Shown: positions 1-26,657 of the stretch, piece after piece
How positions within the stretch are numbered: position 1 is the stretch's first letter
How the letters are laid out: each line of letters starts with the position of its first letter
From: Candidatus Ethanoperedens thermophilum
Lineage (GTDB): Archaea; Halobacteriota; Methanosarcinia; Methanosarcinales; EX4572-44
Length of the DNA: 26,657 nucleotides
Assembly: GCA_012910725.1 (NCBI GenBank)
Contig: WNEG01000087.1
Coordinates: 13,917-40,573, forward strand
Direction of reading: 5' to 3'
Made by a program: the position numbers and the translations under genes
Notes under the pieces: generated by a model
Told to the model about the DNA's origin: nothing
Seen by the model: the letters and a program-made list of their open reading frames with translations, nothing else
The model's database searches: none

Positions 1-3
1 CAT

Positions 4-1818
4 TTATACTGCATCCTCTAATACTAACCTTGGTGCAACGCCAAGTGATTTCATTTCATCCAGTAGCAGCTTAAAGGCATAGCTCATCTCAACTAAATGA
101 ATGTCAGTATTAGCACCACAATTGCTGCAGAATACTCTGTTGCTGCGGCGATCAATCATTGCAATCATGCCGCAGTGCCCACATACATATTCTTTCACTT
201 TATCAGATTCATCAAGCAGGCGCTCTTTTAATACCATGGCAGCACCATGCCCAAGGAGCACATCACGTTCCATCTCTCCAAACCGCAGACCTCCCTCTCT
301 TGCACGCCCTTCTGTTGGCTGGCGGGTAAGTACCTGTATTGGTCCACGTGAACGTGCATGCATCTTGGAAGCTACCATGTGATAGAGCTTTTGATATAAG
401 ATAACTCCTACAAACACATTAGCCAGTATACGTCTGCCTGTTACCCCATCATAGAACACTTCTTTTCCAGTATGGGCATATCCTGCTTTTTGCATAGCAG
501 CCCGCATATCTATTTCTTCTTCACCTGAAAACGGTGTGGCATCGACTCTCCGTCCCTGCAAGCTTCCAACCTTGCCGCCAATCATCTCAAGCACATGTCC
601 CACTGTCATTCGTGAAGGGATTGCATGTGGGTTAATGATAAGATCAGGGACCATGCCATTTTCTGTAAAAGGCATGTCTGCATAGGGCACTATTAAACCT
701 ATAACACCTTTTTGACCATGCCTGGATGCAAATTTATCTCCTATTTCTGGTATTCGCTGGTCCCTGGTCCTCACCTTTGCAAGGCGAGCACCACTTTCAG
801 ATTCGGTGAGTATTACTGTATCGATGATGCCTTTTTCATTGGAGCGCACAGTAACAGAGCTTTCTCGCCGCTGCTGTGGGCTTAATCCAAGATCTGTTGG
901 CTCTTCAAGAAACCGCGGTGGACTTGTTTTTCCGATCAATACGTCGTTTGGTCCAACACAGGTCTCAGGGTTTGGAAGTCCATCGGCATCAAGATGGGCA
1001 TAAGCTTCAGAACCACGTGCTCCTCGCACCTCTGAGTCAGGTATTTCAAATCTGTCAAGGTGTCCGCCAGGATATTTTCGTTCCTCTCCTTCCTGTGTAC
1101 GGAAGAAGTGGCTTCGTCCAAGCCCCCTCTCGATTGAACCTTTGTTTATGACAAGAGCGTCTTCAATGTTGTATCCTTCATAAGACAGCACTGCTACTAC
1201 GAAGTTTTGTCCTGATGGGCGCTGATCAAATCCAATAGCTTCGGCAGTCTGCATATTAACAATCGCCTTTTGTGGATAATGAAGCATGTGAGCCCTCGTG
1301 TCCTGTCGAAGTTTGAGATTTGCTGACGAGACACCGAGTGATTGTTTCATCATGCCCGCACCCATCGTATTTCTTGGAGATGCATTGTGTTCTGGGAATG
1401 GAACCATCCCGGTACAGATTCCAAGTATCAAAGCAGGATTGACTTCAAGGTGTGTATGTTGTTTGGTAAGATCTTGCTCATTGATAGCGACAAGTGTGTT
1501 TTCTTCTTCTTCAGCATCGACATATTCAACCACACCTTCATTTACCAGATCTTCAAAGGTTAGTTTACCACTATTTATATCTTGTATATGCTGCTCAGTT
1601 ACAAGAGATCTGCCGTTCTTTACAATGATCAGTGGTCTTCTGGTTCTACCACTGTCGGTACTGATGACAACCTCATTAGTTTTTGGATAGTAAGTGATAT
1701 TTAATTGTTTTGATATGATACCACATCTTCTAACATCCCTGATATTCTCGACAAACTCTTCTGGATCGTCATGATGCCCGATCAACTCCCCATTAAAAAA
1801 GATTCGTGACGTGTTCAT
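4..1818 (-). CDS. rpoB1: DNA-directed RNA polymerase subunit B' (Rpo2C)
   Basis: Motifs [25 protein letters not shown] and Zn-finger CGHC..CSNC. Start reassigned from the TTG at 1875 (inside a repeat) to the ATG at 1818, which has GGAG upstream. CAT at 1-3 is probably the start of the next gene (rpoA'). Confidence 0.97.
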
Positions 1819-1831
1819 ATTAGTTCGACTC

Positions 1832-2018
1832 CTGCATACAACGCAAGCAGAAAATAATTCTTGATTGCTGCACAACTTCGTTGTGCAGAAATAACTCTTG
1901 ATTGCAACCTGACTTGTAAGTGTAGTAGTCTAACAGCGGCTGAACAACTTCGTTGTGCAGAAATAACTTTTGATTGCAATTCTTGATTGTGCAGCAATCG
2001 AGTGCACAAGAAATCAAG
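1832..2018. repeat. Mosaic palindromic repeat cluster between rpoB'' and rpoB'
   Basis: Degenerate module B at 1832-1850, module A (CTGCACAAC-TTC-GTTGTGCAG) at 1868-1888 and 1940-1960, and CTTGATTG..CAATCRAG modules. Confidence 0.9.
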
Positions 2019-2019
2019 T

Positions 2020-3594
2020 TCATATAAGTTCAACTCCATGGCTTGGCTCTTCACCTTGTGCTTCGAGTTCAGGTGCGTAAGATACTGGTTTTTCTTTAGG
2101 TTCGATCAGGAAGGGTGCAAGAGGTTGTACATCGAGGCTGCTGAATAATAAGTCTTTAACTGCATCCCCATTATCCATGCCAGTTGATATCTCAACCATC
2201 TGCGCAAAGTTTTTAACCAAGCCGCAGTTTGGGCCCTCTGGCGTCTCTGAAGGACATATCCGTCCCCATTGTGTGGGATGCAGGTCACGTGCTTCAAAGT
2301 GTGGTTGTGAGCGGGATAATGGCGATACCACTCTTCTAAGGTGTGAAAGTGTAGCTATGAAATCTGTGCGATCGAGCAGTTGTGAAACGCCGGTACGACC
2401 CCCCACCCAGTTTCCTGTTGCAAGAGAATAATTAAGCCTTTCTGTTAGCACGTCTGAACGTACTACTGTTGAGATGTTAAGTTCCCTATTTCTCATACTG
2501 GCTCTCTCAAGCTGGTATTTAATATCTCGTGTTAAACGGTTAAACGAAACACGAAACAGGTCTTCCATCAAATCACCAGCAAGCTTCAGACGTTTATTGG
2601 CATAGTGATCCTTATCCACTTCATTGCGGCGGTAAAGTGCCAGTTCAAAGCATGTTTCTGCCATTCTGCCAAGGAACTGTGCTTTAAGTAGACGTTGTTC
2701 TTCTTCATTTCCAAGATGAGGTAATAAGTATCGATCAATGATGTAGTTTGCTCTTTTTATCTGGTACTCTTTTAGCTGACCTGCTGCAATCCTGTTACCG
2801 ATCTTTTCAAGAGCTTCTTCGCAGGTTTCAACCTCTGCTTCTTCAAGGTTTTCAAGCATGAATTTCATAATTTCAGGATCATTAGATACTGCAGTTGCAA
2901 TATCCTCGTCGTTCTCAACTCCAAGAGCTCGCATCATCGTTGTAAAATTGATTCTACCTGAAATAGAGGGAAAGGATACTTCAAGTAGATCTTTTTTGTT
3001 CCGTTCAACAATTACAAGAGCACGATAGCCTCTTCGCTGAGAAAATACCTTTGCAACTTCGATTCGCTCTCCATATCGTAATTCAAATTCTACTATGATC
3101 CTATTGGACGCAAGGTCTTCAAGGGTGGTTATCACTCGCTCTGTGCCATTTATTATAAAATAACCACCAGGATCATGTGGGTCTTCTCCCAGTTTGATCA
3201 TTTCCTCTTCAGACATGCCATGCAGGTTGCATGCTTTTGAGTGAAGCATTACTGGCAGAAATCCAATATCTGCTTCCTTTGGCCCAGATTCTTCTTCCTT
3301 ATCAACGATGCTCATCTCAAGCTTCATCGGTGCTGCATAGGTGATGTTTCGCAGGCGTGCATCCGTTGGATACAGCTTGTCGACTGCGCCATCAGCTTCT
3401 TTAACCACAGGCTCTCCGACACTAATTCGTCCAAGTTTTATGTGTACATCTTCTACATCGGTCTCTATAATCTGTTGTTCATCGATAATCTTTTGAAGCC
3501 CGCGACCAAGGAATTCGTTAAACGAATTCGCATGGTGCTGCACTATTTTTTCATGGGTGAAATATGCTTTTGATAAAATCCGGCGATCCAGCAT
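2020..3594 (-). CDS. rpoB2: DNA-directed RNA polymerase subunit B'' (Rpo2N)
   Basis: Motifs GGYFIINGTERV, SHLRRVVSPL and HPTQWGRICPSETPEGPNCGLVKN; GAGGT ribosome-binding site upstream. Confidence 0.97.
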   Translation of the reverse strand: MLDRRILSKAYFTHEKIVQHHANSFNEFLGRGLQKIIDEQQIIETDVEDVHIKLGRISVGEPVVKEADGAVDKLYPTDARLRNITYAAPMKLEMSIVDKEEESGPKEADIGFLPVMLHSKACNLHGMSEEEMIKLGEDPHDPGGYFIINGTERVITTLEDLASNRIIVEFELRYGERIEVAKVFSQRRGYRALVIVERNKKDLLEVSFPSISGRINFTTMMRALGVENDEDIATAVSNDPEIMKFMLENLEEAEVETCEEALEKIGNRIAAGQLKEYQIKRANYIIDRYLLPHLGNEEEQRLLKAQFLGRMAETCFELALYRRNEVDKDHYANKRLKLAGDLMEDLFRVSFNRLTRDIKYQLERASMRNRELNISTVVRSDVLTERLNYSLATGNWVGGRTGVSQLLDRTDFIATLSHLRRVVSPLSRSQPHFEARDLHPTQWGRICPSETPEGPNCGLVKNFAQMVEISTGMDNGDAVKDLLFSSLDVQPLAPFLIEPKEKPVSYAPELEAQGEEPSHGVELI

Positions 3595-3626
3595 ATATTA
3601 ATAACCTCGACTTTTTTTATTTCTCA

Positions 3627-3860
3627 TCAGACAACCAGTCTATATATAGTTGCTTCACCTGCTGTTGCACTTTTTCTGGTTACTTTAATCACATTTCCAG
3701 CACCTGCTTTTATTTCTTTTATAACAGGATCAACAGTTTTAATTTTTGGAAGTTGCTCTTTTTCAATGTTGTATTTTTCCAGAACCAGTGCAAGCTCCTC
3801 ATCACTCAATATTTCATGATTGGGAACCGTATCATGATTTAACAAACTAAACTCTTTCAT
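3627..3860 (-). CDS. rpoH: DNA-directed RNA polymerase subunit H (Rpo5), 77 aa
   Basis: HDTVPNHEIL...LPKIKTVDPV...VIKVTRKSATAGEATIYRLVV. The true start is the ATG at 3860; the longer track ORF runs into the IS element. Confidence 0.95.
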   Translation of the reverse strand: MKEFSLLNHDTVPNHEILSDEELALVLEKYNIEKEQLPKIKTVDPVIKEIKAGAGNVIKVTRKSATAGEATIYRLVV

Positions 3861-5296
3861 CGTACTTGTGCAAGGAGACCCAGTCCGCAAGGGCGGGCAG
3901 GAATTGCGCACACCTCCTGTATAACTCCTTTTGCTCTTTTTAGAAGCGTTAACTTCTTGCTGTTTACTGACGCTCCGATTTGATCTCCAGTGATTGTCCG
4001 AAGACCAAAGTATCCGGAACTCCGTAATCCATGTATAAAACATTCGTTGTTGTTGTATTTCACTTTATCATACCTTCTGAATCCTTTAACTTCTTTCACA
4101 GTATTTCTCTTTAACCTTCCTCCTTTGAGGAGGTTGGCTTTGTATAATGATCGGTTCTGTCGCCTTACTTGTTTGCTGATGATTATGCTATCAGATCGCA
4201 TCTGACCATTACCGCCAGCAATAACAAAAGCATCCGTTGCGTGTGATTTCTCTAATCCAAGTTTGATGCGATTGTATTTTGTGGTGTAGCCATACGTCTG
4301 ATTACAATTCAGCAGATCAACGATTCTGCTTCTCACAGCATTCATAAACGCAGTCGCTTTCAGTGTCTTTTCGGCTTTGCTCTGTATTTCAGGGTGACCG
4401 AACTCTCCAGCTGTCTGATTGCCCTTTGCCTGATTGCACTCGTGACAGGCTATCGTCAGATTAGAGACTCTATCCGAACCGCCTCTTGACCGTGGTACGA
4501 TATGTTCAATCTCCAATGGCACATCCTTTTTGCCGCAGTAAGCACATTTCCTGCCCCACTTTTCCAGCAGGTACTCTCTGACTTCGTATCCTTGCAATTC
4601 TCCTTGTTGGTATTCTATTCCACTGATTTCTGGATTCTGCATCTTCTGGGCATCGAAAGAAGCGACCTCGATAACTATTTTTGTAATCGGAAGAATCTTC
4701 TTCAGTTTCTCAATGAGTTTGATGTGGTTATTCAATTTATGTTGAATGTTCGGTGCAAGCCAGCCTTTTGGGATGCCGCGATTGTTGAAACGTGGTTCTC
4801 TGTGCCACAACCTTGCTCTTCGCGTGCGTCTGTATGTTCTTCGTTTTTCGATGAGTCGTTTGATGTCGGATCGCAGGGTTAATTCGCCAGCGATGAGTTC
4901 TCTGTCGGATGTTACTGTGCTGAACCCGACCGTTGTGTATCCAGCGTCTATTCCGAGTGTTGTGTCCTGCGTATTTTCTTCACAATCCCAAAGCAATCTA
5001 ATCGTGAACGGTGTCTGCTGAACGACCTCTGCTCTACCTGCTTCCAGCAGATGTCTTGCTTTTGCAGGTTTGCATGGCATCAGGGGATTTCCATTCTTGT
5101 TAATCACAAATACCAGCGTATCGGCTTTATGCCCTCCCGCTGGTTGGAGTAAGTGCTCCTCGGAGTTGTTGGAAAGTGTTTTTAAACTCACCACACCGTC
5201 CTTGCCCCTCGGGACTTTTAATGATGGGTCACAGTTGCACCGAACTGGAGCAGTATTCGGTGGTGTGTATGTATTTCTTCTATCCAACTTCTGCAT
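3857..5296 (-). CDS. iscB: IscB RNA-guided endonuclease (OMEGA)
   Basis: PLMP (NPLMPC), RuvC-I GIDAG, Arg-rich bridge helix RRTYRRTRRAR, RuvC-II IEVASFD, HNH CAYC..EHIVP..N..CHECN, RuvC-III HATDA. GGAGG precedes the ATG at 5296. Confidence 0.95.
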   Translation of the reverse strand: MQKLDRRNTYTPPNTAPVRCNCDPSLKVPRGKDGVVSLKTLSNNSEEHLLQPAGGHKADTLVFVINKNGNPLMPCKPAKARHLLEAGRAEVVQQTPFTIRLLWDCEENTQDTTLGIDAGYTTVGFSTVTSDRELIAGELTLRSDIKRLIEKRRTYRRTRRARLWHREPRFNNRGIPKGWLAPNIQHKLNNHIKLIEKLKKILPITKIVIEVASFDAQKMQNPEISGIEYQQGELQGYEVREYLLEKWGRKCAYCGKKDVPLEIEHIVPRSRGGSDRVSNLTIACHECNQAKGNQTAGEFGHPEIQSKAEKTLKATAFMNAVRSRIVDLLNCNQTYGYTTKYNRIKLGLEKSHATDAFVIAGGNGQMRSDSIIISKQVRRQNRSLYKANLLKGGRLKRNTVKEVKGFRRYDKVKYNNNECFIHGLRSSGYFGLRTITGDQIGASVNSKKLTLLKRAKGVIQEVCAIPARPCGLGLLAQVR

Positions 5297-5382
5297 TGTT
5301 TTAGGTGCCTCCTGATCAACTAAGGGATTCTTTAGAAGTCCCTTCCTTTAGTCCTGTTAGGGTCAAGGGAGGGGTAGTTGAC
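3861..5382. mobile_element. Non-autonomous IS200/IS605-family element carrying iscB
   Basis: Left end follows TTCAT and has a subterminal hairpin; right end ..GGGAGGGGTAGTTGAC. Removing it rejoins GGAGG..AAGTAAG to the rpoH ATG. No tnpA inside. Confidence 0.9.
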
Positions 5383-5411
5383 CTTACTTAGGTTTCCTCC
5401 TGTAGCAGAAA
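5115..5411 (-). ncRNA. Putative IscB omegaRNA (5' guide from flank 5383-5411, scaffold starting GTCAACTACCCC at 5382; 3' boundary approximate)
   Basis: Canonical GTCAACTACCCC start, GTCAACTA/TAGTTGAT closing stem and internal hairpins upstream of the PLMP codons. Confidence 0.65.
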
Positions 5412-5485
5412 CGGGCTCGATGGGAATTGAACCCACGACCATCTGGTTAAAAGCCAGGTGCTCTGCCGAACTGAGCTACGAGCCC
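5412..5485 (-). tRNA. tRNA-Lys (anticodon UUU), no intron, CCA not encoded
   Basis: GGGCTCG/CGAGCCC acceptor stem, D arm GCTCAGTTCGGCAGAGC, CTTTTAA anticodon loop, GGTTCAATTCC T arm. Confidence 0.95.
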
Positions 5486-5607
5486 ATATAAAGGGCATGC
5501 GCACAAATATGCAACTTGTTATTATATGTTCACACAAGATCTTGAAGATATCACTGAAGATGCATCCACCTTCCAACATCCTAATCTAATTTAAAACTTT
5601 CTCTACA

Positions 5608-6804
5608 CTATGGCGTTTTTGTCCTGGTGTGTTGTTTCCATCCTTCCTCTTCCACCCTTCGCATGATATGCTTTAGAGGAATGCCGGTTGTTTTTGCTAT
5701 TTTCTTGCAGTCATCAAACTCTGCTGACACATCGAGGATGTGCCTGTTCAGGTCTGTTGCAATCTTCACACCTGATGTATATTGTTTGTTGTTTATGAGT
5801 ATCTGTATTCTTTTTATCGTTCTTCTGGCAGTAAGCCGATGTTTTGCCGGTATGATTCGTACACCAAGACTGCCTGTCTCTTCTATGATGGTTTTTGCAA
5901 GGTGTGAGGAGTTTGATGGTTTTGCAATCACCTGCACGATATGCCCACTTCTGCTTTTTTTAGTGGTAGTAGGTATAATGCACACATCCTTTGCACCTTC
6001 TTCAAGCAATCTATCTATGAGGTTTCCTAATACCTCTCCTGTAACATCGTCGATGTTTGTTTCAATAACTTCAATAGCGTCAGGCATGAGATTGTCTTCT
6101 ACTTCAGCAAGAATTGCCCGAAGAAGGTTGGGATGTTCATATTCATGCTTTCCAGCACCATATCCAATCCTGTGTATTGCTATTGGTGGCAGCGATGCAT
6201 GCTGGTTTGTGAAATGAGAAAGCAAGGCAGCTCCTGTTGGAGTTAGTAATTCTCCTTGAATAGATGTTTGCTGGATTACCAGTTGCGTGTTTCTAAGTAT
6301 CTCAAGCGTGGCTGGTGATGGCAGTGGATAGGTACCGTGGTTTATGCTAACAAAGCCAGTACCTGTTGATATTGGATTGCAGTATATATATTTTGGCTTA
6401 AGAATATCTATTGCTGTACATGCTCCTGCGATATCTGCTATGGCATCGTCACACCCCACCTCATGAAAATGAGTCTCTGGTAGATGTCCATGTACCGTGG
6501 ATTCTGCCTTTGCAAGTATTTCATATACCAGGAGAACGTCAGCTTTTATTCCTGGTGTGATGCTCAACTCCTGGATGTGCTGTTTTACTTCTGCGTATGT
6601 GCGGTGTTTCTGGTGTTGTTGAACCACTGTTGTTCTAACTGCACTAATCCCAGATTTTTTCACTGTGGATACATCTACTTCGACACTTGCGGCAGATTCC
6701 ATCACACCCACCACAACTTCAGGGTCTGCACCAAGGTCTATTAAAGCGCTTACAATCATATCCCCGCTTGCACCAGAATAGGGGTCAAATATCAATACAT
6801 CCAT
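5608..6804 (-). CDS. larC: Nickel pincer cofactor biosynthesis protein LarC
   Basis: FDPYSGASGDM N-terminus, HFHEVG, ELLTPTGAALL, IETNIDD, TTKKSRSG. Confidence 0.9.
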   Translation of the reverse strand: MDVLIFDPYSGASGDMIVSALIDLGADPEVVVGVMESAASVEVDVSTVKKSGISAVRTTVVQQHQKHRTYAEVKQHIQELSITPGIKADVLLVYEILAKAESTVHGHLPETHFHEVGCDDAIADIAGACTAIDILKPKYIYCNPISTGTGFVSINHGTYPLPSPATLEILRNTQLVIQQTSIQGELLTPTGAALLSHFTNQHASLPPIAIHRIGYGAGKHEYEHPNLLRAILAEVEDNLMPDAIEVIETNIDDVTGEVLGNLIDRLLEEGAKDVCIIPTTTKKSRSGHIVQVIAKPSNSSHLAKTIIEETGSLGVRIIPAKHRLTARRTIKRIQILINNKQYTSGVKIATDLNRHILDVSAEFDDCKKIAKTTGIPLKHIMRRVEEEGWKQHTRTKTP

Positions 6805-6830
6805 TGGTGTAACTAAGAAAGTGCTCGAAG

Positions 6831-6842
6831 CATATAGTTTTT
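6831..6842 (-). promoter_or_regulatory. Putative BRE/TATA box for larC
   Basis: AAAAACTATATG about 27 nt upstream of the ATG. Confidence 0.4.
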
Positions 6843-7296
6843 ATGGGTACTAAAAAATGGTACATTATCTCCGAAAAACTTAACAACTTTTTTTAGTTTC
6901 ATTTATTTTTCATTCCAACTCAATTTTCCATCAGCTTAGACCACATTCATAATTTCAGCAAAATCTATAAATACATAGGATATCCTGTGAGAAAATGTCA
7001 GTATCAGGTATTTTTATTTTGCTTATGAACAGGTGCTGCAACTGCTATGGTTTGTATTGTACAAAAATGAGGTAATTCGGAGATACTGTTATAATCAAAA
7101 ATGTTATATATAATTAAACATAACCTGATAAAAGGAGGTATGGTAAAATGTCCTACCTTTATTTGGGAAATGACCAATTGGCTGTCAAAGCAGACGAGGA
7201 TTAGGGGAGGTCAGGTCAGGAGATGGGGATAGAAGGAAGGATAGAGGAAAAAGAAGAAGGCAGGCTTGTGGTGGCTGAGGAGGAGCAGACATAAAA

Positions 7297-7605
7297 ATGA
7301 GAAAAATTATAAAGGAAGTCGGGGAACTGGTAAAGAAGGAGTTCGACGTAGAGGAGGTGATTTTATTCGGCTCTTTTGCTTCCGGGAAACCTTCACAGAG
7401 TAGCGACCTTGACATTTTAGTTATTATGGATACCAAATTGAAGCCTTACAAACAGTCAGCTTTAATCCGCATGCAGTTAGATAAAAAATTGGGTGTGAAA
7501 GTTCCCATAGACTTAATCGTAAGAACGCCTCAACAGATTAACGAAAGACTAAATTTAGGCGATTTTTTTATAAAAAATATATTAACCAACGGAGTTCATT
7601 TATGA
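7297..7605 (+). CDS. Minimal nucleotidyltransferase (MNT) antitoxin
   Basis: LFGSFASG..SDLDILV motif; GAGGAGG ribosome-binding site; ATGA overlap with the HEPN gene. Confidence 0.88.
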   Translation: MRKIIKEVGELVKKEFDVEEVILFGSFASGKPSQSSDLDILVIMDTKLKPYKQSALIRMQLDKKLGVKVPIDLIVRTPQQINERLNLGDFFIKNILTNGVHL

Positions 7606-7979
7606 AAGAACTAACAAAAGAATGGATAGACAAAGCAGAGGGTGATTTTATCGTTGTTAATCATGAATATGACGCTAAAACCCCGGTTTATGATGCAATA
7701 TGCTTTCACGCCCAGCAATGTGTAGAGAAATATATGAAAGCAATATTGCAAGAAAATAATATAAAGTTTGAGAAAGTTCACGACCTTGATCTCCTGTTGG
7801 AAAAATGTAAACATTTCGCGCCTCTTTTAGAAGAGCGCAAGGAGGAGTTGATAGAACTTTCCAGTTTTGCAGTAGAGATAAGGTATCCTGGCATAACGGC
7901 TGCGGAAGAAGAGGCAGCAAATTGTATCTCGATAATGGCGGGGACACGGAAGATTATAAAAGAGTATTTTGAAGAATAA
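7602..7979 (+). CDS. HEPN domain protein (toxin partner of MNT)
   Basis: W..KAE.D, FHAQQCVEKYMKA, KVHDL and RYP motifs. Confidence 0.88.
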   Translation: MKELTKEWIDKAEGDFIVVNHEYDAKTPVYDAICFHAQQCVEKYMKAILQENNIKFEKVHDLDLLLEKCKHFAPLLEERKEELIELSSFAVEIRYPGITAAEEEAANCISIMAGTRKIIKEYFEE

Positions 7980-8005
7980 CCGAGATAGGAAAGGAGAATG
8001 AAAAA

Positions 8006-8143
8006 ATGGGATTTGCATTCGTGAAGATGAATCTGAAGAAATCCTTTGAATCTGAGAAATTAAAGGAAGAGCGACTGCTGGTTGGTTCGGGTGCAATTTA
8101 TGCCGTGGTTCTGGAAGAGGATTTTGAACAGGAAACAGGTTAG
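8006..8143 (+). pseudogene. Possible remnant of a retropepsin-like aspartyl protease gene
   Basis: 45-aa ORF MGFAFVKMNL..LLVGSGAIYAVV resembles the LLVD[ST]GA motif with Asp replaced by Gly and an early stop; AGGAG upstream. Confidence 0.35.
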
Positions 8144-8220
8144 GGGTCGTTATGAAATAACCTCAGTAACTTTGAATCCATAAAAGTTTCCAACCACGAG
8201 ATTAATCTTGTGTAATGTTC

Positions 8221-9543
8221 TTAACTATAATTTGCGCCGAAAGCTGCCTGTAGAATTATCAGCGCATCGAGTGACGTCACCTTATTATCGTCATTCATGT
8301 CAGCCCCTTCAACAGCAGGAATTGCCCCAACCGCCATCTGTAGTGCAATAACCGCATCATCTGCCGTGACTGCCCAGTCCAGATTGAGATCACCTTTTGG
8401 GATTGGATCAGAAAATGCATACAGGTAGCCGGAGTCTGAGCCGATGAAGAGGATGCCATCAGAAATCGCTGGCTGTGCCATGTTCCAGTTGCCAGTGTCA
8501 TAAGTCCATTTCAGATCGCCGGTCTCTGCATCGAAACCGTAGACTGTACCCTTGGCATAGTTTGCTGTGGTGTAAACTATGCCGTTTGCAACAACTGGCG
8601 ATGAGTCGCACTTTCCACCCAATGTCTGACTCCATATCTCGCTTCCATCGGTTGCATTAATGCAGTTAATCTTCTTGTCGTTGTCACCGATGTATATCTT
8701 ACCGTTTGATATCGCAGGCGATGAAATCGTACCCTTCAGACTCTGGCTCCAGACTTCGACCCCTGTCATATTAACAGCATAGATCCTGCTCCCTGTTGCA
8801 AAGTACACGATCCCATAATCGATTGCTGGAGTGGTCGACACCGTACCAGTTGTGCTGAAGTTCCAGAGTTCATTGTGTGTTTCGATATCCACACAGTAGA
8901 GCGCATGTCCCGCACCTCCAAAAAATATCTTTCTGTCATAAGCGGCTGGAGAGATGTAATATGCCACTGCTGGAGGATATTCCCCATAGCTTCCTGTTGT
9001 GATATTCCACAGTTCGTTTCCATCAAAATCAAATGCAAAAAATGCACCATTGGATACTGTGTTCACAAAGACCGTGTTCTCATAGATGAGCGGACACGAT
9101 GCGACACCCCAGAATGATGGTTTTGGCTCGATCGTTCTGTTCCAGATTGTAGTTCCATTCAATGCATTCACGCAGTACAGGTCGCCTGTGAGCGAGCCAA
9201 CAAAGAGATGATCTCCTGATATCGCTGGAGTTGAGACTCCACCGCTGCCACCGATTGAATTATTCCAGATGATTTCTCCTGTAGTCTCGTTTAAGCAGTA
9301 CAGTCCCAGTTTTCCTGACCCACCAACACGGTTCGCAACGTACACACGCACATTTGATATGCATGCACCACCCTCGACAAAACAGCCAAGTTCGGTCTCC
9401 CAGAACAGTGTGTCTGTAAGCGGTGCATATCCACTCACATTCCCTGTGCGCTCTGGGTTATGATGGAACTGTAACCAGTCTCCAGATGCTACAGATGTGG
9501 TAAGCGCAAGCAATAAAATTATCGTTAATATTTTTGTGTTCAT
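8221..9543 (-). CDS. Secreted PQQ-like beta-propeller protein with C-terminal dockerin-like domain
   Basis: Signal peptide, repeated SSP/STPA...G..YA.D..TG...W blades, duplicated GDLNLD..../ADMNDD..VTSLDAL repeats. Confidence 0.85.
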   Translation of the reverse strand: MNTKILTIILLLALTTSVASGDWLQFHHNPERTGNVSGYAPLTDTLFWETELGCFVEGGACISNVRVYVANRVGGSGKLGLYCLNETTGEIIWNNSIGGSGGVSTPAISGDHLFVGSLTGDLYCVNALNGTTIWNRTIEPKPSFWGVASCPLIYENTVFVNTVSNGAFFAFDFDGNELWNITTGSYGEYPPAVAYYISPAAYDRKIFFGGAGHALYCVDIETHNELWNFSTTGTVSTTPAIDYGIVYFATGSRIYAVNMTGVEVWSQSLKGTISSPAISNGKIYIGDNDKKINCINATDGSEIWSQTLGGKCDSSPVVANGIVYTTANYAKGTVYGFDAETGDLKWTYDTGNWNMAQPAISDGILFIGSDSGYLYAFSDPIPKGDLNLDWAVTADDAVIALQMAVGAIPAVEGADMNDDNKVTSLDALIILQAAFGANYS

Positions 9544-9635
9544 GTGTGCTGTGTCTTCATTGGTTTCATGTACTATATTATTTGGTATAACTTAAATATA
9601 TTTGTTGTGTCTGACTGAATATGTGGCTCTCTCTA

Positions 9636-9877
9636 TAATTCGAGTTGCAAGCACTTTTTCACTCTTCCGGAGGGTCTGGTCATGGTAAGGAAGATTAAAC
9701 CACAGAGAGCACAGAGGATCACAGAGAGTTGTTATTTTTATCTTTTGCTCCCTCCGTGTCACTCTGTGCCCTCTGTGGTTTTCCGAAACCTTATTTCAAG
9801 AAACTGCACAACTTCGTTGTACAGAAATAACATTTCAGATGCAGGAGACTGAGGTGCGTTTATACTTTCATATACGT
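9636..9877. repeat. About 150-bp dispersed element, copy 1 (with an 89-bp nested insertion)
   Basis: Aligns with 16289-16438 apart from the 89-bp insert and 3 extra nt; module A at 9804-9824. Confidence 0.9.
9702..9790. mobile_element. 89-bp MITE-like hairpin insertion
   Basis: Absent from the 16.3-kb copy; AAACC direct repeats (9697-9701, 9786-9790); 19-bp inverted repeat AACCACAGAG[A/G]GCACAGAG. Confidence 0.7.
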
Positions 9878-10028
9878 TCAAAAATATCAAAAAGTCTCCG
9901 GGGTTTTGGTCACTGCAAAAGCGATAGTACACGAAGACCCGAATATGTTCCTCCACCTGGATTCTGCCTGGCCAAAGGCAGGGATGCAAAAGATAAAATA
10001 CATAGCCAAATATTGACAGATAATATTT

Positions 10029-11729
10029 ATGACTTCGTTCCAGCCAATACTTGTAACCTGTGGTCTGCCTTATGCTAATGGCAAGTGTCATATCGGACAT
10101 CTCCGCACTTATGTACCTGCTGATATCTTTGTGCGATCCCTTCGCAAACAGGGTCAAGAGGTGGTGTTCGTGTGTGGTTCTGATGCACACGGGACGCCTG
10201 TTGTGGTGAATGCTGAAGAACAGGGCACAACTCCAGAAGAACTTGCGAAAAAATACCACGCACACTTTGATGAAATATTCAAAAAGATGGACGTGGAATT
10301 TGACTACTTTGGAAGCACAGATTCACAATCAAACCACAACAGAACTCTTTCAATAGTAAAAGCCCTTATCAAAGCTGGCTACGTGTATTCAATGAAGATT
10401 GACCTTGCTTACTGCCCCAAATGCAGCCGTTTTCTTCCAGATAGATACGTTGAAGGTATATGCCCCTATTGTGGTTCTCATGCTCGTGGTGATGAATGTG
10501 ACCAGGGCTGTGGTAAACACCTTGAACCTGGTGAGATAAAAAATGCTGTGTGCAAGGTTTGTGGAACTAAAGCGGAATACCGCAGTCAGGAGCACTTTTT
10601 CTTTAAGCTCTCCTCTTTCAAAGACTTCCTTCTTGACTATTTACCAAATCTTGGGGGCACCACCAATGCACGCAACTATGCTATTAAATGGGTGGACAAT
10701 GAACTCAGGGATTGGTGCATCACAAGGAACATGGAATGGGGCGTGGCTTTTCCAGATCACGAAGATCTTGTCGTGTACGTGTGGGTGGATGCCCCGATTG
10801 GATATATCTCGTTTACCGAGGAATGGGCAAAAAAGGAAGGTAAAAACTGGGAAGATGTGTGGTGTTCCGATTCGCGCATTATTCATTTCATCGGGCTTGA
10901 CATTGTATACCATCACTGCATCTTCTGGCCTGCAATGTTAAAAGGTGCAGGTTACACCCTCCCGTCCTCAATTGTCGCATCTGGAATGGTGAAGATTGAA
11001 GACCGAAAATTCTCAAAGAGTCGCGGCTATGTACTATGGGTTGATGAGGACTATTTTAGTCATGGCTTCCATCCAGACATCTTGCGATATTATCTTGCAA
11101 GCTACACTTCACACACCAAGGATCTTAATTTTTCATGGGAAATGTTTCAACAGAAAACTAACAGGGAATTGGCAGGCTCGTTTGGAAACTTCCTGTACCG
11201 TACATTATCATTTGCTTATAAAAATTTTGGGGAAGTTCCAGATGCACAAGTAAGTTCTGAAACGATGAACGAAATAAAGAGAGTCATTGGTGCAAATACG
11301 GCAAGTATTAATAATTATGAATTTAAGCAAGCAGCAGATCATGCCATGTTACTTGCTGATTTTGGCAACACGTATTTCCAGTCAAAGGAACCATGGAAAC
11401 TGATAAAAACAGACAGGAATAAATGTGCAGAAGTACTGAAAGATTCTCTACAGATCGCCAAGGCACTTATCATATTATTTGAGCCAGTTATGCCAGGTCT
11501 CATGGAAACTGCATGGAAACAATTGGGTTTTACAAATAATATTCATACTGTATTATATGAGGAAGCATTGATAGAGCTTGAAAGTGGCAAAAAACTGCCA
11601 AAACCAGAGATTATTATTAACAAAATTGAAAATAGCAAAATTGAGGAAATGGAAGCTATGTTAACTGAGAGAATTGGCATAACAGTAGAAAAAGAGACAA
11701 AAGCACAACAAACGAATGAAGCAGTGTGA
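10029..11729 (+). CDS. metG: Methionine--tRNA ligase (short form, no C-terminal OB-fold tRNA-binding domain)
   Basis: LPYANG..HIGH, two Zn knuckles, [15 protein letters not shown]. Confidence 0.96.
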
Positions 11730-11825
11730 TATCGCTGGCAGGGGTGTGGTGGATGTAATGATTGGTATGGCAAAGTCTTTTGAACCATATCATCATTGAA
11801 TTATAGTAGCAAAGGAGGGTATTCC

Positions 11826-13034
11826 ATGAACATCATCAAAAACGTAGAGATTGTGAATTATAAAGGCATCGAGAAGACGCAATTTTCATGCGGTTCTATA
11901 AATATCATAGTAGGTCCGAACAACACAGGAAAATCTTCCATTTTGGAATCAGTCTGGATGGCGGTCGCTTCTTTAAACGACTTTGAAGACAATCTTGAGA
12001 CCCGATTATCAGATATTATCGAAACTGAAAATATCAGACATTTGATACACCAGGGCAAACAGAAATCGACTATAGCATTAGAAATTTTTGAAAATGATAG
12101 GATAATACTGGATTTACTATATTCAAAAAAGAACTATCCTGAAGAAGTTGCTGAGTTTTTTTTAACTTTTATAAATAAAACTCCAAAATTTGATGAGTTT
12201 GAAACTGATTTCCACATGAGCCTATTGGAATTACAGGTTCTTGGAATTAAATTAGATAGGCTATCTGGAAAAGCGGGATTAAAAGAGGAGTTGGATAAGT
12301 TGCTGAAAAGAGTCTCCGAAAACATTGAATCCGTTATCGAAGACTATAGGAGCAGGTTAATCAAATCAGAAAAGGTATTCCTAACCTCAAAAATAAACAA
12401 CAACTTAATCAGCATACGTGCAGTAATGGATGGCTATGCTGATGGAATTTCCATCTTCAACGAAGAGAGCCCCTCCATCCAAAAGATTCCTCTAATTATC
12501 AGTTCCCCTCACATTGATGAGGATGTATCTGAAATTTATAAAAAATTAGTAAATACAAAAAAACTGGCAGAGGTGCTTGAAATCCTGAAAAATAAAATAC
12601 CATATTTTGAAGATATTAGAGAGGTAGATGGTGACTTGCTTGTTTTGCTTGAAAATCTGGATGAACCGTTACCGTTGTCTTTCATGGGAGACGGTTTCAA
12701 AGCTCTTTTAAAGCTATCCTTCATGGCACCTCTGATTAAAAACGGAATCGCCCTCTTTGAAGAGCCCGAAACATCAATGCATCCAGGATATCTTAATATT
12801 TTGGCAAAAGAGATCTTATTAAGCTCTGAATATTCTCAAATTTTTATATCCACTCACAGTTTGGAACTGATAGAGTATCTGCTGGAAAAGGCTGAGAAAT
12901 CTGGCAAGATCGAATCTATAAAGATTTTAAAACTGCGCAGGTTAACAGAAGGCTACATAGAAAGAGAAATCTTCTCAGGAAAAGAGGCGGCTGAAGAGAT
13001 TGAAGTGATTAAAACCGACCTCAGGGGGTTCTAA
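11826..13034 (+). CDS. ABC-type ATPase (AAA_15/AAA_21-like; OLD/PARIS-type)
   Basis: Walker A GPNNTGKS, signature-like SFMGDG, Walker B LFEEPE..HP, H-loop ISTHS. Start set at the ATG at 11826 after GGAGGG. Confidence 0.88.
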   Translation: MNIIKNVEIVNYKGIEKTQFSCGSINIIVGPNNTGKSSILESVWMAVASLNDFEDNLETRLSDIIETENIRHLIHQGKQKSTIALEIFENDRIILDLLYSKKNYPEEVAEFFLTFINKTPKFDEFETDFHMSLLELQVLGIKLDRLSGKAGLKEELDKLLKRVSENIESVIEDYRSRLIKSEKVFLTSKINNNLISIRAVMDGYADGISIFNEESPSIQKIPLIISSPHIDEDVSEIYKKLVNTKKLAEVLEILKNKIPYFEDIREVDGDLLVLLENLDEPLPLSFMGDGFKALLKLSFMAPLIKNGIALFEEPETSMHPGYLNILAKEILLSSEYSQIFISTHSLELIEYLLEKAEKSGKIESIKILKLRRLTEGYIEREIFSGKEAAEEIEVIKTDLRGF

Positions 13035-13035
13035 T

Positions 13036-13710
13036 CTGAATATAATCCTGTGCGAAGGAAAAAACGATGCGTGGTTCTTTGATGAAATCATAAAAGAACA
13101 TCTGGGCGATCATATACACCCTATACCAGATGGAGACATAAATAAACTCATGCGGTTACTGGAAATGAATTGTTTTAATTATATAAAAACTCAATATACC
13201 CTTATCATATTTGGAGATACTGGCAAACCGACAATTATTGAGAAGGTTCTTAGCAGAGTCATAGTTGATACGCTTGGGAAAGTCGCGGATGACATATGTA
13301 TAACAGTTATTCTTGACGACGACGGTATGGGATATTCCGAGCTGAAAAAAGTTATTTCAGACAAATTGAGATCCATTTCAAAGGATAAATCGAAATTCAC
13401 CAGCAATCAGTTTCCTACCCTTGAAGAACACAATGATTCGTTCATCCTGATTCCTCTGAAAGGCAGGGGAAATGTTGAAATACGGCTTTCAACCGTTCCT
13501 GAAAGTTTGGAAAAACAAGTTGCAAAAAAATGCATTGAGGTCAAATATCCTAAAAATCTTAAAATATTAGAGAGAGGACCACATTACGCTCTTGATTTTT
13601 TAGCAATGGAATATTACGATGGTAATAAGGAAAAACTGATCAGAGAAACGTCTGCACTGCTTAAAGATGAAGTATGGGTCACAGATGTCGTAGAACGCGC
13701 AACATCGTAA
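13036..13710 (+). CDS. TOPRIM-like protein partner of the ATPase; probable CTG start
   Basis: Open frame from CTG at 13036 gives (M)NIILCEGKND and a later ILDDDG (DxD); in frame with track ORF 13150-13710. Confidence 0.65.
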   Translation: MNIILCEGKNDAWFFDEIIKEHLGDHIHPIPDGDINKLMRLLEMNCFNYIKTQYTLIIFGDTGKPTIIEKVLSRVIVDTLGKVADDICITVILDDDGMGYSELKKVISDKLRSISKDKSKFTSNQFPTLEEHNDSFILIPLKGRGNVEIRLSTVPESLEKQVAKKCIEVKYPKNLKILERGPHYALDFLAMEYYDGNKEKLIRETSALLKDEVWVTDVVERATS

Positions 13711-13850
13711 TGGCATCCCGAAGTAAAGACTATTGTTGATATGTTTTTAGAAAAAAATCGAGCACAACAAAATAATAACTTTTTTAAGTTATGAAATAAA
13801 ATGATGACCAGTTTGTGGGTGTGAGTCTGATGCCAGCTCCCCCACAAACA

Positions 13851-13858
13851 TTTTATAT
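13851..13858 (+). promoter_or_regulatory. Putative TATA box for the mdh-fumarase operon
   Basis: TTTTATAT about 27 nt upstream of the mdh ATG. Confidence 0.4.
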
Positions 13859-13884
13859 TTTTATAACTCCAAGAGGTTTGTTAA

Positions 13885-14814
13885 ATGGTTAAGATTTCTG
13901 TTATTGGTGCTGGGATGGTTGGTGCTACTGCCGTGCAGCGTTTGGCTGAATTTGAGCTTGGCGATATTGCGATGATTGATGTTGTCGAAGGCTTACCGCA
14001 GGGTAAGGCACTGGACATGCTTGAATCTGCATCGTTGTGTAATTTTGATGTGGATGTGCTCGGTTCGAATGATTACAGTGATATCGAAGGCTCTGATGTG
14101 GTTGTGGTGACTGCTGGAGTTGCCAGAAAACCTGACATGACTCGCGAGGACCTCATTGGTATCAACTCTAATATTCTAAAGGACGTGTGCTTGCATGTTG
14201 TTGAACATGCATATAAAGCGGTGTTGCTGATTGTTACAAACCCGCTTGACATTATGACTTATGCAGCGTTGAAGTACACTGGTTTTGAGCATCAGCGGGT
14301 GCTTGGGATGAGTGGTGTACTTGACTCTGCTCGTTTTTCTTATTTTGTTGCAGCAGAACTCAATTGTTCAGTGCGTGATGTTCATGCGATGGTTCTCGGC
14401 GGTCATGGCGATACGATGGTACCGCTGCCAGAATATACAACGGTTTCAGGTATTCCAATTACACAATTGTTGCCAAAAGATGCTATAGAACGTCTCGTTT
14501 CTCGAACAGTAAACGGTGGTGTTGAGATTGTGAACCTGTTAAAAACAGGCAGTGCTTTTTATGCACCGGCAGCTTCTATTGTCAGGATGGTGGAATCCAT
14601 TGTACGTGATACAAGGAGAATCCTTCCCGCATGCGCATATCTTACTGGCGAATACTGTCAGAAAGATGTGTATCTTGGCGTTCCTGTGAAACTTGGGAGA
14701 GGGGGCGTACTTGAAGTAATAGAGCTTGAACTGGAGGATGAAGCAAAAGCTGCCCTCGCACAGTCGGCTGATTCCGTGCGGGACGGTATGAAAAAATTAA
14801 ATCTATGTCTATAA
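13885..14814 (+). CDS. mdh: Malate dehydrogenase (LDH-like)
   Basis: GAGMVG, GKALD, TAGVARK..MTREDL, VTNPLD, LDSARF, GGHGD. Confidence 0.93.
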   Translation: MVKISVIGAGMVGATAVQRLAEFELGDIAMIDVVEGLPQGKALDMLESASLCNFDVDVLGSNDYSDIEGSDVVVVTAGVARKPDMTREDLIGINSNILKDVCLHVVEHAYKAVLLIVTNPLDIMTYAALKYTGFEHQRVLGMSGVLDSARFSYFVAAELNCSVRDVHAMVLGGHGDTMVPLPEYTTVSGIPITQLLPKDAIERLVSRTVNGGVEIVNLLKTGSAFYAPAASIVRMVESIVRDTRRILPACAYLTGEYCQKDVYLGVPVKLGRGGVLEVIELELEDEAKAALAQSADSVRDGMKKLNLCL

Positions 14815-15632
14815 TTTCTCGCGACTTTTTTGTAACAAATATAATAGAGTTGATCATCCAGTCTGAGACAATTCTGCCAGTGGACACAGTGATCGCACTG
14901 GAAAATGCATGGCAGAAGGAGTCAAACACGATAGCAAAGTCACAACTTGCTGCAATACTGAAGAACATAAAAATTGCAAGAGAAAAAAAATATCCTCTCT
15001 GCCAGGACACCGGGATTTTCATATTTAATGTTACAATTGGCAAAAATATTGTTATTAATTTCAATATCAACGATGCCATCTGTGAAGCGCTTCGCTCTGC
15101 AACAGAAACACTACCGCTCAGACCAAATGTGGTACACCCCCTGACAAGAGAGAATTCACTGGACAACACTGGAGATGGACTGCCTGATATTACGTTTAAT
15201 CTCACGGAAGGTAGTGATTTTGAGGTTTACGTGTATCCCAAGGGTGCTGGTTCAGAAAACATGAGCCGCCTTGCTATGCTCAAGCCGTCGCAAAATAGGG
15301 AGATTAAAAGATTCGTCGTTGAAACCGTGTTTACTGCGGGTGGCATGCCATGCCCACCAATAATTGTTGGTGTTGGAATTGGTGGTTCCTTTGACCTTGC
15401 GGCACGTCTTTCCAAGAAAGCAGCACTAAGACCACTTGATGGAATGAATGATTTTGAGCAGGAACTCTGTGACGCTGTGAACACTCTTGGGATCGGGGCG
15501 ATGGGGCTTGGTGGCGACACTACTGCCCTTGCAGTGCATGTGAACACAGCACACTGTCATACAGCATCACTTCCTGTTGCAGTAAATATTCAATGCTGGG
15601 CAAATCGACGAGCATATAAGAAGTTTATATGA
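14805..15632 (+). CDS. Fe-S hydro-lyase (class I fumarate hydratase) alpha subunit
   Basis: [49 protein letters not shown]. Confidence 0.9.
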
Positions 15633-15644
15633 GGGAATGATTGA

Positions 15645-16238
15645 ATGGAACACCGATTAACCACCCCACTTACAAAAGAAGCAATTCTGAAATTAAAAGC
15701 AGGAGATATTTTATATCTCACAGGAAGAGTGTTTACCGCGCGGGATGAAGCACACAAGCACATCCTGAACGCACTTTCACATCACAGGAAGCTGCCTTTT
15801 GACCCTACTGGTGCTGTGATCTATCACTGCGGGCCGCTCTTAAAAAAGACTGAAAACAGCTGGCAGGTGGTGTCAGCCGGACCAACGACCAGTGAAAGAA
15901 TGACACAGATGACACCCGCACTGATGGACAATACCGGGATTCGTGCCATAATCGGAAAAGGCGGAATGAAAGGAGTTGCACCACTATTCAGAGGAAGGTG
16001 CGTATACCTTGCCTACACTGGTGGCTGCGCTGTTCTTGCAGCAGAAGGAATATCAAGAGTGATTAATGTTTACTGGCAAAATCTTGGCATGGCTGAAGCC
16101 GTGTGGGAATTCGAAGTAAGGGACTTCGGACCGCTCATCGTTGGCATCGATTCCTATGGGGTGGATTTGTATGAAAAGGTGCTTGAAAAAGCATCTGAAT
16201 CATTAAAGGCTATTGTAACGGCATCCGACTCTACATAG
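15645..16238 (+). CDS. Fe-S hydro-lyase (class I fumarate hydratase) beta subunit
   Basis: TARDEAH, YHCGP, AGPTTS.RM, IGKGGM, GGCAVL. Confidence 0.9.
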   Translation: MEHRLTTPLTKEAILKLKAGDILYLTGRVFTARDEAHKHILNALSHHRKLPFDPTGAVIYHCGPLLKKTENSWQVVSAGPTTSERMTQMTPALMDNTGIRAIIGKGGMKGVAPLFRGRCVYLAYTGGCAVLAAEGISRVINVYWQNLGMAEAVWEFEVRDFGPLIVGIDSYGVDLYEKVLEKASESLKAIVTASDST

Positions 16239-16288
16239 ATCGCGCTACCTGTTTTATACTACCGCCGCGAAAATTTAAGGCTTTCTGG

Positions 16289-16438
16289 TAATTCGAGTTA
16301 CAAGCACTTTTTCACTCTTCCGGATCTGGTCATGGTAAGGAAGATTAAACCTTATTTCAAGAAACTGCACAACTTCGTTGTACAGAAATAACATTTCAGT
16401 AGCAAGAGAACGAGGTGCGTTTATAATTTCATATACGT
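16289..16438. repeat. About 150-bp dispersed element, copy 2 (uninterrupted)
   Basis: TAATTCGAGTT...GGTCATGGTAAGGAAGATTAAAC CTTATTTCAAGAAA-module A (16365-16385)-AAATAACATTTCAG...TTTCATATACGT. Confidence 0.9.
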
Positions 16439-16703
16439 CGAGAAAATGCCACGATGAACGCAGTCGGTCGGCGCCGGGTCCCACATGGGCAAGGTGTTTT
16501 GTGACCTTGGGTTGAAAGACGTGATGTGGGTGAAGAGTGAAGATAAATGTGCGGTGATTGAAGTTCGTCCGCAAGAACATAACATAGAAATCCCGGTTCG
16601 GACATAACACCAGATAGGCAGGATATGTAAACTCGGGTTCGGATATAGAGCGCATGGGCGATTGCGACATTAGTTTAATAAACATAAACGGAATATGTGG
16701 TAA

Positions 16704-16979
16704 ATGATGACAGTTCGGTTCATTCTCACTGATTACGTAAGCCAGCTATTGGCGCATGCAGTCTACGACAAATTGGATGATGGCACTTATGCCGGACGAA
16801 TTCCAGAATGCAGAGGAGTAGTAGCATTTGGAGCAACCCTACGTGAATGTGAAGATGAACTCCACTCAACCCTCGAAGATTGGATCCTGGTTGGTCTCAA
16901 GCTGGGACATCCTTTACCTATGATTGCTGAAATTAATCTTAACAAGGATATGGCTTATGAGCCCATGGAAGCCCTGTAA
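16704..16979 (+). CDS. HicB-family antitoxin
   Basis: DGTYAGRIPECRGVVAFGATL.EC...L...LEDWI pattern. Confidence 0.8.
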   Translation: MMTVRFILTDYVSQLLAHAVYDKLDDGTYAGRIPECRGVVAFGATLRECEDELHSTLEDWILVGLKLGHPLPMIAEINLNKDMAYEPMEAL

Positions 16980-17187
16980 ACGCCGAGATTTTATCCAGAG
17001 GCTGCGGAAGTTGGGTTTTGATGGACCTTATTCTGGTACACGTCATCAATTTATGATCCATGGGCAGAACCGTATAGCGATCCCTTCCAATGCTGAATAT
17101 TCCGTGCCTCAGCTCCGGATGATGATTCGTGAGGTTGAAGGAATCTTGAATTGTGGTATTACAGTGAATGAGTGGAACAAATTGTGA
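16957..17187 (+). CDS. HicA-family toxin
   Basis: LRKLGF.GPYSGTRHQFM...IAIP motif with the conserved His; start set at the ATG at 16957. Confidence 0.8.
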   Translation: MSPWKPCKRRDFIQRLRKLGFDGPYSGTRHQFMIHGQNRIAIPSNAEYSVPQLRMMIREVEGILNCGITVNEWNKL

Positions 17188-17397
17188 TAGCTAACGTCGC
17201 CCAACATTGTGTACGCGATTCGCACCTCTCGGCGCTCTTCCAACCAATCTTTCTCATCCAAAATCAAATGTAGGTTTTATGTGGTAAAAGTGTATACCTG
17301 TGCTAAAAAAATTATAAAAAAACAGATATCGTTCAGCACATAAGCAAATGCCAACTGGAATGTCTCGGAATTATTCCGATGGTTGAGTGATTGAGAC

Positions 17398-18348
17398 TTA
17401 TAGATTTTTGATTTCGTAAGATTTCAGTATTACCTCGTCATTTAAGTAGCCTGTATGGTATGTTTTTCCTGTTTCAAGGTCATTTACTGTTACTTCTGCA
17501 GGGGCAAAGATGTCTACATCAATCTTATAGAAATCATAATCTGCTTCTTTAAATATTTCGTAGAGCGGTTTACCATAACTGCTTGATGCACTGGAAGTAA
17601 CCTTTTTGAACACACCTTCGTCAAAACCTTTGAGGGTCAGGTTGACAGAACCATAATATATTACACTATCATTTGTTGAACCCATTGCTTTTGTGTTATC
17701 ACTCAGTACTGGTGCAATTGGTGCTACCCCTGCCCCACAGACAATATTATTCGTATCATATCCAAGTTCATTCAACTTATGGACACCAGCTTCTACCACC
17801 CTGCCAGAGACCTGCACAGAACCTACAATCGAAGCAGTTGGAGCTACAATTGCCACAACATTTTCAACATCAATTCCACATTCCCTGGCAATAAATTCCA
17901 TCACCTTTTCATCAGGAAGCTCATTTGATTCAAGAGCAATGACAGCACCGTTAAATTTGTCCTTGTAACCTATGCGTTTATAGATTTTCTTGGGCTTTAA
18001 TGATAATGCACGTGCTGGGCCCGAGCCCATCGCAACATACTTACCCACATTGATCTGCCAGCCAGCCATCTGCGAGGCAAGACACGAAATAGATGGATGA
18101 TCTGTAGTGACGTCGATAAAAGATAGTGCAACATCTCCAAGTTTATGAACACTGATATTGCTTGTGCCAAGACCGCCCATGCACACATCAGTAAACATCA
18201 AACCAGCTTCATAACTTCCAGTGACATTGATGCCACAATCGATGACAGTTGCCTTATTTTTAAGCTTTATCTCTTCTACTTTGAGTTCTTCTGCCCAGTC
18301 TATCATTACTTCAGTAATTTCTAATGCTCTTTCATTTACGCTCAACAT
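17398..18348 (-). CDS. mch: Methenyltetrahydromethanopterin cyclohydrolase
   Basis: [51 protein letters not shown]. Confidence 0.95.
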
Positions 18349-18380
18349 TGGAATCGCCAGAAGGTAAATAACAAAATCAA

Positions 18381-18395
18381 CATATAAGGCTTTTG
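18381..18395 (-). promoter_or_regulatory. Putative BRE/TATA box for mch
   Basis: CAAAAGC-CTTATATG about 33 nt upstream of the ATG. Confidence 0.5.
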
Positions 18396-18445
18396 GGTTT
18401 TGAGCCGAGAACTCACAAATAATGATTTACCCGGAACTGTATCAT

Positions 18446-18600
18446 TTTCAAGAAACTGCACAACTTCGTTGTACAGAAAACAACCAGTAACTCTCGATTG
18501 CACGAGCACTGCACAACTTCGTTGTACAGAAATAACATTCCAGATGCAGGAGAACGATGTGCGTTTGTACTTTCCTATACGTTAAGAAACTGCACACAAC
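18446..18600. repeat. Partial copy 3 of the dispersed element with duplicated hairpin
   Basis: Module A at 18456-18476 and 18509-18529, shared tail ending 18582, then a restart AAGAAACTGCAC. Confidence 0.88.
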
Positions 18601-18733
18601 GTGAGTAGGAATGAATCTTGGTTATGCAGTAATCAAAACATGTGTCTATGATGGTTTTCAAAAACTGGGTAAACTATTTACTATGGGTTCTATTATGTAA
18701 CTATCATTCTACAACATTGATTTAACAGTATTG

Positions 18734-18796
18734 GTCAACAACCCCGGACCTCCACTTCGCAAAGTTTGGGGCATCAACTGGATTGGAGGTCGAGTT
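18734..18796. mobile_element. Possible orphan IS200/IS605 terminus
   Basis: GTCAACAACCCC...GGGGCATC matches the terminal pattern of the IscB and TnpB elements; no associated ORF. Confidence 0.4.
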
Positions 18797-18893
18797 GTAA
18801 TGTACATGTGGATAAAGGTAGAACGGGTGGGTGAGTGTATGTTTGACAGAGGCAATTTGGAATTGTACTACAAAACATGTGCCCTTTAACAAA

Positions 18894-19157
18894 TCAGTCT
18901 TTATACACGCTCTTACGATGTTTGCAGTGAAGCAATATTAGGACATATTCCTGGTCACAAACTTCATACCGTATTCGATAGTTGCCAATCCGGATACGGT
19001 ACTCATTTTCATATCCTTTCAGTTTGATACACCCACGCGGATGTGGATGCTCCTCCAACATCTTGATCTTCTTAATGATTCTGTCATAGACAGCATCCGG
19101 TAGGTCATCTAGTTGCTTCTGTACTGGCTTTGGGATTACAACCCGGTAGTTCATCAA
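18894..19157 (-). CDS. RelE/ParE-family toxin
   Basis: KLKG...YRIRIGNYRIRY...HRKSVY. Confidence 0.88.
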   Translation of the reverse strand: MMNYRVVIPKPVQKQLDDLPDAVYDRIIKKIKMLEEHPHPRGCIKLKGYENEYRIRIGNYRIRYEVCDQEYVLILLHCKHRKSVYKD

Positions 19158-19402
19158 TTTTTCCTGTGCCGCTGAGCGATGTATTCATCGATAGTCACAT
19201 AGTCTCCTGCCTGATATGCAGTGCGAGCTTCTTGAATTTCAGCTTGCACACTCATGTCTTCTTCCCATGTCTTTTCCTCATCATGCGCCATCTGCTCATC
19301 CAGCAGTTCCCAAAGCCGGAATTTGTCCTTCGTATGCAGTTTTGTAATAGATTTAACTAATGATTCGAAAGGTATTAATAATTCTACACTTTCTTGTGCC
19401 AT
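19154..19402 (-). CDS. Putative antitoxin upstream of RelE
   Basis: 82-aa acidic ORF with 4-nt overlap to the relE-like gene. Confidence 0.7.
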   Translation of the reverse strand: MAQESVELLIPFESLVKSITKLHTKDKFRLWELLDEQMAHDEEKTWEEDMSVQAEIQEARTAYQAGDYVTIDEYIAQRHRKN

Positions 19403-19479
19403 AATCTTGCCTTAAAATTGCCATAAAGACTTCTTGACGTACTCCCCGCAATGAAATTGCGAGGAATCTTTAGGAAGAT

Positions 19480-19668
19480 TCATAGAACCCTCAATGGGCT
19501 CGCCATAGCCCAGTTACTGCTACCCGGAGGCTCACAGTTATTATTCTGTTTAATGTTTGCGACACCGTCCACATCTGCATTCATCGACACGCCCTGATCT
19601 GGACATACGTATAATCCTCGGTGTTTTCTACCGTTTTTGTGGATTACTCCGCATAAACAACATGTTTG
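19480..19668 (-). pseudogene. tnpB: 3' remnant of tnpB
   Basis: QTCCLCG..KNGRKHRGLYVC...MNADVDGVANI (Zn finger + RuvC-III), with no start codon. Confidence 0.8.
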
Positions 19669-19674
19669 TTATAC

Positions 19675-19690
19675 TATATAAGCATTTTTG
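19675..19690 (-). promoter_or_regulatory. BRE/TATA-like motif inside the mini-element
   Basis: CAAAAATG-CTTATATA pointing into the tnpB remnant and right end. Confidence 0.5.
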
Positions 19691-19780
19691 CACGTCTGGA
19701 GAGGCGGGGGCGGGCTATCCCCGCTCTAAAGAGCGAGGCTTGCGCTGCCCCCTGCGCCCCCAATACTGTCAACAAGTTTA

Positions 19781-20434
19781 TTAATTAAGATCGACTCGCT
19801 CACCTGTTGCCATGTACACGACGCTCTCACAGATGTTGGTGATGTGATCACCACTGCGTTCAAGGTAGCGTGCTGCAAAGGTCAGGTGTGATGCGTTTTT
19901 TATCTTTGTTGGATCTTCTATCATATAAGTGATAAGTTCCCGGCGTACCTGATCAAAGAGTGCATCAATTTCATCATCTCTTCTTGCAGTTTGTTTTGCA
20001 AGTTCACTATCGCCACTCTCGAATGCTTGCATGACAGAAGTGAGCATTTCACCACAGATATCTGCCATTCTTGGCAAATCTACCAGTGGTTTTATGTGTG
20101 GTTGTTTGATGGTGGATCTGGTTATCCATGCTATTTCAAGGGCAAGATCTCCTATGCGCTCAAGGTCGATAATGATTTTAATGATTGAGCCTATCAGGCG
20201 GAGGTCCTTTGCCATCGGCTGCTGCAATGCAAGGAGGGCAAAGCACGTATCTTCAATCGTTGCATAGAGGTTGTCAATCTCATCGTCTGAGTTAATCACC
20301 TCACCAGCTTCATCAAGATTCTGGTGTTTCAGTGATGCAATTGCTTTTTTGATATTATCTCCTGCCATGTTGCCCATCCTGATCGTATCTTCTTTCAGTT
20401 TTCGCAGTTGTTGGTGATATTTAGTCCGTGTCAT
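19781..20434 (-). CDS. phoU: Phosphate signalling complex protein PhoU
   Basis: QQPMAKDLR, DLERIGD, DDEID, YLERSGDH.TNICE. Start moved to the ATG at 20434, outside the repeat. Confidence 0.95.
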   Translation of the reverse strand: MTRTKYHQQLRKLKEDTIRMGNMAGDNIKKAIASLKHQNLDEAGEVINSDDEIDNLYATIEDTCFALLALQQPMAKDLRLIGSIIKIIIDLERIGDLALEIAWITRSTIKQPHIKPLVDLPRMADICGEMLTSVMQAFESGDSELAKQTARRDDEIDALFDQVRRELITYMIEDPTKIKNASHLTFAARYLERSGDHITNICESVVYMATGERVDLN

Positions 20435-20449
20435 AAGTCTTATCCACAC

Positions 20450-20625
20450 CTGCACAACTTCGTTGTGCAGAACCACACACTCCGTGTGCGGAACTGCATA
20501 CTGCGTATGCAGAAATTAATTCTTGAATAATTCTTGATTGCGAGAAGCACTGCATACTGCGTATGCAGAAATTAATTCTTGAATAATTCTTGATTGCGTT
20601 AGCAATCAAGTGCAGAGCAATCAAG
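20450..20625. repeat. Mosaic palindromic repeat cluster between pstB and phoU
   Basis: A at 20450-20470, C at 20473-20491, B at 20494-20512 and 20550-20568 (56-bp duplication), D at 20589-20610. Confidence 0.92.
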
Positions 20626-20635
20626 ATGTCATGCG

Positions 20636-21400
20636 TTATCCAAACCTTCCTGTTATGTAGTCTTCTGTACTTTTCTCTTTCGGTTTTTTAAAGAGTTTTT
20701 TTGTCTCATCGAATTCTACCAGCTCTCCGTGAAGGAAGAAGGCTGTGTAGTCTGATACCCTTGCTGCCTGCTGCATGTTATGGGTAACTATGATAATGGT
20801 GTAGTGTTCTTTAAGTTTTACCATGAGGTCTTCGATCTTGCTTGTTGAGATTGGATCAAGGGCACTGCATGGTTCATCGAGGAGTATGATGTCTGGCTGC
20901 ACTGCGAGAGTTCTCGCGATGCACAATCGCTGCTGCTGTCCCCCACTCAAGCTTAATGCCGAGCGGTTGATTCGATCACTGACTTCATCCCACAAAGCTG
21001 CATTTTTTAAGCTTTCTTCAACGATTTGTACAAGTCGCTGCTTGTTTTTTTCACCATGTATTCGTGGACCGTATGCGACGTTTTCAAATATCGATGATGG
21101 GAAGGGGTTTGGTTTCTGAAATACCATGCCGACCTTTTTTCGAAGACTCACCACATCTATATCTTTGTGGTTGATATTTTCATGGTCTAGCAGCATTTCA
21201 CCCTCTGTTCTTACCGTTGGTATCAGGTCATTCATTCGGTTAATACATCGTATGAAGCTGGTTTTTCCGCAGCCTGAAGGCCCTATGAGCGCTGTGATTT
21301 TCCTCCTTGGTATATTCAGGTTGATGTTTTTTAGAGCTTGATTGTCTGCATACCACAGATTCAGGTTTTTAACTGATATTTCGATTTCTTCATGGTCCAT
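20636..21400 (-). CDS. pstB: Phosphate ABC transporter ATP-binding protein
   Basis: [41 protein letters not shown]. Confidence 0.97.
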
Positions 21401-21454
21401 ACGTAGGTCCTCCTTTTGCTCTATCTATATCTATAATTTACGATTTGTTTTTTA

Positions 21455-22312
21455 TTACCCTTGCAGTTTTTTCTGATATTTCCTGCGAAGGATGATTGCT
21501 GCTGCATTCATTGTTAGCAGAACCAAAAGAAGCACGATAATTGCTGCCGATGCAATATTTGCAAATTCTGGTTGAGGTTTACTGATCCAGTTAAATATCT
21601 GTATTGGCATGGCTGTAAAAGGATCAAGGGGCGTTTGCGGGGTGAAGGCTACAAACGTGAGAGCGCCTATCATTATCAATGGTGCGGTCTCTCCGATAGC
21701 TCTTGAAAGCGCAAGGATGTTTCCTGTAAGTATCCATGGCATAGCTGAAGGCAGCACCTGGTACCTGATAGTCTGCCACTTGCTCGCCCCAAGTCCGTAG
21801 GATGCTTCTCGAAGTGATTTTGGTACTGCGCCAAGAGCTTCTTTTGTGGAGATGATAATTATTGGGAGTACCAATAACGAGAGTGTAAGTGCACCTGCTA
21901 TCAGACTTTTTCCAAGTGATAGTCCTCGAACAAAAAGAGCAAGACCAAGGATGCCATAAACGACACTCGGAACGCCAGCCAGATTGAAGATATTAATTTC
22001 TATAATCTTTGTGAGACGTGATCTTGGTGCATATTCCTCCAGGTATATTGCTGCACTCACCCCCATAGGCAGTGCAAGAGCAGCGGTTAGCAATATGAGC
22101 CAGATTGAACCCCAGAGTGCTGATTTTATGCCTGCCCTTTCTGGAAAGCGAGATGGATAGCTGCAAATAAAATCCCAGCTTAACCAGGAAAATCCTTTTA
22201 CAAATATATCAAATAACAGTAAAGCAAGCAGCACGATGCCAGTGATTGTAGAGGCAAAGCAGATAACTGCAAAAAGTTGGTCTTTTCTTTGACGTTTCTG
22301 TTGCAGGTTCAT
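21455..22312 (-). CDS. pstA: Phosphate ABC transporter permease PstA
   Basis: [38 protein letters not shown]. Confidence 0.95.
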
Positions 22313-23665
22313 CCTACTTGCGCAAGGAGACCCCGTCCGAAAGGACGGGGAGGAATTGCGCCCTCCATAGAGCTTACATAGTTTCGTGACATAGTTAACA
22401 TCGGTGAGACCTTGAAGACGATACTAATCAACTGTTTGCCATTAACCAGCAAGAAACAGCAGATACGCAATAGCTTCTTTAAAGAATATCTTCGCGTTCT
22501 GAATGCCACACTTAAATCATTGCCTGATGCCAAATCTTCAAACGATTTGCACCACCTAACATACTTCAACATTCGTGAAACCTCCTTTTTGCCTTCTGAT
22601 ATTGTTCAAGAAGCCCGAAAAGATGTGTGGGCTAAACGCAAGACTGTTAATAATAGATTCAAACGGTGTTCTATCCGACTTAACAAGAGATGGTTCAGGT
22701 TTTTTACCACTGATCGAGCAACCCCCAGCTTCAAGATCACCTACGCTCCACACAAAACTTTTACGATACCCATAGCAATTGATGGTGGTTATGATCGATT
22801 CACCTGTTTTCTCGATGATGGCTGGGTTATCAAAACTATATCCCTTCTCGACAGTAAAATTGCTGTCGCCATCGACAAAGATTTCGAAGTTCCTGCTAAC
22901 ATCAGCAGGTATGTCGTAGGAGTTGATGTTGGTTCGACCACTCTCGCAGCGATAACCATTTTCGACACCCTCGAAAACCGTGTTGTCAAACAACTCTACT
23001 TTGGTAGAGATGTTGCCATCAGGCAACGCAGGATTGCGGATCAGCGTGCTTTGCTTCGGAGCAATGTCGACAAAGGTTCTGATCAAGCGAAGAAGAGTCT
23101 TAAACGGCTTGCTAACAAACAATTCAACTTTGTCAAGACCCGTAGTGGTCAAATTGCTAAAGAAATCGTGGAACTCGCGGTTAAACATAGTGCATCCATT
23201 GCCATTGAGAAACTTACTATTAGAAGCAGGAAACACCAATTTAACAAGACGGCTAACCGAAAGATAAACACGATTCCGTATGCACAGCTCAGAGACTTTC
23301 TTATATCGAACTGTGCCGAGTACGGAGTGTATCTTGATCAAGTTGATCCTTACCACACCTCGAAGTGGTGTCCTCACTGCGGTGCAGTGAATAATGGACA
23401 TGCCACATCTAACTACGCTTTGTATAGATGCAAAGAGTGTGGTCTGGTTGTTAATAGCGACAGAAATGCGTCCCTCGTGGTTGCCATCAAATCGGCTCTG
23501 GTGCGGGAAAATTCTCAAGGTCTCACCAACCTTTTTTCCCAGTTTACCAGAGCTAAAGTCCCTGTAAACGGGCTTTTTCGTCCAGATGATAAGTTTTTGA
23601 GTTGTGCTGTGCATGATATCAGTCCTTTGATGGAAAGCCCCTTCCGATAGGGAGGGGTAGTTTAC
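22313..23665 (+). mobile_element. Non-autonomous IS200/IS605 (IS1341-type) element carrying tnpB
   Basis: Follows TTCAT; left-end hairpin CCCCGTCC-GAAA-GGACGGGG; right end ..GGGAGGGGTAGTTTAC. Removing it restores a TAATG pstC/pstA overlap. Confidence 0.92.
22412..23650 (+). CDS. tnpB: TnpB RNA-guided endonuclease
   Basis: RuvC-I GVDVG, RuvC-II IAIEKL, Zn finger CPHC/CKEC, RuvC-III SDRNA; TTG start after GGTGA. Confidence 0.93.
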
Positions 23666-23682
23666 TACTCGTATACCTCCCG
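23480..23682 (+). ncRNA. Putative TnpB omegaRNA (reRNA) with guide from flank 23666 onward; 5' boundary approximate
   Basis: Inferred from established TnpB biology (RNA overlaps the ORF 3' end and right end); right-end hairpin seen. Confidence 0.5.
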
Positions 23683-24588
23683 GTAGCGTGATCTTATCCA
23701 CTGACTAACCAGGTTCATCCCAAATGTCATGAGAAATAGTACCATACCTATTGCAAATATGGATTTGTATGCGATACTGCCGGCAGGAGTATCTCCAAGA
23801 CTTACCTGCACAATGTAAGCAGTCATTGTTTGTATGCTTTCAAAGATGTTGAGGGTTATATTTGGTGTGGCGCCTGCTGCAAGTGTTACTGCCATAGTCT
23901 CCCCAACAGCTCTTGAAATTGCAAGGATAAACGATGCAAGGATTCCAGAAAGAGCTGATGGCAAAACAACTCTTGTTGTTACTTCATATTTGGTAGCACC
24001 AAGAGCATAAGCACCCTCCCTGAGTGTGCGTGGCACGCTTCTAATCGCATCTTCACTCAGACTTGACACCATCGGGAGTATCATTATCCCAACCACGATG
24101 CAGGCACTCGCGGCATTAAAGATATCTGTTCCTGGTACCAGTTTTCTGATAATGGGGGTGACAAACATGACCGCAAAGCATCCATAGACTACGGTTGGTA
24201 TGCCAGCAAGCATCTCTATTACTGGTTTAACGATTCCGCGTGTGCGTTCATTTGCATATTCGCTTAAATATATAGCACTCGTAAGCCCTATGGGAAGAGC
24301 AATAATGCTTGATCCTATGGCTATAAGTAATGTACCATTAATAAGTGGCAGCACCCCAAAATAGGATGGCGAGTAGGTTGGTGCCCACCTTGTCCCGGTT
24401 AGAAATTCGATGATACTTACATCTCTAAAAAAGGAAACTGTTTCAGAAAGTAGTACCAGCACAATACCGATTGTAACGAAGATGGATATTAATGCGCATA
24501 CAAAAAGATAGCGTTCGATAATCTTTTCCTTTACAGTATTATAGCTATGCACTGCCACGTTTGCAATCCCTTCAGTTGTTGTGTCCAT
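23665..24588 (-). CDS. pstC: Phosphate ABC transporter permease PstC
   Basis: [36 protein letters not shown]. Confidence 0.95.
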
Positions 24589-24636
24589 GCAGGTAGTACT
24601 TTCAACAGAGATAAAGTTGGTGTTTGTGTTATGTCA

Positions 24637-24974
24637 CTGCATACTGCGTATGCAGAACCACACACTCCGTGTGCGGAAACAACTCTCAGTTGCTGTACAA
24701 CTTCGTTGTGCAGAGATAGCTGGTAACCCCAATTCTTTATTGCTGTACAACTTCGTTGTGCAGAAATTACAAGTAACTCTCGACTACGAAATAGTTGAGT
24801 TGCGCAAAGCAATCGAGTGCAGAAAATTACAAGTAACTCTCGACTACGAAATAGTTGAGTTGCGCAAAGCAATCGAGTGCAGAAAACTACAAGTAACTCT
24901 CGACTACGAAATAGTCGAGTTGCGCAAAGCAATCGAGTGCAGAAAAGTAACTCTTGATTGTGCCAGCAATCAAG
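24637..24974. repeat. Largest mosaic repeat cluster, between ccmC and pstC
   Basis: B at 24637-24655, C at 24658-24676, A at 24693-24713 and 24743-24763, three 60-bp units, D at 24953-24974. Confidence 0.93.
24764..24946. repeat. Three-copy 60-bp tandem repeat
   Basis: Rows 24781, 24841 and 24901 are nearly identical with an exact 60-nt period. Confidence 0.95.
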
Positions 24975-24994
24975 TAGTTGGTGTTTATGTTGGG

Positions 24995-25762
24995 TCATAG
25001 ATTGCCAGTGCACTGCTCTACAAGATTTGCTTGATGCTCTATGCGATCTTTAAGTTTTTCATTATCTATACGTATTAATATCAAGGTTACTGCTAACGTA
25101 ACATACGCTGCAAGGTTTAACAATAGGGGGAATATCACATCTGTGCCATGTATGCCGCCACCACCAATTACCAGCGGATGGTGTGCCCTCCAGAGTCTAA
25201 TCGAAAGAAAACTTAGTGGCACGCCCATAAACCCAACAACCCCAAATACTGCTGATAACCTGGCTCTTTTCTCTGGCTCTTCGATCGCCTGTCGTAACAC
25301 GAGATAAGATAGGTAAATGAGGAATACAACAAGTGAGGTGGTAAGCCTGACATCCCATAACCAGTATACTCCCCATGCGCTTTTTGCCCAGATGGATCCG
25401 CTTATCAGTGTGAGGGCTGCAAATAACACACCAACCTCGGCCGCAGAATATGCTCTAAAGTCCCACAATTGTGCATCGAATTGCTTCTGCAAATTTAGGA
25501 TGGTACGACCGCCAGTCCTAAGATACATAACACTTGATAAAAACATAATAGCAAAGGCGATATATGCGGTCATCGCTATTGGTAAATGAAAATAAAAAAT
25601 TTTAAAACTGCTTTGATAGTCATGCCACTGCTGATCGGTCATAAAATCCCCGCGTTCACCAGGATCAACAGGAACAGGTGCAATAGTAAACACCATGATA
25701 CTGGCATATAGGACTAAAACCAGTGACAAAAATATGAGAAATTTTTTAAACGAGACAGTCAT
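24995..25762 (-). CDS. ccmC: Cytochrome c maturation heme chaperone-loading protein (CcmC/CcsA family)
   Basis: IFYFHLP, WWD-like WGVYWLWDVRLTT, C-terminal RAHHP. Confidence 0.88.
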   Translation of the reverse strand: MTVSFKKFLIFLSLVLVLYASIMVFTIAPVPVDPGERGDFMTDQQWHDYQSSFKIFYFHLPIAMTAYIAFAIMFLSSVMYLRTGGRTILNLQKQFDAQLWDFRAYSAAEVGVLFAALTLISGSIWAKSAWGVYWLWDVRLTTSLVVFLIYLSYLVLRQAIEEPEKRARLSAVFGVVGFMGVPLSFLSIRLWRAHHPLVIGGGGIHGTDVIFPLLLNLAAYVTLAVTLILIRIDNEKLKDRIEHQANLVEQCTGNL

Positions 25763-25928
25763 TTGCGAAAGTCATGGGTTATATTCCATAAAATCCTTTG
25801 CATTTAAACGATAGACGTTGGAAGGGCTATCAAATTAGCTTTAAAAGTTCCGGTTCCTAATTTGATGGACCTCTTTACATACTTATAAACAGAAAATATT
25901 ATATACCATAATTAATGAGTTTTAAGTA

Positions 25929-26561
25929 ATGTTTCGTAAAAAAGATGAGAAAGAATCTGAACACAAAAATCGAAGTAATCTATATTTCTTTATTGGTTTA
26001 GGTGTATTTTTATTAATCACTTTTATAGTAATTGCTCCAACAGAAACACATCACTATGAAGTTGAAGTTTCTTACATCGATACAGAAACATATACTGAAA
26101 AGGAACCTTATGAAACACAAGAATCATATCAAGCACAAGAACCTTATCAAGATGTAGATTATTACACGGATAACGTTCCGGTAGAGGAAAGTGTTCCTTA
26201 CACTGATTACGAAACAGTTGTTTATAATGCCCCACCTGAACAATATTATTCTAGTTGTGGTTCTGATTGCACATGTACTGATTATAGTTGGACTGGAGAT
26301 TGTATTCAATGCACTTGTTCAGTTGCAGTAACTAGATATAAAATTCAAACTGTTTATCAAGAGATCCAAAAAGAAAGACCAGTTACTAAATATAGAACTC
26401 TAACAAAATACCGTACTGTTACTAAATATAGAGATGTCGAAAAAACAAGAGAAGTTATGAAAACTAAAATGGAGCCAAGACAAATGGAAGTAAATTGGAT
26501 ACTTGGCTTTAAAATGCCTTTTAAATTACATTTTCCATATATTTCTAATGAAAATGAATAA
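25929..26561 (+). CDS. Uncharacterised membrane-anchored protein with hexad repeats and a six-Cys motif
   Basis: 210-aa ORF, one N-terminal TM helix, Tyr-periodic hexads, CGSDCTC..CIQCTC. Confidence 0.75.
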   Translation: MFRKKDEKESEHKNRSNLYFFIGLGVFLLITFIVIAPTETHHYEVEVSYIDTETYTEKEPYETQESYQAQEPYQDVDYYTDNVPVEESVPYTDYETVVYNAPPEQYYSSCGSDCTCTDYSWTGDCIQCTCSVAVTRYKIQTVYQEIQKERPVTKYRTLTKYRTVTKYRDVEKTREVMKTKMEPRQMEVNWILGFKMPFKLHFPYISNENE

Positions 26562-26657
26562 AACTCATATATTTATTGTGATAGTATTAGTGTTTGCCTT
26601 TGTAGTTTTTGGCTATTATATTTATTCATATAATCAAGATTTTCAACAAGATTTAGC

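Follow-up and report, generated by a model that had tools for sequence, protein, structure and literature searches.

REP/BIME repeats and the enzymes associated with them are regarded as a bacterial feature, and HUH 'peel-and-paste' transposition leaves no long target duplications. Accounts for Escherichia coli, Pseudomonas and Stenotrophomonas (PMC2817692, PMC3116915, PMC3733652) describe the repeats as short extragenic palindromes present in hundreds of copies; they are also lineage-specific, assembled into mosaic clusters of a few opposed unit types and subject to rapid turnover. For archaea, a published survey reported IS200-type Y1 proteins only and no RAYT subclasses (PMC6006769). At the physico-chemical level, the extra-stable DNA mini-hairpins d(GCGNAGC) and d(GCGNNAGC) of Hirao and co-workers, for which a C-G closing pair and a GNA or GNNA loop are the recipe (PMC13037366, PMC3201870), are known as a motif of a few phage or plasmid priming sites and promoters; once folded, such a single strand is unusually resistant to heat and nucleases.

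Here, we report that a biogeochemically interesting archaeal genus of anaerobic ethane oxidizers, Ca. Argoarchaeum, carries several hundred REP/BIME-type units per genome. We consider it likely that these modules represent a REP/BIME type of repeat that is non-autonomous, operates at the level of DNA, is confined to Ca. Argoarchaeum, remains active and is copied through a long stagger. Like the bacterial repeats, they are short extragenic palindromes in hundreds of copies, confined to one lineage, arranged in mosaic clusters of a few opposed unit types and rapidly turned over. In contrast to them, they reside in an archaeal host, lack the GTAG/CGTC tag and any RAYT gene that we could find, have A/T-rich stems of 8-9 bp with a fixed GNA/GNNA loop, are inserted with target duplications of 10-44 bp and show no bias to the 3' ends of genes. 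The ultra-stable mini-hairpin loop rule, the two-class orientation grammar and the target duplication of about 30 bp lie outside the bacterial picture. Our search of the literature returned no paper connecting Argoarchaeum or GoM-Arc1 with palindromes or hairpins.

The window, that is, the whole stretch of 26,657 nucleotides analysed here, contains six clusters, whose features are as follows.

1832-2010, minus strand: cluster 1, between two minus-strand genes, with a degenerate B (1832-1850), A (1868-1888), A with one mismatch (1940-1960) and D with a pentaloop (1982-2002)
9795-9880, plus strand: Y element, made of an A hairpin (9804-9824), a linker and the box GTGCGTTTATACTTTCATATACGT
16356-16440, plus strand: second Y element, with an A hairpin (16365-16385)
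18447-18590, plus strand: Y variant with two A hairpins (18456-18476 and 18509-18529)
20450-20630, minus strand: cluster 5, between pstB and phoU, with A (20450-20470), C (20473-20491), B (20494-20512), B (20550-20568) and D with a GTTA tetraloop (20589-20610)
24615-24636, no strand: left copy of the 22-bp duplicated target of cluster 6 (agttggtgtttgtgttatgtca)
24637-24975, minus strand: cluster 6, a 339-bp insert missing in all three sister species, with B (24637-24655), C (24658-24676), A (24693-24713), A (24743-24763), three 60-bp tandem units, each with an F-type hairpin (24779, 24839, 24899), and D (24946-24970)
24976-24997, no strand: right copy of that target, matching the left copy at 19 of 22 bases

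An earlier reading made from the sequence only had proposed a dispersed, modular REP/BIME-like family governed by a loop rule, in a single orientation and propagated or bound by a dedicated protein. The family and its loop rule proved real; the shared orientation proved local, and no RAYT-like gene was found. All nine copies of module A lie where that reading had placed them, with at most one mismatch each, and its three exact copies of B and two of C were found as well (chance expectation 0). The copy of B at 1832 is degenerate, the order of modules is permuted (A-C-B at 20.4 kb versus B-C-A at 24.6 kb) and all six clusters are intergenic, as it had stated. Its assignment of the triloops to a single strand holds for the 14 copies of A, B and C, whose loops read TNC on the plus strand and thus GNA on the minus strand, and fails for the three F-type copies (CTCGACTA-cGAAa-TAGTTGAG) at 24779, 24839 and 24899, inside the 60-bp tandem repeats, where GAA is on the plus strand. 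The three window copies of D, at 1982-2002, 20589-20610 and 24946-24970, have loops of 4-6 nt (tgcag, gtta and tgccag) and no triloops. Rfam matches in the window were limited to HEARO and one tRNA, and the modules matched no Rfam family.

Comparison with sister species revealed different contents at the same sites. In cluster 1, modules are separated by AAATAACTCTTGATTG-type linkers, and the orthologous spacer carries another module set in three sister species, including CCGCACAAC..GTTGTGCGG, which is the A stem altered on both sides (CTG..CAG to CCG..CGG). The site of cluster 5 holds different modules in sister species, over 11-190 bp. The first Y element sits at TTCAA/TTGA within a longer repeat named X (about 9630-9960), and in sister species the X copy is uninterrupted and devoid of Y. 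About 1 kb of DNA (16364-17370) that two sister species (G002 and G003) lack is bordered on its left by the second Y element, and a 1.36-kb insertion (18405-19768) without counterpart in three sister species has the Y variant at its left end. Cluster 6 is an insertion with target duplication: its target is single-copy in sister species, and the right copy contains the TGA stop (24995-24997, minus strand) of a cytochrome-c-assembly-like gene.

Across the window's genome, a 1.25-Mb MAG of Ca. Argoarchaeum, we counted 451 hairpins of 19-21 nt in 193 clusters, that is, 362 per Mb compared with 164 per Mb in sister species G003. As in REP/BIME systems, whose palindromes are imperfect and 20-40 bp long, these are extragenic short palindromes exceeding 100 copies per genome: 421 of the 451 are not deep inside a long open frame, and among the other 30, the four that were inspected are in frames running across repeat arrays. 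The family occurs in all four species of Ca. Argoarchaeum and is virtually absent from about 117 further genomes of the order. The exact 21-mer of module A was found 93-188 times per genome in the four species and not at all in the sister genus and 26 other genomes of the order, while module E was detected in these four genomes as well, a single time in a sister genus and nowhere in 115 others. Matches to the modules in public databases came exclusively from Argoarchaeum/GoM-Arc1 MAGs, and none was obtained in the viral contigs searched.

The loop rule noticed in the window extends to the whole genome. Among 444 family stems, the first loop base is G in 412 (93%) and the third, last base is A in 427 (96%); the middle base varies (A 330, G 53, C 40, T 21). 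The closing pair is always 5'-C...G-3', as in DNA mini-hairpins, and the four-base loops are GNNA (GTTA, GCTA, GCCA, GATA), which is the DNA rule GCGNNAGC and not the RNA rule GNRA. The modules thus obey the same loop and closing-pair rule as the extra-stable mini-hairpins; in Argoarchaeum, the rule belongs to a genomic repeat family of predicted hairpins. Class I stems (A, B, C, G) have the form CTG/CCG..CAG/CGG and class II stems (D, E, F) the form CTTG/CTCG..CAAG/CGAG, and nothing besides the loop rule and the closing pair is common to the at least seven different stems. Nearest-neighbour folding gave similar energies for both strands because the special stability of GNA loops is missing from its parameters. 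Strand-specific folding was also sought in stem mismatches. G.T exceeded A.C on the GNA strand in the window's genome, G000 (198:61), and not in the sister species (14:15); since it was not reproduced there, this excess, probably a founder effect caused by amplification of one subfamily, was not counted as evidence.

We observed that orientation is strictly ordered within clusters and free between them. Class I neighbours share the same orientation in 129 of 129 cases (AA, AC, BC, CC, AB; for instance, same:opposite counts of 54:0 for AA, 44:0 for AC and 12:0 for BC), while class I and class II neighbours are opposed in 45 of 46 (AE 0:27, AD 1:12, AF 0:6). Sister species G003 repeats this pattern (AA 16:0, AD 0:12, AF 2:10). 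Such mosaic clusters with unit types alternating in orientation are those of REP/BIME systems; in contrast to REPINs, in which two inverted REPs fold together as a single long hairpin, the opposed classes have different stems (CTTGATTAC versus CTGCACAAC), and because of this difference opposed class I and class II modules are unable to pair.

Beyond the cluster, the shared orientation that the sequence-only reading had stressed turned out to be a local accident, and the modules have no strand link to genes or scaffolds. In tandem-gene spacers, the GNA strand is sense in 112 cases and antisense in 110. Hairpins lie as often near stop as near start codons (111:111), and divergent spacers are occupied too (18%). 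Neighbouring clusters have the same or the opposite orientation in 49 and 37 cases here and in 55 and 66 in the sister species, and orientation flips continually along scaffolds of 114-245 kb, with no long runs of the same orientation. The suggested relation to replication found no support, as orientation did not correlate with GC skew across contigs, a weak test given that the origins are unmapped; the skew itself follows gene strand.

The clusters are turned over rapidly. At 66 orthologous sites of two species about 92% identical, we found 8 sites equal, 39 filled in both species with different content and 19 empty in one; hence, 58 of the 66 differ. Upon insertion, unique target sequence becomes duplicated over a length of 10-44 bp, in most cases about 30-38 bp. 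Direct repeats of unique sequence flank 24-29 of 163 clusters (expected, less than 1) and, in G003, 10-11 of 160 (expected, less than 0.5), and empty sites bear out duplications of 33, 31, 29 and 22 bp. Flanking duplications of 29-44 bp have a median of 32 in G000 and of about 37 in G003; the perfect ones span 29-38 bp and others 6-15 bp. Since duplications vary in length (0-44 bp), the insertions may not all stem from a single process. Single-module inserts measure 29-46 bp, mostly 33-37 bp, and the unique tails that some inserts carry could be traced to no donor locus in the incomplete genome. At some loci (C17, C91 and C95), a duplicated unique segment alternates with different hairpin inserts. 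These long and variable duplications depart from REP/BIME insertion, which leaves no target duplication, and from MITEs, which have terminal inverted repeats and a short fixed duplication. The long target duplication points to a copying mechanism unlike HUH transposition.

The Y element behaves differently. It is an 81-bp composite element that carries hairpin A and a TATA-like box, inserts exactly at TTGA, duplicating hardly more than these 4 bp, and has unlike hairpins at its two ends. One end, TACGTCAAGAA, resembles over 11 nt the right end of an IS605 type resident in this genome, which also adjoins (T/A)TGA. Y thus resembles IS200/IS605 elements and PATEs, which have hairpins near their ends, in adjoining a fixed tetranucleotide; in contrast, plain module insertions duplicate long target stretches, and IS605 end hairpins are unlike the modules. 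Modules A-F match no LE or RE of the resident tnpA elements, whose end hairpins differ from them. A PATE has two ends like the LE and RE hairpins of a tnpA element in the same genome and inserts 3' of a constant tetranucleotide without duplication; of these features, Y has only its TTGA target and the 11-nt similarity at one end. A genuine PATE is present at 19430-19768. The box of Y was also considered as a mobile promoter and rejected as such, the downstream gene being co-oriented in 19 cases and opposed in 24.

How the modules spread can be weighed against these observations. The sequence-only reading had looked to a dedicated protein, and the hairpins would then be single-stranded substrates of a RAYT-like HUH-Y1 enzyme, excised and reinserted as REP/REPIN. 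Consistent with this, the genome has five intact Y1-HUH genes, the loops are of the ssDNA mini-hairpin type (PMC13037366), the two module classes are opposed like BIMEs, Y inserts precisely at TTGA with an end resembling an IS605-type right end, and the sister genus has a hairpin pair inside a tnpA gene. However, we found no dedicated RAYT-like gene. All five intact Y1-HUH genes precede tnpB/iscB-type ORFs, as in ordinary IS605, and in MAGs that are 56-82% complete none of the five is a cognate RAYT, a single-copy gene bracketed by inverted modules. Furthermore, the resident LE/RE hairpins are GC-rich and of the GGCTTTAGCC type, unlike A-F, the units begin with CTG, CCG, CTTG or CTCG in place of the GTAG/CGTC tag, and the long duplications, the lack of strand bias along scaffolds and the survey cited above also argue against such an enzyme, which we regard as unlikely. 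More broadly, no mobilizing protein for the modules was identified in these MAGs of 56-82% completeness. That the units spread through an integrase-like reaction staggered by about 30-38 bp, catalysed by Cas1-Cas2 or another ruler-type enzyme, would be a long shot; if it were at work, the loci where segment and hairpin alternate would be naturally arising CRISPR-like arrays. Capture of hairpin fragments by Cas1-Cas2 itself, with insertion at non-CRISPR sites and duplication of about one repeat length of target, fits the sizes of inserts (29-46 bp, mostly 33-37) and duplications (29-44 bp), as well as the alternation at C17, C91 and C95. These loci recall CRISPR arrays in their period of about 66-80 bp, in joining a duplicated host segment to an insert of about 35 bp and, at some loci, in reaching 3-4 repeats. 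The genome has cas1, and the repeats of its genuine array measure 37 bp and the spacers 33-42 bp. In E. coli, spacers are known to be integrated off target (Nivala et al. 2018, cited in PMC7054753). We nevertheless hold this explanation to be very improbable, as duplication length is not fixed, no duplicated target separates the modules of most multi-module clusters, the real arrays hold no hairpin-derived spacers, the ends of duplicated segments show no repeat-like motif by inspection, and the sister genus has cas1 yet almost no hairpins. In contrast to CRISPR arrays, the inserts are a fixed hairpin repertoire and not foreign DNA, and the loci have neither a leader nor cas linkage.

Two other explanations place the function elsewhere than in single-stranded DNA. 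Selection at the transcript level, the hairpins acting in RNA as terminators, 3'-end stabilizers, processing sites or small RNAs, would account for the position of four of the six window clusters in spacers whose flanking genes both run on the minus strand, the GNA strand being the sense strand, for the T-rich linkers (TTATTT) that precede class I hairpins on the GNA strand and for the TATA-like box of Y. It appears decidedly improbable given the equality of sense and antisense genome-wide, the absence of preference for stop over start codons together with the occupied divergent spacers, a Y box that is not aimed at downstream genes (19:24), tetraloops that are mostly not GNRA, the unconserved module content of orthologous sites and the lack of an Rfam family. 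Alternatively, the palindromes could be double-stranded sites for a dimeric nucleoid or regulatory protein, their spread being secondary. They are perfect, intergenic and centred on 3 bp, and IHF and gyrase bind bacterial BIMEs (PMC2817692). Yet a dimer would not read the loop asymmetrically, and it is the loop that is conserved, at least seven stems being otherwise alike only in their closing pair; moreover, the two-sided change at the orthologous site of cluster 1 keeps pairing and not a half-site. Hence, this explanation is hardly probable at all.

We therefore return to non-autonomous, long-stagger copying of REP/BIME-like units as the likely reading. The unit would be about 30-37 bp long and consist of a short A/T-rich leader and a 19-21-nt hairpin with a C-GNA-G or C-GNNA-G loop, class I and class II stems being combined into mosaics in fixed opposite orientation. 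We infer that copying is driven by the action of the hairpin in single-stranded DNA, either while the DNA is replicated or repaired or once an enzyme has bound it. Copying would put units into intergenic DNA in either orientation through a long staggered opening of the target, which would leave behind the direct duplications, 10-44 bp long and in most cases about 30-38 bp. Arrays would then change in length as more units are inserted and as tandem copies are duplicated or lost, and in this way these spacers would have become more variable between sister species than any other DNA. Host genes are probably affected only incidentally.

The copying mechanism is open to direct study, as the Eth-Arch1 enrichment culture and several species-level genomes exist. 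Being the most variable DNA between species, the hairpin arrays are useful as Argoarchaeum strain markers, and they are probably one reason why Argoarchaeum MAGs assemble into many contigs.

A pattern search of the window recovered nine copies of module A (1868, 1940, 9804, 16365, 18456, 18509, 20450, 24693 and 24743, with at most one mismatch), three exact copies of module B (20494, 20550 and 24637) and two of module C (20473 and 24658). These are the copies and positions claimed in the sequence-only reading, and 100 shuffled controls gave zero matches to the three patterns. The + strand loops of these copies read TTC, TGC or TCC, corresponding to C-GAA-G, C-GCA-G or C-GGA-G on the - strand, and D copies carry loops of 4-6 nt. 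Reading of the six clusters confirmed that module order is permuted, being A-C-B in the cluster at 20.4 kb but B-C-A in that at 24.6 kb. The orientation noted for the 14 intact A, B and C copies is indeed uniform, but each of the three 60-bp tandem units between 24.78 and 24.93 kb contains an F-type hairpin in the reverse orientation, with its GAA on the + strand.

The window (C79:13917-40573) belongs to a MAG, G000, of 1.25 Mb in 114 contigs (61% complete, 41% G+C). When this genome was searched for C-NNN-G loops with at least 7 paired bases, we found 609 hairpins, 451 of which have a GNA or TNC loop and group into 193 clusters. Seven module types were distinguished.

Hairpin modules of the source genome (5' arm; main loops)
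A: GCACAAC or GTACAAC; GAA
B: TGCATAC; GAA, GCA, GTA
C: CGCACAC or TGTACAC; GGA, GAA
D: TGATTGC; GAA, GCA, AAA, GTA
E: TGATTAC; GAA, GCA, GTA
F: CGACTAC; GAA
G: GCAAAGC; GCA, GTA

Module A (at most one mismatch) occurs in 93-188 copies per genome in all four Argoarchaeum species and was found neither in the sister genus nor in 26 other genomes of the order. Module E is present in the same four genomes and, as a single copy, in the sister genus; another 115 genomes that were searched lack it, and viral contigs gave no module match. In public genome contigs, the exact A 21-mer was confined to Candidatus Argoarchaeum/GoM-Arc1 MAGs with the exception of RPGP01000004.1, which is assigned to the bin of the co-cultured Desulfobacteraceae Eth-SRB1. 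This contig has an A module and, at BLAST level, shows collinearity with Argoarchaeum contigs (C85 of G000). It also shares a 37-bp insertion with a 29-bp duplication with a C40 site of the sister species G003; that site matches the C85 locus as well. The contig is probably archaeal and was placed in the wrong bin.

The C-GNA-G loop noticed in the window was upheld genome-wide. In 444 source-genome hairpins whose stems belong to the family, the first loop base is G 412 times and A 31 times, the third is A 427 times, and the second varies (A 330, G 53, C 40, T 21); loop composition is alike in the sister species (n = 130). The most frequent C-G-closed tetraloops (GTTA, GCAA, GCTA, GAAA, GCCA, GATA and GTCA, together with their complements) all conform to GNNA. 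The same sequence rule describes the extraordinarily stable DNA mini-hairpin, GCGNAGC or GCGNNAGC, which melts at about 70-76 °C, is nuclease-resistant and needs a 5'-C/3'-G closing pair (PMC13037366; PMC3201870). The majority of these tetraloops do not fit the GNRA rule of RNA, which favors a DNA reading over an RNA reading.

Clusters also follow a strict grammar. Class I modules (A, B and C) always shared orientation with their class I neighbors in the source genome (same:opposite, AA 54:0, AC 44:0, BC 12:0, CC 10:0, AB 9:0), whereas class II modules (D, E and F) were set against a class I neighbor (AE 0:27, AD 1:12, AF 0:6). Counts in G003 were AA 16:0, AB 8:0, AD 0:12, AF 2:10 and AE 1:7, and the F copies of the window conform to this opposition. 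On the strand whose loop reads GNA, A usually has (A/G)TTATTT before it, or TT where the preceding hairpin is another of class I, and TGCTTGCGCAATCAAG after it. As the two classes are opposed, each strand of a cluster presents both GNA and TNC loops.

The proposal that the loops keep to one strand failed outside the window. Using gene calls from a codon-usage model trained on the source genome itself, we observed that the GNA strand is sense in 112 and antisense in 110 cases within spacers of co-directional genes. Hairpins lie near stop and start codons equally often (111:111), and the share of spacers that hold them is 27% for convergent, 18% for divergent and 13% for tandem gene pairs. Net orientation agreed between 49 pairs of adjacent clusters and disagreed between 37 (p = 0.24), with no correspondence between cluster orientation and GC skew in this genome. 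Across 1.53 Mb of G003, 55 adjacent pairs agreed and 66 disagreed, and orientation switched repeatedly along its four longest scaffolds (114-245 kb). These counts indicate that the uniform orientation in the window is local.

Cluster sites turn over between sister species whose genes are about 88-93% identical to those of the window. Of 66 sites with recognizable orthologous flanks in G000 and G003, 8 were of equal length, 39 were filled in both yet different, and 19 were empty or nearly so in one species. In the window, clusters 1 (1832-2010) and 5 (20450-20630) differ in module content species by species; in one of these differences both sides of a stem have changed, CCGCACAAC..GTTGTGCGG replacing CTGCACAAC..GTTGTGCAG. 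Cluster 6 (24637-24975), missing from all three sister species, is flanked by a 22-bp target duplication that takes in the stop codon of the upstream gene.

Direct repeats of unique sequence flank 24-29 of 163 clusters in G000 (22-44 bp, median 32; fewer than 1 for shuffled flank pairs) and 10-11 of 160 in G003 (29-58 bp, median about 38; expected <0.5). Inserts of one module measure 29-46 bp, mainly 33-37 bp. Empty sites in the other species confirmed duplications of 33-38 bp (C17), 31-35 bp (C88), 29 bp (G003 C40 against G000 C85) and 16-22 bp (window), as well as smaller ones of 10 bp and 6 bp. At some loci, one unique segment alternates with hairpin inserts.

Arrays of alternating segment and insert
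C17: 33-bp segment, three copies
C91: 38-bp segment and 34-bp insert, at least four units
C95: array of 603 bp; G003 has 22 bp at this position

Taken together, the family most likely consists of lineage-specific, currently active REP/BIME-like DNA repeats that have a DNA mini-hairpin as their conserved feature, as the sequence-only reading had proposed in part. The opposed classes match the alternation of unit types in opposite orientation that is the hallmark of BIMEs (PMC2817692). A role at the RNA level, or as double-stranded binding sites, would explain less of the data. Three features that define REPs fail here, namely a GTAG/CGTC tag, a RAYT and insertion that leaves the target unduplicated, which sets the repeats outside the REP-RAYT family: they are REP/BIME-like but not members of it. 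We found no description of them in the published literature.

The sequence-only reading had proposed that a dedicated protein encoded elsewhere propagates or binds the units, but we found no RAYT-like candidate. A Pfam search for Y1_Tnp returned five intact genes in G000, and intact and broken copies in relatives. Each intact G000 gene is followed by an ORF of 334-503 codons, the IS605 arrangement; the element ends bear GC-rich hairpins of another type, and modules do not flank any Y1 gene on both sides. A module cluster does lie 150-300 bp upstream of two Y1 genes, as is unremarkable when 13-27% of spacers hold one. A published survey assigned archaeal Y1 proteins to the IS200 subclass only (PMC6006769). 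The sister genus (G004) has few such hairpins, but two of them, GTTGCTTAC-ttc-GTAAGCAAC and CTTGATTAC-gta-GTAATCAAG, are found at about 3560-3600 of locus L115 (C1:1157500-1163500), inside the region of an IS200-type tnpA gene that encodes the N-terminus, where they split the gene just before the TPKYR motif. Modules can thus hit IS elements rather than belong to them. Furthermore, target duplications of such length and variability speak against HUH peel-and-paste transposition and for a long staggered opening of the target. Such an opening could arise during replication or repair, if templates are switched or if hairpin fragments are captured at breaks or flaps, or could be the work of an integrase that measures about 30-38 bp. 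The insert and duplication lengths are similar to those of the CRISPR unit of this genome, which encodes cas1 (C43:356-1219) and carries genuine arrays at C43:8971-10872 and C1:1-619 (37-bp repeat ending ATTGAAAC and spacers of 33-42 bp; period of about 77 bp in a second array). The case for a connection is weak, however: target duplications have no fixed length, the genuine arrays contain zero hairpin spacers, and the sister genus has cas1 without the hairpins.

Module A also forms part of the Y element, an 81-bp composite in which a linker joins hairpin A to box GTGCGTTTATACTTTCCTATACGT. About 50 copies of the box exist; in 26 cases, hairpin A lies immediately upstream. Y is also seen in tandem arrays whose period is 81 bp. 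Unlike plain modules, Y inserts precisely at TTGA and duplicates 4 bp. The single A copies at 9804, 16365 and 18509 are all part of Y elements. The window contains other insertions.

Further insertions and variable segments in the window
3868-5382 (-): 1.5-kb insertion missing from three of three sister species; IscB gene (RRXRR and HNH, 3857-5296) and HEARO/omega RNA (5149-5382, 106 bits)
16364-17370: DNA missing from two of the sister species, G002 and G003, with a UPF0150 (HicB-like) gene (16704-16979)
18405-19768: 1.36-kb insertion missing from three sister species, with Y-type hairpin units, a ParE toxin gene (18894-19157) and a small partner ORF upstream
19430-19768: 340-bp IS605 derivative within the preceding insertion, internally deleted, both ends kept
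22313-23659: 1.35-kb insertion missing from three of three sister species; TnpB-type gene (Cas12f1-like TNB domain, 22412-23650, +)

The IscB insertion adjoins tRNA-Lys (5411-5486; empty site ctttcat|cttactt) and shares similar ends and a TTCAT target with the TnpB-type insertion. A repeat of about 130-150 bp, X (about 9630-9960 and 16286-16363), occurs at several loci in all four genomes; nested in its 9.6-kb copy are two insertions, a Y element and, between AAACC flanks, a CACAGAG-rich palindrome of 89 bp (9697-9790).

Follow-up and report, generated by a model that had tools for sequence, protein, structure and literature searches.

Shared ends, shared target and opposite nuclease orientation of an IscB element and a TnpB-only element in Candidatus Ethanoperedens thermophilum

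The DNA analysed here, referred to as the window, is a stretch of 26,657 nucleotides from Candidatus Ethanoperedens thermophilum (contig WNEG01000087.1, positions 13,917 to 40,573 of the forward strand). It contains two insertion elements, the first of which carries iscB and sits at the start of rpoH, with the following features:

3627-3860, minus strand: rpoH (RNA polymerase subunit Rpb5/H), 77 aa, whose ATG lies immediately next to the left end of the element
3856-3860, plus strand: TTCAT, target and predicted TAM of the IscB element, present as a single TTCAT in empty sites
3861-5382: IscB element, a non-autonomous IS200/IS605 element with iscB on the minus strand and a HEARO/omega RNA
3861-3909, plus strand: left end of the IscB element, in which an outer stem encloses an inner hairpin that has several mismatches in the window copy
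3857-5296, minus strand: iscB, 479 aa, with RRXRR/PLMP-RuvC and HNH, reading through the left end and stopping in the target motif
5149-5382, minus strand: IscB omega RNA scaffold, Rfam HEARO RF02033 at full length, its 5' end coinciding with the right-end boundary
5341-5382, plus strand: right end of the IscB element, where CCCTTCC...GGGAGGGG pair around a loop of 20 nt, then TAGTTGAC
5383-5410, minus strand: flank between tRNA-Lys and the IscB right end, the presumed source of the 5' guide of the IscB omega RNA and formerly the rpoH leader, with GGAGG

The reading frame at 3857-5296 matches both RRXRR (2.8e-64) and HNH (1.5e-13) and is thus identified as IscB. Its product matches solved structures, aligning to TbaIscB and OgeuIscB, and the motifs GIDAG, IEV, EIEH and HATD can be read in it. 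The omega RNA scaffold matches HEARO RF02033 with 106.3 bits (gathering score 83) over model positions 1-211. The gene and the host gene meet in the target motif: the complement of 3856-3860, ATGAA, contains both the rpoH start (ATG, 3860-3858) and the iscB stop (TGA, 3859-3857).

The second element interrupts a pair of transporter genes and reads in the other direction:

21455-22312, minus strand: ABC transporter permease gene (PstA-like), whose upstream partner (23665-24588) has been split off by the TnpB element
22308-22312, plus strand: TTCAT, target and predicted TAM of the TnpB element, its complement holding the start codon of the permease gene
22313-23665, plus strand: TnpB-only element
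22313-22361, plus strand: left end of the TnpB element, with outer stem GCGCAA/TTGCGC and perfect inner hairpin CCCCGTCC-GAAA-GGACGGGG
22412-23650, plus strand: tnpB, 412 aa, with a TTG start after GGTGA, RuvC D-E-D motifs and a zinc ribbon
23480-23665, plus strand: probable TnpB omega RNA scaffold, comprising the tnpB 3' end and the right end
23638-23665, plus strand: right end of the TnpB element, a CCCCTTCC-GATA-GGGAGGGG hairpin, then TAGTTTAC
23666-23681, plus strand: presumed source of the 3' guide of the TnpB omega RNA, placed here by the TnpB paradigm

A match to a Cas12f1-like TNB domain (2.7e-16) identifies the frame at 22412-23650 as TnpB. The protein matches solved TnpB and Cas12f structures, with the motifs GVDVG, IEKL, CPHCG..CKECG and SDRNAS readable. 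No Rfam family matched the TnpB 3' region, even at a permissive threshold. Miniature elements of the TnpB type elsewhere in the genome (C110 and C69) keep TnpB residues 357-412, that is, the last ~55 codons, together with the right end, and this retention is what would be expected of a segment that probably serves as a guide-RNA scaffold. A search for RNA runs covering the stretch returned none; small parts of it occur in DNA metagenomes from marine sediment, cold seep and vent.

The limits of both elements can be fixed by comparison with relatives. Three genomes of the same genus, with flanks 91-95% identical, lack both insertions, and their orthologous empty sites read ...TTCAT/CTTACTTAGG... 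at the IscB site and ...GGTTCAT/TACTCGTATACC... at the TnpB site (the slash marks the boundary), each with a single TTCAT and no target duplication. The boundaries are therefore exact to the base, at 3861-5382 and 22313-23665, and the IscB insertion, absent from these congeners, is recent. Both elements lie directly 3' of a short motif that is not duplicated, and both bear imperfect subterminal hairpins at their two ends in place of terminal inverted repeats, as is characteristic of the IS200/IS605 group. Analysis of open reading frames and domains found no other credible gene in either, and in particular no tnpA. The IscB element is of the ISC type and the TnpB-only element of the IS605B/IS1341 type.

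The two elements are alike at their ends. The left ends agree at 43 of 49 positions, and each begins immediately after a TTCAT. At the right ends, 14 identical bases are followed by one G/T difference and then AC, giving GGGAGGGGTAGTT(G/T)AC, and this block is preceded by a CCC(C)TTCC arm, with a loop of 20 nt in the IscB element and 4 nt in the TnpB element. The left hairpin (CCCCGTCC-loop-GGGCGGGG) and the right hairpin (CCCCTTCC-loop-GGGAGGGG) both contain a T.G mismatch, which occupies an identical place in the two stems. A preliminary description of this DNA had proposed common left and right ends, a common target, nuclease genes in opposite orientation and the absence of tnpA. Alignment bears out the ends and the target, domain matches confirm iscB on the minus and tnpB on the plus strand, and neither element has a tnpA among its reading frames.

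That such similarity is a chance or low-complexity match between unrelated loci has next to no probability. The sole point in its favor is the shortness of the shared blocks, and it is refuted by the left-end match itself, placed in both cases directly after the same pentamer, by a genome search in which the left-end pattern gave 10 matches and the reversed control pattern gave 0, and by intermediate subtypes, in which short-loop right ends carry TTGAC (C47, C20 and C99). Altogether, at least 13 left ends preceded by TTCAT occur in the genome, most of them belonging to mini elements of 200-350 bp, along with ~17 right ends. These copies include IscB-type minis, TnpB-type minis and a second iscB copy. 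The preliminary description had called for a genome search for the ends and for a tnpA-bearing copy, and had named differing target motifs or boundaries as grounds against its view. Further copies were indeed found and agree with the window elements in target and boundaries; no tnpA was found within any TTCAT-family copy in the assembly, which is 61% complete. Beyond this genome, the left-end pattern had 0 matches in 40 genomes of the same order, and of 400 genomes sampled from the phylum, only 4 contain a related left end, in one or two copies per genome. A scan of metagenomes using a pattern with 30 specified bases recovered one further copy, again after TTCAT. Matches of a 16-base left-end pattern in unrelated bacteria did not extend to a full left end and were set aside as chance.

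Five full-length Y1 tnpA (Y1_Tnp) genes are present in the genome. One belongs to an autonomous tnpA+tnpB element (contig C43) that targets TTTAA; an empty site in G003 defines where this element begins and ends. Its hairpins, including the T.G mismatch, and its end layout are those of the TTCAT family, and the sequence 5' of the hairpin changes together with the target: GGAGA accompanies TTCAT in the window family, and GAAGT accompanies TTTAA in C43. Because of these shared hairpins and layout, its TnpA is a plausible helper in trans, and the best candidate for the TTCAT family. In IS608 and ISGst elements, target choice resides in the DNA guide of the element and not in the protein (Meers et al., 2023; bioRxiv 10.1101/2023.03.14.532601; Nature 2023).

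Taken together, these observations make it very probable that both elements are non-autonomous members of one IS200/IS605 lineage, with a common chassis, a TnpA supplied in trans and homing at a shared joint. The chassis would be of the single-strand 'peel and paste' kind, consisting of a two-tier left-end stem inserted directly 3' of TTCAT and a right end in which TAGTT(G/T)AC comes after a hairpin of the CCCCTTCC/GGGAGGGG type, without duplication of the target. A Y1 TnpA encoded elsewhere in the genome would be expected to move both elements, and excision would leave a donor joint made of TTCAT and the right-end flank. TnpB is predicted to recognize TTCAT in this joint as its 5' TAM and to use a 3' guide derived from the right-end flank. 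Since IscB lies on the opposite strand, its omega RNA would start at the right end, take its 5' guide from the same flank and have ATGAA as its 3' TAM. The same geometry and TAMs had been predicted in the preliminary description, and they agree with the start of the HEARO/omega RNA at the right-end boundary and with an IscB omega RNA whose scaffold comes from the right end and whose 5' guide lies outside the element (Meers et al., 2023). With both nucleases directed at the donor joint, either could cut the emptied site and so drive re-copying of its element.

Alternatively, the shared ends may reflect common descent only, with the two elements now served by different TnpA proteins or by none. 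The right ends do differ in their loops and in the cleavage-proximal base (G in one, T in the other), the cognate tnpA was not found in the 61% complete assembly, and the two iscB copies are only ~85% identical in protein, so the family is not very young. Nevertheless, the two elements agree in hairpin stems, T.G mismatch, spacing and target, a DNA guide in the element sets the target in IS608 and ISGst and one TnpA can excise diverged families, and both insertions are absent from the three congeners despite their closely similar flanks. We consider this alternative improbable.

A further question is whether the IscB copy in the window still moves. Its left-end hairpin has mismatches at the closing pair and one inner pair and folds with z = +0.66, no better than shuffled sequence, which suggests that this copy may no longer be mobile. 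It also lies between the leader and the ATG of rpoH, a gene that is probably essential to the host, with the iscB frame ending at a TGA that overlaps the rpoH ATG. These features would fit an immobilized insertion that is tolerated or partly domesticated by the host. Such a state is on the whole unlikely, although its probability is appreciable: neither the iscB frame nor the omega RNA is damaged, the congeners have an empty site, which makes the insertion recent, and a single weakly folding hairpin is no proof of inactivity.

Other members of the family are placed as at rpoH. In 11 of the 12 assessable copies the insertion point coincides exactly with a host start codon (ATGAA), the element separating the 5' leader from the ATG, and the element reading frames end at a TGA overlapping the host ATG. 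The host genes include rpoH, rtcB, the gene for RNase P p29, cbf5 and a GlmM-like gene, some of which are likely to be essential. True gene starts were judged by the N-terminal coverage of Pfam matches; a rule based on the upstream frame (at most 25 open codons upstream) was dropped because it under-called true starts such as that of rpoH. Among the related left ends elsewhere in the phylum, two lie at clear gene starts, out of only four sites.

It is conceivable that the TTCAT family has adapted to dock at start codons, a proposal that we advance tentatively and judge somewhat less than evenly probable. The target and TAM ATGAA would then be the start codon plus AA, and the IscB guide and scaffold would owe their transcription to the host promoter and leader. 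Because the element reading frame ends at a TGA overlapping the host ATG, termination-reinitiation could keep the host gene translated, the terminating frame being iscB in full copies and a frame-preserving remnant in minis. A GGAGG that the left-end stem brings next to the AUG could be a further aid. A leaderless promoter within the left end was discarded as an explanation, since the stretch of 30 bases preceding the host ATG is G+C-rich and lacks a TATA-like box. If real, docking of this kind would show how an RNA-guided transposon can lodge among the signals that drive essential genes without being lethal to the host, and how the supply of an IscB guide transcribed from outside the element is ensured.

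The elements resemble several known systems. Like IS608 and ISDra2, they are inserted 3' of a motif of 4-5 nt, have imperfect subterminal hairpins at both ends, show co-variation between the target and the bases 5' of the left hairpin, and lack both inverted repeats and target duplication. Unlike IS608 and ISDra2, neither window element has its own tnpA, and at the left end an additional outer stem (GCGCAA/TTGCGC) surrounds the hairpin. A closer parallel is provided by ISGst1-5 of Geobacillus stearothermophilus, in which families with TnpB or IscB cargo closely resemble each other at both ends, one TnpA works in trans and excises both IscB- and TnpB-type elements, PATE minis carry omega RNAs and the nucleases cut the donor joint (Meers et al., 2023). 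That host is bacterial and the TAMs differ; the activities were measured there and are inferred here; and in the present genome the candidate helper's own element targets TTTAA, with no autonomous TTCAT copy found in the assembly.

Pairs of ISC and IS605B elements with shared termini and opposite orientation, and IscB and TnpB-only transposons with the same target, including an N/ATGA class, were described earlier; published N/ATGA families come from Microcystis, Halomonas and Marinobacter (Kapitonov, Makarova and Koonin, 2016; J Bacteriol 198:797; PMC4810608). As in those pairs, the IscB and TnpB-only elements are non-autonomous and occur within one genome, their terminal sequences and subterminal hairpins are common, tnpB is always on the strand opposite to iscB, and the target is the same and not duplicated, N/ATGA corresponding to /ATGAA here on the iscB strand. 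The present case differs in its host, an archaeon that encodes Mcr and is represented solely by a metagenome bin, in its end sequences and in its 5-nt target, TTCAT. Both ends are shared here, whereas the 3' terminus was reported as shared in the two worked examples of that study, which makes no mention of codons or start-codon positions; its set already includes an archaeal example from Methanosarcina lacustris. With its empty sites, minis and candidate helper, the locus could be used as a small experimental model whose TAMs are predicted. The arrangement was published in 2016 and tested experimentally in 2023, and while the current understanding of IscB and TnpB elements is not changed by this locus, it is a further archaeal case, clean and resolved to the base, in which Cas9- and Cas12-ancestor nucleases occupy the same ends on opposite strands and would be directed at one donor joint.

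The IscB and TnpB elements of the window share their ends and their target, and carry their nuclease genes in opposite orientations. Their left ends (3861-3909 and 22313-22361) are identical at 43 of 49 positions, with divergence setting in immediately beyond, and their right ends have in common the arms of the hairpin and a GGGAGGGGTAGTT(G/T)AC block, with a loop of 20 nt in the IscB element versus 4 nt in the TnpB element. TTCAT directly precedes both left ends (3856-3860 and 22308-22312). Both sites are empty in three same-genus genomes with flanks that are 91-95% identical, reading TTCAT|CTTACTTAGG at rpoH and GGTTCAT|TACTCGTATACC at the permease gene. The elements are therefore delimited exactly at 3861-5382 and 22313-23665, and insertion took place 3' of TTCAT, without duplication and after the divergence of these species. 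At the rpoH site, the right-end flank (5383-5389; empty sites L017-L019) begins with CTTACTT, the first seven bases of the consensus left end, which may be due to chance or may be a trace of some site preference.

Features of the IscB element (3861-5382) and the TnpB element (22313-23665)
3857-5296, minus strand: iscB ORF, 479 aa, RRXRR domain (2.8e-64) and HNH domains
5149-5382, minus strand: full-length HEARO RNA (IscB omega RNA), Rfam, 106.3 bits (gathering score 83)
22412-23650, plus strand: tnpB ORF, 412 aa, Cas12f1-like TNB domain, matches to TnpB/Cas12f structures

The iscB product matches solved IscB structures (TbaIscB, 2.3e-55; OgeuIscB, 1.6e-42) and has RuvC and HNH motifs, and the RuvC D-E-D motifs and zinc ribbon are readable in TnpB. 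Examination of the ORFs of both elements revealed no tnpA or other credible gene in either. The preliminary description, which had proposed shared ends and target, opposite gene orientation (iscB minus, tnpB plus) and the absence of tnpA, is thus confirmed on each count.

These arrangements lend themselves to a guide mechanism in which excision would leave a donor joint of TTCAT plus the right-end flank. For TnpB, TTCAT would serve as the 5' TAM and the flank (from 23666) as the template of a 3' guide; for IscB, on the opposite strand, an equivalent flank (from 5383) would yield a 5' guide, with ATGAA as the 3' TAM. This predicted reading is supported by the HEARO boundary, as the last base of the IscB element is the first base of the RNA, and by the statement that the right end is the source of IscB scaffolds (Meers et al., 2023). 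The Rfam HEARO consensus starts with GUCAacuaCCCC, the complement of ...GGGGTAGTTGAC, and this right-end terminus is therefore general to IscB elements. On the strand of the omega RNA scaffold, a gap of 28 nt separates it from an upstream tRNA-Lys(UUU) (5411-5486, minus), so that tRNA transcription and 3' processing could deliver the IscB guide. In the left end of the window's IscB copy (3861-3909), the hairpin stem is mismatched at two positions and is no more stable in folding than shuffled sequence (z = +0.66); judged by folding, TnpA may act poorly on this copy.

The assembly around the window (1.25 Mb, 61% complete, 114 contigs) encodes McrA, and related DNA is present in marine sediment, cold-seep and vent metagenomes. 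Pattern scans of this genome found at least 13 left ends that follow TTCAT, together with approximately 17 right ends. The preliminary description had named different targets or boundaries in other copies as evidence against its claim; the other copies in this genome share both target and boundaries. The IscB subtype has a long-loop right end with TTGAC and the TnpB subtype a short loop with TTTAC, and additional short-loop/TTGAC variants occur on contigs C47, C20, and C99. The majority of copies are minis of 200-350 bp; the omega RNA is preserved in those of IscB type (five HEARO matches above threshold, two weaker), and those of TnpB type retain the final ~55 codons of tnpB and the right end. 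A second iscB, with ~85% protein identity, is divided between two contig ends. One mini in the window (19411-19772) belongs to another IS200/IS605 family, its end matching the left end of a tnpA+tnpB element on contig C57. Beyond this genome, a metagenome contig (Ga0136651_10056196; L145, 1-600) has one more left-end copy after TTCAT, next to an array of short CTTACACC-like tandem repeats, perhaps plasmid or viral iterons. In the same phylum, related TnpB elements and a single mini occur in four genomes (L146-L149, L177-L181), likewise after TTCAT, and their left hairpin, CCCCGGCC-TTCA-GGCCGGGG, shows compensatory changes.

The TTCAT junctions also bear a relation to host genes. One of the 13 junctions runs off its contig; at 11 of the remaining 12, the ATG of ATGAA opens an opposite-strand ORF of 77-475 aa, with Pfam support for nine.

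Pfam-backed host genes at the junctions
RpoH
PstA-like permease
RtcB
PGM/PMM (GlmM-like) enzyme
RNase P p29
DMRL-synthase-like protein
Cbf5
GH57 enzyme
DUF11 secreted protein

For most of these (PGM/PMM, Rpp29, DMRL, Cbf5, GH57, and RpoH), the Pfam match starts within the first seven residues, so their ATGs are true starts. Across the genome, an ORF of at least 70 aa begins at only 20% of ATGAA sites, and ~7.5% of the sites look like starts; ~860 ATGAA sites lie outside long ORFs. The probability of at least 11 of 12 is 2e-7 under the 20% null and 1e-5 under a null restricted to non-disruptive sites. Of four sites of the related elements in same-phylum genomes, two likewise coincide with clear gene starts (a TrmB-like and an Mre11-like gene).

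Reconstructed empty sites show a host leader, often with GGAGG-like motifs, that the insertion has pushed beyond the element, away from its gene. Wherever a copy can be read (several minis contain runs of N), no stop codon interrupts the left end in the frame that terminates at the TGA of ATGAA; the related TnpB elements of the same phylum lack this open frame. In the window, this TGA is the iscB stop, forming an ATGA overlap with rpoH (3857-3909, minus). Minis on C84/C40, C80, and C54 differ in their internal deletions (in-frame changes, or another frame with a variant end), and all keep an ORF from the iscB ATG to the TGA overlapping the host ATG. Such overlapping frames may permit translational coupling. 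Folding of the gene-strand RNA predicts an outer stem (GCGCAA/UUGCGC) around a hairpin for the consensus mini and the TnpB element (22313-22375, minus; also L012:1-90, minus) and not for the window's IscB copy. The stem has a conserved GGAGG immediately on its 5' side and the AUG 7 nt beyond its 3' side, so the predicted fold brings the two together, and they could form a split ribosome-binding site.

Taken together, these sequence patterns suggest that the TTCAT family was selected to sit at start codons, which we offer as a hypothesis because subtype copies share ancestry, several minis contain runs of N, and the relatives lack the open frame. At such sites transcription from the host promoter would provide the IscB guide from outside the element, in line with the orientation bias that Meers et al. 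(2023) reported, and expression of the host gene would be maintained by translational coupling. Kapitonov et al. (2016) do not mention codons, and a literature search on start-codon docking found nothing relevant, which is not proof of novelty. If true, docking would be of higher interest than the shared-ends finding as stated, whose interest is moderate to low.

None of the five full-length Y1 tnpA genes in this 61%-complete assembly lies within a TTCAT-family copy. From its sequence, the best helper candidate is an autonomous IS605 element with tnpA and tnpB on contig C43 (24600-26305; L159). An empty site in genome G003 sets its limits (TTTAA|CTCTTTC... to ...GGGAGGGGTAGTTCAC|) and its target, TTTAA. 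Its left end has the layout of the TTCAT family (seven bases, outer stem, five bases, hairpin), and its hairpins (CCCCTTCC/GGGAGGGG) are identical to the TTCAT-family right-end hairpin, including the T.G mismatch. The five bases 5' of the hairpin differ at two positions (GGAGA in the TTCAT family versus GAAGT), and the targets also differ at two, in a manner that is Watson-Crick-compatible with the pre-hairpin change. By analogy, this co-change is what the IS608 rule would predict, according to which a DNA guide carried by the element, and not the protein, recognises the target (quoted in Meers et al., 2023). The C43 element sits in a structured repeat with palindromes of the type cttgattacttcgtaatcaag and gtacaacgaagttgtgcag; the same repeat adjoins the tnpA element on C57 and is found in the empty G003 site.

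The essentials of the shared-ends observation, which is confirmed here and its interpretation supported, are already published. Kapitonov, Makarova and Koonin (2016) described ISC transposons with termini in common with TnpB-only IS605B transposons, tnpB always being antisense to iscB across the families examined there, and the same target for both kinds, including N|ATGA, with an archaeal example. In one bacterium, five families with TnpB or IscB cargo and similar ends are all excised by one TnpA, PATE minis exist, and the nucleases cut donor joints (Meers et al., 2023). In light of these precedents, the preliminary finding correctly re-discovers a known arrangement, of which the locus is a new archaeal example.

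Follow-up and report, generated by a model that had tools for sequence, protein, structure and literature searches.

An IscB transposon inserted at the start codon of the RNA polymerase gene rpoH in a Methanosarcinales archaeon, and its possible translational coupling to the host gene

A complete non-autonomous IscB transposon of the ISC type was found on the minus strand of the window (the whole 26,657-nt stretch of DNA that was analysed), inserted without target duplication directly 5' of the ATGA that is the start codon of rpoH, the gene for archaeal RNA polymerase subunit H/Rpo5. We think it reasonably probable that this insertion of an IscB/omega-RNA element at the rpoH start goes together with a termination-reinitiation relay from iscB into rpoH and with a family-wide docking of such elements at start codons.

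The IscB element and its insertion site

The stretch comes from a marine methane-cycle archaeon of the Methanosarcinales, Candidatus Ethanoperedens thermophilum. The order on its minus strand is tRNA-Lys, a 29-nt spacer, the IscB element and rpoH, with all of these features encoded on that strand. The tRNA-Lys(UUU) gene (5411..5486, its 3' edge starting at 5411/5412; found by ARAGORN, with an Rfam tRNA score of 69 bits) lies immediately upstream of rpoH across the whole order, as judged by synteny in 30 relatives. It is followed by the host leader (5383..5410) with GGAGG at 5400..5396, which together with base 5411 makes up the 29-nt spacer TTTCTGCTACAGGAGGAAACCTAAGTAAG (5411..5383) and is the same in sequence as in the empty sites of three congeners. 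On the element's other side, rpoH (3627..3860) is intact (77 amino acids, Pfam Rpb5_C 1.5e-28) and gave only one match in a search of the source genome, and the next gene of the RNA polymerase operon is rpoB'' (2020..3594, also minus strand; Pfam Rpb2 domains 1-3). The first-pass annotation had placed the IscB element between the GGAGG of the rpoH leader and the ATG, and this anatomy was confirmed, with the addition that GGAGG lies 13 nt from the ATG at the empty site, which is long for a Shine-Dalgarno sequence, and that the motif is kept in the genus and roughly in the family. It had also made the element the first cistron of the RNA polymerase operon; the element does stand before rpoH, but because tRNA-Lys lies only 29 nt upstream across the whole order, the transcript probably starts earlier, before the tRNA gene.

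The element occupies 3861..5382 (minus strand, 1522 bp), from a 5' end GTCAAC to a 3' end GTACG, as delimited by comparison with sister copies (10 right and 14 left ends), with empty sites and with metagenome contigs, and the rpoH copy opens with GTCAACTACCCC at 5382. The omega-RNA scaffold (Rfam HEARO RF02033; 5149..5382, minus strand) begins at the first base of the element, 5382, next to the host flank, and was matched by cmscan over the full length of the model (1-211) at 106.3 bits, compared to a gathering score of 83. The iscB frame (3857..5296, minus strand; 479 codons and a stop), of which the first ~60 codons overlap the omega-RNA, has intact RRXRR/RuvC and HNH domains (Pfam RRXRR 2.8e-64, HNH 1.5e-13), and its product matches the solved structures (PDB) of TbaIscB (2e-55) and OgeuIscB (1.6e-42) and shows NGNPLMPC (the N-terminal PLMP motif), GIDAG, IEVASFD and SHATDAF. 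There is no stop codon for iscB inside the element; the frame crosses the left-end hairpin, has the tail ..GLGLLAQVR and takes four host bases for its last sense codon (CG/A, the slash here and below marking the edge of the element) and its stop, TGA at 3859..3857. This stop overlaps the rpoH ATG (3860..3858) as ATGA, just as had been read earlier from the sequence, and the host ATGA (3857..3860, minus strand) is at once the transposon target, the presumptive TAM, the rpoH start (ATG) and the iscB stop (TGA).

The empty site which the first-pass annotation had reconstructed, ...CCTAAGTAAG joined directly to ATGAAAGA, was found exactly in three congeners and in contigs of three metagenome runs. 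The three same-genus genomes read ...ACAGGAGGAAACCTAAGTAAG followed directly by ATGAAAGAATTT at the tRNA-Lys/rpoH junction, and the contigs from the three runs (two studies) join 3860 to 5383, skipping exactly 1522 bp, at ~97-98% identity; these runs covered only small shares of the stretch and were used for the empty-allele joint only. As the empty sites in congeners and metagenomes carry the ATGA, it is host DNA and was not duplicated by the insertion, and empty sites show the same insertion directly 5' of ATGA, without target duplication, for four sister copies as well as for the rpoH copy. An assembler might have threaded a repeat copy into the tRNA-Lys/rpoH junction, as the source is a metagenome-assembled genome, 61% complete and in 114 contigs, with N-filled gaps within several sister copies, and as copies of the element family are very numerous in related metagenomes. 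We regard such an artefact as extremely improbable, however, because both junctions map to one phosphodiester bond of the empty site, no gaps occur across 3861..5382, and the rpoH copy is only 75-89% identical to the other copies along its length and so is not a collapsed consensus.

This non-autonomous ISC-type element (IS200/IS605 superfamily) would have been inserted at the rpoH ATGA by a Y1 transposase supplied in trans, and its insertion brings the omega-RNA scaffold to lie immediately after the rpoH leader. The source genome has five tnpA (Y1) genes; an autonomous IS605 element on C43 was considered as the source of the cognate transposase and rejected, since its right end is similar but neither its left end nor its target agrees. 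The element is like the ISC transposons with an N/ATGA target described previously (ISC1-1_MA from Microcystis, ISC2-1_HM and ISC2-1_MS; Kapitonov, Makarova and Koonin 2016, PMC4810608) in having iscB as its sole gene, with no transposase gene, in its 5'-GT...CG-3' termini, in its insertion 5' of ATGA without duplication, in what looks like a subterminal hairpin at its target-side end, and in sharing termini and target with a TnpB element that has its gene on the other strand (here the sibling at 23665..22313). It is unlike them in its host, a Methanosarcinales archaeon, as N/ATGA targets were found in that paper only in Cyanobacteria and Proteobacteria while the archaeal examples used GT/GA, and in that the copies here sit on the start codons of core genes; the term “start codon” is absent from the text of PMC4810608, which mentions neither stop-codon borrowing nor the translation of host genes.

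The last 16-20 nt of the leader adjoin the omega-RNA scaffold on its 5' side and presumably serve as the IscB guide, and with the catalytic motifs and the scaffold intact the protein is predicted to carry out RNA-guided cleavage of a flank-matching target beside the presumptive ATGA TAM. From the known biology of IscB, host transcription through tRNA-Lys would yield an omega-RNA with the leader as its guide and the empty allele plus ATGA as its target, and this target with its ATGA is present in the congeners and metagenomes. IscB/omega-RNA (OMEGA) systems are known to bias how transposons are inherited (Meers et al. 2023 preprint, 10.1101/2023.03.14.532601), and the element is like them in that the transposon end upstream of iscB sets the limit of the omega-RNA, flanking DNA provides the guide and the expected target, here predicted from sequence, is the empty donor joint beside the transposase target motif. 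IscB elements also tend to match the orientation of the upstream gene (10.1101/2023.03.14.532601), which fits a dependence on host transcription. Docking at start codons, overlap of the stop with the start of a downstream gene and relay frames are, in contrast, not described in the OMEGA work.

Sister copies and host start codons

Docking at start codons is a property of the family rather than a chance event at rpoH. In the source genome the 14 left-end junctions of the IscB family all close on ATGA (...AAGTAAG/ATGA), 13 of them continuing as ATGAA, and 10 right ends start with GTCAACTACCCC beside unrelated flanks. True host start codons were adjoined by 12 of the 13 sister junctions that could be evaluated, the N-termini being those of RpoH, RtcB, a GlmM-like protein, Rpp29, Cbf5, PstA, GH57, a riboflavin-synthase-like protein, a VapB-like antitoxin, two signal-peptide proteins and an unnamed 316-aa frame. 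The first-pass annotation had taken the target motif to double as start and stop codon, and the insertions of the family are indeed not spread like random ATGA sites: the source genome has 4659 ATGAA sites, at most 285 of them at gene starts and 718 outside genes, giving a start-codon bias of P ~5e-13 against random sites and of P ~1e-4 to 2e-6 (11/12 or 12/13 junctions) against harmless sites, this null being made up of intergenic and start-codon ATGAA. Empty sites further show that three copies split native stop/start overlaps, namely uL29/Rpp29 and upstream-gene/cbf5 (both ATGA) and pstC/pstA (TAATGA). One retained copy, C69, lies off gene starts; at C110:26428 the 3' junction is syntenic with the congeners but the 5' flank is not, and no empty site for the C54 copy was found in the three congeners. 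The element family looks like a recent burst, with no copy turning up in five relatives from the host's own genus and family. A mini-element at 19411..19772 was considered as a further member and rejected, as its ends are different.

The bias might reflect survivorship alone, with a transposase that takes any ATGA, persistence only of the copies that do not disrupt genes and no adaptation to start codons. The genome is 83% coding, so most ATGA sites would be lethal or harmful to hit, C69 has been retained away from a gene start, and an apparent recent burst would have left selection time to act only against strongly harmful insertions. We consider this unlikely, since the observed 11/12 or 12/13 is still improbable under the harmless-sites null, since removal of the ribosome-binding site of the essential rpoH, rnp1, cbf5 and rtcB would not be harmless unless translation is re-supplied, and since edge stops and open host-sense frames kept across distant relatives argue for adaptation. 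The bias would most likely come from three things together: a strand-specific ATGA target, the loss of gene-disrupting insertions and the need for transcription from host promoters.

We hold it as a serious though tentative possibility that IscB and TnpB transposons with an ATGA target are specialists in docking at start codons, carry relay frames and colonise core operons. Their strand-specific target would place them in sense orientation before genes, so that a host promoter transcribes the guide-bearing omega-RNA; the relay frames would be iscB itself, mini-frames led by a Shine-Dalgarno sequence and a stop-free frame antisense to tnpB; the core operons reached would be those for RNA polymerase, ribosomal proteins/RNase P and pst; and precise loss would restore the IscB target at an essential start codon, making the insertion self-enforcing. 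Cas9 and Cas12 descend from IscB and TnpB, whose biology in nature is still under study, including the puzzles of how an IscB guide that lies outside the element gets transcribed and how thousands of copies persist in compact genomes. If the proposal is true, an ATGA serving as both start and stop codon would answer both, with sense insertion behind a host promoter and re-supply of the displaced translation signal, and, if confirmed, it would explain how these elements sit inside RNA polymerase and ribosomal operons.

Relatives in at least four other archaeal genomes also adjoin host starts (those of HisRS, ZPR1, a JAB protein and secreted proteins), and in these iscB stops 0-4 nt from the host ATG. 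Two left-end matches in G040 were considered as start-codon dockers and rejected, as they end on TTGA and not ATGA and lie off start codons. In the original HEARO paper of 2009, Weinberg and colleagues reportedly noted ATGA/GTGA integration sites. Literature searches (HEARO with ATGA; IS605, ATGA and start codon; IscB with translational coupling) found no relevant paper; the ISC transposon with an N/ATGA target is known, and we found no paper on start-codon docking, relay frames or a stop-free antisense strand of tnpB.

The stop/start overlap and translation of rpoH

The proposed translational coupling of iscB and rpoH is well supported by comparison. Overlaps of the ATGA type couple genes by termination-reinitiation in archaea, and coupling at native ATGA / TGATG gene pairs was shown experimentally in one archaeon and one bacterium (Huber et al. 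2019, PMC6728339). The stop/start geometry here is identical to that of such native pairs, the difference being that a selfish gene here forms the upstream partner and carries this arrangement along to the gene at which it lands. Ribosomes that end iscB would restart on the overlapping rpoH AUG by termination-reinitiation, and this restart would replace the Shine-Dalgarno site, now 1.5 kb away from the rpoH ATG, so that rpoH translation would depend on iscB translation. Set against this, it looks awkward for a core polymerase subunit to be tied to a nuclease gene whose own ribosome-binding site lies in the omega-RNA pseudoknot, and rpoH may never have leaned strongly on GGAGG because this lies 13 nt from the ATG.

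The left-end region (3861..3925, minus strand; 13 copies aligned by eye) contains AGGAGGTG together with what appears to be an imperfect hairpin (GCGCAA..TTGCAC) and, adjoining the host ATGA, a 7-nt linker, AAGTACG. The hairpin (GCGCAA/TTGCGC plus CCCCGCCC/GGACGGGG) has, by eye, paired stem changes among the copies and in L075, with mismatches in the rpoH copy, and the RNA fold of the region in the rpoH copy is unexceptional (z = 0.65). A split ribosome-binding site, in which the hairpin would bring AGGAGGTG near the host ATG, was set aside on account of this z-score, the possible pairing of the motif with the downstream CCUCC and the imperfect hairpin of the rpoH copy, and has a place only within the rival reading that follows.

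The same anatomy could exist with no coupling at all, rpoH initiating alone, either independently of a Shine-Dalgarno sequence or by means of sequence at the element end, and the iscB stop being a by-product of a frame that reaches the edge. The 13-nt distance of the native GGAGG suggests that initiation may not depend on it, AGGAGGTG lies just 5' of the left-end hairpin in the family, and some relatives have a well-spaced Shine-Dalgarno sequence in the last 15 nt of the element (GGAGGT in L081, GGGGGAG in L076 and GAGGTGAT in L134), by which an element can supply a ribosome-binding site and not a relay. We nevertheless find independent initiation rather doubtful for rpoH, where there is no Shine-Dalgarno-like motif within 15 nt of the ATG and where AGGAGGTG is 57 nt off and is able to pair with the following CCUCC, and this reading leaves unexplained both the stop-free frame antisense to tnpB and a frame-restoring deletion in the C54 copy.

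Host-sense frames with their end on this same TGA are kept by gene-less derivatives and by the TnpB sibling, in line with coupling. The gap-free gene-less copies all keep ATG-started frames (86, 119, 95 and 87 codons) ending on the TGA of the host ATGA, although the sister copies are related and so these counts, as distinct from the insertion sites, are not fully independent. The C54 frame begins at an ATG of the host that has a Shine-Dalgarno sequence of its own, and a compensating 1-nt deletion keeps it in frame. The non-genic C69 copy keeps a 30-codon frame much like that of the genic C71 copy, suggesting that inheritance, and not selection, accounts in part for short terminal frames, and thus retention of a frame is not on its own decisive for coupling. 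A 4-nt overlap of the element frame with the host start was found for iscB, for all gap-free gene-less copies, for the TnpB sibling and for its homologue L133.

Such frames recall mycobacterial interspersed repetitive units (MIRUs), mobile repeats found at start codons in which an internal frame overlaps the host start by 4 nt, an overlap that is thought to keep the host gene translated (PMC12548453). The likeness is one of way of working and not of family membership, as MIRUs are only 40-100 bp long, have no nuclease, guide RNA or known transposase and show no sequence relation to the elements described here. If coupling is confirmed, the relay-frame idea of the MIRU type would be extended to transposons of RNA-guided nucleases, and for annotation it would be a caution that expression of genes directly downstream of iscB may run through iscB.

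The TnpB sibling at pstA

The sibling element (22313..23665, minus strand; 1353 bp) has the same left end and target and lies between pstC and pstA at GAGTA/ATGAAC, a site that is present in its empty form in three congeners. Its tnpB gene (22412..23650, plus strand) is on the strand opposite to the host-sense direction of the element. In the host sense a stop-free frame of 381 codons antisense to tnpB (23701..22556, minus strand) precedes an 87-codon frame (22309..22572, minus strand), which has AAGGAGGT 7 nt before its ATG and ends on the TGA of the pstA ATGA. The relay is not seamless in this element, as the first ATG lies ~50 nt past the pstC stop.

After codon 49 the sibling tnpB has no TTA, CTA or TCA codon, compared to ~14 expected at the host rate of 3.75%. 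Five homologues, spread over four other genomes and as little as 34% identical, share this antisense-stop depletion and the two-frame layout; the homologue L133 is 86% identical to the sibling. If translation through the transposon is under selection, this stop-free antisense strand would be a testable signature of it, as four other tnpB genes of the genome, which served as controls, lack it and carry 12-28 TTA/CTA/TCA codons, spread along their length.

The IscB element at rpoH and its empty site

The genes at this locus are all on the minus strand, in the order LarC-type nickel-insertion gene (6804..5608), tRNA-Lys(UUU) (5486..5411), a 29-nt spacer TTTCTGCTACAGGAGGAAACCTAAGTAAG, omega-RNA, iscB, rpoH, rpoB'' and rpoB'. 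The omega-RNA (5382..5149) matches the Rfam HEARO family over its full length (106 bits), its first bases at 5382 being GTCAACTACCCC, and the iscB open frame (5296..3857) encodes Pfam RRXRR and HNH domains, its product matching solved IscB structures at 1e-42 to 2e-55. rpoH (3860..3627) codes for archaeal RNA polymerase subunit H, an Rpb5_C protein of 77 residues. The iscB stop and the rpoH start overlap as ATGA; the final sense codon of iscB is CG/A and the stop is TGA, so that the frame borrows four host bases.

Sister copies were sought in the genome to which the window belongs (1.25 Mb in 114 contigs, a 61%-complete metagenome-assembled genome) and many were found. Ten right ends, where the omega-RNA begins, all start with GTCAACTACCCC beside unrelated flanks, and 14 left ends all finish in GCGCAAGTAAG followed by ATGA (ATGAA in 13 of the 14), diverging beyond. 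The empty rpoH site, which the first-pass annotation had reconstructed with the element between the Shine-Dalgarno motif and the start codon, was recovered exactly in three congeneric genomes (tRNA-Lys, the same 29-nt spacer, then ATGAAAGAATTT), and element-free alleles were also found on metagenome contigs from three marine-sediment or cold-seep runs of two studies, where 3860 is joined to 5383, skipping 1522 nt, with flank identity of about 97-98%. The element is therefore 5382..3861 (1522 bp) and the ATGA is host DNA, without duplication. The rpoH insertion is recent and polymorphic in nature. None of the five genomes of this genus and family that were searched with a left-end probe contained a copy. 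Related copies are present in more distant Methanosarcinales genomes, the closest IscB, at 78% identity, coming from a metagenome-assembled genome labelled “Methanosarcinales archaeon”. The rpoH leader finishes in AAGTAAG (5383-5389), the same 7 nt in which the consensus left end (3861-3870) finishes, and as the element-free congeners have this leader too, it is ancestral. In two metagenome runs (X2 and X3), contigs that matched only the omega-RNA part (5192-5382) had word depths of 259-569, compared to about 3 for the flanking host genes, suggesting that miniature copies with an omega-RNA are very abundant in those sediments.

Kapitonov, Makarova and Koonin (PMC4810608) described ISC transposons as having IscB as their sole gene, 5'-GT...CG-3' termini and insertion at N/ATGA without duplication, sharing termini and target with TnpB elements whose gene is on the opposite strand, and being mobilised in trans by a Y1 transposase. 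Each of these sequence-level features is present here. The element is an archaeal addition to a known kind, and both its type and its ATGA target are already published. Five Y1 transposase genes are present in the window's genome. The one element of these that was inspected, an autonomous IS605 with tnpA and tnpB (contig C43:24645-26305), closely resembles the ATGA family at its right end, GTGAACTACCCC, but differs from it in left end and target; it may be a relative of the mobilising element. Another miniature IS605-type element (19411-19772), preceding a small gene, has different ends and does not belong to the ATGA family.

Start codons at insertion sites across the family

The proposal that the target motif doubles as a host start codon extends well beyond rpoH. 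Among 14 left-end junctions in this genome 13 could be evaluated, and at 12 of these a host gene truly begins with the ATG of the ATGA, the lone exception being the copy on contig C69, which is followed by only a 5-codon frame. The proteins begun are RpoH, RtcB, the RNase P subunit Rpp29, Cbf5, PstA, a phosphoglucosamine-mutase-type enzyme (profile position 3 at residue 2), a riboflavin-synthase-like protein (profile position 2 at residue 1), a family-57 glycoside hydrolase (GH57), a VapB-like antitoxin, two proteins with signal-peptide-like N-termini and one unnamed 316-residue frame. The genome has 4659 ATGAA sites on both strands, no more than 285 of them at or close to gene starts and 718 outside a gene set that is itself crude. 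The insertions are not distributed like random ATGA sites (P about 5e-13), and the excess persists under a null of survival at harmless sites only (P between 1e-4 and 2e-6). rpoH is not a special case within the family.

Empty sites in congeners confirmed four further insertions to the base: at the ATGA overlap of the uL29 stop and Rpp29 start, at an ATGA overlap between an upstream gene and cbf5, at the TAATGA overlap of pstC and pstA, and at the GH57 start, for the 3' junction. The family therefore also splits native stop/start overlaps within operons, which were presumably coupled. The copy at the GH57 start (C110:26162-26431) is a gene-less TnpB-type copy whose 3' junction is syntenic with congeners and whose 5' flank is not, suggesting rearrangement between element copies. 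IscB relatives in other archaea dock as in this genome: the iscB stop is 0-4 nt from an ATGA in Thermoplasmata, Thermoplasmatales, Nanoarchaeota and two other Methanosarcinales genomes, and the genes begun there encode HisRS, ZPR1 zinc-finger, JAB-domain, and secreted or zinc-ribbon proteins.

Possible translation through the elements

ATGA overlaps couple translation by termination-reinitiation in one archaeon and one bacterium (PMC6728339), and three comparative observations suggest that the elements may exploit this. No copy of iscB has an internal stop, and in relatives the frame always ends right at the element's edge. All gap-free gene-less derivatives retain an ATG-started frame terminating on the TGA (86 codons in C84, 119 in C54, 95 in C110 and 87 in the second element of the window). 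The C84 type is iscB with an in-frame deletion, and C54 is more telling: its frame begins at a host ATG, with a well-spaced GGAGGT, 9 nt ahead of the element, spans the entire 347-bp copy, and is brought back to termination on the TGA by a 1-nt deletion near the end.

The strongest of the three is that second element, a TnpB sibling (23665..22313, minus strand; tnpB at 22412-23650, plus strand) with the same left end and target as the IscB family, inserted between pstC and pstA at GAGTA/ATGAAC. Its host-sense strand has a 381-codon frame exactly antisense to tnpB, then the 87-codon frame, whose ATG is preceded at 7 nt by AAGGAGGT and whose stop falls in the pstA ATGA. Codon-aligned antisense stops are TTA, CTA and TCA codons in tnpB; five occur within the first 49 codons and none in the remaining 364, where the rate in host genes of the window (3.75%) would predict about 14 in tnpB (P about 1e-6). 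The same depletion past about codon 50-60 is found in five homologues from four other Methanosarcinales genomes, the most divergent noted being 34% identical, and full-length homologues also have the two-frame layout. As controls, four other tnpB genes of the same genome have 12-28 such codons each, evenly spread, and each frame on the antisense strand of the autonomous IS605 is broken by 30-41 stops. This points to selection for a translatable host-sense strand, or to an unrecognised antisense gene, no other explanation being apparent. The first base of the sibling, G, recreates a TAG stop for pstC.

The consensus left end before ATGA (e.g. C41:340-373, C92:1596-1629) closes two frames with stops no more than 4 nt from the host ATG, as TAA-G-ATG and ATGA, the third frame being that of the host gene, and so ribosomes of any frame would finish at or run into the host start. 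The last 20-30 codons of the terminal frames are open partly by descent, since the non-genic C69 copy has a short frame (30 codons) much like that of a genic one (29 codons in C71). Some relatives (L081, L076 and L134) have a well-placed Shine-Dalgarno motif within the last 15 nt of the element, which can therefore also act as a direct source of a ribosome-binding site; the rpoH copy lacks such a motif within 15 nt of the ATG. It is not obvious that the host would be comfortable with a core subunit of RNA polymerase coupled to a nuclease gene whose ribosome-binding site is itself hidden in the omega-RNA pseudoknot. At the empty site 13 nt separate the GGAGG, which is conserved in the genus, from the ATG; relatives at the family level have a comparable motif about 9-12 nt ahead of a GTG start, and in other families of the order the spacing is shorter, at 7 nt. 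A hairpin-split ribosome-binding site was also considered and did not hold up.

The iscB ATG lies inside the omega-RNA, about 60 codons ahead of the usual PLMP N-terminus (5116-5296, minus strand), with the pseudoknot GGAGG 11 nt 5' of it and only a CTG directly before the PLMP motif. In tblastn searches Thermoplasmata and Nanoarchaeota relatives align from IscB residue 1-2, so this N-terminal extension is conserved, although an RNA rather than a protein constraint could be the cause.

Transcription, precedent and the adjoining spacer

In each of the 30 relatives examined across the order (L027-L055), tRNA-Lys(UUU) directly precedes rpoH at a distance of 29 to about 100 nt; in several families this tRNA has an intron-like insert. 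Given this adjacency the 29-nt spacer is too small for a promoter, and the transcript most likely starts before the tRNA. The first-pass annotation had made iscB the first cistron of the polymerase operon; it does precede rpoH, but the operon is probably co-transcribed with tRNA-Lys. Such a transcript would include the omega-RNA and its guide, which could owe its 5' end to tRNA 3' processing.

As the ATGA target is strand-specific, start-codon insertions are always co-oriented with the gene, and because the guide is outside the element a host promoter must transcribe it; IscB elements are reported to match, as a tendency, the orientation of the upstream gene (Meers et al., 10.1101/2023.03.14.532601). 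Sense-strand ATGAs in short, transcribed, non-coding leaders would mostly be start codons themselves, and thus survivorship and the need for host transcription can yield the bias. Start-codon sensing by the transposase would not be needed, and the relay frames would make such sites tolerable. Insertion preference and retention look alike in these data.

There is precedent for the mechanistic idea in mycobacterial MIRUs, mobile start-codon repeats whose frame overlaps the host start by 4 nt (reviewed in PMC12548453). We found no paper that connects start codons or translational coupling with IscB or TnpB elements. Added here are the verification of empty sites, environmental alleles among them, and tests of the start-codon pattern against two null models. 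Further additions are the insertions found in polymerase, ribosomal/RNase P and pst operons, examples from across phyla, and the finding that the TnpB siblings share a conserved antisense frame free of stops, for which other tnpB genes of the genome served as controls.

Further down the operon, the spacer of about 145 nt between rpoB'' and rpoB' (1876-2019, minus strand) holds repeated perfect hairpins, CTGCACAAC-GAAG-TTGTGCAG, bounded by two near-copies of GGAGTYGAACTWATATGAAC, so that the rpoB'' stop and rpoB' start each have an ATGA copy of their own. All three congeners have a spacer of this kind, its sequence varying, and it therefore predates the IscB burst. The hairpin unit seen here also flanks the IS605 on contig C43.

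Follow-up and report, generated by a model that had tools for sequence, protein, structure and literature searches.

The closest described relatives of the locus analyzed here are ISC2 transposons with an N|ATGA target (ISC2-1_HM, ISC2-1_MS and ISC1-1_MA; PMC4810608). The element found at rpoH of Candidatus Ethanoperedens shares with them an IscB with an HNH domain, a 5'-GT end, insertion directly before ATGA without target duplication, the non-autonomous state, and ends in common with TnpB-bearing IS605B partners whose genes have the opposite orientation. In contrast to the archaeal families described with them (Methanosarcina lacustris; PMC4810608), which target GT|GA, the rpoH element targets the start codon of a host gene that lies behind a tRNA. 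The words "tRNA" and "start codon" are absent from the paper of Kapitonov et al. (PMC4810608).

A second relative is GstIscB of Geobacillus stearothermophilus (bioRxiv 10.1101/2023.03.14.532601). Like the rpoH element it has the TAM TTCAT, ATGAA on the iscB strand; the guide comes from flanking DNA beyond the element end, host transcription is needed, and the donor joint is cleaved. Activity has been shown for GstIscB but is only predicted for the rpoH locus, and the description of GstIscB contains no tRNA-linked maturation. The RNA scaffold of the rpoH locus is a full-length match to the HEARO RNA (RF02033) above the gathering score. Unlike HEARO, this subtype has a Shine-Dalgarno sequence and an open MQKL frame in the scaffold, in frame with iscB.

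With regard to the neighboring tRNA, comparison can be made to systems in which an upstream tRNA fold lets tRNase Z define the 5' end of a small RNA. In Haloferax, tRNase Z cleavage behind tRNA-like elements generates the 5' termini of 5S rRNA (t-element) and of an engineered icrRNA (PMC4326828), and engineered tRNA-gRNA arrays use the same principle. In these systems the cut falls exactly at the functional end, by conservation or by design. The rpoH locus, in contrast, would leave 12-13 surplus nucleotides between the cut and the used guide, and is a one-off arrangement.

The IscB element and the empty rpoH alleles

The window is a stretch of 26,657 nucleotides from Candidatus Ethanoperedens thermophilum (contig WNEG01000087.1), and the features of the rpoH locus are collected in Table 1. 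Its RpoB'' protein belongs to a cluster that bears the name Ca. Argoarchaeum ethanivorans / Methanosarcinales archaeon. Elsewhere the window contains a candidate defense gene, an AbiEii-like ATPase (AAA_15/AAA_21; 11796-13034, + strand).

Table 1. Features at the rpoH locus, in positions of the window
Feature	Position	Strand	Basis or remark
Candidate archaeal BRE-TATA promoter AGAGAAAGTTTTAAAT	5589..5604	-	lies about 110 nt before the tRNA; predicted function
tRNA-Lys(UUU)	5412..5485	-	Rfam RF00005, 69 bits; ARAGORN tRNA-Lys(ttt)
Ancestral tRNA-rpoH spacer, 29 nt	5383..5411	-	abuts the rpoH ATG directly in empty alleles
Predicted IscB guide	3' 16-17 nt of 5383..5411	-	length from the OgeuIscB structure, PMC9640706
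Native rpoH Shine-Dalgarno sequence AGGAGG	5396..5401	-	now separated from the rpoH start codon by the insertion
ISC element (IS200/IS605 superfamily), 1522 bp	3861..5382	-	without tnpA, without target duplication; ends set by empty-allele comparison
HEARO/omegaRNA scaffold (scaffold end of the element)	5149..5382	-	RF02033, 106 bits (gathering score 83), model positions 1-211
Element-borne Shine-Dalgarno sequence AGGAGG before the MQKL start, within the scaffold	5308..5313	-	in sister copies too; predicted use
IscB ORF, 479 aa	3857..5296	-	NF040563, 395 bits (cut-off 175); Pfam RRXRR, HNH; PDB IscB matches
TAM-side subterminal hairpin	3861..3908	-	common to sister copies
Target/TAM ATGAA, also the rpoH start codon	3856..3860	-	ATGA after 16 TAM-side ends in the genome; PMC4810608; bioRxiv 10.1101/2023.03.14.532601
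rpoH (RNA polymerase subunit H), first in the rpoH-B''-B' operon	3627..3860	-	PF01191, NF007129

The scaffold lies upstream of iscB, and its match to the RNA family begins at 5382, which is the element boundary obtained from the empty alleles. The IscB reading frame is intact, with PLMP, RuvC-I LGID (D117), HNH (H265) and RuvC-III HATDA located. It includes an extension of about 60 codons encoded within the omegaRNA scaffold, and at the other end its stop codon TGA shares bases with the rpoH start codon. The MQKL frame (scaffold region 5114-5296, - strand), some 60 codons in frame with iscB behind the Shine-Dalgarno sequence, remains uninterrupted even in sister copies that have diverged or carry deletions. 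Five full-length TnpA matches (PF01797) in the genome represent the Y1 transposase. Subterminal hairpins are visible on the elements, and their recognition in trans is putative.

Two congeneric genomes carry the identical 29 nt joined straight to ATGAAAG, with no element. A third congener is empty too, and its spacer differs at one TAM-distal base. Twelve further assembly loci, with rpoB'' identities of 94-98.7%, likewise contain no element, and their spacers show up to a few substitutions. The empty site reads ...AGTAAG|ATGAAAG, or a near variant of it, in the three congeneric genomes and the 12 assembly loci. Judging from these alleles the insertion at rpoH is recent, and so far it has been seen in the Ca. 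Ethanoperedens assembly only.

In 29 of 29 relatives checked across the order, a tRNA-Lys is found directly upstream of rpoH, with a gap of approximately 24-134 nt. Because of this constant order, and because the empty alleles carry the spacer, the gap in front of the scaffold is the old spacer between tRNA-Lys and rpoH. It agrees with the spacer before insertion in all of its 29 nt; the distance was not reshaped for a guide. As a separate observation, the tRNA-Lys before rpoH has an anticodon-loop intron of variable length in several families (16 loci), and none in the genus of the Ca. Ethanoperedens element.

The initial annotation had placed the tRNA discriminator at 5412 and the scaffold start at 5382 with 29 nt in between, a geometry that Rfam, ARAGORN and the sequence itself confirm. 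It had also reconstructed an IS-free rpoH allele with an ATGAA TAM, and had taken the 5' flank of the scaffold as the guide that matches it. Such an allele exists naturally, identical in the two congeners and as near variants in the other empty loci, which supports this reading of the guide. The last 14-16 nt of the guide occur a single time in the assembly and never before ATGA, and there is therefore no self-target; the natural target would be the excised or empty allele. Methanosarcinales possess multiple chromosome copies. The match between guide and empty allele would lead to ordinary restorative homing, which is predicted for the rpoH locus. Donor-joint cleavage and restorative homing are published for IscB (donor-joint cleavage: bioRxiv 10.1101/2023.03.14.532601); homing to the empty site is a published role of IscB and nothing special to the rpoH locus.

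Docking on start codons

The N|ATGA target without duplication is found at 16 TAM-side ends of the genome. Clean empty sites are available for rpoH and, again in congeners, for pstA, rpp29 and truB. At GH57, C110:11306 and C85 the joined flanks match the congeners imperfectly, which makes these cases weaker evidence that docking is precise. Among the 15 TAM-side ends that could be assessed, 13 open ORFs of at least 77 aa, and the docked genes include RtcB, phosphomannomutase, Rpp29, TruB/Cbf5, GH57 and PstA. Eight sister elements on other contigs sit before the ATG of rtcB, phosphomannomutase, rpp29, truB/cbf5, GH57 and other genes, and several sister elements are short non-autonomous copies. 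By a crude gene call, start-like sites account for 5-6% when every ATGAA site is counted, and for 26-30% when the count is confined to non-disruptive sites.

In four gap-free short copies the frame stays open up to the host ATGA (one of them lacks the last two bases in the assembly), and one copy without a gene behind it has a shorter open frame only. Open frames that run into the host ATGA fit a translational restart at ATGA overlaps, which has been shown in gene pairs of Haloferax (PMC6728339). Translation of rpoH would probably be kept in this manner, through restart at the ATGA overlap of iscB and rpoH.

Further docked ends were noticed. A TnpB element in the window (22313-23665, - strand; PF07282 ORF at 22412-23650, + strand) has both ends in common with the IscB element, sits in the TAATG overlap of pstC and pstA, and contains an antisense ORF of 87 codons with its own Shine-Dalgarno sequence, ending on the pstA ATGA. 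Its site is empty in three congeners. A decayed TAM-side end precedes an ORF beginning with MKIGVADTTF in all four genomes of the genus; docked ends can thus persist through speciation. We take this ORF to be riboflavin synthase-like. The same docking occurs outside the order: in a Thermoplasmata MAG (L044:2676-2700) the IscB stop codon overlaps the ATG of a 423-aa ORF resembling histidyl-tRNA synthetase.

tRNA neighbors of IscB and HEARO elements

The initial annotation had gone further and proposed a dedicated processing fusion of tRNA and guide RNA. If this were a selected trait, the family would target sites behind tRNAs, or would be kept there, in order to borrow tRNA processing. The geometry at the rpoH locus is what speaks for such a fusion, at this locus alone. 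Among the 11 IscB-type scaffold ends of the genome the rpoH copy is the only one with a tRNA within 600 nt (0 of 10 sister ends). Order-wide, a search of the 400 nt preceding each of 92 further HEARO matches with distinct flanks yields no tRNA, while the same test recovers the rpoH locus as positive control. In 110 IscB-protein loci from other taxa, no tRNA comes closer than approximately 100 nt to where the scaffold is expected to start; the closest one upstream in this set begins 537 nt before the IscB match. We also scanned 392 genomes of the class for a T-loop followed after 15-45 nt by a scaffold start. This pattern returned the rpoH locus, one match (L209) rejected as not being a tRNA, and one TnpB-type end; in viral contigs it occurs 0 times. 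The surveys, together with a spacer that is ancestral, unchanged and present without the element across the order, do not uphold the proposed fusion, and we regard it as highly improbable.

The TnpB-type end is located in another order of the class (L210:1437-1680), 10 nt behind a tRNA-Ser. It is not the same arrangement, as it is without a HEARO match and what follows the end, read from the sequence, is the C-terminus of a TnpB in antisense orientation. Its predicted guide would be antisense to the 3' trailer and acceptor stem of the tRNA-Ser.

Adjacency to a tRNA is not above chance for the element family. Of 236-295 ATGAA sites classed as start-like, about 2 have a tRNA at most 60 nt away, and since 13 copies are docked, the chance of one tRNA-adjacent copy is by our own arithmetic roughly 10%. 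The locus is an ordinary ISC2/IscB element with an incidental tRNA neighbor. Two steps are shown: an IscB-encoding ISC transposon targeting N|ATGAA recently inserted on the rpoH start codon of a Ca. Argoarchaeum-like archaeon, and the 29 nt that normally separate tRNA-Lys from rpoH came to serve as the 5' flank that carries the guide. In our preferred explanation, which we hold with considerable confidence, the tRNA is a by-product of the landing site and no part of the system. The tRNA context may still have helped this copy to persist, at this single locus.

Transcription and the 5' end of the guide

The candidate promoter sequence AGAGAAAGTTTTAAAT is identical across four genomes of the genus (three congeners and the Ca. 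Ethanoperedens contig), and several other families have GAAA..TTTAAA-like motifs ahead of the tRNA. Transcription of tRNA-Lys, omegaRNA/iscB and the rpoH-rpoB operon likely starts from this promoter. There is no consensus TATA hexamer in the tRNA and spacer of the genus, and no more than 3 T residues stand in a row in the spacer. With a conserved BRE-TATA upstream, and a spacer free of TATA and U-run, read-through from the tRNA promoter into the scaffold is likely. The host transcript that enters the scaffold would most likely be the primary transcript of tRNA-Lys and the rpo genes. IscB depends on transcription of its omegaRNA from outside the element (Meers et al., bioRxiv 10.1101/2023.03.14.532601), and the rpoH copy, like every IscB element, needs such a host transcript. 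A scan for sigma-70 promoters was set aside as inapplicable to archaea.

The transcript could also end near the tRNA, and a separate promoter within the tRNA gene or the spacer could start an omegaRNA-iscB-rpoH RNA with RNase Z uninvolved. Such a start would fit two TATA-like stretches, TTTTAA within the anticodon arm and TTTATAT immediately 5' of the tRNA, and the rpoH gene of Haloferax has a start site of its own, with tRNA neighbors that point away (PMC4983044 Table S2). These neighbors are divergent tRNA-Asp genes (PMC4983044), and the Haloferax start sites consequently do not bear on read-through from tRNA-Lys to rpoH. The lack of a consensus TATA hexamer in tRNA and spacer, T-runs of at most 3 and a 29-nt spacer with little room for termination plus a new start argue against the separate promoter, which we consider quite unlikely. 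The TTTATAT stretch, which reads TTTTATATAT in congeners, lies at 5486-5496 (- strand) immediately next to the 5' end of the tRNA in this genus and could mean a different start site.

On the preferred explanation, with read-through, an RNase Z cut behind the tRNA would yield a 5'-monophosphate RNA starting at 5411. The tRNA does not encode its CCA end (discriminator G followed by TTT), the genome codes for RNase Z and a CCA-adding enzyme, and the acceptor stem is predicted to fold in the joint transcript with pair probabilities of 0.91-0.99. A first cut at 5411 is plausible from these data, and RNase Z probably acts at the locus as a side effect.

The origin of the arrangement might be incidental and its function nevertheless decisive, if the cut fixed the mature 5' end of the omegaRNA at 5411 and gave a discrete 29-nt guide, like an engineered tRNA-gRNA fusion. 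The CCA-less tRNA with its well-folding acceptor stem, the encoded RNase Z and the 5' ends set by Haloferax tRNase Z on downstream RNAs (PMC4326828) point in this direction. Long guides are moreover accepted, since OgeuIscB tolerates 27 nt (PMC9640706) and MG35-1 prefers 24 nt. Against this, only about 17 nt of the guide pair with the target in the OgeuIscB structure (PMC9640706), the sister copies without tRNA must mature otherwise, and the predicted protein-free fold pairs part of the 5' spacer with the scaffold. An unprotected 5'-monophosphate leader would, furthermore, be open to trimming by exonucleases. We keep a mature end set by RNase Z as a tentative possibility. It is compatible with the preferred explanation, the sole difference being the position of the mature end.

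Since IscB uses the last 16-17 nt or so only, the preferred explanation has the mature end probably set by protein protection and trimming, the route that the tRNA-less sister copies must take as well; the guide may thus be shortened beyond the RNase Z cut. A stronger combination, in which host RNase Z makes the working 5' end of the IscB guide as a natural counterpart of tRNA-gRNA fusions and loading of IscB competes with coupled translation of rpoH, appears rather doubtful to us. Such competition would arise because the ribosome-binding site of iscB is part of the scaffold, where the RNA-polymerase operon message begins.

As a system the locus offers nothing new, the link to the tRNA being a single accident. 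The formation of the 5' end of native IscB omegaRNA is poorly described in the literature searched, and the rpoH locus with its predictable first cut at 5411 represents a clean case in which to test how guides mature in archaea. Of wider generality is the docking on start codons, which together with a probable translational restart lets an IscB element sit before an essential operon.
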